Shown here: positions 1-64,000 of the stretch, in pieces
Layout of the letters: the number at the start of each line of letters is the position of its first letter
Position numbering within the stretch: position 1 is the first letter of the stretch
DNA from: Macrostomum hystrix
Taxonomy: Eukaryota > Animalia > Platyhelminthes
Assembly: GCA_950097015.1 (NCBI GenBank)
Contig: CATNEN010000001.1
Span: 3,348,001-3,412,000, forward strand
Length of the DNA: 64,000 nucleotides
Direction: 5' to 3'
Notes under the pieces: generated by a model
Told to the model about the DNA's origin: nothing
Database searches by the model: none
What the model saw: the letters and a program-made list of their open reading frames with translations, nothing else
Position numbers and translations under genes: made by a program

Positions 1-3000
1 CGAGGGTCAGTGGGAGGTGGTGAAGTTTCTGGTGCCGACAATCGCTGACCAAAAAGTGAGAGTTCAGTGCTGCAGCGAGGCTGCAAAATCTGCTGCATAC
101 AAGGGTCAGTGGGAGGTGGTGAAATTTCTGGTGCAGACAGTCGATGACCAAAAAGTGAGAGATCAGTGCTGCAGCGAGGCTGCGGAATCTGCTGCAATCG
201 AGGGTCAGTGGGAGGTGGTGAAGTTTCTGGTGCCGACAATCGCTGACCAAAAAGTGAGAGTTCAGTGCTGCAGCGAGGCTGCAAAATCTGCTGCATACAA
301 GGGTCAGTGGGAGGTGGTGAAATTTCTGGTGCAGACAGTCGATGACCAAAAAGTGAGAGATCAGTGCTGCAGCGAGGCTGCGGAATCTGCTGCAATCGAG
401 GGTCAGTGGGAGGTGGTGAAGTTTCTGGTGCCGACAATCGCTGACCAAAAAGTGAGAGATCAGTGCTGCAGCGAGGCTGCGAAATCTGCTGCATACAAGG
501 GTCAGTTGGAGGTGGTGAAGTTTCTGGTGCCGACAATCGCTGACCAAAAAGTGAGAGTTCAGTGCTGCAGCGAGGCTGCGAAATCTGCTGCATACAAGGG
601 TCAGTTGGAGGTGGTGAAGTTTCTGGTGCCGACAGTCGCTGACCAAAAAGTGAGAGATCAGTGCTGCAGCAAGGCTGCGAAATCTGCTGCAAGATCGGGT
701 CAGTTGGAGGTGGTGAAGTTTCTGGTGCCGACAGTCGCTGACCTAAAAGTGAGAGATCAGTGCTGCAGCGAGGCTGCGAAATCTTCTGCATACAAGGGTC
801 AGTTGGAGGTGGTGAAGTTTCTGGTGCCGACAATCTCTGACCAAAAAGTGAGAGATCAGTGCTGCAGCGAGGCTGCAAAATCTGCTGCATACAAGGGTCA
901 GTTGGAGGTGGTGAAGTTTCTGTTGCCGACAGTCGGTGACCAAACTTCGAAACTGAATGTTTGTCGTGACTGCGCAGTCGCGGCCTGCTCTAGTCTGCAT
1001 GAAGATGTCGTTGCTATCCTCGATCTTCAGCCCGAGTGGCTCTTCCAATTCAGTCAAGTGCTCAGCTTCACCGCCTCGATGGCCATTGAGGGCAGGAACT
1101 CGATTCTCACCCAGACTCTGTCTCGAATGCAGCCAGCCCAGATCACGCAGTTGCTCAGTGCTTCAATCTCCCATGGCCATGTCGCACTGGCTCTCACCCT
1201 CATCAATGAGGAGCGACTCAGCAGAGAACACGTCGATCAGCCAGACGACAGCTCAGGAGCCACTGCTCTCATGCTGGCAGCTGATGCAGGTCATCACGAG
1301 CTCATTGAGAGGCTGGTGGATCTCGGTGCGTCAGTGCTAGCTGAAGACAGTCAGGGTCGGACAGCTCTGTCGCGAGCTTGTGAAGCGGGTCACGTGCGAG
1401 CAGCCAAGACTCTGATGGACAGAGGAGCGGATCTGAGTCATCGAGACGGCCGGGGTCGGACTTGTGCGCAGCTGGCGGAGCAGCGCGGACATCAGCAGGT
1501 GCTGCGACTGTTGGGGATCCCGCGATCGAGGTGAGGCAGTCACGCTATGTTAATTTCCTTCAGTATGCAATCTTCAGGAACTGATCCTGCGTGTTAGTTT
1601 GCTTCTACTTGAATTTTCAGATCAAAACTGAGCTGCAAACTGGCTTTGACCGCAGTATTGCCTGAACTGACTCATTGGACCAAAATTTTCCTATCCACGC
1701 ATTTGCATCCCGTTTCTGCTTTTTCCCTCCCCCTCCATACTTTGTCCCAAGGACTACAAATGCAAGGGCCAAGGATGTAACTCTCGATGCATAGAATGTT
1801 TTAATTGCAATTTAATGAGGATGTGGATTTTACTTATGTCAGCATTTTAACTGAATCCCCATTGTGAGCTATGTGAAACAGCTGAAATACAAAGTGATTT
1901 ATAGCAGTTGCTTTATTGTATTAATGATTATTCCGGGAACACTTTCATGCTCTGGTCAAAAGGATATCGGTGTAAATCGGATCTACTTCCTCCTGAACTT
2001 TTCAGCGAACCGAATGCCAAGGAGGCAGCCGGACTCTGCTCCGACTCAAGTCTCACTTGGTGAGTTGCTGATTCTGCTGATCAGCTTGAGATGCCAGTCT
2101 GTGCAGGTGTATAATCCATCAGCTGACTGAGTTCCCCATCATTCCAGGCTCAGAGACGACTCACAGCGGGACAGGCAGCTCAGCGAGGAACTGCACCTAC
2201 TGCTCAGCGAGGCGGGATTCACTGAGGAGAGAGCAATGTGTCAGCAGACAATGGCTGACTGGCTGGTAGGAATCGCTCGAGACCTCACTCAGAACTCGCA
2301 GATGCAGATGACAGGCAGCTACGCAGAAGGCTGGGCCAACAGTCTAGTGCAAGTGAACGGCAGGACAGCGGCTGACTCAGACATTGACTGGACTGTGCTG
2401 GTTCAAGGGCAGCTGCTGCATCTGGAGGGCGGCTGCGATGAAACGAATAATTGGAATGAATGCGAAGTTGCCACGAAGCAGCGGGTCACGGAGGGTCACG
2501 CGCAGGTGGCAGTGGGGTCAGGTGAGTGACATCTGCCATGACATGTGCTTCACGGGTTTAGAGGTTTACGAGTAGTTTGGTGTCAATCCAGGAAAGTTTT
2601 ATGGTTAAAAATAGAGTCCCGAACTTGACGTTTGTCACAAAAATGCTGGGTTTCACCACCCACTGCAGGCAGCCAACCTGCCGTCTCAGCCAAGGCATGC
2701 GGTGTGCGGCCTGCTCAGGACACGTGCCATGCGATCCAGTGCTGCAGCTCATTCTGTGAGCACAGAGTTAGGAAGATGCGAATTAATAACGACAAGGCTC
2801 ACCTCGTGAGGGCAACCAGACCGAATGAGACCAATGAGCTCAGAGTGAGCTTCAGCTTCCAAGAGAAAGAGGCCATGAGACAGCTGAGTACAGTCCAGGG
2901 ACAGCTGTTCTCAATCATCAAGTTCATCTTCAAGAGACATTTGCCACTCACTCTGGACACACCTGGACTCAAGACCTACCATGCAAAGACTCTGCTCTTC

Positions 3001-4263
3001 TTCATGCTGGAGAAGCATGGCACAGACCCGAATGCTGAAGCTTGGCAGCCTCAGAATCTGTTCTCACTGCTGAAGGAGTCTCTCGACATGATGCTGAGCT
3101 TCATCGACTCAAGCAGCTCACCCGATGAGTGCATGCCGCACTTCTTCATGTCCGACGCTCCGCTCTACTTCAAGAACGCTGGAATCGGCGGCGACTTCGA
3201 CAACACGAAGGCGAGGGTTCGAGACCGACTGAGAGAGCTGAGAAGCGACATCGGCGGAGTGGTTGAGCAGATGAGCAGTTTCGTGAGACCTTTACAGTCA
3301 GAGAATTTCTACTTTCACCCGTTCACTCTGCTGCCACTGACAGCGCCGCCTGCTGTCACTCAGATTAGGAATGTCACTTATGATTACGATTATGATTATG
3401 ATTCTGATTATGATTATGAGACGTCAGCAGAAGTGTACAGTGTGGTTCACCATTGTGTTCTTGAGCTGCAGTCAGAGTCTGCAGACAGAGACACCCTGAT
3501 GAGGCAGCTCAGTCTCCTGCATCAGCTGTGGTGGTGCGAGTGCGCTGCCCTGTGCATGACCGCCATGGCGCATTTGAAGTTCGGGGACACCAAGGAGGCT
3601 GAGAGACTCGCGATGAAGCTCCAGTGTCACGGAGTTCAGAGCGGAATGAGGCCTAGTGATCTCGAAGATGAACTGCTACCATCATACTCGGACTGGGCGT
3701 GGAGGTTCTGCCTCCCCGCAGACACTCCGCCTCGATTCCCATTCCTTCCCGAGTTCACGCAGACTCTGCTCACAGCCAGACTGTCTCAGCCTCGCTCTGA
3801 GCACCTTTACGTGAACTTCCGCTGCCTGAGCTGGAGTCTCCAAGCTGAGCTGCTCCGCAATCGCACAGCAATCGACTTCGATGCGTGGCTCTCAGAGCTG
3901 CAAGAGGACCCGGACTTGGAGGAGCTGCTCACTCTGGCTCACTACAGCGACCGAGTTGAGCACGTGGAGTTCAGCCTGAGACAGATGGAGACCGTCAGGG
4001 ACGAGAGACGCGTCGCCATGGAGACGCAGGATGAGGAGAAGATCCGCTGGGTCAGGGAGAAGCTGCGGCGAATTTCCACTCGCAGCGGCAGCCACTCGAG
4101 TTTGGAGGATGAGGAGCGGAGGCTGTGGGTGAGAGCGCGGCTGCAGCTGGTCAATGCTGAGCTCGGTCGGCTAGTTGCCATGGAAACGGTGGCGCAGCAG
4201 AGACGGCTGGATCCACGCGAAGCTGCAGCGGTTCGCGAAGTCTCTGCCGAAGTCACTGAATGA
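1..4263 (+). CDS. Ankyrin-repeat / cGAS-Mab-21-like nucleotidyltransferase (cGLR), copy 1; 5' end outside window; exons <1-1530, 2006-2059, 2148-2521, 2669-4263
   Basis: GT-AG sites at 1531/2005, 2060/2147 and 2522/2668 join ORFs 17-1534, 2236-2529 and 2632-4263 in frame. It has >=9 33-aa repeats plus canonical ANK repeats ([22 protein letters not shown]), the NTase motif TGSYAEG...DSDID, a putative third Asp in QDTCHAI, and Mab-21 motifs [29 protein letters not shown]. Confidence 0.85.
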
Positions 4264-4824
4264 TCAGCGACGCATCACCATGGAGACGGAGAGCGAGTCC
4301 GTCAGCCCGGAGCTCAAGGTCGCTGGACTGTGATTTGAAGGCTTGGAGCTGAGGAACAATGACATGCACCATGATTTGCGTCTTTAGATTTTGTGCTTCT
4401 GGTAGAGTTACGAGTATTGTTGCCTCTCTATTTATTTCATGCATACAAAATTTATCATTTAACTTTGGACTAGTGGGTTACTGACAGTTTGCGCAAATTA
4501 ATGTTGGTTGAAAAATGTCTTTTATTTTGTAATGGATTTGTGTTTTAATGTTTTTTTTATTTCAATTTTTTTCCATTGAATCTTGAGTTCTCCAGACAGC
4601 TTTGAGCATGTTTTTTTTCAACAGCTTTTTATTGCTCAATGATATTCAGTTCTCATTTGTTGTTTCTGAGCATTGCTAATTAATTGGTGTCTGGAGTAAT
4701 AGATGCTCCCTCACATCATAGACAGTGCTGAGATTTGTACTTTTACAGCTGGACTGCTCATACTCGTAAATCTGTCAGTTTGCCCAGCCACACAACTCCA
4801 GCTGGTCTCGTCAGTCTTTTGAAG

Positions 4825-4928
4825 TCAGCCCACCCTGATCAGTTCTCAGAGCCTGAGCTGTCAGCCCACCCTGATCAGTTCTCAGAGCCTGAGCTGTCAG
4901 CCCACCCTGATCAGTTCTCAGAGCCTGA
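4825..4928. repeat. 36-bp VNTR, ~3 copies
   Basis: Unit tcagcccaccctgatcagttctcagagcctgagctg; same unit expanded at 35732-36410. Confidence 0.9.
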
Positions 4929-5639
4929 CCTGGGAGAGGCCATTGTAGGTCAGCGGCTGTGGTGAAAAGTAACGGAATTTAGCAAGCATTTTAGCGGAAG
5001 TTTACGAAATCTCGCAGAGGTTAGCGCAAGTTGAGTACGAGAACAACTTAGGCTGTTTTTATAAAGTAAATCAAAATTTGCTTGAATTTTTGTTCCAATT
5101 TTTTCTTTTCTTTTTTACATTCTAAAAATTGGGTCAGTGCTGTGGTGTGGTGAGATTTAAAATTTTGAATTTTCTTTGGTCATGTGTGTTTTTTTTCAAT
5201 GGTGTAGAATATAAAAAATATATATACCTTACTATTATATTATGTCGACTATTAAAGTAAACACAATAGCCCAGGCGACAATTGTTGGCATGCCTGCTCG
5301 AATTCAATTTTATTTGACATCTATTTAATTACAAATTTACGTTAAATAAAATTGCACAAACCAAACATAGGTTCAATGATTCTAGTGCAAGCAAAAGTGT
5401 TTAAGTAATGAGTAAACAAAGCTGCATTCACAAGCTCCACAGCTGCATCGTGAGCTTCAACCAGGACATCTCATGCTGTTGCCAACAGCTTTCAGGAGCA
5501 CCAACTCGCTGATGTTGATGCTGTTGTTGTTGTGGGTGATGCAACTAAAGCTACAGAATACAAAATACTCCAACAGGACGTGCTGCGTCGTATCGTCCTC
5601 CAACTCGCAAAACCTTGCCGACAATGAGCTGGCAGGCTT

Positions 5640-6040
5640 ACTGACAAGTCTTGCTGACAGTCTTGCTGACAGTCTTGCTGGCAGTCTTGCTGACAAGTCT
5701 TGCTGACAGTCTTGCTGACAGTCTTGCTGACAGTCTTGCTGACAGTCTTGCTGACAAGTCTTGCTGACAGTCTTGCTGACAGTCTTGCTGACAGTCTTGC
5801 TGACAGTCTTGATGACAGTCTTGATGACAGTCTTGATGACAGTCTTGATGACAGTCTTGATGACAGTCTTGATGACAGTCTTGATGACAGTCTTGCTGGC
5901 AGTCTTAATAGCAGTCTTGCTGACAGTCTTGCTGACAGTCTTGCTGGCAGTCTCGCTGGCAGTCTCGCTGGCAGTCTTGCTGGCAGTCTCGCTGGCAGTC
6001 TCGCTGGCAGTCTTGCTGGCAGTCTCGCTGGCAGTCTCGC
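5640..6040. repeat. 12-bp tandem repeat (gacagtcttgct and variants)
   Basis: Direct inspection; paralogous array at ~37125-37535. Confidence 0.9.
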
Positions 6041-7012
6041 GTCAGTGGCTGTGTGGCGCCTTGCCTCTACCTCAGCTGTCTCAGCTCTCTCTTAGCTCAC
6101 TTAGCGAACTTTGCTAGCGCTCACCTTCAATCTAACCGAGAATTATCTCTTCACTTCATGCTCCAACACCTGATTTCGTGACTAATTGCCGCGCGGTCTC
6201 TTCCTAGTTGCCTCAGCGCCTTCAAGCACACCTTGCTACACTGCACGTCTATCGACGATTCTGCCTCCTACTGCGGGTCGTCCAGTCTCTCGAAGGCCAA
6301 GTCAACCCGGATCCAGGTGATCAGCCCTCCCACAGTCAAACAGCATGTTGTTTGTGCCTACAGCGGTCTTAACTGCTCAGCCAGGTACACACACCTCCTC
6401 CATTGTGAGTCTAGTGTCTCGCAACAGCAGCACATCCACTCGATAAAATCCTTTACAGTTCACAGTTGCACTGAAGTACCGTGAGACCCTGTTTGCACTG
6501 CCCGCTGCCCGATCTCGCGCTTCTAAATCAGCACCCGCTGCGCCTCAACAGAAACACCTTAAATTAAAAAACAGATAAACAAATATTCACTAAGTCAGCA
6601 ATCCATTTAAACAGAACAGATAGGAATTAACACACAAGAAACAGAATGGGTCAGAAAGTGTATTTGATAATTGAGGCAAAGATAAACAAAAGAAAACAGT
6701 ATTTAAATTGTGTCATTTAGTTGGACAGATGAAACACAAGGCACACAATAATCATTGCCAGATAAGAGCAAATACTAATATTGTAGAATAAGAATTTGAC
6801 AATTTCGCATTCCATTCAAGTGCATTGGTTCGATGCCTATGTAATTTATGAATATTATAATTGACATGTGCCTTCTAGGGTGAAATGCCACCTGCTGCTA
6901 ACAAGTAGTTTTAACGGACATGAAATACAGAATGGAATCGTTTTTTTGCTGCTACTAAAAGAAAGTGAGAAACTGGTCAAAGCAAATAGTCAAGATATTG
7001 CGTTGTAGTACA

Positions 7013-7543
7013 TCAACTACGCCAGAACATAACAGACATTAGCATCCTCTTCAATCGGCCCTTCAAAGTGTGATCATCTGTCACAGTCTGAGGATTAGGA
7101 TTAGTAACAGAAGCTAGTTTACATGCGACATTGTGCATAAACCCTGATCCAACAGCCAATACAGTGCATACTAGACACAGGACATTGTATGGCATGCTGA
7201 AGTCTGGCTTTGGAACATTCACTAGCAATGCTTCAGTGTACAGTCGAACAAATGTTGGTTCAGTTGTGACATTCTGTGACAAGCTGTCAGTCAACAATTG
7301 ACCAACTGACAGTGCAGATTGTGACAGAACAGGTAGGCGTAGAGTCACGTCTGTCGGTGTGTTGAACGACAGCACAGTCGGTGGAAGGTACAGGCCGTGA
7401 TTTGCATCCGGCGGAAATTCATTCCAACGAACTAGCTGCTTGGCGAATCGATAACTGATGCGCAGTGTGGCTCTTGGTGGAACACTGACTAACAGTTCGA
7501 GCTTAGCTGGTCTGTGACGATCAACACTTTGCTGATAGTGCAC
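7013..7543 (-). pseudogene. PIGT: Orphan duplicate of the last exon of PIG-T
   Basis: Near-identical to 38507-39037 (PKPDFSMPYNV). Homology ends near 7600 and no upstream PIG-T exons are seen nearby. Confidence 0.8.
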
Positions 7544-7889
7544 CTGGACAATTGGCGTTGATAGGAATTTTGTAGTTCAGCAGCTGATTGCAACCAGACC
7601 ATTAACTACTGCTAATTCGGATCAATTGCTTTGAACTGCTCCGCTAGGCTTGCATGTTACCCTCGTATTTATAATGGGGATAATCTTAGAGCAATGGGAT
7701 ATAAAGCAACAAGTGCGATTCGCTCATACAATGGAGTGTATTGAATCCTTAACTCAACAACTTTTGAGTTTATTTGATTATTCGTGACAGCTTCGTTAGA
7801 CTCTGTCTAACCTGGTGAAGACCCAATCAACCTGGACTTGAAAATTGATCCAAGCAGTTGCACAGGACGCATTCGCTAAATGGTGACGG

Positions 7890-10387
7890 GCCATCAAAAT
7901 TGTCGGCCAGACCGACATTGTCGATGTCGAGAATTGTCGGCTGCCGGCCGGTTGCCGCTTATCAGCCAACTGTCGAGAGCCAGCCTCGGTGGCCAGCCGT
8001 GGAGGACCTGGTATGGGCTGAGGCCGGTGGTGCTGTGCACGGAGGTATTGTAGGCCCAGGTCACATACGGCAGCTTGCTGTCCCAGTCCTGCTGGTTCTC
8101 GGCCACTGTCGTCGCCAGCATGTCGCCGAGCGTCCGGTTGCCTCGCTCGACGATTCCGTTTCCGCTCGGATGAAGCGGCGACGTGCGCGTCTTCTCGACG
8201 CCCAGCTGCTCGCAGAGCCGGCCGAACACCTCGCTCTCGAATTGACGCCCCTGGTCACTGTGCAGCACCTGAGGAGCGCCGTGACGCAGAACTACCGACT
8301 TGAGCAGGGCATCTGCCACCGTCACCGCGTCGATCCCCGCCAGGGCTGCCGTCTCCATCCACTTGGAGAAGGCGTCGCACATGCTCAGGATGTACGCCTT
8401 GCCATCAGTCGTACGCAGAAGCGGCCCTTTGATGTCGATCTGCACCAGCTGCCACGGAGCCGTCGGCTGGCACGTCGAATGCAGCGGCGCTTTCTGCGGC
8501 TTGGTTGGACTCTTCTTGGCCAGGCAGACCGCGCAGCTGGCCAACCAGTTCTCGACATCCCGTCGCAGACCAGGCCACCAGCAGCGCTCAGACAGCCTCG
8601 CTCCGGTCCTGTCGACGCCGAGGTGTCCGCTCTAGTCGCACGAGTGCGCCTGCTGCAGGAAATGTGGCCGCAGGTGACTGGGAATGACTGGCCGCCAGCC
8701 ACCCACAAGCAGGACACCCGCCGAGCTCAGCGAGGCCACGTCCAGCAGCTCGCGAATCTGCGCCGCCCATGAATCGAACAGGCTGTCGACCCCTTCCGTC
8801 TGCGCCTGGAACGCCTTGCTCAGCAGCGGGTCTTGCCGTTGCTCCTCGTGTAGGCTGCTGTCGTGCCACCGAGGCTGCAGGCGCGTGCCGGCCACCCGCG
8901 GCTCAGCGCATCCGGCACGACGTTGTCCCTGCCAGGCCGGTACAGCAGCTCGAACAAAAACTGCTGCAGCGTCGAAAGCCATCGCGCCAGCCGACCTTCG
9001 GGGTCCTTCGTTGTCAGCAGACCATGCAGTGGCCGGTGGTCCGAGTAGACTCTGAAGTTCGGGACACTCAGCAGGTACGTCCTGAAGTGCTTCAAACTCC
9101 AGACCAGCGCCAGCAGCTCACGGTCGGTCGCCGAGGCCAAGTTGCGCTTGGCCTTGTTGAGGGTGCGCGAGGCGAACGCCACAGGCAGCTCGGCGTCTCC
9201 ATGCAGCTGGCTGAGCACCGCGCCGACGGCGAACTGACTGCTGTCGCAGCTGAGCACGAACTGCTTGGTGAAATCCGGCAGCCTCAGCACCGGAGCCGTC
9301 GTCAGCTGATCTTTCAACTCGCAGAACGCTCGCTCGCAGTCGCTGCTCCACTCGAAGTCCCTCGATTTCACGCTGACGTCATGCAGGACCCTCGCCGTCT
9401 GGCTGAAGCCTGGGATGAACAGGCGGTGGAACCCCAACATTCCGAGGAACCGCTTCACCTCCTCGGTCGTCGTTGGGCTGGGCATGCTGCGAATGGCCTC
9501 GACCTTGCCGGGATCCGGTGCGATGCCCTGCTCGCTGATCAGGTGTCCCAGGTACAGCACCCAGAGATGGCCGAACGCGCTCTTGGCCTTGTGCAGCTTG
9601 AGTCCCGCGTCTCACAACCGCTTGAAAACTTCCGCCAGCCTCTCCAAGTGCTCGTCGAACGTCCTGCTGAAGACAATGATGTCGTCGATGTAAGTCAGCA
9701 CGGACTCCCAGGACAGGCCGGACATCACAAGCTCCATGAGCCGCTGGAACGTCGCCGGGGCGTTGCACATACCGAAGCCCATCTTGCAGAATTGCATCAG
9801 GCCGCGCGTCGAAAAGAAGGCCGTCTTGTACCGGTCTTCCTCCGCCACCTCCACCTGGTGGTAGCCCTGCCGGCAGTCGATGGTAGAGAACCAGGAGCAC
9901 CCGACAAGCGCATCCATGGCCTGCTGCAGGTGCGGTAGCGGGTACGCGCCCTGACGGTGCAGGCGTTGAGCTGCCGCCAGTCCGTGCACAGTCTGATGTC
10001 GCCGTTTTTCTTGCGGACTACCAGCAGGTTGCTGGTCCATGGCGATGTCGACGGCTCGATGATGCCGCTGTCCAGCATCTGGCCGATCTTCTTGTCCACC
10101 TGGCCTCGCACAGACAGTGGCAGCCTGCGCTGGACCTGCCGGTGTGGCCGCGCTCCAGCAGCTGTCGCAGCCTCGCAGCATCCAGTTCGGGCAGCTCCGC
10201 GTTGATGTTCCAACCGACGGGAGTCTCCTGGGCCGCCTCCTGGCGACCGTCCCCATCTGTCATCGCGCCTTCGAACGTGCCGACCGCCTTGTTGGCGTAC
10301 AGCAGCACGGGCTCCTCTGCCAGGTTGCACATTTTCACCGGGATGCGGCAGCCGTCTGAGACCGTTGGCGGAGAGCGGGAGTTCCTC
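7890..10387 (-). mobile_element. Decayed Ty3/Gypsy LTR-retrotransposon pol (RT-RNaseH-integrase); no LTR recognised
   Basis: RT motifs IIEPSTSPW, YPLP, GYHQV, YIDDIIVFS; RNase H CDSSQFAVGAVL, ELLALVWSL, SDHRPL; integrase HHCC, IDIKGP, SDQGRQFES, ERGNRT. Order is RT-RH-IN, with frameshifts and in-frame stops (~9612, ~8632). Confidence 0.92.
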
Positions 10388-10563
10388 AGCTCAACGTGAA
10401 GGAGGCGCCACAGAACAGGTTGCAGAGGTGGCCAAGGAACCTGTCATTTTTCACCGCTTCATGCAGTAAGGCGGGGTAAATGTTGTCAGGTCCAGGCGAC
10501 TTGAAAGGCAAGAAGGAATTGGCAGCCCGAGCTGTCCGTTTTATAGTGATAACGGTGGCAGCT
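10388..10563 (-). mobile_element. Non-LTR retrotransposon (R1/LOA-like) RT N-terminal fragment
   Basis: Translation SFLPFKSPGPDNIYPALL resembles the K(S/A)PGPDG motif that precedes LINE RT domains. Confidence 0.6.
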
Positions 10564-11139
10564 AGATTAGATCTACTCATTCCACTGTTAGATCTACTCA
10601 TTTCATTGTTAGATCTACTCATTCCAATGTCAGATCTACTCATTCCACTGTTGGATCAACTCATTCCACTGTTGGATCTACTCATTCCACTGTTGGATCT
10701 ACTCATTCCACTGTTGGATCAACTCATTCCACTGTTGGATCTACTCATTCCACTGTTAGATCTACTCATTCCACTGTTGGATCTACTCATTCCACTGTTA
10801 GATCTACTCATTCCACTGTTAGATCTACTCATTCCACTGTTAGATCTACTCATTCCACTGTTAGATCTACTCTTTCCACTGTTAGATCTACTCATTCCAC
10901 TGTTAGATCTACTCATTCCACTGTTAGCTCTACTCATTCCACTGTTATATCTACTCATTCCACTGTTAGATCTACTCATTCCACTGTTAGCTCTACTCAT
11001 TCCACTGTTAGATCTACTCATTACACTGTTAGATCTACACATCCTACTGTTAGATCTACTCATTCCACTGTTAGATCTACTCATTCCACTGTTAGCTCTA
11101 CTCATTCCACTGTTAGATCTACTCATTCCACTGTTAGAT

Positions 11140-13222
11140 TGTCTCCATTACACGGCGGGCTCTTGTAAGGGCCTGTCGTGTAATGGGTGTTATCCACCCA
11201 CCCCCTTTTCTCTCGCTGCCTTCTCACCCACCCCTTGTGGGGGGTTGGGGTTTTATATACCCGCGTGCCGTGCTTTGACTCGCGTGTCGCATCGGCTCAA
11301 TTTTTTTTGGCTCGCGTGTAAATATTTTTTTTAATGGACAGTGCACGCAAACTGACAGCTAAACAGCTCAAACAAGAGCTAGCCCACTACGGCCTGTCTC
11401 AAGCCGGGCGTAAACAGCAGCTCTACGAGCGACTTGGCAATCACCTGCGCGCCGTGGCAGAGACAGCCGACCTCAGCAGTGCCAGCCCTACATCGGATAC
11501 TATCGGCGGCCAGCCAGCGGGCGGAGGCGGTGCATCTCGGGGCGCGGCCGGCGACCTGGCGGCGCTGCGGAAGGAAGTCGAGGACCTAGAAATTGAGGCA
11601 CTGACTCGACGCCGTGCCCAGCTACAAAATGAGCTCAAACTGCCTCAGCACCAGCGGACCCCTGGTCTTACACCACAAGGTCGCAGCCGCGCTCCGCACC
11701 GCCCCGCCGTGTCAGTGTCCGCTCTGTGCCGGCTGTCGCTGGCACCCAGCACCAGGAAGTCCTATGCCAGCCGCCTGCGAGTCTGGAGCGAATTCTGTCG
11801 GCAGCGTCGAGTTCCTACGGCCGCCGCTTCCGAGTCCGACGTGTGCCACTTCGTCGTCTTCCTCCTGCAGCGCGGAACTGCCTCATACTCCAGCGTGCAA
11901 TCAAGCCTCGGCGCGGTCTCATTCCTACATAGGGCTTCAGCGTCACCAGATCCGACCAAAAACTGTGCCAGGCTGGCTCTCATCTGCCGGGGGGCGCGGC
12001 GCCTCCTGGCCCAGCAGCCGAGACAAGCGACACCACTGCAGCCGCACCACCTTCGCCTGCTCTGCAGCTGCCCCGAGTTCCATCGGTTACTATCACCGCG
12101 TCTCCTTGCTGCCTTCAGGGCGGCGTTGCTGGTCTCCTGGTGGGGCGTCCTTCGCCTAGGCGAGCTGCTGCCTCCCGCCACAGCAGACTCACTGCGCAGG
12201 AGTTCTTTGTCACCGTGCCCTGGAGGCTTCCGGCTGACACTCAGCAAGTCTAAAACTAACCAATTCAAGGGACGCCAGCTACAAGTTTTCCTACCGCAAG
12301 CCGCGAACAGCCAGCAGATCTGCCCAGCCACGGCCCTGGCCAACCATCTGCGCGTGAACGAGATTTTCAAGCCGCATCTGCCTTTGTTCTCAACTCTGGA
12401 AGCCCACGGCCACGTGCCTATGTCCGTGTCGACCTTCATTCGACTTCTGAAGCGAGGCCTGTCATTTTGCGGCTTCAATGCGAGCGGCTTCTCAGGCCAC
12501 AGTCTTCGCCGAGGCGGAGCCAGCGCTGCCTTCGCGTGCGGCCTCTCCTTGGCCGACATTCGCTGCCTCGGCGACTGGCAATCGGACTGCGTCTTCCGAT
12601 ACTTCTCAGACGACGCCTTGTTTGCACGCAGAAGTCGAGCGTCCAGGCAGCTGGTCAACTGTCTCGCATTGTGAAGCTAACTGTCTGAATTTTCTGTGCT
12701 GCTTGGCGTTTGCCTTTTTTGCGGTTCATGCTGCCCCCCCCCTTCTTTTTTTCTCCCCCCTTTTTTTTTCTTTCGGGGTTTGGGGTCGCTTTCCCCTCCT
12801 CGCGCTGCTTTGTGCCACCGACGCTTTTCTGCTTCGCCTTCTTTTGCTGGGGTGGCGGGGTTAATGTCTCCATTACACGGCGGGCTCTTGTAAGGGCCTG
12901 TCGTGTAATGGGTGTTATCCACCCACCCCCTTTTCTCTCGCTGCCTTCTCACCCACCCCTTGTGGGGGGGTTGGGGTTTTATATACCCGCGTGCCGTGCT
13001 TTGACTCGCGTGTCGCATCGGCTCAATTTTTTTTTTCTTCTTTTTAAATTTTCAATTTATACCTTACTTGATTTTAGAACCACGCTATAATTTCGCCTTT
13101 GGCTTCGTCTAGCCTTTCAAATATATCGGCATTTTTCGGGGGGTCGCTTTCCCCTCCTCGCGCTGCTTTGTGCCACCGACGCTTTTCTGCTTCGCCTTCT
13201 TTTGCTGGGGTGGCGGGGTTAA
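11140..13222 (+). mobile_element. Tyrosine-recombinase element with split direct repeats A1-ORF-B1-A2-spacer-B2 (Ngaro/PAT-like), lacking RT
   Basis: A1 11140-~11308 matches A2 12865-~13034; B1 12782-12864 matches B2 13140-13222. Removing the element rejoins ctgttagat|ctactcatt exactly, with no TSD. Confidence 0.88.
11334..12674 (+). CDS. SAP domain - tyrosine recombinase (DIRS/Ngaro-type integrase), 446 aa
   Basis: SAP-like N-terminus KLTAKQLKQELAHYGLSQAGRKQQLYERL; SAM-like LAPSTRKSY...W..FC; catalytic R (LRLGEL), K (SKSKTNQ), HSLRRGG, W (GDWQS), Y (FRY). Uninterrupted ORF. Confidence 0.9.
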   Translation: MDSARKLTAKQLKQELAHYGLSQAGRKQQLYERLGNHLRAVAETADLSSASPTSDTIGGQPAGGGGASRGAAGDLAALRKEVEDLEIEALTRRRAQLQNELKLPQHQRTPGLTPQGRSRAPHRPAVSVSALCRLSLAPSTRKSYASRLRVWSEFCRQRRVPTAAASESDVCHFVVFLLQRGTASYSSVQSSLGAVSFLHRASASPDPTKNCARLALICRGARRLLAQQPRQATPLQPHHLRLLCSCPEFHRLLSPRLLAAFRAALLVSWWGVLRLGELLPPATADSLRRSSLSPCPGGFRLTLSKSKTNQFKGRQLQVFLPQAANSQQICPATALANHLRVNEIFKPHLPLFSTLEAHGHVPMSVSTFIRLLKRGLSFCGFNASGFSGHSLRRGGASAAFACGLSLADIRCLGDWQSDCVFRYFSDDALFARRSRASRQLVNCLAL

Positions 13223-14659
13223 CTACTCATTCCACTGTTAGCTCTACTCATTCCACTGTTAGATCTACTCATTACACTGTTAGATCTACACATCCTACTG
13301 TTAGATCTACTCATTCCACTGTAAGATCTACTCATTACACTGTTAGATCTACTCATTCCACTGTTAGCTCTACTCATTCCACTGTTAGCTCTACTCATTC
13401 CACTGTTATATCTACTCATTCCACTGTTAGATCTACTCATTCCACTGTTAGCTCTACTCATTCCACTGTTAGATCTACTCATTACACTGTTAGATCTACA
13501 CATCCTACTGTTAGATCTACTCATTCCACTGTAAGATCTACTCATTACACTGTTAGATCTACTCATTCCACTGTTAGATCTACTCATTACACTGTTAGAT
13601 CTACACATCCTACTGTTAGATCTACTCATTCCACTGTAAGATCTACTCATTACACTGTTAGATCTACTCATTCCACTATTAGATCTACTCATTCCACTGT
13701 TAGCTCTACTCATTCCACTGTTATATCTACTCATTCCACTGTTAGATCTACTCATTCCACTGTTAGCTCTACTCATTCCACTGTTAGATCTACTCATTAC
13801 ACTGTTAGATCTACACATCCTACTGTTAGATCTACTCATTCCACTGTAAGATCTACTCATTACACTGTTAGATCTACTCATTCCACTGTTAGATCTACTC
13901 ATTACACTGTTAGATCTACACATCCTACTGTTAGATCTACTCATTCCACTGTAAGATCTACTCATTACACTGTTAGATCTACTCATTCCACTATTAGATC
14001 TACTCATTCCACTGTTAAATCTACTCATTCCACTATTAGATCTACTCATTCCACTGTTAGATCTACACTCACGTGACTCGCGTACACGGCGAGGCGCCAG
14101 CGGATCGATGCGGCTCAGGAACGGGAGGAAGATGTTTGGCGAGCGCTCTCTGGGGAGCATTGGCGTGTGGGACAGCAGCCCTGTGTTAGCCATCCCCCAT
14201 CGTTTCTGCCTCTCTCCCTGTTCTGCCTCTGTACGTGCGCACTGTTTGACAATGGATAGAATACAATATAGAAATGCAAGAGAGGAAGAACTTCACTGCT
14301 GCTTTTCATGTGACACAGGAGTCCACACAGAAAGGCTTATGTACTTTTAATCGGAGATTCAAGTAAGATGTTCCAGATCAATACTGCCTTTGCCTACTAA
14401 GAACTCCGTTGAGAAGGTGAGAACTCGCTTAATTTCTTTATCATTATTGCCATAGACATAAGGCAGCTGCGATTCCCACAACAATTGCAGTAAAAATACT
14501 AAAACAAAATTCTACGAGTATTTGGTAATTGAAAGCTGATACCTGATTTTATAATAACTGAGACAGGTTTTATTCACAAGTATTTCGGTGGATCAAGTCA
14601 GAAATTACTCCAAGTTCTTGAGTATGTACTCATCCCAAACACACTTATCCGCCCTCCTG

Positions 14660-15500
14660 CATCCGCCCTCGAACTAACCGCCCCTCCAACTATCCGCCCC
14701 TCCAACTATCCGCCCATCCAACTATCCGCCCCTCCAACTATCCGCCCATCCAACTATCCGCCCCTCCAACTATCCGCCCCTCCAACTATCCGCCCCTCCA
14801 ACTATCCGCCCCTCCAACTATCCGCCCCTCCAACTATCCGCCCCTCCAACTATCCGCCCCTCCAACTATCCGCCCCTCCAACAATCCGCCCCTCCAACTA
14901 TCCGCCCCTCCAACTATCCGCCCCTCCAACTATCCGCCCCTCCAACAATCCGCCCCTCCAACTATCCGCCCCTCCAACAATCCGCCCTCCAACTATCCGC
15001 CCATCCAACTATCCGCCCCTCCAACTATCCACCCCTCCAACTATCCACCCCTCCAACTATCCGCCCCTCCAACTATCCGCCCCTCCAACAATCCGCCCCT
15101 CCAACTATCCGCCCCTCCAACTATCCGCCCATCCAACTATCCGCCCCTCCAACTATCCACCCCTCCAACTATCCACCCCTCCAACTATCCGCTCCTCTAA
15201 CTATCCGCCCATCCAACTATCCGCCCCTCCAACAATCCACCCCTCCAACTATCTGCCCCTCCAACAATCCGCCCCTCCAACTATCTGCCCCTCCAACTAT
15301 CTGCCCCTCCAACTATCCGCTCCTCTAACTATCCGCCCCTCTAACAATCCGCCCCTCCAACTATCCGCCCCTCCAACAATGCGCCCCTCCAACTATCCGC
15401 CCCTCCAACAGTCCGCCCCTCCAACAATCCGCCCCTCCAACAATCCGCCCCTCCAACTATCCGCCCCACTAACTATCCGCCCTTCCAACTTTCCACCCTG
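14660..15500. repeat. 16-bp C-rich minisatellite (ccaactatccgcccct)
   Basis: Direct inspection. Confidence 0.92.
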
Positions 15501-15951
15501 TAATTATTCGCCCTTCTAAGTGTCCGCCCTCCGGCCATCAGACTATCCTCCCAAATCTGTACTACGCTTATCGCATCTGTACTATGCCACCCAAGGTGGA
15601 ACGTTCGATTCACGACCCGCAGAAACATTTAACTCTCACATTTACGCTCACAAACGCTCACATTTAACATTCAGCAAGGCACTTTAAGTGTCTTTAAGTC
15701 TTTAAGTCGTTAAATGGGTTCCAGAATTTGCTATCGTAGTTAGGAACTGGGGTGTATTGTTCCCCCAGTCCATGGACTGAACAGCCGTACGCAGCCTTGA
15801 GATGCTGCGCTGCGATGGGTTTTCGGCTGAACATCTGGCCTGATTAGGGCAGGTGTAACTAATTGTAAAGATGTGAGAAAGCTTAAAAATACTTTATATA
15901 TTCACACTTTTCAAAATTAAATAATTTATCTTGATTCTGCGACTAAATCAG

Positions 15952-18900
15952 ATGGCCAGCAAATCGAATGACGCAGCTCCACCTGATGAGAATGGCATTG
16001 AACATGCTGCAGCAAATGGTGACTTGGAGATGGTGAAGTTGCTGGTGCAGACAATCGCTGATCAAAAAGTGAGAGATCAGTGCTGCAGCGATGCTGCGAA
16101 ACGTGCTGCAATCAAGGGTCAGTTGGAGGTGGTGAAGTTTCTGGTGCCGACAATCGCTGACCAAAAAGTGAGAGATCAGTGCTGCAGCGAGGCTGCAAAA
16201 TCTGCTGCATACAAGGGTCAGTTGGAGGTGGTGAAGTTTCTGGTGCCGACAGTCGCTGACCAAACAGTGAGAGATCAGTGCTGCAGCAAGGCTGCGGAAT
16301 CTGCTGCAATATGTGATCAGTGGGAGGTGGTGAAGTTTCTGGTGCCGACAGTCACTGATCAAAAAGTGAGAGATCAGTGCTGCAGCGATGCTGCGAAACG
16401 TGCTGCAATCGAGGGTCAGTGGGAGGTGGTGAAGTTTCTGGTGCCGAAAATCGCTGACCAAAATGTGAGAGCTCAGTGCTGCAGCGAGGCTGCGGAATCT
16501 GCTGCAATATGTGATAAGTGGGAGGTGGTGAAGTTTCTGGTGCCGACAGTCGCTGACGAAAAAGTGAGAGATCAGTGCTGGAGCGATGCTGCGAAACGTG
16601 CTGCAATCGAGGGTCAGTGGGAGGTGGTGAAGTTTCTGGTGCCGAAAATCGCTGACCAAAATGTGAGAGCTCAGTGCTGCAGCGAGGCTGCGGAATCTGC
16701 TGCAATCAAGGGTCAGTGGGAGGTGGTGATGTTTCTGGTGCAGACAATCGCTGACCAAAAAGTGAGAGATCAGTGCTGCAGCGAGGCTGCGGAATCTGCT
16801 GCAATATGTGATAAGTGGGAGGTGGTGAAGTTTCTGGTGCCGACAGTCGCTGACGAAAAAGTGAGAGATCAGTGCTGGAGCGATGCTGCGAAACGTGCTG
16901 CAATCGAGGGTCAGTGGGAGGTGGTGAAGTTTCTGGTGCCGAAAATCGCTGACCAAAATGTGAGAGCTCAGTGCTGCAGCGAGGCTGCGGAATCTGCTGC
17001 AATCAAGGGTCAGTGGGAGGTGGTGAAGTTTCTGGTGCCGACAGTCGCTGACCAAGCTTTGAAACAGAATGTTTGTCGTGACTGCGCAGTCGCGGCCTGC
17101 CCTAGTCTCCTTGAAGATGTCGTTGCTATCCTCGATCTTCAGCCCGACTGGCTCTTCCAATTCAGTCCAGTGCTCAGCTTCACCGCCTCGATGGCCATTG
17201 AGGGCAGGAACTCGATTCTCACCCAGACTCTGTCTCGAATGCAGCCAGCCCAGATCACGCAGTTGCTCTGTGCTTCAATCTCCCATGGCCATGTCGCACT
17301 GGCTCTCACCCTCATCAATGAGGAGCGACTCAGCAGAGAATACGTCGATCAGCCAGACGACAGCTCAGGAGCCACTGCTCTCATGCTGGCAGCTGATGCA
17401 GGTCATCACGAGCTCATTGAGAGGCTGGTGGATCTCGGTGCGTCAGTGCGAGCTGAAGACAGTCAGGGTCGGATAGCTCTGTCGCGAGCTTGTGAAGACT
17501 CTGATGGACAGAGGAGCGAATGTGAGTCATCGAGACGGCCGGGGTCGGACTTGTGCGCAGCTGGCGGAGCAGCGCGGACATCAGCAGGTGCTGCGACTGT
17601 TGGGGATCCCGCGATCGAGGTGAGGCAGTCATGCTGTGTTAATTTCCTTCAGTATGCAATCTTCAGGAACTGATCCTGCGTGTTAGTTTGCTTCTACTTG
17701 AATTTTCAGATCAAAACTGAGCTGCAAACTGGCTTTGACCGCAGTATTGCCTGAACTGACTCATCGGACCAAAATTTTCTTATCCACGCATTTGCATCCC
17801 GTTTCTGCTTTCCCCCCCTCCCTACTTTGTCCCAAGGACTACAAATGCAAGGGCCAAGGATGTAACTCTCGATGCATAGAATGTTTTAACTGCGATTTAG
17901 TAATTATAATAATGATTATGCCAAGAACACTTTCATGGTCTGGTCAAAAGGATATCGGTGTAAATCGGATCTACTTCCTCCTGAACTTTTCAGCGAACCG
18001 AATGCCAAGGAGGCAGCCGGACTCTGCTCCGACTCAAGTCTCACTTGGTGAGTTGCTGATTCTGCTGATCAGCTTGAGATGCCAGTCTGTGCAGGTGTAT
18101 AATCCATCAGCTGACTGAGTTCCCCATCATTCCAGGCTCAGAGACGACTCACAGCGGGACAGGCAGCTCAGCGAGGAACTGCACCGACTGCTCAGCGATG
18201 CGGGATTCACTCAGGAGAGAGCAGAGTGTCAGCAGAAAATGGCTGACTGGCTGGAAAGAGTCGCTCAAGCCCACACTCAGAACTCGCAGATGCAGATGAC
18301 AGGCAGCTACGCAGAGGGCTGGGCCAACAGTCTGGTGCAAGTGAACGGCAGGACAGGACAGGACTCGCAGATGCAGATGACAGGCAGCTACGCAGAGGGC
18401 TGGGCCAACAGTCTGGTGCAAGTGAACGGCAGGACAGCGGCTGACTCAGACATTGACTGGACTGTGCTGGTTCAAGGGCAGCTGCTGCATCTGGAAGGCA
18501 GCTGCGATGAAACGAATAATTGGAAAGGCTGCAAAGGTGCCACGAAGCAGCGGGTCACGGAGGGTCACGCGCAGGTGGCAGTGGGGTCAGGTGAGTGACA
18601 TCTGCCATGACATGTGCTTCACGGGTTTAGAGGTTTACGAGTAGTTTGGTGTCAATCCAGGAAAGTTTTATGGTTAAAAATAGAGTCCCGAACTTGACGT
18701 TTGTCAAAAAATGCCACTGGGTTTCACCACCCACTGCAGGCAGCCAACCTGCGGTCTCAGCCAAGGCATGCGGTGTGCGGCCTGCTCAGGACTCGTGCCA
18801 TGCGATCAAGTGCTGCAGCTCATTCAGTGAGCACAGAGTTAGGAAGCTGAGCATTTATAAAGAAAATGTTCACCTCGTGAGGGCAACCAGACCGAATGAG

Positions 18901-20406
18901 ACCAATGAGCTCAGAGTGAGCTTCAGCTTCCAAGAGAAAGAGGCCATGAGACGGCTGAGTACAGTCCAGGGACAGCTGTTCTCAATCATCAAGTTCATCT
19001 TCAAGAGACATTTGCCACTCACTCTGGACACACCTGGACTCAAGACCTACCATGCAAAGACTCTGCTCTTCTTCATGCTGGAGAAGCATGGCACAGACCC
19101 GAAGGCTGAAGCTTGGCAGCCTCAGAATCTGATCTCACTGCTGAAGGAGTCTCTCGACATGATGCTGAGCTTCATCGACTCAAGCAGCTCACCCGATGAG
19201 TGCATGTCGCACTTCTTCATGTCCGACGCTCCGCTCTACTTCAAGAACGCTGGAATCGGCGGCGACTTCGGCAACACGAAGGCGAGGGTTCGAGACCGAC
19301 TGAGAGAGCTGAGAAGCGACATCGGCGGAGTGGTTGAGCAGATGAGGAGACTGGTGAGACCTCTGCAGTCAGAGAATTTCTACTTTCACCCGTTCACTCT
19401 GTTGCCACCGACAGCGCCGCCTGCTGTCACTCAGGTAAGGGAAGGATTTCGTGATAGTTATGAGATGTCAGCAGAAGTGTACAGTGTGGTGCACCATTGT
19501 GTTCGCGAGCTGCAGTCAGAGTCTGCAGACAGAGACGCCCTGATGAGGCAGCTCAGTCTCTTGCATCAGCTGTGGTGGTGCAACTGCGCCGTCCTGTGCA
19601 TGACCGCCATGGCGCATTTGAAGTTCGGAGACTCCGAGAAGGCTGAGAAACTCGCGATGGAGCTCCAGAGTCACAGAGTTCAGAGTGGAATGAGGCCCGG
19701 TGATATCAGATACAATCTGCCATCAGACTCGGACTGGGCGTGGAGGTTCTGCCTCCCCGCAGACACTCCGCCTCGATTCCCATTCCTTCCCGAGTTCACG
19801 CAGACTCTGCTCACAGCCAGACTGTTGCAGCCTCGCTCTGAGCACCTGTACGTGAACTTCCGCTGCCTGAGCTGGAGTCTCCAAGCTGAGCTGCTCCGCA
19901 ATCGCACAGCAATCGACTTCGATGCGTGGCTCTCAGAGCTGCAAGAGGACCCGGACTTGGAGGAGCTGCTCACTCTGGCTCACTACAGCGACCGAGTTGA
20001 GCACGTGGAGTTCAGCCTGCGACAGATGGAGACCGTCAGGGACGAGAGACGCGTCGCCATGGAGACGCAGGATGAGGAGAAGATCCGCTGGGTCAGGGAA
20101 AAGCTGTGGCGAATTTCCACTCGCAGCGAAAGCCACTCGAGTTTGGAGGATGAGGAGCGGAGGCTGTGGGTGAGAGCGCGGCTGCATCTGATCAATGATG
20201 AGCTCGGTCGGCTGGTTGCTATGGAAACAGTGGCGCAGCAGAGAGACGGCTGGATCCACGCAAAGCTGCAGCGGTTTGCAAAGTCGCTGCCGGAGACGCT
20301 GATCAGCGATGCGTCGCGATCGAGACGGAGAGCGAGTCCGTCAGCCCGGAGCGCCAGCGGAGAGGCAGGAAGCGGAAGGCAGAGGACGGCAGGTGAAAAC
20401 CGCTGA
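15952..20406 (+). pseudogene. Ankyrin-repeat cGLR copy 2, frameshifted by a 23-nt deletion at 17497/17498; exons 15952-17619, 17994-18047, 18136-18590, 18740-20406
   Basis: Same exon structure and motifs as copy 1, with 10 variable repeats. Sequence equivalent to 1386-1408 is missing and the spliced frame stops at 18244-18246. NTase exons remain open. Confidence 0.75.
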
Positions 20407-20661
20407 GGACGCCTTCGCCTGCTGCCCAGCTTAAGGTCGCTGGACTGTGATTTGAAGGAGCTGAGTAGCATATGCGTGCACTATACTTTGAGTCTTAAGA
20501 TTTTGTGCTTCTGGTTAAGTTGTTTTTTCCTCTGCAATTATTTGTATGCGGAATTTTGTACCTATATTATTTGGTTTCTCCTCTCAATTCGTTTTTGTAT
20601 TTTTTTACTTTAACAAAGCCTCAAACCAACGTTATCGGAAAATCCCACTAAGAGCAAGTGA

Positions 20662-20880
20662 CTTTAGCGGAAGTAACAATTAGCGAAGTTGACAGTTAGC
20701 GGAAGTAACAATTAGCGGAAGTGACAATTAGCGGAATTGACAGTTAGCGGAAGTGAAAATTAGCGAAATTGACAGTTAGCGGAAGTGACAATTAGCGGAA
20801 TTGACAGTTAGCGGAAGATAGAGAAAGATAGCGGAAGATAGTTACATCAGAAGTCAGTTACAGTTAGTGGAATTAACATT
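20662..20880. repeat. ~16-bp degenerate repeat (ttagcggaagtgacaa)
   Basis: Direct inspection. Confidence 0.75.
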
Positions 20881-22406
20881 GAATTCAGACCTTCGAAATC
20901 CCTGTCAGTGGAGGCTTGCAGGCCTATTTACTTATATTTGGTACAGTTCATTGCTTTGAATCCTGTGTACAGTCTCGTTCACACTGCCATAAAATACGGC
21001 TGGAACGCACGACTGTGCATTCTAAAGACCACTTTTGAACATCACACTAAAGTACACCAATAATCACGAGGCATTTTAAGAAGGCAGTGTGAACAAGCCT
21101 ATGTTTTATTTCACTATTAGTAATTCGTAAGCCCATAATTATCCCATTAGATAAAAGCTTATGCAATGCAGAGATGTCATTAACATGTCATGCAAAACAC
21201 TTCCATGATGTCATTTCATATGCAGCTGGGCTGCTCATAAAACTGCCTGTTTGTCGAGCCCCACTGCTCAAGCCAGTGCTCACCTCTCAGTCTGAGCAGC
21301 ACTCCCCACCTGTACAGAATTTATTTACAAAGTCGTGATGTACTTTTAAATATTAATAACCCTTTATGCCAACTGATTTAACGCTTTTGTCATCTATTAA
21401 ATAAGTCCCAGAATTTTGTTCACAATAAACTGAGTGAATCATTGAGATAAAAGCAGGCAATTCTGAATGCCACAATGTCAGGCATGGCCGCTTCAATGCT
21501 GTTTTCGCACCTGCCTTCTCACCTCTTTTGACACCTTGGGCCGTCAGCCAATCAGCTCGCTTGGCTGATTCCCATCGAAAGCAAAGTCGATAAGTACACC
21601 ACTGAGCATAGGCAGTGGAGTGGGCAGGTGTTAACAGGTCTCACTTGATACACTTGTGATCTAACATAGTCTATGGCTAAACCTAACTCTTACAGAGAAA
21701 GTGCGTTGTTACTGTGTGAAAATTGCAACAGGATTCGACAACAAGCTATCTGCCTAGCAACCGCTGTATCTGCTGTATGCGGACTGAAAGGCTTTGTAGC
21801 AGTTGCCTAGCAACGGATATTTGACAACGCAACGGACATGGCGACTGTACATTTCTGACTGCAAAAAATAACTGAAAAGACAATTAAGAACACTCAGACA
21901 GTTCCAAAAAGAGATGTGCATTGCTGTTTTCTTCTCTCAAAAGATGTTGTATTTGAGCACACTTAAAATGTGTCAACTTGCGGATTCGTGCTAGGCTGAA
22001 AGAGATCTAACAGAAACAGAAGATTTTCATGAATTAATTGGGTAATTCAGCAACTCTCAGAGTGTAAATGCTGTTTACATAGCTATGTTATAAATTGTCG
22101 TTTGACAGGAATAGAAAAGAAATTCTGTTTGTCAGGTAAATGCACAACGATGGAATTAAACTGCACGATGAATTCCAGGAATAAGGTGTGTGAAGCTTTC
22201 TCAGAATAGCTGATAGCTGACATAATAATAACTAGATTGCTAGGATAAAAAGCATCTGATGGAGGACACGGGTTTCACATTCATTTTTAAGCCCAATGAA
22301 AAGCTGGCAATAACATGTAGTATTCACTTCCAGCTTGGTTGTCATGGCAACTGCGCCAATTCTGAGCGCGGATAGCCAAGACTGCAGAGCAATAACTGCA
22401 GCATTG

Positions 22407-23681
22407 TCAAGGCCTGTCGCACAGCACCAGCGGTTTCTGATCTTCAGCCTTCACTCGAATGCGCAAATCAACCGAATGGTCGCTTTGGTCAGGCTTGACT
22501 CCGTGCACAGCTGTCTCGTGTCTGATGAGACTGCAGGCCTTGGCAAAGCGCTTCTTGCACAGCTGGCAATGAAACGCCTTGTTTTTAGTTAATTTCTGCT
22601 TCTGCAACAGCTCGGCGTGCACAGAAGCAACTTGATTGGTCAGCTCAGCAGATTCAGCTGATTTCTGCTTCCGCAACAGCTCGGCGTGCACAGAAGCAAC
22701 TTGATTGGTCAGCTTGGCAAAGCCAATGGATTTCTGCTTCTGTAATAGAGTGACGTGCACAGAAGCAACGTGATTGGTCAGCTTGGCAAAGGCAATGGAT
22801 TTCTGCTTCTGTAATAGAGTGGCGTGCACGGAAGCAACGTGATTGGTCAGCTTGGCAAAGCCAATGGATTTCTGCTTCTGTAATAAAGTGGCGTGCACGG
22901 AAGCAACGTGATTGGTCAGCTTGGCAAAGCCAATGGATTTATGCTTCCGTAATAGAGTGGCGTGCACGGAAGCAACGTGATTGGTCAGCTTGGCAAAGCC
23001 AATGGATTTATGCTTCCGTAATAGAGTGGCGTGCACGGAAGCAACGTGATTGGTCAGCTTGGCAAAGCCAATGGATTTCTGCTTCTGTAATAGAGTGGCG
23101 TGCACGGAAGCAACGTGATTGGTCAGCTCGGAAGAGTCAGCGAATTTCCGCAGGCAAATCGAGCATTGGAAAGGCGTCACACCTGAAGTCTTCTGCCACT
23201 TTCTCTTCTTCTTATTTCTGGCCTTCTTATTTTTTGTCTCCGTCTTGCAGTGTTGGCAGTAGGGCACGCAAGTTCTTGAAGCCGGTGTCCCAGCAATGCC
23301 AGAATCGTCAGTGATGAAGCTGCTATTGCTGAATTGAATGTGCCTTGGAGTCAGTTGCACAGCTGACTCATTGCGAATCATGAAACCGCAAATCACAGTC
23401 TGCTGATCTTTGAACAAACCGACTGGCCTGGCAGAGTATTGAGCCATAGACTGATGCTGAAACTGGACAATGGCTTTGCCAGCCTCCGAGACAATGTCTG
23501 CAGCCTGGTGTGAAGCTGCGCTGTCTCGACTGTGCAACTCCACGTGCTGATCGTACTGCATCAGGTGCGAGCTCAGGAAGTACTTTGGACACATCGGACA
23601 CTTGATTGATAGCTCATCGTCCATAATTGGCTGATTCGAAGCAGTTGCTGAAATGCAGGAAGTCCACAACAATGAACTCAT
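22407..23681 (-). CDS. Zinc-finger protein: N-terminal CPMC..H..H finger, two C2H2 fingers flanking a 23-aa tandem repeat
   Basis: CPMCPKYF...HVELH; FQCSICLRKF...LTNHVASVH; FHCQLCKKRF...LIRHETAVH; basic NLS-like stretch KKARNKKKRK; single open frame. Start codon uncertain. Confidence 0.75.
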   Translation of the reverse strand: MSSLLWTSCISATASNQPIMDDELSIKCPMCPKYFLSSHLMQYDQHVELHSRDSAASHQAADIVSEAGKAIVQFQHQSMAQYSARPVGLFKDQQTVICGFMIRNESAVQLTPRHIQFSNSSFITDDSGIAGTPASRTCVPYCQHCKTETKNKKARNKKKRKWQKTSGVTPFQCSICLRKFADSSELTNHVASVHATLLQKQKSIGFAKLTNHVASVHATLLRKHKSIGFAKLTNHVASVHATLLRKHKSIGFAKLTNHVASVHATLLQKQKSIGFAKLTNHVASVHATLLQKQKSIAFAKLTNHVASVHVTLLQKQKSIGFAKLTNQVASVHAELLRKQKSAESAELTNQVASVHAELLQKQKLTKNKAFHCQLCKKRFAKACSLIRHETAVHGVKPDQSDHSVDLRIRVKAEDQKPLVLCDRP

Positions 23682-24364
23682 AATTTACCAAATCAGCCTT
23701 CAAATCTCTATTGGCTGTGGCGACTCAGTGCTTGCATTTTCCATAGAAACCAATTCAATGGCCGAATCCCCAGCCAATCAAGTTTTGAAGGCTGATTCTG
23801 CTAGGGTTAGATTCGGTTTCCAGAAATGATTAAACACAAACAGCTGTCAAATGTTTGAATTAGTATCAATGGTATTGTGTCAACTGACTCTACTGCACGA
23901 ACCAATGACAATTCAGCATTTTGTATCGATAGAGGAACAGAGCAGAGACTGTTAACTCATGAACTCGACTTGTAAAATAAGAAACTAAAAGCTGTACAAT
24001 GACTGCAAATGGCTCACAATTGCATATAACAAATGGGCAACATAAGCGAACCAAAAAGCCTATCTGCACTTCACTGATAATAATTATAGCACGGAATTGC
24101 AGAGTGAACAAACAGATCAGACACAAGCATACATAATCGACTAGCGATAGATTTGATTAATAAGATGAGATAGAACTAGCACAAACTATCGAAATATTAC
24201 ACGGTGTTAACAGGAATGAAATTTACTGATAAATGAATGTTTTATCCTGATCTCGGAATGGGAGACTGAAAAGGGATCTCAGATTGTTTGGGAGATGCGT
24301 TAGGGACATCTGATTGGTTGGGAGAGCCAATGGAGATTTCTGATTGGTTGATAATCCCGAAAGG

Positions 24365-25176
24365 GATCAGTGATTGGGAGAACCGATGGGGATCAGTAAT
24401 TGGGAGAACCGATGTGAATCAGTGATTGGGAGAACCGATGGGGATCAGTGATTGGGAGAACCGATGGGGACCAGTGATTGGGAGAACCGATGGGGATCAG
24501 TGATTGGGAGAACCGATGAAGATCAGTGATTGGGAGAACCGATGAAGATCAGTGATTGGGAGAACCGATGTGAATCAGTGATTGGGAGAACCGATGTGAA
24601 TCAGTGATTGGGAGAACCGATGGGTATCAGTGATTGGGAGAACCGATGAGGATCAGTGATTAGGAAAACCGATGTGAATCATTGATTGGGACAACCGATG
24701 TGAATCAGTGATTGGGAGAACCGATGTGAATCAGTGATTGGGAGAACCGATGGGGATCAGTGATTGGGAGAACCGATGAGGATCAGTGATTAGGAAAACC
24801 GATGAAGATCAGTGATTGGGAGAACCGATGAGGATCAGTGATTGGGAGAACCGATGTGAATCAGTGATTGGGAGAACCGATGTGAATCAGTGATTGGGAG
24901 AACCGATGTGAATCAGTGATTGGGAGAACCGATGTGAATCAGTGATTGGGAGAACCGATGTGAATCAGTGATTGGGAGAACCGATGTGAATCAGTGATTG
25001 GGAGAACCGATGGGGATCAGTGATTGGGAGAACCAATGTGAATCAGTGATTGGGAGAACCGATGTGAATCAGTGATTGGGAGAACCGATGTGAATCAGTG
25101 ATTGGGAGAACCGATGGGGATCAGTGATTGGGAGAACCGATGAGGATCAGTGATCCCCAGTGATTGGGAGAACCGA
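24365..25176. repeat. 26-bp minisatellite (gtgattgggagaaccgatgtgaatca)
   Basis: Direct inspection. Confidence 0.92.
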
Positions 25177-25319
25177 TCTCCTCACATTTGACACTTTATA
25201 GTACTCTAGTTCACTTGGGTCTTCCGTACAAATCCTTAAACAATTGAACTCTTAAACGGATATTTTGAGCTAGCATGCCATGCAAGTAGAAAAAATGCTT
25301 ATTTGAAGCACTAATATAC

Positions 25320-27008
25320 ATTCCACTGTTAGATCTACCCATTCCACTGTTAGATCTACCCATTCCACTGTCAGATCTACACATTCCACTGTCAGATCTA
25401 CCCGTTCCGCTGCTAGATCTACCCATTCCGCTGTTAGATCTACCCATTCCGCTGTTAGATCTACCCATTCCGCTGTTAGATCTACACATTCCACTGTTAG
25501 ATCTACCCATTCCACTGTTAGATCTACCCATTTCACTGTTAGATCTACCCATTCCGCTGTTAGATCTACCCATTCCGCTGTTAGATCTACCCATTCCACT
25601 GTTAGATCTACCCATTCCACTGTTAGATCTACCCATTCCACTGTTAGATCTACCCATTCCACTGTTAGATCTACCCATTCCACTGTTAGATCTACCCATT
25701 CCACTGTCAGATCTACACATTCCACTGTCAGATCTACCCGTTCCGCTGCTAGATCTACCCATTCCGCTGTTAGATCTACCCATTCCGCTGTTAGATCTAC
25801 CCATTCCGCTGTTAGATCTACACATTCCACTGTTAGATCTACCCATTCCACTGTTAGATCTACCCATTTCACTGTTAGATCTACCCATTCCGCTGTTAGA
25901 TCTACCCATTCCGCTGTTAGATCTACCCATTCCACTGTTAGATCTACCCATTCCACTGTTAGATCTACCCATTCCACTGTTAGATCTACCCATTCCACTG
26001 TTAGATCTACCCATTCCACTGTTAGATCTACCCATTCCACTGTCAGATCTACACATTCCACTGTCAGATCTACCCGTTCCGCTGCTAGATCTACCCATTC
26101 CGCTGTTAGATCTACCCATTCCGCTGTTAGATCTACCCATTCCGCTGTTAGATCTACCCATTCCGCTGTTAGATCTACACATTCCACTGTTAGATCTACC
26201 CATTCCACTGTTAGATCTACCCATTCCACTGTTAGATCTACCCATTCTACTGTCAGATCTACCCATTCCACTGTCAGATCTACACATTCCACTGTTAGAT
26301 CTACCCATTCCACAGTTAGATCTACTCATTCCACTGTTAGATCTACACAATCCACTGTTAGATCTACTCATTCCACTGTTAGATCTACCCATTCCACTGT
26401 TAGATCTACACATTCCACTTTTAGATCTACTCATTCCACTGTTAGATCTACCCATTCCACTGTTAGATCTACACATTCCATTGTTAGATCTACTCATTCC
26501 ACTGTTAGATCTACTCATTCCACTGTTAGATCTACTCATTTCATTGTTAGATCTACACATTCCACTGTTTGATCTACCCATTCCACTGTTAAACCTACAC
26601 ATTCCACTGTTAGATCTACCCATTCCAATGTTAGATCTACACATTCCACTGTCAGATCTACTCATTTCACTGTTAGATCTACCCATTCCAATGTTAGATC
26701 TACACATTCCACTGTTAGATCTACCCATTCTACTGTCAGATCTACCCATTCCACTGTCAGATCTACCCAGTCCACTGTCAGATCTGTCAGATCTGTCAGA
26801 TCTACCCATTCCACTGTCAGATCTACACATTCCACTGTTAGATCTACCCATTCCACTGTCATATCTACTTATTCCACTGTCAGATCTACCCATTCCACTG
26901 TCAGATCTACCCATTCCACTGTCAGATCTACCCATTCCACTGTCAGATCTACCCATTCCACTGTCAGATCTACCCATTCCACAGTTAGATCTACCCATTC
27001 CACTGTTA
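25320..27008. repeat. 21-bp satellite (gttagatctacccattccact), same family as 10564-14070
   Basis: Direct inspection. Confidence 0.95.
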
Positions 27009-27789
27009 CACATTTCATATTTGGCGTGTCAGGTCTGAAAGGCTTCTCGCCAGTGAGCTATTGAGCCAGTGAGCTATTGAGCCAGTGAGCTATCGAACAG
27101 TTTCAATGCTGGTAGGTTACAGAATGCGGCAGCTGGCCTGCAAAGTCCTACTCAAAAGCTGGCGAGGCCTTTCAGACTGCCAAACATTGGGGAAGTTGCC
27201 AATCGCTCCTCTATAGCCCATTGTGCTATTGTGCATTGTGCTACAGACCAGGAAATAAATTTTCCCATTTTGGTCTGCTGTGGGGAGCCAACCTGAGTGC
27301 GGGCTGACAGCAACACCAGCAACCCCACTCCACGCGGTTTCTAATCCGCAAAGGAAGCCAGGAACGGAACTTCAATGCAGGGAGTGTGCGAGTTGACGAA
27401 ACAGCTGGCTTCTTCAAGCAGAGAGTGCCAAAGCTAAGAAAAGCTGATCGTCAGGTCGTAAGAGCTCAGCTCCCCGATCCGAAACTTGTGCAGGCCTTCC
27501 TAGCCGCCCTTTTACCCCACTCTCCTGTCTAGTATCAGACTGGCTGCTTCAGCATAATCTGCCAGAAATTCATTCGACCGTCAGCAGCCAAGTAAAAGAC
27601 ATCGGCGAACCGACTGTGAGCTCTGCCGCAACCCGTGAGCAGCTGGTGAGTCAGTCTGCACTGATTGAGTAAATATTTAACTGCAGCAGTATGTGCATGC
27701 TCATGCAGTGCTCAAGACATATACATACTATATAGACCATTCTAAACAGCCTCATCTGAATCTGCCAGACTCAAGCCGCACAAATCTAG

Positions 27790-28620
27790 TCCCTCCGAGT
27801 ATCTCACCCTTCATCTATCCGCCCTCCTACAACTTCCGCCCCTCCGAGTATCTCACCCTTCATCTATTCACCCTCCTACAACTTCCGCCCCTCCGAGTAT
27901 CTCACCCTTCATCTATCCACCCTCCTACAACTTCCGCCCCTCCGAGTATCTCACCCTTCATCTATCCACCCTCCCACAACTTCCGCCCCTCCGAGTATCT
28001 CACAATTCATCTATCCACCCTCCCACAACTTCCGCCCCTCCGAGTATCTCACCCTTCATCTATCCACCCTCCTACAACTTCCGTCCCTCCGAGTATCTCA
28101 CCCTTCATCTATCCACCCTCCTACAACTTCCGCCCCTCCGAGTATCTCACCCTTCATCTATCCACCCTCCTACAACTTCCGCCCCTCCGAGTATCTCACC
28201 CTTCATCTATCCACCCTCCTACAACTTCCGTCCCTTCGAGTATCTCACCCTTCATCTATCCACCCCTCCAACTATCCACCCCTCCAACTATCCGCCCCTC
28301 CAACAATCCGCCCTCCAGCTATCCACCCCTCCAACTATCCGCCCCTCCAACAATCCGCCCCTCCAACTATCTGCCCTCCAGCTATCCACCCCTCCAACTA
28401 TCCGCCCCTCCAACTATCCACCCCTCCAACTATCCGCCCCTCCAACAATCCGCCCCTCCAACTATCCGCCCTCCAGCTATCCACTCCTCCAACTATCCGC
28501 ACCTCCAACTATTTGCCCCTCCAACAATCCGCCCTCCAACAATCCGCCCCTCCAACAATCCGCCCCTCCAACTATCCGCCCCTCCGACTATCCGCCCCTC
28601 TAACTTTTTGCCCCTCTAAC
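27790..28620. repeat. 49-bp repeat grading into the 16-bp C-rich minisatellite
   Basis: 49-bp periodicity over 27790-28260, then ccaactatccgcccct units. Confidence 0.88.
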
Positions 28621-28794
28621 ATATTTGAAAAGGTGGGTGGTTAGAAAATGGTTAGTTTGAGGGGTAGTTCAGTAGTCTTCAGTCCGGAATCAATCTGACA
28701 CTTCGCAGTAAACTTAGCTAAAGGATTTACTTTTTATTAAAACTTTGCAATTCACAAATAGTCTTTCTTATCTCGCTAATTTCAGAATTAAAAA

Positions 28795-31700
28795 ATGGAC
28801 TCGCAGACCGAAGAGTGGCTGGAAAAGTTGCGGACAATCGATGACCAAACAGAAAGAGATCAGTTCTGCAGAGAGGCTGCGGAATCTGCTGCAAGATCGG
28901 GTCAGTGGGAAATTGTGAAGCTTTATGTGGCGAAAGTCGCTGACCAGAAAGTGAGAGATCAGTGCTGCAGCATGGCTGCGAAATCTGCTGCAAGATTCGG
29001 TCAGTGGGATATGGTGAAGTTTTTTGTGCCGAAAGTCGCTGACCAAAATTTGAAACTGAATGTTCGTCGTGACTGCACAGTCGCGGCCTGCTCTTGTCAC
29101 CGTGAAGATGTCGTTGACTTCCTCGATCTTCAGCCCGAGTGGCTCTTCCAATTCAGTCAAGTGCTCAGCTTCACCGCCTCGATGGCCATTGAGGGCAGGA
29201 ACTCGATTCTCACCCAGACTCTGTCTCGAATGCAGCCAGCCCAGATCACGCAGTTGCTCTGTGCTTCAATCTCCCATGGCCATGTCGCACTGGCTCTCAC
29301 CCTCATGAATAAGAAGCGACCCGGCAGAGAATACGTCGATCAGCCAGACGACAGCTCAGGAGCCACTGCTCTCATGCTGGCAGCTGATGAAGGTCATCAC
29401 GAGCTCATTGAGAGGCTGGTGGATCTCGGTGCGTCAGTGCGAGCTGAAGACAGTCAGGGTCGGACAGCTCTGTCGCGAGCTTGTGAAGCGGGTCACGTGC
29501 GAGCAGCCAAGACTCTGATGGATAGAGGAGCGGATGTGAGTCATCGAGACGGCCGGGGTCAGACTTGTGCGCAGCTGGCGGAGCAGCGCGGACATCAGCA
29601 GGTGCTGCGACTGTTGGGGATCCCGCGATCAAGGTGAGGCAGTCATGCTGTGTTAATTTCCTTCAGTATGCAATCTTCAGGAACTGATCCTGCGTGTTAG
29701 TTTGCTTCTACTTGAATTTTCAGATCAAAACTGAGCTGCAAACTGGCTTTGACCGCAGCATTGCCTGAACTGACTCATTGGACAAAATTTTCTTATCCTC
29801 GCATTTGCATCCAGTTTCTGCTATTTCCCTCCCCCTCCCTACTTTGTCCCAAGGACTACAAATGCAAGGGCCAAGGATGTAACTCTCGATGCATAGAATG
29901 TTTTAACTGCATGATGTGGAGTGTACTACGGGAATCGAGTGGGAATGTGAGCCAGCAGAATTTTTCAAATTTTAGGCACTTAATAATCGCGACCCACCTA
30001 GCAGCTGGCCGCAAACAAGATCATTAATCTTAGGGCCTGGTTTGGGGCGGCGGTGAATTAAGTAGCCGTCGAATCCCCTCTCCCTGGATCTGTTTAGCCC
30101 TTTGTAGGAATGACTGATCGCGGGCCATAACTTTATTGTATGAGTAGTTTAGGTCATAATTCCCCTCCAAACCGCGATCAGATATTGGGAATCACTCGGG
30201 CATTATGAGTGATCATTAATTCTTCATGCCCCCACTTCTTTACAGTATTCGAGCCCAGCTCGACTTTATGACCTCCTCTCTTAGATACATGTAAATGTCA
30301 CTGTAGGCAGGTCGGCGCCTGCGCTTCTCATTGTCCTGGCGGAGAAACAATTATTGGCCGACTGCCGGCGGCTGCTCGTAAAGGAGCATCTGTCGTTTCT
30401 CGCCGCCGGTTCATTGGGTAATCGGGGTGGCCATCGCCGCTTCGATTCCTCGATGACAGGCTGGCGCGAATGTGGGTTATTTTGTTGAATGTCGAGGTTG
30501 GCGTGCTGCAGGACTATTTAAGAAAGCGCGCTGCGCTACTCCCCCGAGGACCCCCCTTCCAACGGACCTTCGGACCCGTACCTTCTGGCGGACCCTCTCC
30601 GGACCTCCGCCCAGAGACTTAACCCTCTCCGGACCCCCGGACCTTTTTCCCCACTTAGGGCTTAGACCCTAGAGCTTTAAGCTCATCTAGTGCTCACAGG
30701 CTCATTGCCTGCCTATAAGCTCCGAGTAGTACAAGCCACCTCTTTAGGTGACTTGACTTGACTTACTTGACTTAGCGGCAGGGAGCCTCCATGACGGACG
30801 CAGCGAGGAGGCGGCAGATGCCGCCCATATCGCTAACCCCTGGCAGCCAGACAGCCTCCAGCGAGGCGATGCCGCTCAGGGTGGTCCGTCGGTCGATTCC
30901 GCCGCGCGATCTTCCTCGCCATAGGCTGGGAAGAAATCAGCTCGGCCGGTATCCCGGAGGAAGTGGGCGAGCTGTGGGATGTTCTCGGGCGAGCAGGCTT
31001 CGGCGAGAGTCGGTGCCGGCCCGAGATGTTTTAGCCTGGCCCGGGTGAAGGCCGGGCAGTGGCAGATGAAATGCTCTGCATTTTCGCGTCCGGAGCAGCA
31101 GAAGGGACACGTTTCCTCAGGCACGTGGCCTTGAAGGTAGCGGTGTCTGGTGAAGCAGCCATGTCCCGAAAGAGCCATAGTGACTGCTCTTAGGTCTCTG
31201 CGGTTAAGCCTGAGTAAGGCCTTACGCAGGTTACTAGAGGGGGTTGGCACCGCAGCCCTGGACTGGCGACAGTTCACGGTGCTGGACCACCTCCTCCGGT
31301 GCTGGGTCTCCTCTTTAGGTGAGCTCTCGAATTGAGCCACTGAGCTCCACTGGTGTGTTGGCCCCTGCCAGCTCACAATTAGTTTTCCCCTCCTCCTTCC
31401 TCGCTAATCTTGCCCCGTCACTCCCACGAGAACTACAGGCCTGCGGCACGCGATCGGCTCTCGGATAAGTAACCCGCGTAGCGGCTTTAATTGTTATTCC
31501 TAAGGGACTTTTACTTCTAGCTAGGCGGCATAATAGTGGGAAAGGGCATCGGGATTTTTAGCCTAATAAACTAATCGCCGTTAGCCAAATACTTTACATT
31601 AGGCCAATTTTAATTACAATTTAAATCCTTTCACCTTCTGTTCGCCTCCATGTTTAATTTCACTACTAGACAGCCCTCAGCTATGAGTGGCTAATCTTCT

Positions 31701-34700
31701 AGGGGGTGGGCTCTGGTGATGCCGAGCTGAAGGCTGCGGCAGGAGGACAACTGTAAGCGCGCACAAAAGTAATAAGGAGCTAGAGATTTGCAAGCAGATG
31801 CGGAGGTAGTATGTGCATTTCTTCCCAGGGGGTTGGGGGAATCCTTGGCCGGCTTTCCTTCTCCCTCTTGGGCGGGCTCCCTTTCGCAACTGCGGCCACG
31901 GGAGCGAGAGTGATGACTTAATAATCTTTCGCTTGCATAATCACTCAGCCAGTGTTCTGCTTAATCTCTCCAGCCTCTGATTTCCTCAACTCACACAGAT
32001 TCGGATTTGTTAGTTACTTAATGTGTAGGCTGCAGTCTAATGTATAGAATGTGTCTGATGTCTTATGAGTAGGATTCTGGCTATGGATTCTCATTCAAGT
32101 TCTTAGTACCACCTTTCTAGACCCCTGTAGCCCGAATTCAGGAATCCCCTTTTGAGGCGTGTCTCGATCCATTCTGGGGCTCTCACCCCAGTCTAAAACG
32201 GAAGTTGCAGAATGCCCTATTTTTTCGGCTTGTCTAGATCTGCGTGATAAACTAGGAGCTGTGTACTCCGGGGACCCAAGTTCCCAAATGCCTGCGGTGG
32301 CAACGTAGGCGCATTGGGTGGTGGCGCTACCCTAGATCATTTTCCGCTTTGCCGATAGCCGTTCCGCAGTTCTGTGACAAGAGCCTAGGCCGTTTCGACC
32401 ACCGCTACCAAGGTTAGGAGTCAGTTGCGCACGTACTACTGACGACAGTAGGCTGTCTAGCCCTGTCCTGTCCGATTCCGGATAGTCCGACGCCTCTCTT
32501 TTTAGACTTTTAGCCGGTTTCGAGCATTGCTTGGGGTAACGGCAGTCATGCCTGTGGCCTATGGGACGAGTGGGACTGGCCAGCATGAGGCCGATAGGAC
32601 CACTCCCTGCATCTACTGAACCTCCTCATCTCTCCCTTCATCTCCTCTCTCTCTCCGCGACATCTCGCGAGTAGCTAGGTGGATATTTAATTGACTATGT
32701 CGCCCGCCTCTAGCAATCATCTCTCATGAGGGCAGGTCAGCGGTTGCAAAACACCCAAACCATGTCAGGATGATCTTCTCCATGACTAACCATTTCATGC
32801 AAATCGGATCTACTTCCTCCTGATCTTTTCAGCGAACCGAATGCCAAGGAGGCAGCCGGACTCTGCACCGACTCAAGTCTCACTGGGTGAGTTGCAGATT
32901 CTGCTGATCAGCTTGAGATGCCAGTCTGTGCAGGTGTACAATCCATCAGCTGACTGAGTTCCCCATCATTCCAGGCTCAGAGACGACTCACAGCGGGACA
33001 GGCAGCTCAGCGAGGAACTGCACCGACTGCTCAGCGAGGCTGGATTCACTGAGGAGAGAGCAAAGTGTCAGCAGGAAATGGCTGACTGGCTGCAAAAAGT
33101 CGCTCAAGCCCTCACTGTGATGCAGATGCAGATGCTGATGTCAGGCAGCTACGCATATGGCTTTGACAAAAATCTGGTGAAAGTGAACGGCAGGACAGGG
33201 CAGGACTCGCAGATGCAGATGACAGGCAGCTACGCAGAAGGCTGGGCCAACAGTCTAGTGCAAGTGAACGGCAGGACAGCGGCTGACTCAGACATTGACT
33301 GGACTGTGCTGGTTCAAGGTCAGCTGCTGCATCTGGACGGCAGCTGCGATGAAACGAATAATAAAGGCTGCGAAGGTGCCACGAAGCAGCGGGTCACGGA
33401 GGGTCACGCGCAGGTGGCAGTGGGGTCAGGTGAGTGACATCTGCCATGACATGTGCTTCACGGGTTTAGAGGTTTACGAGTAGTTTGGTGTCAATCCAGG
33501 AAAGTTTTATGGTTAAAAATAGAGTCCCGAACTTGACGTTTGTCACAAAAATGCTGGGTTTCACCACCCACTGCAGGCAGCCAACCTGCCGGCTCAGCCA
33601 AGGCATGCGGTGTGCGGCCTGCTCAGGACACGTGCCATGCGATCGAGTGCTGCAGCTCATTCTGTGAGGACAGAGTTACGAAGATAAACACTTCTACCGG
33701 CAATGTTCACCTCGTGAGGGCAACCAGACCGAATGAGACCAATGAGCTCAGAGTGAGCTTCAGCTTCCAAGAGAAAGAGGCCATGAGAAATCTGAGCACA
33801 GTCCAGGGACAGCTGTTCTCAATCATCAAGTTCATCTTCAAGAGACATTTGCCACTCACTCTGGACACACCTGGACTCAAGACCTACCATGCAAAGACTC
33901 TGCTCTTCTTCATGCTGGAGAAGCATGGCACAGACCCAAATGCTGAAGCTTGGCAGCCTCAGAATCTGATCTCACTGCTGAAGAAGTCTCTCGACATGAT
34001 GCTGAGCTTCATCGACTCAAGCAGCTCACCCGATGAGTGCATGCCGCACTTCTTCATGTCCGACGCTCCGCTCTACTTCAAGAACGCTGGAATCGGCGGC
34101 GACTTCGACAACACGAAGGTGAGGGTTCAAGACCGACTGAGAGAGCTGAGAAGCGACATCGGCGGAGTGGTTGAGCAGATGAGCAGTTTCGTGAGACCTT
34201 TACAGTCAGAGAATTTCGACTTTCACCCGTTCACTCTGCTGCCACTGACAACGCCTGCTTTCACGAAAATAAGGAAAGGATCTAATCATCGTAAACCAGT
34301 TGGTTGTGTGAATGTTGATTTATCTACATTCTTATACAGTGACGTGTACAGTGTGGTGCACCATTGTTTTCTTGAGCTGCAGTCAGAGTCTGCAGACAGA
34401 GACACCCAGATGGGGCAGCTCAGTTTCCTGGATGAGAAGCCGTGGTGCAAGTGCGCCGACCTGTGCATGACCGCCATGGCGCATTTAAGATTCGGGGATA
34501 CCAAGGAGGCTGAGAGACTCGCGATGGAGCTCCAGAGTCACAGAGTTCAGAGTGGAATAAGGCCTGGTGATATCGGATACAATCTGCCATCAGACTTGGA
34601 CTGGGCGTGGAGGTTCTGCCTCCCCGCAGACACTCCGCCTCGATTCCCATTCCTTCCCGAGTTCACGCAGACTCTGCTCACAGCCAGACTGTCGCAGCCT

Positions 34701-35171
34701 CGCTCTGCGCACCTGTACGTGAACTTCCGCTGCCTGAGCTGGAGTCTCCAAGCTGAGCTGCTCCGCAATCGCACAGCAATCGACTTCGATGCGTGGCTCT
34801 CAGAGCTGCAAGAAGGCCCGGACTTGGAGGAGCTGCTCACTCTGGCTCACTACAGCGACCAAGTTGAGCACGTGGAGTTCAGCCTGAGACAGATGGAGAC
34901 CGTCAGGGACGAGAGACGCGTCGCCATGGAGACGCAGGATGAGGAGAAGATCCGCTGGGTCAGGGAGAAGCTGCGGCGAATTTCCACTCGCAGCGGCAGC
35001 CACTCGAGTTTGGAGGATGAGGAGCGGAGGCTGTGGGTGAGAGCGCGGCTGCAGCTGGTCAATGCTGAGCCCGGTCGGCTGGTTGCCATGGAAACGGTGG
35101 CGCAGCAGAGACGGCTGGATCCACGCGAAGCTGCAGCGGTTCGCGAAGTCTCTGCCGAAGTCACTGAATGA
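28795..35171 (+). CDS. Ankyrin-repeat cGLR copy 3 (~980 aa); exons 28795-29633, 32833-32886, 32975-33429, 33577-35171
   Basis: Exon phases join in frame (2943 nt). Two variable repeats plus canonical ANK repeats; GS...DSDID...QDTCHAI and Mab-21 motifs are intact. Confidence 0.85.
29915..32800 (-). mobile_element. LTR-retrotransposon 3' remnant in intron 1 of cGLR copy 3 (putative 3' LTR 31377-29915, PPT 31383-31402)
   Basis: Absent from the paralogous introns. TGTG...CACA termini, an adjacent minus-strand purine tract gaggaaggaggagggg, and minus-strand AATAAA at ~30132. Confidence 0.55.
30752..31309 (-). mobile_element. 5'-truncated non-LTR retrotransposon with 13-bp TSD
   Basis: C-terminal CCHC (CPFC...[10 protein letters not shown]) after SGHGCF; (aagtc)n-like 3' tail; TSD cctctttaggtga at 30739-30751 and 31310-31322. 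Confidence 0.85.
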
Positions 35172-35731
35172 TCAGCGACGCATCACCATGGAGACGGAGA
35201 GCGAGTCCGTCAGCCCGGAGCTCAAGGTCGCTGGACTGTGATTTGAAGGCTTGGAGCTGAGGAGCAATGACATGCACCATGATTTGCGTCTTTAGATTTT
35301 GTGCTTCTGGTAGAGTTACGAGTATTGTTGCCTCTCTATTTATTTCATGCATACAAAATTTATCATTTAACTTTGGACTAGTGGGTTACTGACAGTTTGC
35401 GCAAGTTAATGTTGGTTGAAAAATGTCTTTAATTTTGTAATGGATTTGTGTTTTAATGTTTTTTTTATTTCAATTTTTTTCCATTGAATCTTGAGTTCTC
35501 CAGACAGCTTTGAGCATGTTTTTTTTCAACAGCTTTTTATTGCTCAATGATATTCAGTTCTCATTTGTTGTTTCTGAGCATTGCTAATTAATTGGTGTCT
35601 GGAGTATAGATGCTCCCTCACATCATAGACAGTGCTGAGATTTGTACTTTTACAGCTGGACTGCTCATACTCGTAAATCTGTCAGTTTGCCCAGCCACAC
35701 AACTCCAGCTGGTCTCGTCAGTCTTTTGAAG

Positions 35732-36410
35732 TCAGCCCACCCTGATCAGTTCTCAGAGCCTGAGCTGTCAGCCCACCCTGATCAGTTCTCAGAGCCTGAG
35801 CTGTCAGCCCACCCTGATCAGTTCTCAGAGCCTGAGCTGTCAGCCCACCCTGATCAGTTCTCAGAGCCTGAGCTGTCAGCCCACCCTGATCAGTTCTCAG
35901 AGCCTGAGCTGTCAGCCCACCCTGATCAGTTCTCAGAGCCTGAGCTGTCAGCCCACCCTGATCAGTTCTCAGAGCCTGAGCTGTCAGCCCACCCTGATCA
36001 GTTCTCAGAGCCTGAGCTGTCAGCCCACCCTGATCAGTTCTCAGAGCCTGAGCTGTCAGCCCACCCTGATCAGTTCTCAGAGCCTGAGCTGTCAGCCCAC
36101 CCTGATCAGTTCTCAGAGCCTGAGCTGTCAGCCCACCCTGATCAGTTCTCAGAGCCTGAGCTGTCAGCCCACCCTGATCAGTTCTCAGAGCCTGAGCTGT
36201 CAGCCCACCCTGATCAGTTCTCAGAGCCTGAGCTGTCAGCCCACCCTGATCAGTTCTCAGAGCCTGAGCTGTCAGCCCACCCTGATCAGTTCTCAGAGCC
36301 TGAGCTGTCAGCCCACCCTGATCAGTTCTCAGAGCCTGAGCTGTCAGCCCACCCTGATCAGTTCTCAGAGCCTGAGCTGTCAGCCCACCCTGATCAGTTC
36401 TCAGAGCCTG
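35732..36410. repeat. 36-bp VNTR, ~19 apparently perfect copies
   Basis: Same unit as 4825-4928. Confidence 0.95.
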
Positions 36411-37124
36411 ACCTGGGAGAGGCCATTGTAGGTCAGCGGCTGTGGTGAAAAGTAACGGAATTTAGCAAGCATTTTAGCGGAAGTTTACGAAATCTCGCAG
36501 AGGTTAGCGCAAGTTGAGTACGAGAACAACTTAGGCTGTTTTTATAAAGTAAATCAAAATTTGCTTTAATTTTTGTTCCAATTTTTTCTTTTCTTTTTTA
36601 CATTCTAAAAATTGGGTCAGTGCTGTGGTGTGGTGAGATTTAAAATTTTGAATTTTCTTTGGTCATGTGTGTTTTTTTTCAATGGTGTAGAATATAAAAA
36701 ATATATATACCTTACTATTATATTATGTCGACTATTAAAGTAAACACAATGGCCCAGGCGACAATTGTAGGCATGACTGCTCGAATTCAATTTTATTTGA
36801 CATCTATTTAATTACAAATTTACGTTAAATAAAATTGCACAAATCAAACTTAGGTTCAATGATTCTAGTGCAAGCAAAAGTGTTTAAGTAATGAGTAAAC
36901 AAAGCTGCATTCCCAAGCTCCACAGCTGCATCGTGAGCTTCAACCAGGACATCTCATGCTGTTGCCAACAGCTTTCAGGAGCACCAACTCGCTGATGTTG
37001 ATGCTGTTGTTGTTGTGGGTGATGCAACTAAAGCTACAGAATACAAAATACTCCAACAGGACGTGCTGCGTCGTATCGTCCTCCAACTCGCAAAACCTTG
37101 CCGACAATGAGCTGGCAGGCTTAC

Positions 37125-37535
37125 TGACAAGTCTTGCTGACAGTCTTGCTGACAGTCTTGCTGACAGTCTTGCTGACAAGTCTTGCTGACAGTCTTGCTG
37201 ACAGTCTTGCTGACAGTCTTGCTGACAGTCTTGCTGACAGTCTTGCTGACAGTCTTGATGACAGTCTTGATGACAGTCTTGATGACAGTCTTGCTGGCAG
37301 TCTTGCTAGCAGTCTTGCTGACAGTCTTGCTGACAGTCTTGATGACAGTCTTGATGACAGTCTTGATGACAGTCTTGATGACAGTCTTGCTGGCAGTCTT
37401 GCTAGCAGTCTTGCTGACAGTCTTGCTGACAGTCTTGCTGGCAGTCTCGCTGGCAGTCTCGCTGGCAGTCTTGCTGGCAGTCTCGCTGGCAGTCTCGCTG
37501 GCAGTCTTGCTGGCAGTCTCGCTGGCAGTCTCGCG
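37125..37535. repeat. 12-bp tandem repeat
   Basis: Paralogue of 5640-6040. Confidence 0.9.
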
Positions 37536-38506
37536 TCAGTGGCTGTGTGGCGCCTTGCCTCTACCTCAGCTGTCTCAGCTCTCTCTTAGCTCACTTAGCG
37601 AACTTTGCTAGCGCTCACCTTCAATCTAACCGAGAATTATCTCTTCACTTCATGCTCCAACACCTGATTTCGTGACTAATTGCCGCGCGGTCTCTTCCTA
37701 GTTGCCTCAGCGCCTTCAAGCACACCTTGCTACACTGCACGTCTATCGACGATTCTGCCTCCTACTGCGGGTCGTCCAGTCTCTCGAAGGCCAAGTCAAC
37801 CCGGATCCAGGTGATCAGCTCCCACAGTCAAACAGCATGTTGTTTGTGCCTACAGCGGTCTTAACTGCTCAGCCAGGTACACACACCTCCTCCATTGTGA
37901 GTCTAGTGTCTCGCAACAGCAGCACATCCACTCGATAAAATCCTTCACAATTCACAGTTGCACTGAAGTACCGTGAGACCCTGTTTGCACTGCCCGCTGC
38001 CCGCTCTCGCGCTTCTAAATCAGCACCCGCTGTGCCTCAACAGAAACACCTTAAATTAAAAAACAAATAAACAAATATTCACTAAGTCAGCAATCCATTT
38101 AAACAGAACAGATAGGAATTAACACACAAGAAACAGAATGGGTCAGAAAGTGTATTTGATAATTGAGGCAAAGATAAACAAAAGAAAACAGTATTTAAAT
38201 TGTGTCATTTAGTTGGACAGATGAAACACAAGGCACACAATAATCATTGCCAGATAAGAGCAAATACTAATATTGTAGAATAAGAATTTGACAATTTCGC
38301 ATTCCATTCAAGTGCATTGGTTCGATGCCTATGTAATTTATGAATATTATAATTGACATGTGCCTTCTAGGGTGAAATGCCACCTTCTGCTGCTAACAAG
38401 TAGTTTTAACGGACATGAAATACAGAATGGAATCGTTTTTTGCTGCTACTAAAAGAAAGTGAGAAACTGGTCAAAGCAAATAGTCAAGACATTGCGTTGT
38501 AGTACA

Positions 38507-41500
38507 TCAACTACGCCAGAACATAACAGACATTAGCATTCTCTTCAATCGGCCCTTCAAAGTGTGATCATCTGTCACAGTCTGAGGATTAGGATTAGTA
38601 ACAGAAGCTAGTTTACATGCGACATTGTGCATAAACCCTGATCCAACAGCCAATACAGTGCATACTAGACACAGGACATTGTATGGCATGCTAAAGTCTG
38701 GCTTTGGAACATTCACTAGCAATGCTTCAGTGTACAGTCGAACAAATGTTGGTTCAGTTGTGACATTCTGTGACAAGCTGTCAGTCAACAATTGACCAAC
38801 TGACAGTGCAGATTGTGACAGAACAGGTAGGCGTAGAGTCACGTCTGTCGGTGTGTTGAACGACAGCACAGTCGGTGGAAGGTACAGGCCGTGATTTGCA
38901 TCCGGCGGAAATTCATTCCAACGAACTAGCTGCTTGGCGAATCGATAACTGATGCGCAGTGTGGCTCTTGGTGGAACACTGACTAACAGTTCGATCTTAG
39001 CTGGCCTGTGACGATCAACACTTTGCTGATAGTGCACCTGGACAATTGGCGTTGATAGGAAATCTGTACTTCAGCAGCTGATTGCAAGCAGACTATGGGT
39101 GACACCCACCTGAACTAAACCTGACACCCACCTGAACTAAACCTGACACCTACCTGAACTAAACCTGACACCCACCTGAACTAAACCTGACACCCACCTG
39201 AACTAAACCTGACACCCACCTGAACTAAACCTGACACATACCTGAACTAAACCTGACACCCACCTGAACTAAACCTGAAACCTACCTGAACTAATCCTCA
39301 GCTGTGACCCCACCTGAACTAAACCTCAGCAGTGACACTCACCTGAACTAAACCTGACACCCACCTGAACTAAACCTGAAACCCACCTGAACTAATCCTT
39401 AGCTGTGACCCCACCTGAACTAATCTTCAGCTGTGACACCCGCCTGAATTTAACCTGACGCCCACCTGAACTAAACCTCAGGTGTGACACCCGCCTGAAC
39501 TAAACCTCAGGTGTGACACCCGCCTGAACTAAACCTCAGGTGTGACACCCGCCTGAACTAAACCTCAGGTGTGACACCCACCTGAACTAAACCTCAGCTG
39601 TGACACTCACCTGAACTAAACCTCAGGTGTGGAACCCAGGGAGAAAGCCACAAACCAGTCACTCAAAGGCCCAGTACTCTACTCACAAGTAGCGTAGCAC
39701 GCAATCAGACTTTAATCAGAGTTAAAGTATGCTCACCTTGGTCGGCTTTTGTGTCAGATCGCCCAGACGGAGCTCAAGCGTGTGGAATAGCATTCTCAGC
39801 TGCCAGGGTACAGTCTCCAACAGGACTACGTTAATAGCTTGCTTGGGATGCCGGTTGCTAATAGCAACTACAACGCCGCCCAGCTCACTCCCGGTGCCAA
39901 CCTGAATGCGTTAAAACAATTCGTTACTTTATCACGTTACTTTTACTTTCTTTGATTCGTTTACCAAACTGATCCATCTAGATCTCAGAAGAGGTAATGC
40001 CACATCTCAGAACAGGTAATGCCACATCTCAGAACAGGTAATGCCACATCTCAGAACAGGTAATGCCACATCTCAGAACAGGTAATGCCACATCTCAGAA
40101 CAGGTAATGCCACATCTCAGAACAGGTAATGCCACATCTCAGAACAGGTAATGCCACATCTCAGAACAGGTAATGCCACATCTCAGAACAGGTAATGCCA
40201 CATCTCAGAACAGGTAATGCCACATCTCAGAACAGGTGATTCCACATCTCAGAACAGGTAATTCCACATCTCAGAACAGGTAGTTCCACATCTCAGAACA
40301 AGCAATTCCACATGTCAGAACAGGTAATTCCACATCTCAGAACAGGTAATTCCACATCTCAGAACAGGTGATTCCACATCTCAGAACAGGTGATTCCACA
40401 TCTCAGAACAACACCCACCTGATATTTCTGAGCAGTCAAAGGCGGTGGCTGCAGCCGTTCCACTGGTACCCAGGTCCAGGGAAAGCCAAATCGAATATCG
40501 ACGGAATCTCTGGGACCGTCGCGCAACATATCGGCTAAATTGTAGTCGAGAACTTTCAGCCCGCCTTGCAGATGGCGCGACTGTGTCGCGGGGTCCGGCA
40601 GCACAGAAGCTTGGTCGGCAGCAGAAGCCGAAGTTCGCTGTGTCACCAGCAGTCGAGAGCCAACAGGACCAATGGCTAGGGAGCAGGGCACGGAGACTGC
40701 GCGACCAAGGAGACTGTGTACTGACCTGGGATCGAACCAAGGAGTGACAACAGATGTGAGAGTGACTTGGTGTGTACATCTGTGCTGACTTACTCATCGT
40801 CAGACAATAAACACACACTCACTGCGCCCTAAACTTTGACCCTTAACAGTGAGAATGATATAAAATAGTTTCCAAGCCCTCTTTCAGGATTCGAACTTAG
40901 GAACCTTGGTGGGAGACGCAAGAGACGTCTTAAAAGGTAGTCCAAGAAACTGCGGTTGTGCTGTCAGCTGCTAATCTGGCTCAATCTTGGCAGGTGCTAA
41001 CTATCAATCATTTATAGAAGTGTAAAACTCACCAATCCGCTTTGCCTAGTTGAGCAACGCGCCTATCAATGACAGCTGTGAGAGCCAGTCGGAGTGCCAA
41101 GCCCTGATGCGTTGGTTTCAAATGAACCTGTACAGAATTATAAGCGGAATCGTGCAATCGCACAGCGTTCAATAACTGGCCAACACCCGCCTGCTTCTTG
41201 CATGGCAACAAGCGAGCCCAGGGTGTTAGATTTTCAGTGCAAACGCCCTGGTTAACAATGTGGGCCACGCGCAACTGCCGGGGCTCCCTGCCGCGCTGAG
41301 AAAGACCCTCGGGTCGGTAGCTCCACGCTGGCGATGTGGTCACGGCGCCGGTGGCCATGGCATTGATGGAGGCGCAGAACATGCCGGAGACTGCCAATAC
41401 AAACTCTCGCCAATTGGATTCAACCTGCGACTGTTCGGTTCCAGACATCCACGCCCAGAGCTCGGCTCCCTGCGGCTGCGGCTGTGTTGCGTAGCCCCAC

Positions 41501-43019
41501 GCGGCGTGATTCCAGTAGCCCTGACTCAGGGTCAGGTGAAATTCTGACACTCGAAATTTACTAGCCAAATCGTTGATGCTGCGAGGGAAAAGGCTGAAGT
41601 GCTTGCGTCCTGTGTGTGGGTAGAAGCTTGGTTTATTGATTTTATTGATTTTGTTTATTGATTCCTAAGCCTTGTAGATGGCCTTAGCTTTGATCCTCCT
41701 TTGCAAAACACAGAGCTACTTTGAGTAGACATTGCATATTTTATTGATACCAATTAATATTGATATTATTGAAAATGTGAAAAAAGAATAACCACATATA
41801 TTTACCATTTTTTTAAATCTATGATAAAAATATAATTGACTTTATAAAATGGTAGACAATATGCATAATTATGAATGTCAAAAGAAAAATGTATTTCATT
41901 GCTTATTACTACATAATCAAGATATAATACACAGGTACAGGCCTGAAGAAAGATTTAGTAGGACTTAAAAACTAGAACATATATTAGTTTATATAGCTTT
42001 TGGTATTTGACTAATAATAGCTCCTTATGGGCGTACTTATGTAGCCTAATCTAAAATAGAATATTTCTATGAAAAACTCCCACAAATTTGTTGTAATAAC
42101 ACAATTATTTGTTGTAATTATTTATTTGTTTGAATGCATATGAAATATTTTTAATATGTATATTTAGTTAAATGAATTGAGAGGAAGAATCTACAAATAC
42201 AAGGCAAAGAAATGAAAGAACAGTTTTTCCAATTTGAGTATTCAAAAATATGTTTGATATATATATAATCTGACTTGGAGTTTTTAAAAAAATTGGAGAA
42301 TCATACTAGAAGAGAATTTGAAAGAGGTAAGAAACTATCTAAGAATCGCATGGCAACCAGTGTATTACCTTCATCTTTGTGAGTGAAATCGATAAACCTA
42401 TGATGATCCACTGGTAACACCCAGATAATTATAGAAATAACCCAAAAAACACTACTAGAATAACTATAAAGTGAATACTTATAACCATTTACAGATGCTA
42501 CCATTACCATGTATAAAAAATTCTTAAAATAATAGGCATAGAACAACTTTGGTGGCAATTGTGAGATAGAAATCAATAGTATTTGAATTAGGCAGACATC
42601 ACTACTAAAAAGTAAGAGGTTCATTTTCCTATAGCCTATTTCCTATATTTTCCTATCATTTTCCTACATTCAAAACTAAAACAAAATTACAATAAATTAA
42701 AGCTCATGTTTGAAAGCTGTTTCAAATAGCTAGCTAGATATTTCATGGGAGATTTCAAGCATTATTGATAGCTAATTTTGTTTGTTACTAAAAAATGTAA
42801 CATGCAAATTAGCTATTATTTTTTGCATAACTTACCAGTTGAAGTCGCTTCAAAATCAAAGTTTTCCACTTTGCGAGTGAAAAGAAAATTGAAACCAAAA
42901 TAGGAGAAGCCATTGCCTAAGTCAGATAGAACTAACTCCTCAGAGAAATCTTCATTATCAACTGAAGCAGCAACAGCGCACAAGGAAAGTGTAATAACTA
43001 GAGCATTAACCACGTGCAT
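38507..43019 (-). CDS. PIGT: GPI transamidase component PIG-T (Gpi16); exons 43019-42836, 41609-41033, 40725-40419, 39901-39737, 39037-38507
   Basis: Signal peptide; HFSLFPR, GAELWAW, SGMFCASIN, VCTENLTPWARLLPC, ETVPW, PPDANHG, PDFSMPYNV plus TM helix; splice phases consistent. Confidence 0.92.
39100..39630. repeat. Intronic ~22-28-bp minisatellite (acacccacctgaactaaacctg)
   Basis: Direct inspection. Confidence 0.88.
39982..40410. repeat. Intronic 22-bp minisatellite (tctcagaacaggtaatgccaca)
   Basis: Direct inspection. Confidence 0.9.
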
Positions 43020-44481
43020 TTTATCAAGCCAATTTTTATTAGAAGGGAACTAAAAGAGTAAAAGCGAATAGTCACCGAGTATGCCTATTACTATTAGAAT
43101 AAAGTGGAAACGGACTTTAGCTAGATAGAGCCAAGACGTTGCTTTGGCCTTTGTCAGAACTTATGCAGAGGACTCAATTTAAGTGGCTCTAAATTATTAT
43201 ACTTTTGGGTTATTGCTGGCTTAAATTAAAAATAGGGAATAGTCAGTACATTCTGAATCTGTTCGTGTTATAAATGAATACACTTTACGACATTAATTAA
43301 ATAGAAGTGTATACTCAATAAATGTAAAAATTATGCTAAAAGTGCTTGAAAAACTATGTCAAAATTTGTTTCTGAAGTCGAAAGAATCAAGTTGCATAAT
43401 TCTGTACATTGATGCTCTAATAAATTTTATATTTTTGTTTTAACGTTTCTCTGCTTCGTCAGATACTTCACGCACCAAAAAGTGCTAGTTCAGTTTAGTG
43501 AATATGTTGTAAAACTCAAAGCAAAAGCTACTTACATGTATATCTTAGTCTAAATAAATATTAGAAACAGCTGCTTCAGCCTGGCCTTCACAATTTCAAT
43601 TTGTCATAACTACGCACGATTTCCGGCCATAACACGGTCGGGCGCACAATTGATCCACTAGATCGAAGGACGTACGGGACACTTCGTTTCTGGAAAAATG
43701 TATAAAAGCCAGATTTTCACGGAAAGTGCACCAGCGAGATATGAACTTCTTACGGTTTTCACATTAAATCCTTTTGGAAGCAGATCCAATTCCGTTTTTA
43801 CTAGCTTGCAAAACATGATGCTTTAGCGAATTTTGGAAAGTTTTATTTATCTTCATTTTATTTTCGTCTATTTATCATGAATCAAAATAGAAAAAAAATG
43901 AGACATAAAATTTTTCTATCTTTGCCAACTGATTTGTTAATGAAAAAATTCTACGTCATTCTCGTAATACACACTAGCCCTTATAATTGATTAGAAAGTG
44001 ATTGTAAAATAGAGTTACTCTCGAGATAGCTATTGACTGGCTATTGTGCTTCATGATAGATGAAGCAGTAAATTGCTTTCCTAAACAATTTAGGGAATTT
44101 TTTTATATGTACTTGATCGCTTATTCTTCTGAGCGTTTTTTCTACCCACTATAACCAGTAATATTCTTTTTTGACAAAAATATTGTGTCGGCATGCATGT
44201 ACAAGAATCTAATGATTAATGCGACATCAGCTTTGCATGCAACAGATAGCCTCTTAATAAGGACACCACAGCATAATTAACGATGTTAATTAAATATGAA
44301 TTTTATTTTACAGAGTCGATTATTTTTGGTGTGCAGCCGGTTGCTAATTAAATGTTCAGATAAGACACGGTATAACATACAAGTAAAAAATAATATAACT
44401 TTTTGAATTGGGACGCGATACCAAGGATTTAGGATGTGGAGTAGCGATGATTAAGGATGCGGTACCAATTTAACTTAACTT

Positions 44482-45007
44482 ACGGTACCGATGAATTTGG
44501 GATGCGGTACCGATGAATTTGGGATACGGTACCGATGATTTGGGATACGGTACCGATGAATTTGGGATACGGTACCGATGATTCGGGATACGGTACCGAT
44601 GATTTGCGATACGGTACCGATGAAATGGGATATGGTAACGATGAATTTGGGATACGGTACCGATGAATTGGGATACGGTAACGATGATTTGGGATACGGT
44701 AACGATGAATTGGGATACGGTACCGATGAATTGGGATATGGTAACGATGAATTGGGATACGGTACCGATGAATTGGGATATGGTAACGACGATTTGGGAT
44801 ATGGTAACGATGAATTGGGATACGGTAACGATGATTTGGGATACGGTAACGATGAATTGGGATACGGTAACGATGAATTGGGATACGGTAACGATGAATT
44901 GGGATACGGTAACGATGAATTGGGATACGGTAACGATGAATTGGGATACGGTACCGATGAATTGGGATACGGTAACGATGATTTGGGATACGGTACCGAT
45001 GATTTGG
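44482..45007. repeat. 21-22-bp minisatellite (ttgggatacggtaacgatgaa)
   Basis: Direct inspection. Confidence 0.9.
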
Positions 45008-45271
45008 AGGGCGTAGTATGCTAATCCAATTAAAAGGGCCTTAATGCCTTGACTTCCCGCTGGCTATGCCTCTGTCATGGACCAGGTGAGCTTAATAAAC
45101 AAGCAAATAGTTCATGCGTTCGTGTGAGCATTTTTGTTTATGGTCAATGACATTGTCGGCAAAAAGTTGACACTCAAAACATAACTGAAGATCAGCATTG
45201 TAAAATAACACGAGAGAACACTTCAACCCTACCCCACAGTTAAGCATGCACTATTAATTATCAATAGGTGA

Positions 45272-47498
45272 TTATGGACAGGTGTCACTCAGGTACCAGA
45301 TCGAGGCCAATCCGCCTCCGTTGGCATTGGCGGGGCCGAGCAGGAGACAAGAATTCGAGCTGAAGCACGCGGAGCCGCCCGCGCCGCCAGCATCGGCGTA
45401 GGCGCCGCCGGAACCGCCGCCGGAGTAGCCGCCGCCGCCGCCCGCGGAGCCGTTAACCGAGCCGGCGCCGCCGCCACCGAAGCCGCCTTCAAAGCCGCCG
45501 GGCCCGCCGCCGAGCCAGCTTTGATTGCGCGACAGCCCGGGCATGGCGTCGCCAGCCACTGTTACCAGGGCAACGGCTGAGGCTGAGCCAAGCCAGCCAG
45601 CCCCGGGACCGCCGCGTGCGCGATCGTTGCTCACTCGCGATCCGGCAGATCCTGGATTGCCGCCGACTCCACCGGGCCCGGCTAGGCTAGGCATTAGGCC
45701 ATCCGAGCTGGTGCCGTTGCTGCTTCCGGTCGCGTTGACACCTGCAATTGAAAGCAATTTTCTAGCTTTGATGCCATCCTCTATGACCAGTGTGGGAAAA
45801 AGTCAAAAAGTCAAGCCATCCTCTATGACCAGTGTGGGGAAAAGTCCAACCATCCTATATGACCAGTGTGGGAAAAAGTCAAAAAGTCAAGCCATCCTCT
45901 ATGACCAGTGTGGGGAAAAGTCAAGCCATCCTCTATGACCAGTGTGGGGAAAAGTCAAGCCATCCTCTATGACCAGTGTGGGAGAAGTCAAACAGACCTT
46001 GAAAATCATAAGCTCAAACACATTGAGTCTACTTTCTCACCTGGCTTTAAGGCGGAAGCTCCACCGCCTCCGCCGGCCGCTAGCAGAAGTTGGGTAGCAG
46101 CTGACGATGGTGACTGCAGCCAGATGAAGCTGCCGCCGCCGCCGCCGCCACCACCGCCGGAGGTGCCTCCCGCTGATGTGGCAGCTCTACCCGCCTGTCC
46201 TGCCACCAGAGCAACCTGCTGCCCGGCTGTGAGTTGAAAATCGCCTCTGACGCTGGCGCCCCAACCGCCGACGAGCACGGAGCCTCCGGAGACAGCGCAG
46301 TTGCCACCGGCGGCGCCAACAGTTGTGAGTTGATAGCAGCCACTCAGGTTGATGGTCAACAGGTGAATTGGGCCAGTTCTGTTTGCTGTGGAGCCACCTG
46401 AATTTCAATTGGAAATATTGTGACCGTTCCAGGTAGCGTCGACAGTTCGGGTTGAACTGAATCGATTGGGAGTTAAGTGTTTTACTCAATCGGACATAAA
46501 TCTTTTCCGCAGGGCGAATATTCGAACTCGCGACGTCTCCGTCAGAAGATTTAACCACTGGGCCCACTAAGTTTAACGCCTATTCTAATAGCACATCATT
46601 TGGTGACACTAGACCCGCAGCCAGAGACGAGTTGATTCTGCCCATTTCGCTGACTCCTGAGCACACACGCACACAGATACCGTACGCAAGCACACGCTCA
46701 CACCGGTGTGTACATCTGCCCTGACTTTCTCATTGTCAAGCAATGTACACTCTCACTGTGCCTCTGAGGTTGGCCCTCAAGGTTGGCCCCAAGCCTTCTC
46801 TCACCAAATAGATGTGGCCTCGCCGCAAAATCGAGCTCAGGAACGTTTGGTACGTGGGGCAAACTCTCTGCTACTTGGATCAGCCAATCAGAAATTTAAT
46901 ACCTGCACATTATATATTATAATTGATAGAATATAACCTAGTTTACCTTAAAATTTAAAACCGAATCACTTAAAGCTCTACAGACAAAAAGTTCTTTTTT
47001 ACCTGAATAATTAGCCAAAATTGGTTGAATATTAACAGTCGACGTTGTTGACTGAGTCGTAGAGGATATTGTGGCGGATGTTGTAGCAATGTTAGTCGTG
47101 ATGGTAGTGGCTGCTGTAGTTGTTCCCACACTAGCAGCCGCATCGGACCAGATCTCATTGTCCGAACTCGATGAGATGTCACCAAGCGTCAGATTAATGG
47201 CTGTAAAACCCGCGGGTGCAGTCTGTGGCGGATGAAAATAGAGGGTGCAATTAGCGCTGGACTTGCTGTAGGTCAGGGCGAGACACGGCGGAGCTGACGG
47301 CTGCAGCCGGCCCTGATTGCACAGCGAGGCGCAGACCAGACGACTGGACACCGGGCGTCGATTCACCGCAGCCACTGTCAGGCTTGGCGAGAAGCTGATC
47401 ATTGTTCGACGCGTCAGACTCTGCTGGACAATGCTACCATCGGTTGCTAGGGGCAACAGCAACAACTGTAGCACAATAGCAGCCAGCAGGACATTCAT
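45272..47498 (-). CDS. Secreted protein: signal peptide, PAN/apple-like domain, Thr-rich stalk, ALK/LTK-type glycine-rich domain (~440 aa); exons 47498-47003, 46397-46041, 45741-45272
   Basis: Hydrophobic N-terminus; C-xxx-C...C.A.TY....C.LY pattern; GAAGG, GGWGASVRG.F.L..GQ...LVAGQ.G, GGGGGSF, AAGGGGG, GGFGGGG, GGGGGYSGG motifs; exon phases consistent. Confidence 0.75.
46635..46840. repeat. Dispersed repeat (SINE/MITE-like), second copy at ~52006-52245
   Basis: Shared sequence ctgcccatt.cgctgactcctgagcacac...ctgactttctcat.gtca.gca.tgtacact...gaggttgg.cctcaagg in two introns. Confidence 0.65.
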
Positions 47499-48324
47499 GG
47501 CTAGCAGAGGATGTGTTAGAAGCTTGTTGATGTGTATAACGAGTTTTAGCTCACAGGAAGCTCAAACTTTTATGCTGAGTCAGTTTTTAAGACTTGAAAA
47601 GTTTTCTTACTATACAAAAACGTTTCTAGGGGCAACAGGCTAAAGCAATGGAGTGTTGAATGAGCAGCTGAAAGCGATGTTCCAGCCCTGTTAACGATCA
47701 ACGGAAAAGATTTCCCAGGTAAAAAAGCGAGCCAATGGCAGACTGGAGCACACATACTCACACTCACGGTGAAGGCATTTAACCAGCTCGTCAGGCTTCA
47801 AGCGTTGACTCAGCATCAATAATTCATCACTAAATGGGTCGGGTGCAATGCAGTCCCACAATTTTCTGGCATCTGCATGGAAAATGGCGCAAGTTTTTTA
47901 ATTACTTAAAGAAACATAAAGTCCTTCTCACCCTTAGTGGAAGCAATGGCAGTTAGCAAAGCAAGTTAATACCTACCTGTGAAGTGAGTTGTGCTGAGAA
48001 CGATGATGTTTTCATAATGCACGTTTGTGTTTACTAAATTTTAAACGTTCCTCCGTCGTTTTATGAAGGAAGTTTTCCATTATTTTCCTCTAATACAAAC
48101 GTCAAAACATGTTTTGCAGTTGCCATGTTCACTCGAGATCAATACTGGTTCCAGTTGCAAATTCTTAGAAAAAATCTGATTCTGTTATACAAAAGCTGTC
48201 GATTGAGCATAAAAACTGAACATTTTAGGAACAAATAATATCATGAGAACAATACGAGCTATGCCTTTCAATAACACAAGCTCTTGAAGAAAGGAAAGGA
48301 AAGGAAAGGAACAAAGGGGCTTTG

Positions 48325-48708
48325 AGCAGCAGTGGGGAAATAGAGCAGTGGGATCATGGAGCAGTGGGGTCATGGAGCAGTGGGATCATGGAGCAGTGGG
48401 GTCACGGAGCAGTGGGGTCATGGAGCAGTGGGGTCATGGAGAAGTGAGGTCATAGAGCAGTTGGGTCATGGATCAGTGCAGCGGGGTCATGGGTCAGTGG
48501 GGACATTGAGCAGCAGCGGGGCCATGGGTCAGTGGGGTCATTGAGCAGCAGTGGGGTCATGGATCAGTGCAGCGGGGTCATGGGTCAGTGGGGACATTGA
48601 GCAGCAGCGGGGCCATGGGTCAGTGGGGTCATTGAGCAGTAGTGGGGTCATGGAGCAGTGGGGTCATGGAACAGCAGTGGGGTCATTGAGCAGTTGGGTC
48701 ACGGAGCA
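48325..48708. repeat. ~16-bp minisatellite (ggagcagtggggtcat)
   Basis: Direct inspection. Confidence 0.85.
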
Positions 48709-49270
48709 AAGAGGCACATATTTTTTTGCTTTAGTTCACCGAGCTGTGTGAATCGTGTGCAAGTATCACAGATGCCAATGGTATATCAACGAGCAAAATA
48801 TTAAAATTGGATTAAGTACTAGCTTTCCCTACATAATGTTTGACCTAAATACTCGTAAAAGTTTCTCTTCGTACATGTTCGTTGTACTCGTACTTGCAAG
48901 TTCATATTTAGGTGCGAAACGGACTACACATTTCAGCCTGCACATGTCGTGCAGTAATTATTCCTTTAATTGATGGCTCTCAAATTGCATTTGTTTTGAA
49001 GGTGTTGTTGCAGGTTCGCAGTTCAAGTTAATAAATTTAGGGTGCTGGTTTAAAGTGATGCCCTCAACCAATTATCTGTCGACACAGAATGTACACTGAG
49101 AATGTACGTCTGTCTTGAAGGGTAAGAGATTTATATGAAAGGCTACAAGTAAATGGGGTTCACTTAGATTAATATCATTGATCACTCATTGAACAGAAAA
49201 AATTAGACCTTAATTAAGTTGGACAACTCACCGAGAAACTGAAAAGTTAGGATAGCCATCTTCAATATTT

Positions 49271-49313
49271 ATGATGCGTCGTAGCAGTTTCCTTACCAGC
49301 AATCAGGCACCTG

Positions 49314-49346
<33 letters not shown>

Positions 49347-52300
49347 CTCAGGCCAGCTTTTTAACACCGTGCGACTCCATCATTGGCGTTGCTGGCGAGA
49401 ATGTCATCGACCGAATGTCGCCCTGTCCGGCAGATTCTGGCGTTGTCGAAATTAAACGACCCGTGTATTCACAGGTGAGTCAGTTTTTCTAAATCACCTC
49501 CTACCTGTCTTTTGTTCGTCTTTGAGACACCTCCTTCCTGTCTTTTAGTTCGTCTTTGAGACACCTCTTTTCGGTCATTTAGTTCGTCTTTGAGACACCT
49601 CCTTCCTGTCTTTTAGTTCGTCTTTAAGACACCTCTTTTCGGTCATTTAGTTCGTCTTTGAGACACCTCCTTCCTGTCTTTTAGTTCGTCTTTGAGACAC
49701 CTCCTTTCGGTCTTTTAGTTCGTCTTTGAGTCACCTTTCGTTCTTTTAGTTCGTCTTTGAGACACCTCTTTTCGGTCATTTAGTTCGTCTTTGAGACACC
49801 TCCTTTCAGTCATTTTAGTTCGTCCTTGAGACATCTCCTTTCGGTCATTTTAGTTCGTCCTTGAGACACCTCCTTTCGGTCTTTTAGTTCGTCTTTGAGA
49901 CACCTCCTTCCTGTCTTTGAGACACCTTCCTGTCTTATAGCTAATCTTCGAGACACATTACTGGCTTCTACGTTAGTTGAAAGTATTCAAAGAGGATTCT
50001 CGAAAAATCATCGTACCACTTCAGGAAAACTTCGACGATGTCTATCGCGACACAGCCGCCCTACAGGAGCGTCTACTGCGCAAGAACTTTGTCATAGACA
50101 GCGTGTTCTTGCCCGACTCGGCTGGTAAAACTTCAGGAGCTGGCGAAGGTGCCGCAGGCTGTCTGGCATTCGTGGAGCGCATTGTACCGTTTGTGCGCAC
50201 AATTCGTACCTACAAACCCAGAGAGTACCTGCCGCCGGATATCATCTCCGGCCTATCAACTGGTGTCATGCGAATACCTCAGAGCATGGCCTACTCTGTA
50301 CTGGCCTACCTATCCCCGGTGCACGGCCTGTACACAGCATTCATAGCCGGCATGATCTACTGCCTGCTGGGTACTTCGCCGCATCTAGTGCTCACCTGTC
50401 AAGGTGTTGTATCGCTAATGGTGGGCCAAGCGGCAGCCAGATACGCTGAACGATCAGGGGTGTCAAATTTCACCTCGGCTAGCAACGCAACGCAAGCTGA
50501 CCCAGTGGATCAACAATTGTTGATGGATGCTGTGGCAGTGACAACTCTGCTAGTTGGTGTCTATCAGTTGGCCTTCGGCTGCCTTCGCCTCGGCATGCTC
50601 ACCAACTACCTGAGCGATCCGCTGGTCGGAGGTTTCACCACAGGCGCCGCAGTGGAAGTCGTGACTAGCCAGTTGTCTGCTCTGCTCGGCTGTCAGATCC
50701 GCGTGCCAAAATCCACTCCGCCGCCCGGAGCGCTGAACAACTTCAAAATCATTTACTTTGCTCTGGCCAGTGCGCCCAGGTACAACTGGCCCACCATTGG
50801 CCTGTCAGTTGTGTCCATGGCCTTCCTGATCCTCACCAAACTGGCCAGTTCCAGACTGGCAGCTCGCCAATGCTGCCAGGTGCCAGTGCCGGGCGAGCTA
50901 ATTCTAGTTGTTGCTACTACTCTCATCGGATCCACCGGTAGGCTAAATAGTCTAGGCGTCAGCCAGGTCGGACCGGTGCCTCGAGGCTTCGCTCCGCTTC
51001 GGCTGCCGCCAGTGACGTCCGCTGTCGATGCTCGCCTGATTCAGGACTGCGCCGTGGTGGCCGTCGTAGCCTTCACTGTAGCCCTATCCGTAGCCAAGCG
51101 GTTCGCCATGCAGCATGACTCGGAGCTCGACGCTAATCAAGAATTCGTTGCCTACGGCGCCGGCAATGTTCTGGGCTCGTTTGCCGGCTGCTTCGTGTCA
51201 ACCAGCTCAATGTCGTGCTCAGCCCTGCACGAGTCGCTGGGCGGTCGCAGTCAGGTTGCCAATCTGGTGGCCTCGGGCCTGGTTCTGCTCACAGTTCTAT
51301 TCCTTGGGCCCTGCTTCTCAACCACGCCGAATTGCATTCTATCAGCCATAATACTCGTGAACTTAAAGAGCATGCTCTGGCAATTTAGCGACCTGCCTCC
51401 ACTGTGGCGCGTCAGCAAGATCGACTTCCTGCTGTGGACTGTGACCTTCGCTTCCGTTGTTTGCTTCACAGTCGACACGGGACTGATTCTCGGCGTCGCC
51501 TTCTCGCTCCTGACCATTGTTTTCCGCTCGCAATGGCCCTACGCTTGCGTTCTAGGCCGGATACCGCACACGGACATCTACAAGAACATTGCTGTGACGC
51601 CGGACGCTAGCGAGATCGACGGTGTGAAGATCTTCCGCTACGAGGGCTCGCTCTACTTCGCCTCGGCCGATCATTTCCGAGGCAGCCTGTACCGCCTGAC
51701 TGGATGCAATCCGCGCCAGCTGGCCCTGAAGCAGCAGGACTATGACAGAAATCTGCGAAAACTCCGGCTAACTGTGGAAGAAGCCATGCCGACGCTCAAT
51801 AACCGCGGAACTGGCCAATGTCGCGAAGGCAGAGGCGGCGGCGGCGGAGCTGGATACAGCTATGGAACCATTCGGCCCTCGTCAAGTCTGCATCACGTGA
51901 TACTAGACTTCTCGTGCTGCAGCTTCATCGATTCGGTAAATGAAAACTTGTTAAATGAGTTGTAGCTTTTTTATGCAGGCATTTTTTAATTAGAGCGTCG
52001 GACTCACTCTGCCCATTGCGCTGACTCCTGAGCACACAGGCACACAGATACTGTACGCCGACACACGCTCACATAGGTGTGTATATCTGACCTGACTTTC
52101 TCATCGTCAGGCAGTGTACACTATCACTGTGCCTTGGAGGTTGGACCTCAAGGACGTAAATTGCACGACAAGCCCTCAAGCCTTCTCTCCGCGGCTGCGC
52201 CCAAAAAATGTTTTGGCCTCGCCGCGGAATCGAGCTCAGGGGCTTTGGCTCGAGAAGAAAACGCGTTAAATAGCTACCAGCATTAGCTGGGTTAATAAAT

Positions 52301-52926
52301 GGTTGGGTGGGCGTCCCCCCAGTCCATGGACTGAATAGCCGTACGCAGCCTTTGATGGCTGAAGTTTGAAATGACTAGAAAAGTATCGATACTTTATTTA
52401 CTAGCGACATCTGATATCACTGATTTCGTAGCCAGTGGACATGACCTATAGATGACTCTTTATTAAATCTCCATAGGTGGGCCTGAGGATGCTCAATCGA
52501 GTGCTCAACGATTACTCAGACGCCGGTGTGACAGTTTACCTGTCCAACACCAGAGCAGCCGTGCGATTCATGCTCAGCAGGCCGGGTTTGACTAACCGAG
52601 TCAATCCAGCCAGACTCTACCTAACCAATCACGACGCTGTGATAGCCGCCCTCACCGAGGCTCGCAAACTCGAAGAGATGCAATGGCTCGAGTTCGATTC
52701 GCGCCAAATTCGCCGACGCTACAATTCGATGGCCGGCCAGCCGGCTATGTCGGCCGCATCGGCCACAGCCAATACAGCCTGCCGGAAGCATCACGTCTCC
52801 CGATTGGCTAGCGAAATTGGCGAGAGCGAATCAAATCTGATTGGTCGAGAGGAGGAAAGCGCGGAGTCAGAGGCAGAACTGAGAAGTGTTCAGCTGGTGT
52901 TGCAGAAATCGCGAACAGCCAATTGA
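49271..52926 (+). CDS. SLC26 family anion transporter (prestin/pendrin-like) with STAS domain; exons 49271-49474, 49977-51935, 52477-52926
   Basis: DIISGLSTGVMRIPQSMAY, GLYTAF, GTSPH, GFTTGAA, DANQEFVAYG, LYFAS, DFSCCSFIDS|VG; phase-0 introns. Confidence 0.93.
49495..49935. repeat. Intronic ~33-bp minisatellite (ttagttcgtctttgagacacctcc...)
   Basis: Direct inspection. Confidence 0.85.
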
Positions 52927-54009
52927 AAAGAGATCATCTAAAAGTGGTTTCTTTTCGGTTTCGACCATAGACTTTTCTATATAAAAAACTGGACAGGTAA
53001 TTTTTACGCTACTGTTATTTCAGTAGTAGATATTCTATTTTCTACTGCTAGTAGTATTGTGTGCTACCATATTCGTATTTTAATTCCATTTACATATAGC
53101 TCTTTTTGCTCGCTTATATCGTTAAGCTCGTGTTTTGTGGCTGCATATTATTATAAAATAATAAACAAGTCAGTGAAGCCAGTTAAACAATTAGTTTCTT
53201 CTTATTTTGTTGACTCGAGAGCGATTGAAATAAAAAGAAGACAATCAAAACAGTTTATAGTTCTGGATTAAAAATAGCATATAAATTAAGCGACATTAAC
53301 TAGAATTTTTCTATTGCATCACACTGTAGGTAGATAGAACAGTTAAATGATAGATAGGATATATATCTTAGTGACTTAAATCCATAGCATAGCTTTGCCA
53401 TCTGTTTATCGTAAGAAAAAATACAAAAAGGAACGTTGTATTTGCAGACAAACAAAGTTGGGTCTTTGTGAAGTTTCGGAAAGCAACAAAATAAAAGTCC
53501 AGGAATACTTTAATTACAAAACGAAAAAATGCAGACCGTGCTTGTTACTAAATTAATCAAACAAATAGTTTTTATTAAATACGAAATCATTATGCAGAGT
53601 GGCCTACTACATTAGTAGGCTAGAGCGAATGTGCATTTCTGTGTACAATTATTCCTACTTAACTAGACAGACCAAAATAATGCACTTAAACATACTTACT
53701 CGATTATTATAATTAATAAAAACGACAATGAGTAAGTAAAATGTTATATTATGCTAATAGTTAGTAAGATCACAATGTTAAGATAAAATGTAATTTATAA
53801 CAATCTGCTGCATTACCGATGCTCGCATTACGACAAATAGGTAACAGACACAAGAAACAACACTAAAGGGAGAAAAGAACAAATTGAAATTCATTTTAAT
53901 TATAATACAGATTCAATTATCGTTAAAGTACATAGAGTAAAAAACTGTCTAGATTAGAAAACGACTGTAGATAAAATCATCAAGGGAATGGCTTCTCTGA
54001 ATAAGATTC

Positions 54010-54540
54010 TTCGTCGGACTATGGATTCCTAGAAAGCGTTGGACTACGGTTTCCTAGAAAGCGTCGGACTACGGTTTCCCCCGAAAGCGTCAGGCCACGG
54101 TTTCCTAGAAAGCGTCGGACTATGATTTCCTAGAAAGCGTCGGACTATTATTTCCCCAAAAGCGTCGGACTACAGTTTCCCCCGAAAGCGTCAGGCCACG
54201 GTTTCCTAGAAAGCGTCGGGTTATGGTTTCCTAGAAAGCGTCTGACTATGGTTTCCTAGAAAGCGTCGGACTATGGTTTCCTACAAAGCGTCGGACTACG
54301 ATTTCCCCAAAAGCGTCGGACTACAGTTTCCCCCGAAGGCGTCAGGCCACGGTTTCCTAGAAAGCGTCGGACTATGATTTCCTAGAAAGCGTCGGGCTAT
54401 GGTTTCCTAGAAAGCGTCGGGCTATGGTTTCCTAGAAAGCATCGGGCTATGGTTTCCTAGAAAGCGTCGGGCTTGGTTTCCTAGAAAGCGTCGGGCTATG
54501 GTTTCCTAGAAAGCGTCGGACTATGGTTTCTTAGAAAGCT
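54010..54540. repeat. ~25-bp minisatellite (ttcctagaaagcgtcggactatggt)
   Basis: Direct inspection. Confidence 0.88.
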
Positions 54541-54859
54541 TCAGACAGGTTACCTTAAAAGCGCCTGAAATGTTTCTAAGAAAGCGACCAAAATAGTTTG
54601 TAAGAAAGTGTAAGAATGTTTTTTAGTTCTAGACAATTGTTTCTTAAAAAGTTTCAGACGATGGTTTCTAAGAAACTACGAATGAAACTACTATTAAGTG
54701 CGAAGGATGGTAGGTTTTAACGGTTTGTTTTTTACGTTTCCCTGGGTCTATTGATAGAAAAGCGTCAAAATATTTATTTCAAATTGAATGAGCTGTGTTT
54801 TCAGTCTCAGACCGCAGTCAGCATTGCTAAGCCAGCAATCAGGCCGGCCCATAGACTAA

Positions 54860-55282
54860 TTAGGTCGAGAAAAAGCTTGCCAACTCGTCGAACGCGGCCA
54901 GCACCGGCTGTTGACGCGATCCGCCGTCGAGTAGGTCGGCGACGATTCGATGCCAGGGCAGGCTGACGCCGGTCAGGCAAGCCGCCAGGCCGATCGAACT
55001 AGCCCGACGGCGCTCCTTGAACCAATGCCAGGCCTGCCCCCAGATGCCGCCGCCCGCGTTCTGATCGTCCAATTCTTCTTCGATACCGCGAGATTCAACC
55101 TCGGCTGAGCCGGTCGTTGCGGCTGTTGAGGCGGCTGTGGCGGCGGAGGCGGCGGCGGCGGCGGCGGCGACAGTCGTGTCGACAACATTCTCGGAGTCGG
55201 AGCGAGATTTTTTCATCAGGCCCGACAAGCCCCAGGAGCGGAGAGAAGCCGCGCTGCCTACGCGACTTGGCGTTCTACCAGA

Positions 55283-55314
<32 letters not shown>

Positions 55315-57549
55315 GATGATGATAATGATTGTTTGTGCCGGAATAACGACGAGTTCTTCGAGTACCGATGCCCGAGTCTGAGTAGTTGGCGGTTGATGAA
55401 GCCGCATCGTCGGCGTTGGTCGCGAGTTCGCTCTCCGGCGTAGGGGGAGCCGCTTCGGCTCTGGAGACGGCCACCTCGGCGCGACCTTTGCCTCGTGGAC
55501 CGCGCATTCGAAGGAATTCAACGCGACGCGGAGCTCGGAACCAGGTTGAGGGCTGGTAGGCTGAGAAACTGCGATTTGAGTGATTGTGAGAGTGAGTTGG
55601 TTTATTACTGTAAAATTTATTACTGTACTGTTTATTAGCTGTAAAATACTGCTGTAAATACTGTAGGTTTTAGGAGATTGGCTGTAAATACTGAAGGATT
55701 TGGGAGGCTGGCTGTAAATACTGTAGGATTAGGGAGGCTGGCTGTAAATACTGAAGGATTTGGGAGGCTGGCTGTAAATACTGTAGGATTTGGGAGGCTG
55801 GCTGTAAATACTGTAGGATTAGGGAGGCTGGCTGTAAATACTGTAGGATTAGGGAGGCTGGCTGTAAATACTGTAGGATTAGGGAGGCTGGCTGTAAATA
55901 CTGTAGGATTAGGGAGGCTGGCTGTAAATACTGTAGGATTAGGGAGGCTGGCTGTAAATACTGAAGGATTTGGGAGGCTGGCTGTAAATACTGTAGGTTT
56001 TAGGAGATTGGCTGTAAATAATGTATGATTAGGGAGGCTGGCTGTAAATACTGTAGGATTAGGGAGGCTGGCTGTAAATACTGTAGGATTAGGGAGGCTG
56101 GCTGTAAATACTGAAGGATTTGGGAGGCTGGCTGTAAATACTGTAGGTTTTAGGAGATTGGCTGTAAATAATGTATGATTAGGGAGGCTGGCTGTAAATA
56201 CTGTAGGACTAGGGAGGCTGGCTGTAAATACTGAAGGATTAGGGAGGCTGGCTGTAAATACTGAAGGATTTGGGAGGCTGGCTGTAAATACTGTAGGTCT
56301 TAGTAGATTTTTTTCCGATAACCAGTTAGGGTTGGCTGTAATTACATCAATTATAGCATGACAGTAAAATAGTGAAACTCGGCCATGAAAGCCAAGCCCC
56401 ACAAACTCACCCAGTCGCACTCTTGGCCTGGTAAACATCCAGAATAGCTTCGTAGCGCACGCTGCCTAGAAACAGGACGCCTTGAAATTCGCCCAGCCTA
56501 TCCCTAGCAACCAGTTCAACGCAGAGCAATTCCGAGTCCCTGACAACGCAGTCAGCGAACAGGTCATCGTAGTTGTGTATGCTGAAGAATATCTCAGGAT
56601 AGGTGATCTCCTCTCTACTGGCTTTGCCGTCCATGCAGTGCCTGCTAGGACTAGCGAATACTCTGGTAGAGAATCGTTTGAGTATCTGGAGCTGCTTGGC
56701 CCCGGTGCGAGTGCAAACCGCGCAGGTGACCGTATAACTGAAGTGCTGCATTATTAGGTTCAGGTAGACACTCTCCTCCACGTCTATTAGCTGGTCGGAA
56801 AGAATCTGGACGGGAAAGTGAAGAGGGAAACATTTAGTGAATGGTGTGAACAGTTGGGTGAATGGCGTGAACAGTTGGGTGAATGGTGTGAACAGTTAGG
56901 TGAGTAGTGTAAAAAGTTTAGTGAATGGTGTGAACAGTTGGGTGAATGGTGTGAACAGTTGGGTGAATGGTGTGAACAGTTGGGTGAATGGTGTGAACAG
57001 TTAGGTGAGTAGTGTAAAAAGTTTAGTGAAAGGTGTGAACATTTGGGTGAATGGTATGAACAGTTGTGTATTGGTGTAATAAGCTCAATGAATGTAGTGA
57101 ATGGAGTGGGTGAACAGATGGGGTGCCCAATTTAAGCACTAAGACCTACCTGCTGATAATTGTGCTGCCATTTTCTGTGCACCTCAACGCTTCTATCTCC
57201 ATCGGCGCTTTCGCGATCCTTGGAATCTTTTCTGCGTCTAACATAGAACACTAGATCGTCTTTTAGGTCGCCATTTTTACCGCCGCTACTGTCGTTGACG
57301 CTGTCGTCTTCTTCTAGAAAGTGCATCACCAACAGGTTGGTCCAGAATCTGTTTCGGTCATCGCTCGCCGCGCCGGGTTTCTCTCGTTCGGCACTTATTG
57401 ACGACAGGATCAGCTGGAGAGAGCTGCTCCTTATTAATCGGCTGTCGTCTGCGGTGCAGCTAGCCGTTGAAAAATCGCCGTCAGTATCAGTCGCCGCAGT
57501 TGGCGATGTCGGCGACGGGCCGATGTTGAATCGGACTGGCGGGTCCAGC
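54860..57549 (-). CDS. KIAA0930: KIAA0930-like (DUF2045) protein; exons ~57549-57150, 56805-56411, 55568-54860; start unresolved
   Basis: FWT.L...F, DDLVFYVR, EESVYLNLIMQ...TCAVCTR, VFASPS, ITYPEIFFSI, CVELVA, LFLGSVRY, EFLRMRGPRGKGRAEVAVS, LT.VSLPW..I..DLL. Confidence 0.8.
55640..56300. repeat. Intronic 30-bp minisatellite (gctgtaaatactgtaggattagggaggctg)
   Basis: Direct inspection. Confidence 0.92.
56835..57070. repeat. Intronic 21-bp minisatellite (gtgaatggtgtgaacagttgg)
   Basis: Direct inspection. Confidence 0.85.
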
Positions 57550-57692
57550 TTTGATTATTGGTCGACTTATTTTCACGAAGCTCAAATATAGACTAAGGAT
57601 TATCGCTTAGACTGAAAAGTAACCGCTAGAATTTATAGTCTACTGAATGCATTTTTCTGCTTAATAAACCATGCGCCTGGTAAAAATTGAAA

Positions 57693-58672
57693 GTACATTA
57701 AGGGCAGGCCGGGTAGGGAGGGTGTTGGTCTGGCGAGTGTACATTGAGGGCAGGCCGGGTAGTGAGGGTGTTGGTCTGGCGAGTGTACATTGAGGGCAGG
57801 CCGGGTAGTGAGGGTGTTGGCCTGGCGAGTGTACATTGAGGGCAGGCCGGGTAGTGAGGGTGTTGGCCTGGCGAGTGTACATTGAGGGCAGGCCGGGTAT
57901 GAGGGTGTTGGCCTGGCGAGTGTACATTGAGGGCAGGCCGGGTATGAGGGTGTTGGCCTGGCGAGTGTACATTGAGGGCAGGCCGGGTATGAGGGTGTTG
58001 GCCTGGCGAGTGTACATTGAGGGCAGGCCGGGTAGTGAGGGTGTTGGCCTGGCGAGTGTACATTGAGGGCAGACCGGGTAGTGAGGGTGTTGGTCTGACG
58101 AGTGTACATTGAGGGCAGGCCGGGTAGTGAGGGTGTTGGCCTGGCGAGTGTACATTGAGGGCAGGCCGGGTATGAGGGTGTTGGCCTGGCGAGTGTACAT
58201 TGAGGGCAGGCCGGGTAGTGAGGGTGTTGGTCTGACGAGTGTACATTGAGGGCAGGCCGGGTAGTGAGGGTGTTGGCCTGGCGAGTGTACATTGAGGGCA
58301 GACCGGGTAGTGAGGGTGTTGGTCTGACGAGTGTACATTGAGGGCAGGCCGGGTATGAGGGTGTTGGCCTGTCGAGTGTACATTGAGGGCAGGCCGGGTA
58401 TGAGGGTGTTGGCCTGGCGAGTGTACATTGAGGGCAGGCCGGGTATGAGGGTGTTGGCCTGGCGAGTGTACATTGAGGGCAAGCCGGGTATGAGGGTGTT
58501 GGCCTGGCGAGTGTACATTGAGGGCAGGCCGGGTATGAGGGTGTTGGCCTGGCGAGTGTACATTGAGGGCAGGCCGGGTATGAGGGTGTTGGCCTGGCGA
58601 GTGTACATTGAGGGCAGGCCGGGTAGTGAGGGTGTTGGCCTGGCGAGTGTACATTGAGGGCATGCCGGGTAG
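57693..58672. repeat. 45/46-bp minisatellite (gagtgtacattgagggcaggccgggta(g)tgagggtgttggcctggc)
   Basis: Direct inspection. Confidence 0.92.
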
Positions 58673-59064
58673 GTAGGTTGGCCAAACGAACGTACATCAA
58701 TGACAGAACTAAGCGGCCGAACAGGTTGCGAATTTCACTTTAAAAGTGAGAGGTAAAACTAATTTAGGTGATGACAAAAAAATGGTAATGGTAGCCAATA
58801 GTACATCTACGCACAAAATTTTATATGGAACTGAGTATATTTCAAAACTAAAGCCAGATTAAAACACAACATTTTTTCTAAGAACTAATATCAAACAAAA
58901 AACTGAGCAAACGAATTCTACGAGGGTAAATGAAGTCGAGTTAAAATAAAACGACACTGGTCACATCAAATAGCGCGATTCAGTGAGGAAAAGACACGAA
59001 ATTATCTGTCCATTGAGAAGTTGCCCTATTATAGGAATTTTTATAAAAGAGACTTTAGCATTTA

Positions 59065-59820
59065 CTATCGAACCGGTCTGTGTTTAGTCTCAGCAACTCC
59101 ATCCAATTGTGAAGCCAATCTGGCAACAGTGAATAGAAAATCACTAAGCCTATTGATATAGGCATAGACGGCAGGTTCCAGGTAACCGGAAGCATTGTCA
59201 GATGCACCGGAAATAGCGCCAGAGTCTAACAATACGGCTAGAGATCGCTCCGCTCTACGACAGATCGCCCTGGCAACGTGAAGCCTGCAAGCCACTGGAC
59301 TGCCAGATGGTAGGATAAACTGTTTCAGAGGCGGCAGTAGGGCCGTGTATTCGTCAATCCAAGCCTCCAATTCAGTCGCTCGTTCATCGGGGAATCCGCT
59401 CCGTTCGATATGAAATTGTCTAGCAGCTGCTGAGCCCCTGGGTGTGGCCACACAGGACATGCACTCCTGCAGTAGGCACTGCACCCTGGTCAGTCTGTCT
59501 GCAAGCTGTTGGCGCGATTTCTCGTCGACCGCATCGTCGCCAACAATTCGCCAATCGGCAATGGCTACGCCTAGATTAGCCGATAATTCGTCTAGACAGC
59601 CTAAGGCGTCAAATATTGGATCAGTTTTAGGCCGACGCTCGCCAGTGAATAAGGCGCTGGTGCCTTTGTCACCGGTGCGAGTGTAAATCTTCATTCCACA
59701 ACTGGGCTGATGTTGAATTGGGCGAAGCTTCAATGAGGCAGACAATGTCAACGAATAAGGCAAGGGAGATTTTGCAAGGAGCCGACACGACAGCTGACTT
59801 CGAGTCAGCCGCAGCAGCAT
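59065..59820 (-). CDS. MMAB: ATP:cob(I)alamin adenosyltransferase (PduO/MMAB type), single coding exon; probable start at 59820 with a mitochondrial-type presequence
   Basis: KIYTRTGDKG, DEL, FILPSG, LHVARAICRRAER, INRLSDFLF; Arg/Leu/Ser-rich MLLRLTRSQLSCRLL N-terminus. Confidence 0.92.
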   Translation of the reverse strand: MLLRLTRSQLSCRLLAKSPLPYSLTLSASLKLRPIQHQPSCGMKIYTRTGDKGTSALFTGERRPKTDPIFDALGCLDELSANLGVAIADWRIVGDDAVDEKSRQQLADRLTRVQCLLQECMSCVATPRGSAAARQFHIERSGFPDERATELEAWIDEYTALLPPLKQFILPSGSPVACRLHVARAICRRAERSLAVLLDSGAISGASDNASGYLEPAVYAYINRLSDFLFTVARLASQLDGVAETKHRPVR

Positions 59821-59909
59821 GTGCGACGCTAGACGAGGCGACTGGAAAGTTTTTAAAGGCATTCGACATTTTGAGCGTGATTTTAAACACATCGGGACTG
59901 CCACTATAC

Positions 59910-61085
59910 CGCCTGTTGTCACCCTCTCCTTTCACTCTATTGTCACTCTCAAATACCACTCTGTTGTCACTCTCTAATACCAATCGGTTGTCACTCTCTA
60001 ATATCACTCTGTTGTCACTCTGTTGTTGTCACTCTCTAATACCAATCGGTTGTCACTCTCTCTAAGTCACTCTGTTGTCACTCTCTCTAAGTCACTCTGT
60101 TGTCACTCTCTAATACCACTCTGTTGTCACTCTGTTGTCACTCTCTAATACCACTCTGTTGTCACTCTCTCTAAGTCACTCTGTTGTCACTCTCTAATAC
60201 CACTCTGTTGTCACTCTGTTGTCACTCTCTAATACCACTCTGTTGTCACTCTCTTTAAGTCACTCTGTTGTCACTCTCTAATACCACTCTGTTGTCACTC
60301 TGTTGTCACTCTCTAATACCACTCTATTGTCACTCTCTCTAAGTCACTCTGTTGTCACTCTCTAATACCACTCTGTTGTCACTCTGTTGTCACTCTCTAA
60401 TACCACTCTGTTGTCACTCTCTTTAAGTCACTCTGTTGTCACTCTCTAATACCACTCTGTTGTCACTCTCTCTAAGTCATTCTGTTGTCACTCTCTAATA
60501 CCACTCTGTTGTCACTCTGTTGTCACTCTCTAATACCACTCTGTTGTCACTCTGTTGTCACTCTCTAATACCACTCTGTTGTCACTCTGTTGTCACTCTG
60601 TTGTCACTCTCAAATACCACTCTGTTGTCACTCTCTTTAAGTCACTCTGTTGTCACTCTCTAATACCACTCTGTTGTCACTCTCTTTAAGTCACTCTGTT
60701 GTCACTCTCTAATACCACTGTTGTCACTCTGTTGTCACTCTCTAATACCACTCTGTTGTCACTCTGTTGTCACTCTCTAATACCACTCTGTTGTCACTCT
60801 GTTGTCACTCTGTTGTCACTCTCTAATACCACTCTGTTGTCACTCTGTTGTCACTCTCTAATACCACTCTGTTGTCACTCTGTTGTCACTCTCTAATACC
60901 ACTCTGTTGCCACTCTGTTGTCACTCTGTTGTCACTCTGTTGTCACTCTCTAATACCACTCTGTTGTCACTCTCTTTAAGTCACTCTGTTGTCACTCTCT
61001 AATACCACTCTGTTGTCACTCTGTTGTTGACACTCTCTAATACCAATCGGTTGTCACTCTCTAATTTCACTCTGCTTTTACTCTC
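59910..61085. repeat. 11/24-bp compound minisatellite (ctctgttgtca / ctctctaatacca)
   Basis: Direct inspection. Confidence 0.9.
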
Positions 61086-61430
61086 TCCCGTCACTGTGTT
61101 GTGACATTAATTATATTGTTTCTTATGAATAAAAGACAAAGACACATTAAAGTTACGTAATTAACAACCACTATAAAACAATAGTGTCTATATCAGTTAT
61201 ACATATAAAAAACACGTAAAAATAATTGACGAAAAAATATGACACTAATGAATCCATTGAGCCATTGTTTAAAAAATCAGGAATCAAAAACTAAAGTCCA
61301 ATGCACAAACGAATATTAATTTCAATATTGCAAACACCAAATATAGATATTAGCAGGAGGTTTTGCTAAGTAAAACCGAAGCTAAACAAATTTGAAAAGT
61401 TAATTAAACGAATGAAAATGGAAGTTAAAC

Positions 61431-63226
61431 TTAGGCTTGCAGGAAGTTGCTGCTACCTGGCCCTGTCTCAGACAAGCCCAAGAACTTGAATCCATTTCGC
61501 CATAACAGTTTCTCTCGCACAGAGCTGGGCATCGATGATGACCTACTCTGATTGCAGATTAAATCACCTGGTCTAGCTTCGCCCAATGGGAATGGATAAT
61601 CCGATCCTAAACAGACATAATCCTCTCCCATGACATCGATTAGAAGGCTCAACGCCCGACTGTCGTGCACCAGCGAGTCCGCGTACAGGCTGCCTCCGCC
61701 TAGAAATTCCGACGGAGCCTTGGAACAATCTCGAGCGCACAGATCCGGCCTAACAGCGTATCCGTGATCCAATCTACCGATTGTGTAGGGCAGCGAGCCT
61801 GCCCCGTGAGCCAGACAGATCCTCAAACGGGGATGCCGCAATAGGAGGCCGGACATCAGTAACTCGGCTGCGGCCTGGTGGCGAATTGTTGGTTTCTACC
61901 TGTGATCTGCATGTATTCTACCTGTGATCTGCATGTATTCTACCTGTGATCTGCATGTATTCTACCTGTGATCTGCCTGTATTCTACCTGTGATCTGCCT
62001 ATTCTACCTGTGATCTGCATGTATTCTACCTGTGATCTGCCTATTCTACCTGTGATCTGCCTATTCTACCTGTAATCTGCCTGTATTCTACCTGTTAGGT
62101 TAGGTGTGGTTTCTAGTTTTTCTTAGTTTCTGATATTCAACAATAGACCAACCTGAGCAGTCTCAGCCGGCATGCCGACCAGCCATTGGGACCAGTATCG
62201 ATTCCAACGATCACCAGACGGCATATCCCACGGATGAATGAATACGCAAGCGTTCTCAGCTTCGCAGGTGGCCCAGAATGGTTCCAGTTTGGGATCGCCC
62301 AGGCCCCAGTCGTTGACGTGGCTGCCGATTTGTACGCCGGGCAATTGAAGATCGCGGCGAATTCGCTTCACCTGGGGAAACAGGTTTTAAGGCTGCGATT
62401 TTATTTGGACAATTGGATAGGTAGGTAATCTATTAAACTGGCTACCTGTTATTCTTATCTTTTAGGCTGGCTACTCGTGTTCTTATCTTTTAGGCTGGCT
62501 ACCTGTGTTCTAATCTATTAGACTGGCTACCTGTGTTCTTATCTATTAGACTGGCTACCTGTGTTCTTATCTATTAGACTGGCTACCTGTGTTCTTATCG
62601 ATTATGCTAGCCACCTGTGTTCTTATCTATTAGACTGGCTACCTGTGTTTTTATCTATTAGACGGGCTACCTGTGCTCTTATCTTTAAAATGGGTTACCT
62701 GTGTTTAGTTGATTTCTTATTTATTAGGCTAGCAGTTACCAATTTTTATTCTTTACTAGATTTGCTACCTGTTTTAAAGCTTACTAAAAAGTCTAATTTC
62801 AGGCGCAAGTCGTACCTCTTCAACAGCCAGCACTGGATCCTGCATTGGCACGGTACCCAAGCCGACAAATTTATCCGGCCTCTGTTGGACACACTCGGCC
62901 ACGTGATCGTTCAGTATTCGACTCAAATCAGCAGTATCGGATGGCCTAGCCCAGTAGCTGAACATGACCGGCACAGTAGACAGCACCTGCATTGTCACAT
63001 TGGTCTCCGACATTTCATCGATTCGACGATTTAAATTCCAACAATTTTCGTCAACAACTCGAAACAATTTCCCGTCTCGAGTCATATTGGCTTTTGAAGG
63101 ACAATCCGGACAAAGCTCTAACTGGACCCAACCGCCATAGCCGTAGCGTTCGGTTAAATTAGGCCAGGTTGGTGGCAGAATATGGGTGTGCAGATCGAGT
63201 CGGGGTGAACCAGGTGATTGCGACAT
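61431..63226 (-). CDS. ACMSD: 2-amino-3-carboxymuconate-6-semialdehyde decarboxylase; exons 63226-62816, 62371-62153, 61874-61431
   Basis: [72 protein letters not shown]; phase-0 introns. Confidence 0.95.
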
Positions 63227-63309
63227 AGCTCGGTCAGGCTCCTGCGGAATCAGTAGTCTATGGTCATTTTAGCCAGCACAGTTACAGAAAAAACTAGGCT
63301 CTAATCTTG

Positions 63310-64000
63310 TAACAAAGCTTGTTTCTATCCATGATTCTAGGTCATTTATCAAGCTGTTTCTATCCATGATTCTAGGTCATTTATCGAGCTGTTTCTATCC
63401 ATGATTCTAGGTCATTTATCAAGCTGTTTCTATCCATGATTCTAGGTCATTTATCGAGCTGTTTCTATCCATGATTCTAGGTCATTTATCAAGCTGTTTC
63501 TATCCATGATTCTAGGTCATTTATCAAGCTGTTTCTATCCATGATTCTAGGTCATTTATCGAGCTGTTTCTATCCATGATTCTAGGTCATTTATCAAGCT
63601 GTTTCTATCCATGATTCTAGGTCATTTATCAAGCTGTTTCTATCCATGATTCTAGGTCATTTATCAAGCTGTTTCTATCCATGATTCTAGGTCATTTATC
63701 AAGCTGTTTCTATCCATGATTCTAGGTCATTTATCAAGCTGTTTCTATCCATGATTCTAGGTCATTTATCAAGCTGTTTCTATCCATGATTCTAGGTCAT
63801 TTATCGAGCTGTTTCTATCCATGATTCTAGGTCCATTATCAATCAAACGGTTTCTATCCTTGATTCTAGGTCTATTATCAATCAAACGGTTTCTATCCAT
63901 GATTCTAGGTCTATTATCAATCAAACGGTTTCTATCCATGATTCTAGGTCATTTATCAATCAAACGGTTTCTATCCTTGATTCTAGGTCTATTATCAATC
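63310..64000. repeat. 35-bp minisatellite (ttctatccatgattctaggtcatttatcaagctgt)
   Basis: Direct inspection; runs to the window end. Confidence 0.92.

Follow-up and report, generated by a model that had tools for sequence, protein, structure and literature searches.

Positions 1-35171 of the window, that is, of the whole 64,000-nucleotide stretch of Macrostomum hystrix DNA that was analyzed, hold three tandem paralogues (copies A, B, and C, 90-95% identical in DNA) in which the exons of an ankyrin (ANK) array are followed by those of a cGAS-like nucleotidyltransferase (NTase). The original prediction of an ANK-array/cGAS-like fusion with a complete NTase active site was borne out by Pfam, by profile search, and by the model of a homologous protein. 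On the basis of gene structure, fold, active site, and family dynamics, we lean towards the reading that the genes encode receptors of the cGAS-like (cGLR) type, regulated by their ANK arrays, with a nucleotide messenger that would pass to STING-like readers.

Gene structure of the three copies

Each copy contains four coding exons, which encode the ANK array, a short linker (54-nt micro-exon), the NTase core, and Mab-21_C with a helical C-terminal domain. Pfam detected the ANK and the Mab-21_C open reading frames where the original prediction had placed them. The features of copy A are listed below.

1..1530, plus strand: exon 1, with 12 near-identical 33-aa repeats in an ANK-like array and with canonical ANK repeats (Pfam Ank_2, E 8e-47); the donor AG/GT is at 1530
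2006..2059, plus strand: micro-exon of 54 nt encoding the linker, with AG/GT flanks
2148..2521, plus strand: exon 3, which codes for the spine helix at the N terminus and for the NTase core; GS (TGSYAEGW) and DxD (SDIDW), both in this exon, align with GS and E/D of cGAS in the profile search
2669..4263, plus strand: exon 4, with the third catalytic Asp, Mab-21_C (Pfam E 5.8e-7), and a helical, TPR-like C-terminal domain
4264..7599, no strand: 3' flank, a duplicate of the copy C flank at 35172-39093 with 0.86% mismatch
7013-7543, minus strand: the last exon only of Gpi16, copied within this 3' flank

The ATG of the first exon of copy A is outside the window, 259 nt upstream (L002:7741). Exon 4 of this copy has a hypervariable loop at 3357-3600, and the C-terminal domain encoded by exon 4 gave helical-repeat structural matches that were weak (Z about 8). 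The features of copies B and C follow.

15952..17619, plus strand: copy B exon 1, which has 11 repeats and a frame shifted ahead of the donor
17994..18047, plus strand: copy B micro-exon
18136..18590, plus strand: copy B exon 3, in which the GS-loop segment (81 nt) is duplicated in tandem, the extra unit lying at about 18282-18362
18740..20406, plus strand: copy B exon 4, frame still open, with AQDSCHAIKC and Mab-21_C
28795..29633, plus strand: copy C exon 1, where the 33-aa repeats number only 2-3 and the canonical ANK tail is present (Pfam Ank_2, E 9e-23)
29912..32797, no strand: dispersed repeat (transposable element) in intron 1 of copy C, seen as an alignment gap against A and B, both of which are without the element
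32833..32886, plus strand: copy C micro-exon
32975..33429, plus strand: copy C exon 3, with the same 81-nt duplication, its extra unit (about 33124-33204) diverged
33577..35171, plus strand: copy C exon 4, with its form of the AQD[T/S]CHAIxC motif, Mab-21_C, and the C-terminal domain

The element in intron 1 of copy C had dozens of dispersed matches in the genome, with 87 matching segments among those listed. The tandem duplication of the GS loop in exon 3 (81 nt, 27 aa) was present in B and C only, being absent from A and from the other paralogues; it adjoins the active-site loop. The nearest database proteins to exon 4 of copy C were ANK/Mab-21_C proteins of M. lignano, with 70-75% identity.

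GT/AG was found at every junction of copies A, B, and C, and the phases matched. In copy C the junctions 29633/32833, 32886/32975, and 33429/33577 were all GT..AG, and joining the four exons gave a single open frame of 981 codons with a terminal stop only. The equivalent sites are 1530/2006, 2059/2148, and 2521/2669 in copy A, which is open for ~1270 codons with all splice sites kept, as they are in copy C, and 17619/17994, 18047/18136, and 18590/18740 in copy B. The micro-exon, found in all three copies, supplies 18 codons of linker. It had been proposed that the ANK and Mab-21 frames splice in frame through this micro-exon in all three copies. This held for A and C, where sites, phases, and the open joined frame predict ankyrin repeats and cGLR domain in one polypeptide, but it failed for B. 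Copy B has lost 23 nt from its last ANK repeat (between 17494 and 17495), which shifts the frame; translated from the ATG across the conserved splice sites, it meets a stop at exon 3 codon 37 and is therefore not spliced in frame. It is probably a recently broken pseudogene.

Of 20 paralogues sampled, with identities down to 50%, 19 retained the order of ANK exon, exon 3, and exon 4 on a single strand. The donor, the acceptor, and the phase-1 split Gly codon of intron 3 were conserved in all 20, the intron sequence itself having diverged. A candidate for an intronless paralogue, a 1192-aa open frame at C2:3319432, was rejected, as the frame runs on downstream of exon 4 and not upstream. Four M. 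lignano proteins that are continuous from ANK through linker to NTase (P0005, P0028, P0002, and P0018) matched the window exon by exon, and the micro-exon peptide aligned within the ANK-NTase linker of these proteins, whose source is a genome-guided transcriptome annotation built on RNA-seq (PMC5730564). The conserved phases in 20 paralogues and these M. lignano proteins lend indirect support, and only that, to the predicted splicing of the fusion.

The same data bear on whether the ANK part and the NTase part might be made as separate products, either from an operon-like unit with spliced-leader trans-splicing or as alternative isoforms, so that the fusion is rare or absent. We regard this as highly improbable. 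The exons join in compatible phases with no break of frame at any junction, an arrangement conserved in the paralogues; the ANK exon of A and C runs without a stop to its donor, and the M. lignano coding sequences continue through the linker. In its favor, many Macrostomum mRNAs are trans-spliced, and polycistronic precursors account for about 7% of the transcripts assembled for M. lignano (PMC5730564). Some M. lignano models, such as P0001, comprise the NTase part alone, and exon 3 contains an in-frame Met.

Active site and fold of the NTase domain

As the original prediction had it, GS, DxD, and the downstream Asp were seen in A, B, and C, the last within the motif AQD[T/S]CHAIxC, and by sequence these residues make up a putative catalytic triad of the form G[S/G], [DE]x[DE], and downstream [DE]. 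Among 81 homologues the catalytic positions were G in 75, S in 74, D in 72, D in 73, and D in 70. In Pfam, to which the exons were submitted one at a time, Mab-21_C was matched in exon 4 of all three copies, and the NTase-core exon by itself had no significant match (NTP_transf_2 in copy B only, with E 0.13). A profile of the family searched against the PDB matched Sp-cGLR1 (8gjy) with E 3.6e-31, cGAS with about 1e-22, and MB21D2 with 3e-21. In this search the GS, DxD, and Asp of the family lined up with the GS, E/D, and third Asp of cGAS, and cGLR1 and cGAS scored above MAB21L1.

The fold was also investigated using the AlphaFold model of the M. lignano homologue P0001, which is 70% identical to the window protein (pLDDT 88). 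The top Foldseek matches of this model were all cGAS (E 1e-7). Its VIA Z was 13-14 to MB21D2, Cv-cGLR1, Sp-cGLR1, and cGAS, 12.8 to MAB21L1, and 11.5 to MiD49. Profile search and model thus both matched cGAS and cGLRs, as expected from the cGAS/Mab-21 NTase fold proposed for these genes, and with P0001 as a stand-in the window proteins are predicted to adopt the bilobal Mab-21/cGAS nucleotidyltransferase fold.

The values for MAB21L1 and MiD49, which are near those for the cGLRs, would also suit Mab-21-fold scaffolds or adaptors like MAB21L1 or MiD49/51, in which the ANK repeats would serve protein-protein contacts in a non-immune process (development, reproduction) and no signalling enzyme would be involved. 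A second point on that side comes from the biochemical screen of Li et al. (2023; PMC9980059), whose Table S3 includes five M. lignano cGLR constructs (#89-93) and gives no product name for any. PAA93208.1 and PAA68676.1, samples 92 and 93 of that screen, have the conserved motifs of the family, judged by eye, and #92 and #93 were expressed without ANK, as NTase domains (Li et al., 2023; PMC9980059). However, only about 15 of the 140 proteins screened by Li et al. were active, which makes a blank result weak evidence. The scaffold account is further opposed by the profile ranking given above and by the fact that 70-75 of the 81 homologues, distant ones included, retain the GS, the DxD, and the third Asp. 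Loss of the active site is the mark of the inactive Mab-21 proteins (MAB21L1/2/3, MiD49/51), and Mab21L1/2/3 have no predicted functional active site (Li et al., Figure 1 legend, PMC9980059). Because the active-site residues are present and conserved in the window genes, we did not file these with the inactive proteins, and we consider the scaffold account unlikely.

Family size, duplication, and selection

A genome-wide count of paralogues, put forward with the original prediction as a check, gave about 140 loci that match the NTase-core exon in M. hystrix, mostly clustered and reshuffled by gene conversion. The genome gave 82 or more matches to exon 4 and 147 or more to exon 3, nearly all stop-free, and ANK exons of more than 1000 aa are present elsewhere in it. 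The number of 33-aa repeats was 12 in A, 11 in B, and 2-3 in C, and variation among these repeats was focused at unit positions 29-30 and was almost all non-synonymous.

Copies A and C were made by segmental duplication, which is marked by their shared 3' flank with the Gpi16 fragment. The mismatch in the gene body was 3.95%, in comparison with 0.86% in the 3' flank (p 3e-15). Since dS was raised too, this excess is read as gene conversion and not as selection. Exon 4 is mosaic: in one patch copy C was 98% identical to a paralogue in a cluster about 0.95 Mb away and only 69% identical to copy A. An apparent faster divergence of exons than of introns was discarded, being mostly due to one hypervariable patch; with the patch removed, the p values were 0.41, 0.08, and 0.02. 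The birth-and-death dynamics suggested for the cluster are seen in its tandem and segmental duplication with the Gpi16 fragment, its broken copy B, its changing repeat number, and its mosaic exon 4. Tandem duplication, a pseudogene, and exchange between paralogues occur here as in an NLR-like birth-and-death cluster.

Among 10-12 close paralogues the pooled pN/pS was 0.6-0.8 in each of the three domains (ANK tail, exon 3, exon 4). Where comparisons between A, B, and C gave a pN/pS above 1, no more than 1-5 synonymous changes lay behind the value, and dN/dS in exon 4 was 0.7-1.05 between these copies. A pN/pS of 0.6-0.9 among young copies is also expected from relaxed constraint. At larger divergence pN/pS dropped to 0.25-0.35, which indicates long-term purifying selection on the family. 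The dN/dS values would fit the idea that segmental duplication in an over-amplified family left A, B, and C as by-products in decay, drifting to pseudogenes with no function of their own, and the already broken frame of copy B, the odd GS-loop duplication in B and C, and the transposable element and shortened array of copy C point the same way. However, A and C remain open with complete splice sites, the exon-4 frame was intact in 23 of 23 sampled paralogues, and the purifying selection just described acts on the family as a whole. Decay of all three copies is in our judgment quite unlikely.

Proposed function and known relatives

STING-like candidates were found at about a dozen divergent STING_LBD-like loci in the M. 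hystrix genome. Seven were examined, namely a first candidate and six paralogues at 32-43% identity to it. In Pfam these seven matched STING_LBD alone, six with E 1e-5 to 3e-4 and the seventh with E 0.028; the six had 20.8-25 bits and are sub-threshold against the Pfam cut-off of 27. A profile of the loci matched coral STING (E 1e-3), and a model of low confidence (pLDDT 57) retrieved only STING structures (E 1e-7). A search for homologous proteins gave no database relatives of the STING-like candidate, and a protein atlas gave no useful neighbour.

In the reading that we favor, the protein would be a receptor of the cGAS-like kind. Its ANK array, perhaps along with the helical C-terminal domain, would bind a ligand or partner protein and control the enzyme, which would make a nucleotide second messenger; this could be sensed by the dozen or so divergent proteins with STING-ligand-binding domains. 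The family would expand and reshuffle by tandem and segmental duplication, by unequal crossing-over in the repeat array, and by ectopic gene conversion between clusters. We infer an immune role, with the ANK array as sensor and cyclic dinucleotides as the product. A bolder version is that Macrostomum has a very large combinatorial system of innate recognition. Its about 140 cGLR loci, mostly with modular, near-identical ANK arrays, would be sensors of protein or glycan and not of nucleic acid; unequal crossing-over, together with gene conversion from cluster to cluster, would reshuffle both the number of repeats and the few surface positions that vary; and the second-messenger output would be read by a co-expanded, divergent STING family missed by annotation. 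We offer this as a speculation that is probably wrong in its full form.

If the proposed function is true, a culturable, genetically tractable, free-living flatworm would have one of the largest cGLR repertoires known. Transgenesis and RNAi are in place in M. lignano, a related species. With nearly all members fused to repeat arrays, the family would then offer an experimental route to non-nucleic-acid cGLR ligands. It would also qualify the claim that cGLR signalling was lost in most flatworms, and the divergent STING-like family would widen the known range of STING sequences. The window alone has a more modest yield, namely a corrected annotation of three paralogues, one of them broken, and a clear local case of duplication plus gene conversion.

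No paper describing the family was found in the literature on Macrostomum with cGLR, cGAS, or STING, and the M. hystrix genome paper makes no mention of ankyrin, Mab-21, or immunity. The novelty claimed in the original prediction was overstated, as the ANK-cGLR fusion is a described architecture and M. lignano members of the same family are already in Li et al. (2023). The M. lignano BOX15_Mlig proteins (P0005, 893 aa; P0028, 1217 aa) share family, architecture, and linker with the window genes, have exon 4 70-75% identical, and carry the same motifs (a 12-residue motif, SDIDW, and AQDTCHAI). They differ in being from another species and in being annotated as hypothetical proteins only.

Tandem clusters of NLRs and other innate receptors are comparable by analogy only. 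Both join a repeat-array sensor to a signalling module, each putative here, occur as tandem clusters that include pseudogenes, differ in repeat number from gene to gene, and undergo gene conversion between paralogues, but the proteins are unrelated, and the likeness is drawn here from gene structure and duplication, not from selection on the repeat surface. Sp-cGLR1 (8GJY), Cv-cGLR1 (8GJW), human MB21D2 (7LT1), and mammalian cGAS have the same fold (VIA Z 13-14) and the same catalytic residues at an identity of about 14-20%, and the window family adds the ANK and C-terminal domains. Among the closest described parallels in architecture is that of Li et al. (2023; PMC9980059, Fig. 1C/S2A), who reported cGLRs fused to ANK or death domains, for example in Stylophora pistillata. 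Those ANK-cGLRs and the window genes share a Mab-21/cGAS NTase core, a complete active site, and ANK in one polypeptide. The genomes of those animals also hold several STING genes beside a large radiation of cGLRs, as the M. hystrix genome may with its candidate STING-like loci, which are sub-threshold in Pfam. The window genes differ by their long array of near-identical 33-aa repeats, whose number varies between neighbours (12, 11, and 2-3), and by an additional helical C-terminal domain of roughly 250 aa.

Exon structure and state of the three gene copies

The window DNA was eukaryotic, and self-comparison showed that one unit occurs in it three times, with 90-95% DNA identity between copies. 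The spliced model was searched exon by exon (exon 1, ankyrin (ANK) array; micro-exon, 54-nt linker; exon 3, nucleotidyltransferase (NTase) core; exon 4, Mab-21_C and C-terminal domain), and the parts of the three copies were placed as follows.

Up to about 4500, beginning upstream of the window (+): copy A
17-1534 (+): copy A ANK ORF, Pfam Ank_2, E 8e-47
Copy A splice sites (+): exon 1 end 1530; micro-exon 2006-2059; exon 3 2148-2521; exon 4 start 2669
About 15950-20400 (+): copy B
15931-17673 (+): copy B ANK ORF, Pfam Ank_2, E 5e-37
Copy B splice sites (+): exon 1 end 17619; micro-exon 17994-18047; exon 3 18136-18590; exon 4 start 18740
28795-35171 (+): copy C
28795-29637 (+): copy C ANK ORF, Pfam Ank_2, E 9e-23
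2632-4263, 18646-20406 and 33540-35171 (+): Mab-21 C-terminal domain ORFs, PF20266, E about 1e-6, above its cut-off

Junctions 29633/32833, 32886/32975 and 33429/33577 of copy C each carried GT..AG, and its four exons, 2943 nt in all, held a sole, terminal stop. The original prediction of three spliced ANK-Mab-21 genes was right in substance, the splice sites being common to A, B and C, except that copy B is frame-broken. The earlier picture of the cluster was also corrected in two respects: copy A begins outside the window, with the exon 1 ATG (MASKSND...) 259 nt upstream (L002:7741, in another stretch of the same genome), and the GS-loop duplication is present in both B and C.

Predicted splicing from the ANK to the NTase exons was supported by three indirect lines, namely homologous proteins, collinearity and intron phase. 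The database proteins nearest to the window genes were all from Macrostomum lignano, 70-82% identical, and most had ANK and Mab-21_C in one chain; the GenBank annotation of that species was built from a genome-guided RNA-seq transcriptome (PMC5730564). In these homologues a linker of about 18 aa joined the last ANK repeat to the NTase core without a break. They aligned to the window exon by exon, with the ANK/NTase break at the micro-exon position and the exon 3/4 junction reading AVG[A/S]-G-SQPA in both species. In three of four proteins tested, the best local match of the micro-exon peptide lay exactly at the linker. The order ANK tail, exon 3, exon 4, on one strand and within a few kb, was found at 19 of 20 paralogous loci in the same genome (50-92% exon 4 identity). 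At all 20, intron 3 kept its donor, its acceptor and the phase-1 split of a Gly codon while its own sequence had diverged, and the intron-1 donor and intron-2 acceptor were kept in the closer paralogues.

The copies differed in state. Near-identical 33-aa repeat units numbered 12 in A, 11 in B and 2-3 in C. Copy B carried a 23-nt deletion between 17494 and 17495, inside the last canonical ANK repeat; read from the ATG via the conserved splice sites it lost frame and met a stop at codon 37 of exon 3, and is therefore a probable recent pseudogene, with exons 3 and 4 still open. An 81-nt tandem duplication of the GS-loop segment was common to B and C, with the two adjacent units identical in B and the extra one diverged in C; a single unit was found in copy A, the M. 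lignano proteins and other paralogues. Intron 1 of copy C contained a 2.9-kb insertion (29912-32797), a dispersed repeat with dozens of matches scattered through the genome. This repeat consisted of about 2.3 kb plus a 558-nt insertion (about 30752-31309) absent from most other repeat copies, and a Pfam search of its 166-aa ORF returned no domain.

Minisatellite arrays lay between the gene copies, with a self-match step of 21 nt at 10567-11139, 13218-14066 and 25315-27008 and of 16 nt at 14646-15532; a further array occupied 27791-28621. These arrays account for long spurious ORFs (e.g. 25211-27013, 27693-28619 and 13099-14076). A 446-aa ORF at 11334-12674 (+), with arrays on either side, encoded a SAP domain and a phage-integrase N-terminal SAM-like domain. 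The cluster was flanked by housekeeping genes for a single-exon SLC26-type sulfate permease with a STAS domain (49977-51965, +) and a cobalamin adenosyltransferase (59065-59922, -).

Active site, fold and C-terminal domain

The active-site motifs that had been predicted (GS, DxD and a downstream Asp) were present in A, B and C, with AQD[T/S]CHAIxC kept in all three, and were conserved among homologues. An alignment was made of 81 homologues retrieved from 1.84 billion proteins; its catalytic positions were G in 75/81, S in 74/81, D in 72/81, D in 73/81 and D in 70/81. The NTase-core exon alone gave nothing significant against Pfam. The alignment profile was compared with solved structures and matched cGAS-like receptor (cGLR) 1 (8gjy, E 3.6e-31), cGAS (about 1e-22), MB21D2 (3e-21) and MAB21L1 (6e-16), with the family GS, DxD and third Asp falling on the GS, E/D and Asp of cGAS.

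The M. lignano protein P0001, 70% identical to exon 4, was folded with AlphaFold in place of the window protein (pLDDT 88, pTM 0.88). All top Foldseek matches of the model were cGAS (E 1e-7). Residues 14-339 gave VIA-align Z scores of 14.0 for MB21D2, 13.8 for Cv-cGLR1, 13.5 for Sp-cGLR1 and 13.0 for cGAS, and about 10 for bacterial CD-NTases. The expected cGAS/MB21 fold was thus borne out by the profile search and the model of this homologue.

Residues 357-606 of the same model (m27ffaf2b19c2; approximately exon 4 codons 330-530) matched only TPR-like helical repeats, with Z about 8. Because this value lies in the noise range for helical repeats, we call the conserved C-terminal domain helical, possibly TPR-like, and no more. 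More distant relatives from outside Macrostomum (P0097) had Pfam TPR repeats downstream of Mab-21_C. Given these two observations, the family architecture may be ANK-cGLR-TPR. Between Mab-21_C and the C-terminal domain lay a hypervariable loop (3357-3600 in copy A, with equivalents in B and C), which in copy A contained the run YDYDYDYDSDYDY and in B and C held unrelated sequences of other lengths; its equivalent was the sole low-confidence stretch (pLDDT 56) of the homologue model. Two relatives annotated in M. lignano, P0031 (1099 aa) and P0147 (1444 aa), each combined a caspase domain with Mab-21_C and ankyrin repeats; this is a cGLR-ANK-caspase fusion or, alternatively, a merger of adjacent gene models.

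Family size, mosaicism and selection

The paralogue count was made over the whole genome (220,453,370 bases, 42 contigs). Exon 4 matched at least 82 places and the NTase-core exon 147, nearly all without internal stops, so that the family numbers roughly 140 loci. Many loci were clustered on contig 1, at 4.29-4.33, 11.36-11.41 and 12.72-12.82 Mb among others, and other members had ANK exons of more than 1000 aa.

The segmental duplication joining A and C extended 3.3 kb beyond the stop codon with 0.86% mismatch, and the duplicated flank included a 98.3%-identical block (4824-7599 = 36307-39093). The full gene for Gpi16, a GPI transamidase subunit, followed copy C, and only its last exon was duplicated after copy A, within that block, where it is a fragment carried along in the segmental duplication.

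7013-7543 (-): Gpi16 piece after copy A
38507-39037 and 41029-41568 (-): Gpi16 pieces after copy C

The gene bodies of A and C were 3.95% diverged (5.8% with the hypervariable patch), far above the flank (p 3e-15), and dS (0.076) was raised as much as dN. Sliding comparison showed that at the patch (A 3357-3600) copy C matched a paralogue at 4.30 Mb with 98% identity, against only 69% with A. Exon 4 began in A with a segment 98.7% identical to a paralogue at 4.29 Mb, and in B with one 98% identical to a paralogue at 4.33 Mb. The copies are therefore mosaics formed by inter-cluster gene conversion or recombination, which explains the excess divergence of the gene body over the flank. The segmental duplication, the broken copy B and this mosaicism supported the proposal of a birth-and-death family of ANK-cGLR genes.

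For exon 4, dN/dS among A, B and C was 0.7-1.05; its median was 0.77 in pairs with dS below 0.1, and it dropped to 0.25 at high divergence. Pooled pN/pS over 10-12 close paralogues was 0.61 for the ANK tail, 0.77 for exon 3 and 0.67 for exon 4. These ratios showed a family evolving fast under weak purifying selection; the diversifying selection implied by the original prediction is not demonstrated by them. Variation within the repeat array was nearly all non-synonymous, and peaked at unit positions 29-30 (I/Y/R and K/E/C/S/F), followed by 22, 17 and 8, numbered in our own register. On our own consensus mapping, the xx of AAxxG corresponds to positions 29-30, which we take to lie on the usual ANK binding face; this is a lead, not a test. 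We infer that the ANK-cGLR genes may act through an immune-sensor mechanism.

STING-like loci and published cGLRs

The genome was also searched with Pfam STING_LBD, which returned a single place, close to threshold at 25 bits (cut-off 27).

C2:9104028-9105038 (= L001:1000-2010) (-): STING-like candidate; sole Pfam match STING_LBD; paralogues L025-L033, in other stretches of the genome

Matches to the candidate fell at 14 places, representing about a dozen paralogous loci, some of them clustered at C2:8.97-9.10 Mb. STING_LBD was the sole Pfam match of five paralogues (39-43% identity; E 3e-5 to 3e-4, just under the cut-off) and of a sixth (32% identity; E 0.028). The paralogue alignment starts GEAFAWNFATTFLRLILPNLE, and in the profile this stretch aligned to coral STING (E 1e-3). 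The AlphaFold model was of low confidence (pLDDT 57), and all its top Foldseek matches were the STING ligand-binding domain (E 1e-7). A database search for homologous proteins found no relatives of the candidate. It is likely, though not proven, that the M. hystrix genome encodes a divergent STING-like family, and these loci may represent a flatworm expansion of divergent STING genes.

The domains, the active site and the cGAS fold of the homologue supported the identification of the window genes as ANK-cGLR genes. About 3,000 cGLRs have been catalogued, some fused to TPR or ankyrin repeats, with more than 200 in some bivalves and, in most platyhelminths, none beyond Mab21-like proteins (Li et al. 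2023, PMC9980059). The screen table of that study includes five M. lignano proteins and gives a product name for none; samples 92 (PAA93208.1) and 93 (PAA68676.1) plainly belong to the same family as the window genes, theirs with ANK removed (PMC9980059). No paper on the ANK-cGLR family came up in literature searches that combined Macrostomum with cGLR, cGAS or STING, and the M. hystrix genome paper (PMC10468722) does not mention it. The window genes are not a new class, because literature and databases already contain ANK-cGLR genes, Macrostomum members included; what may be new is the size of the family in M. hystrix, the mosaicism between its clusters, and the STING-like family, which is unannotated.
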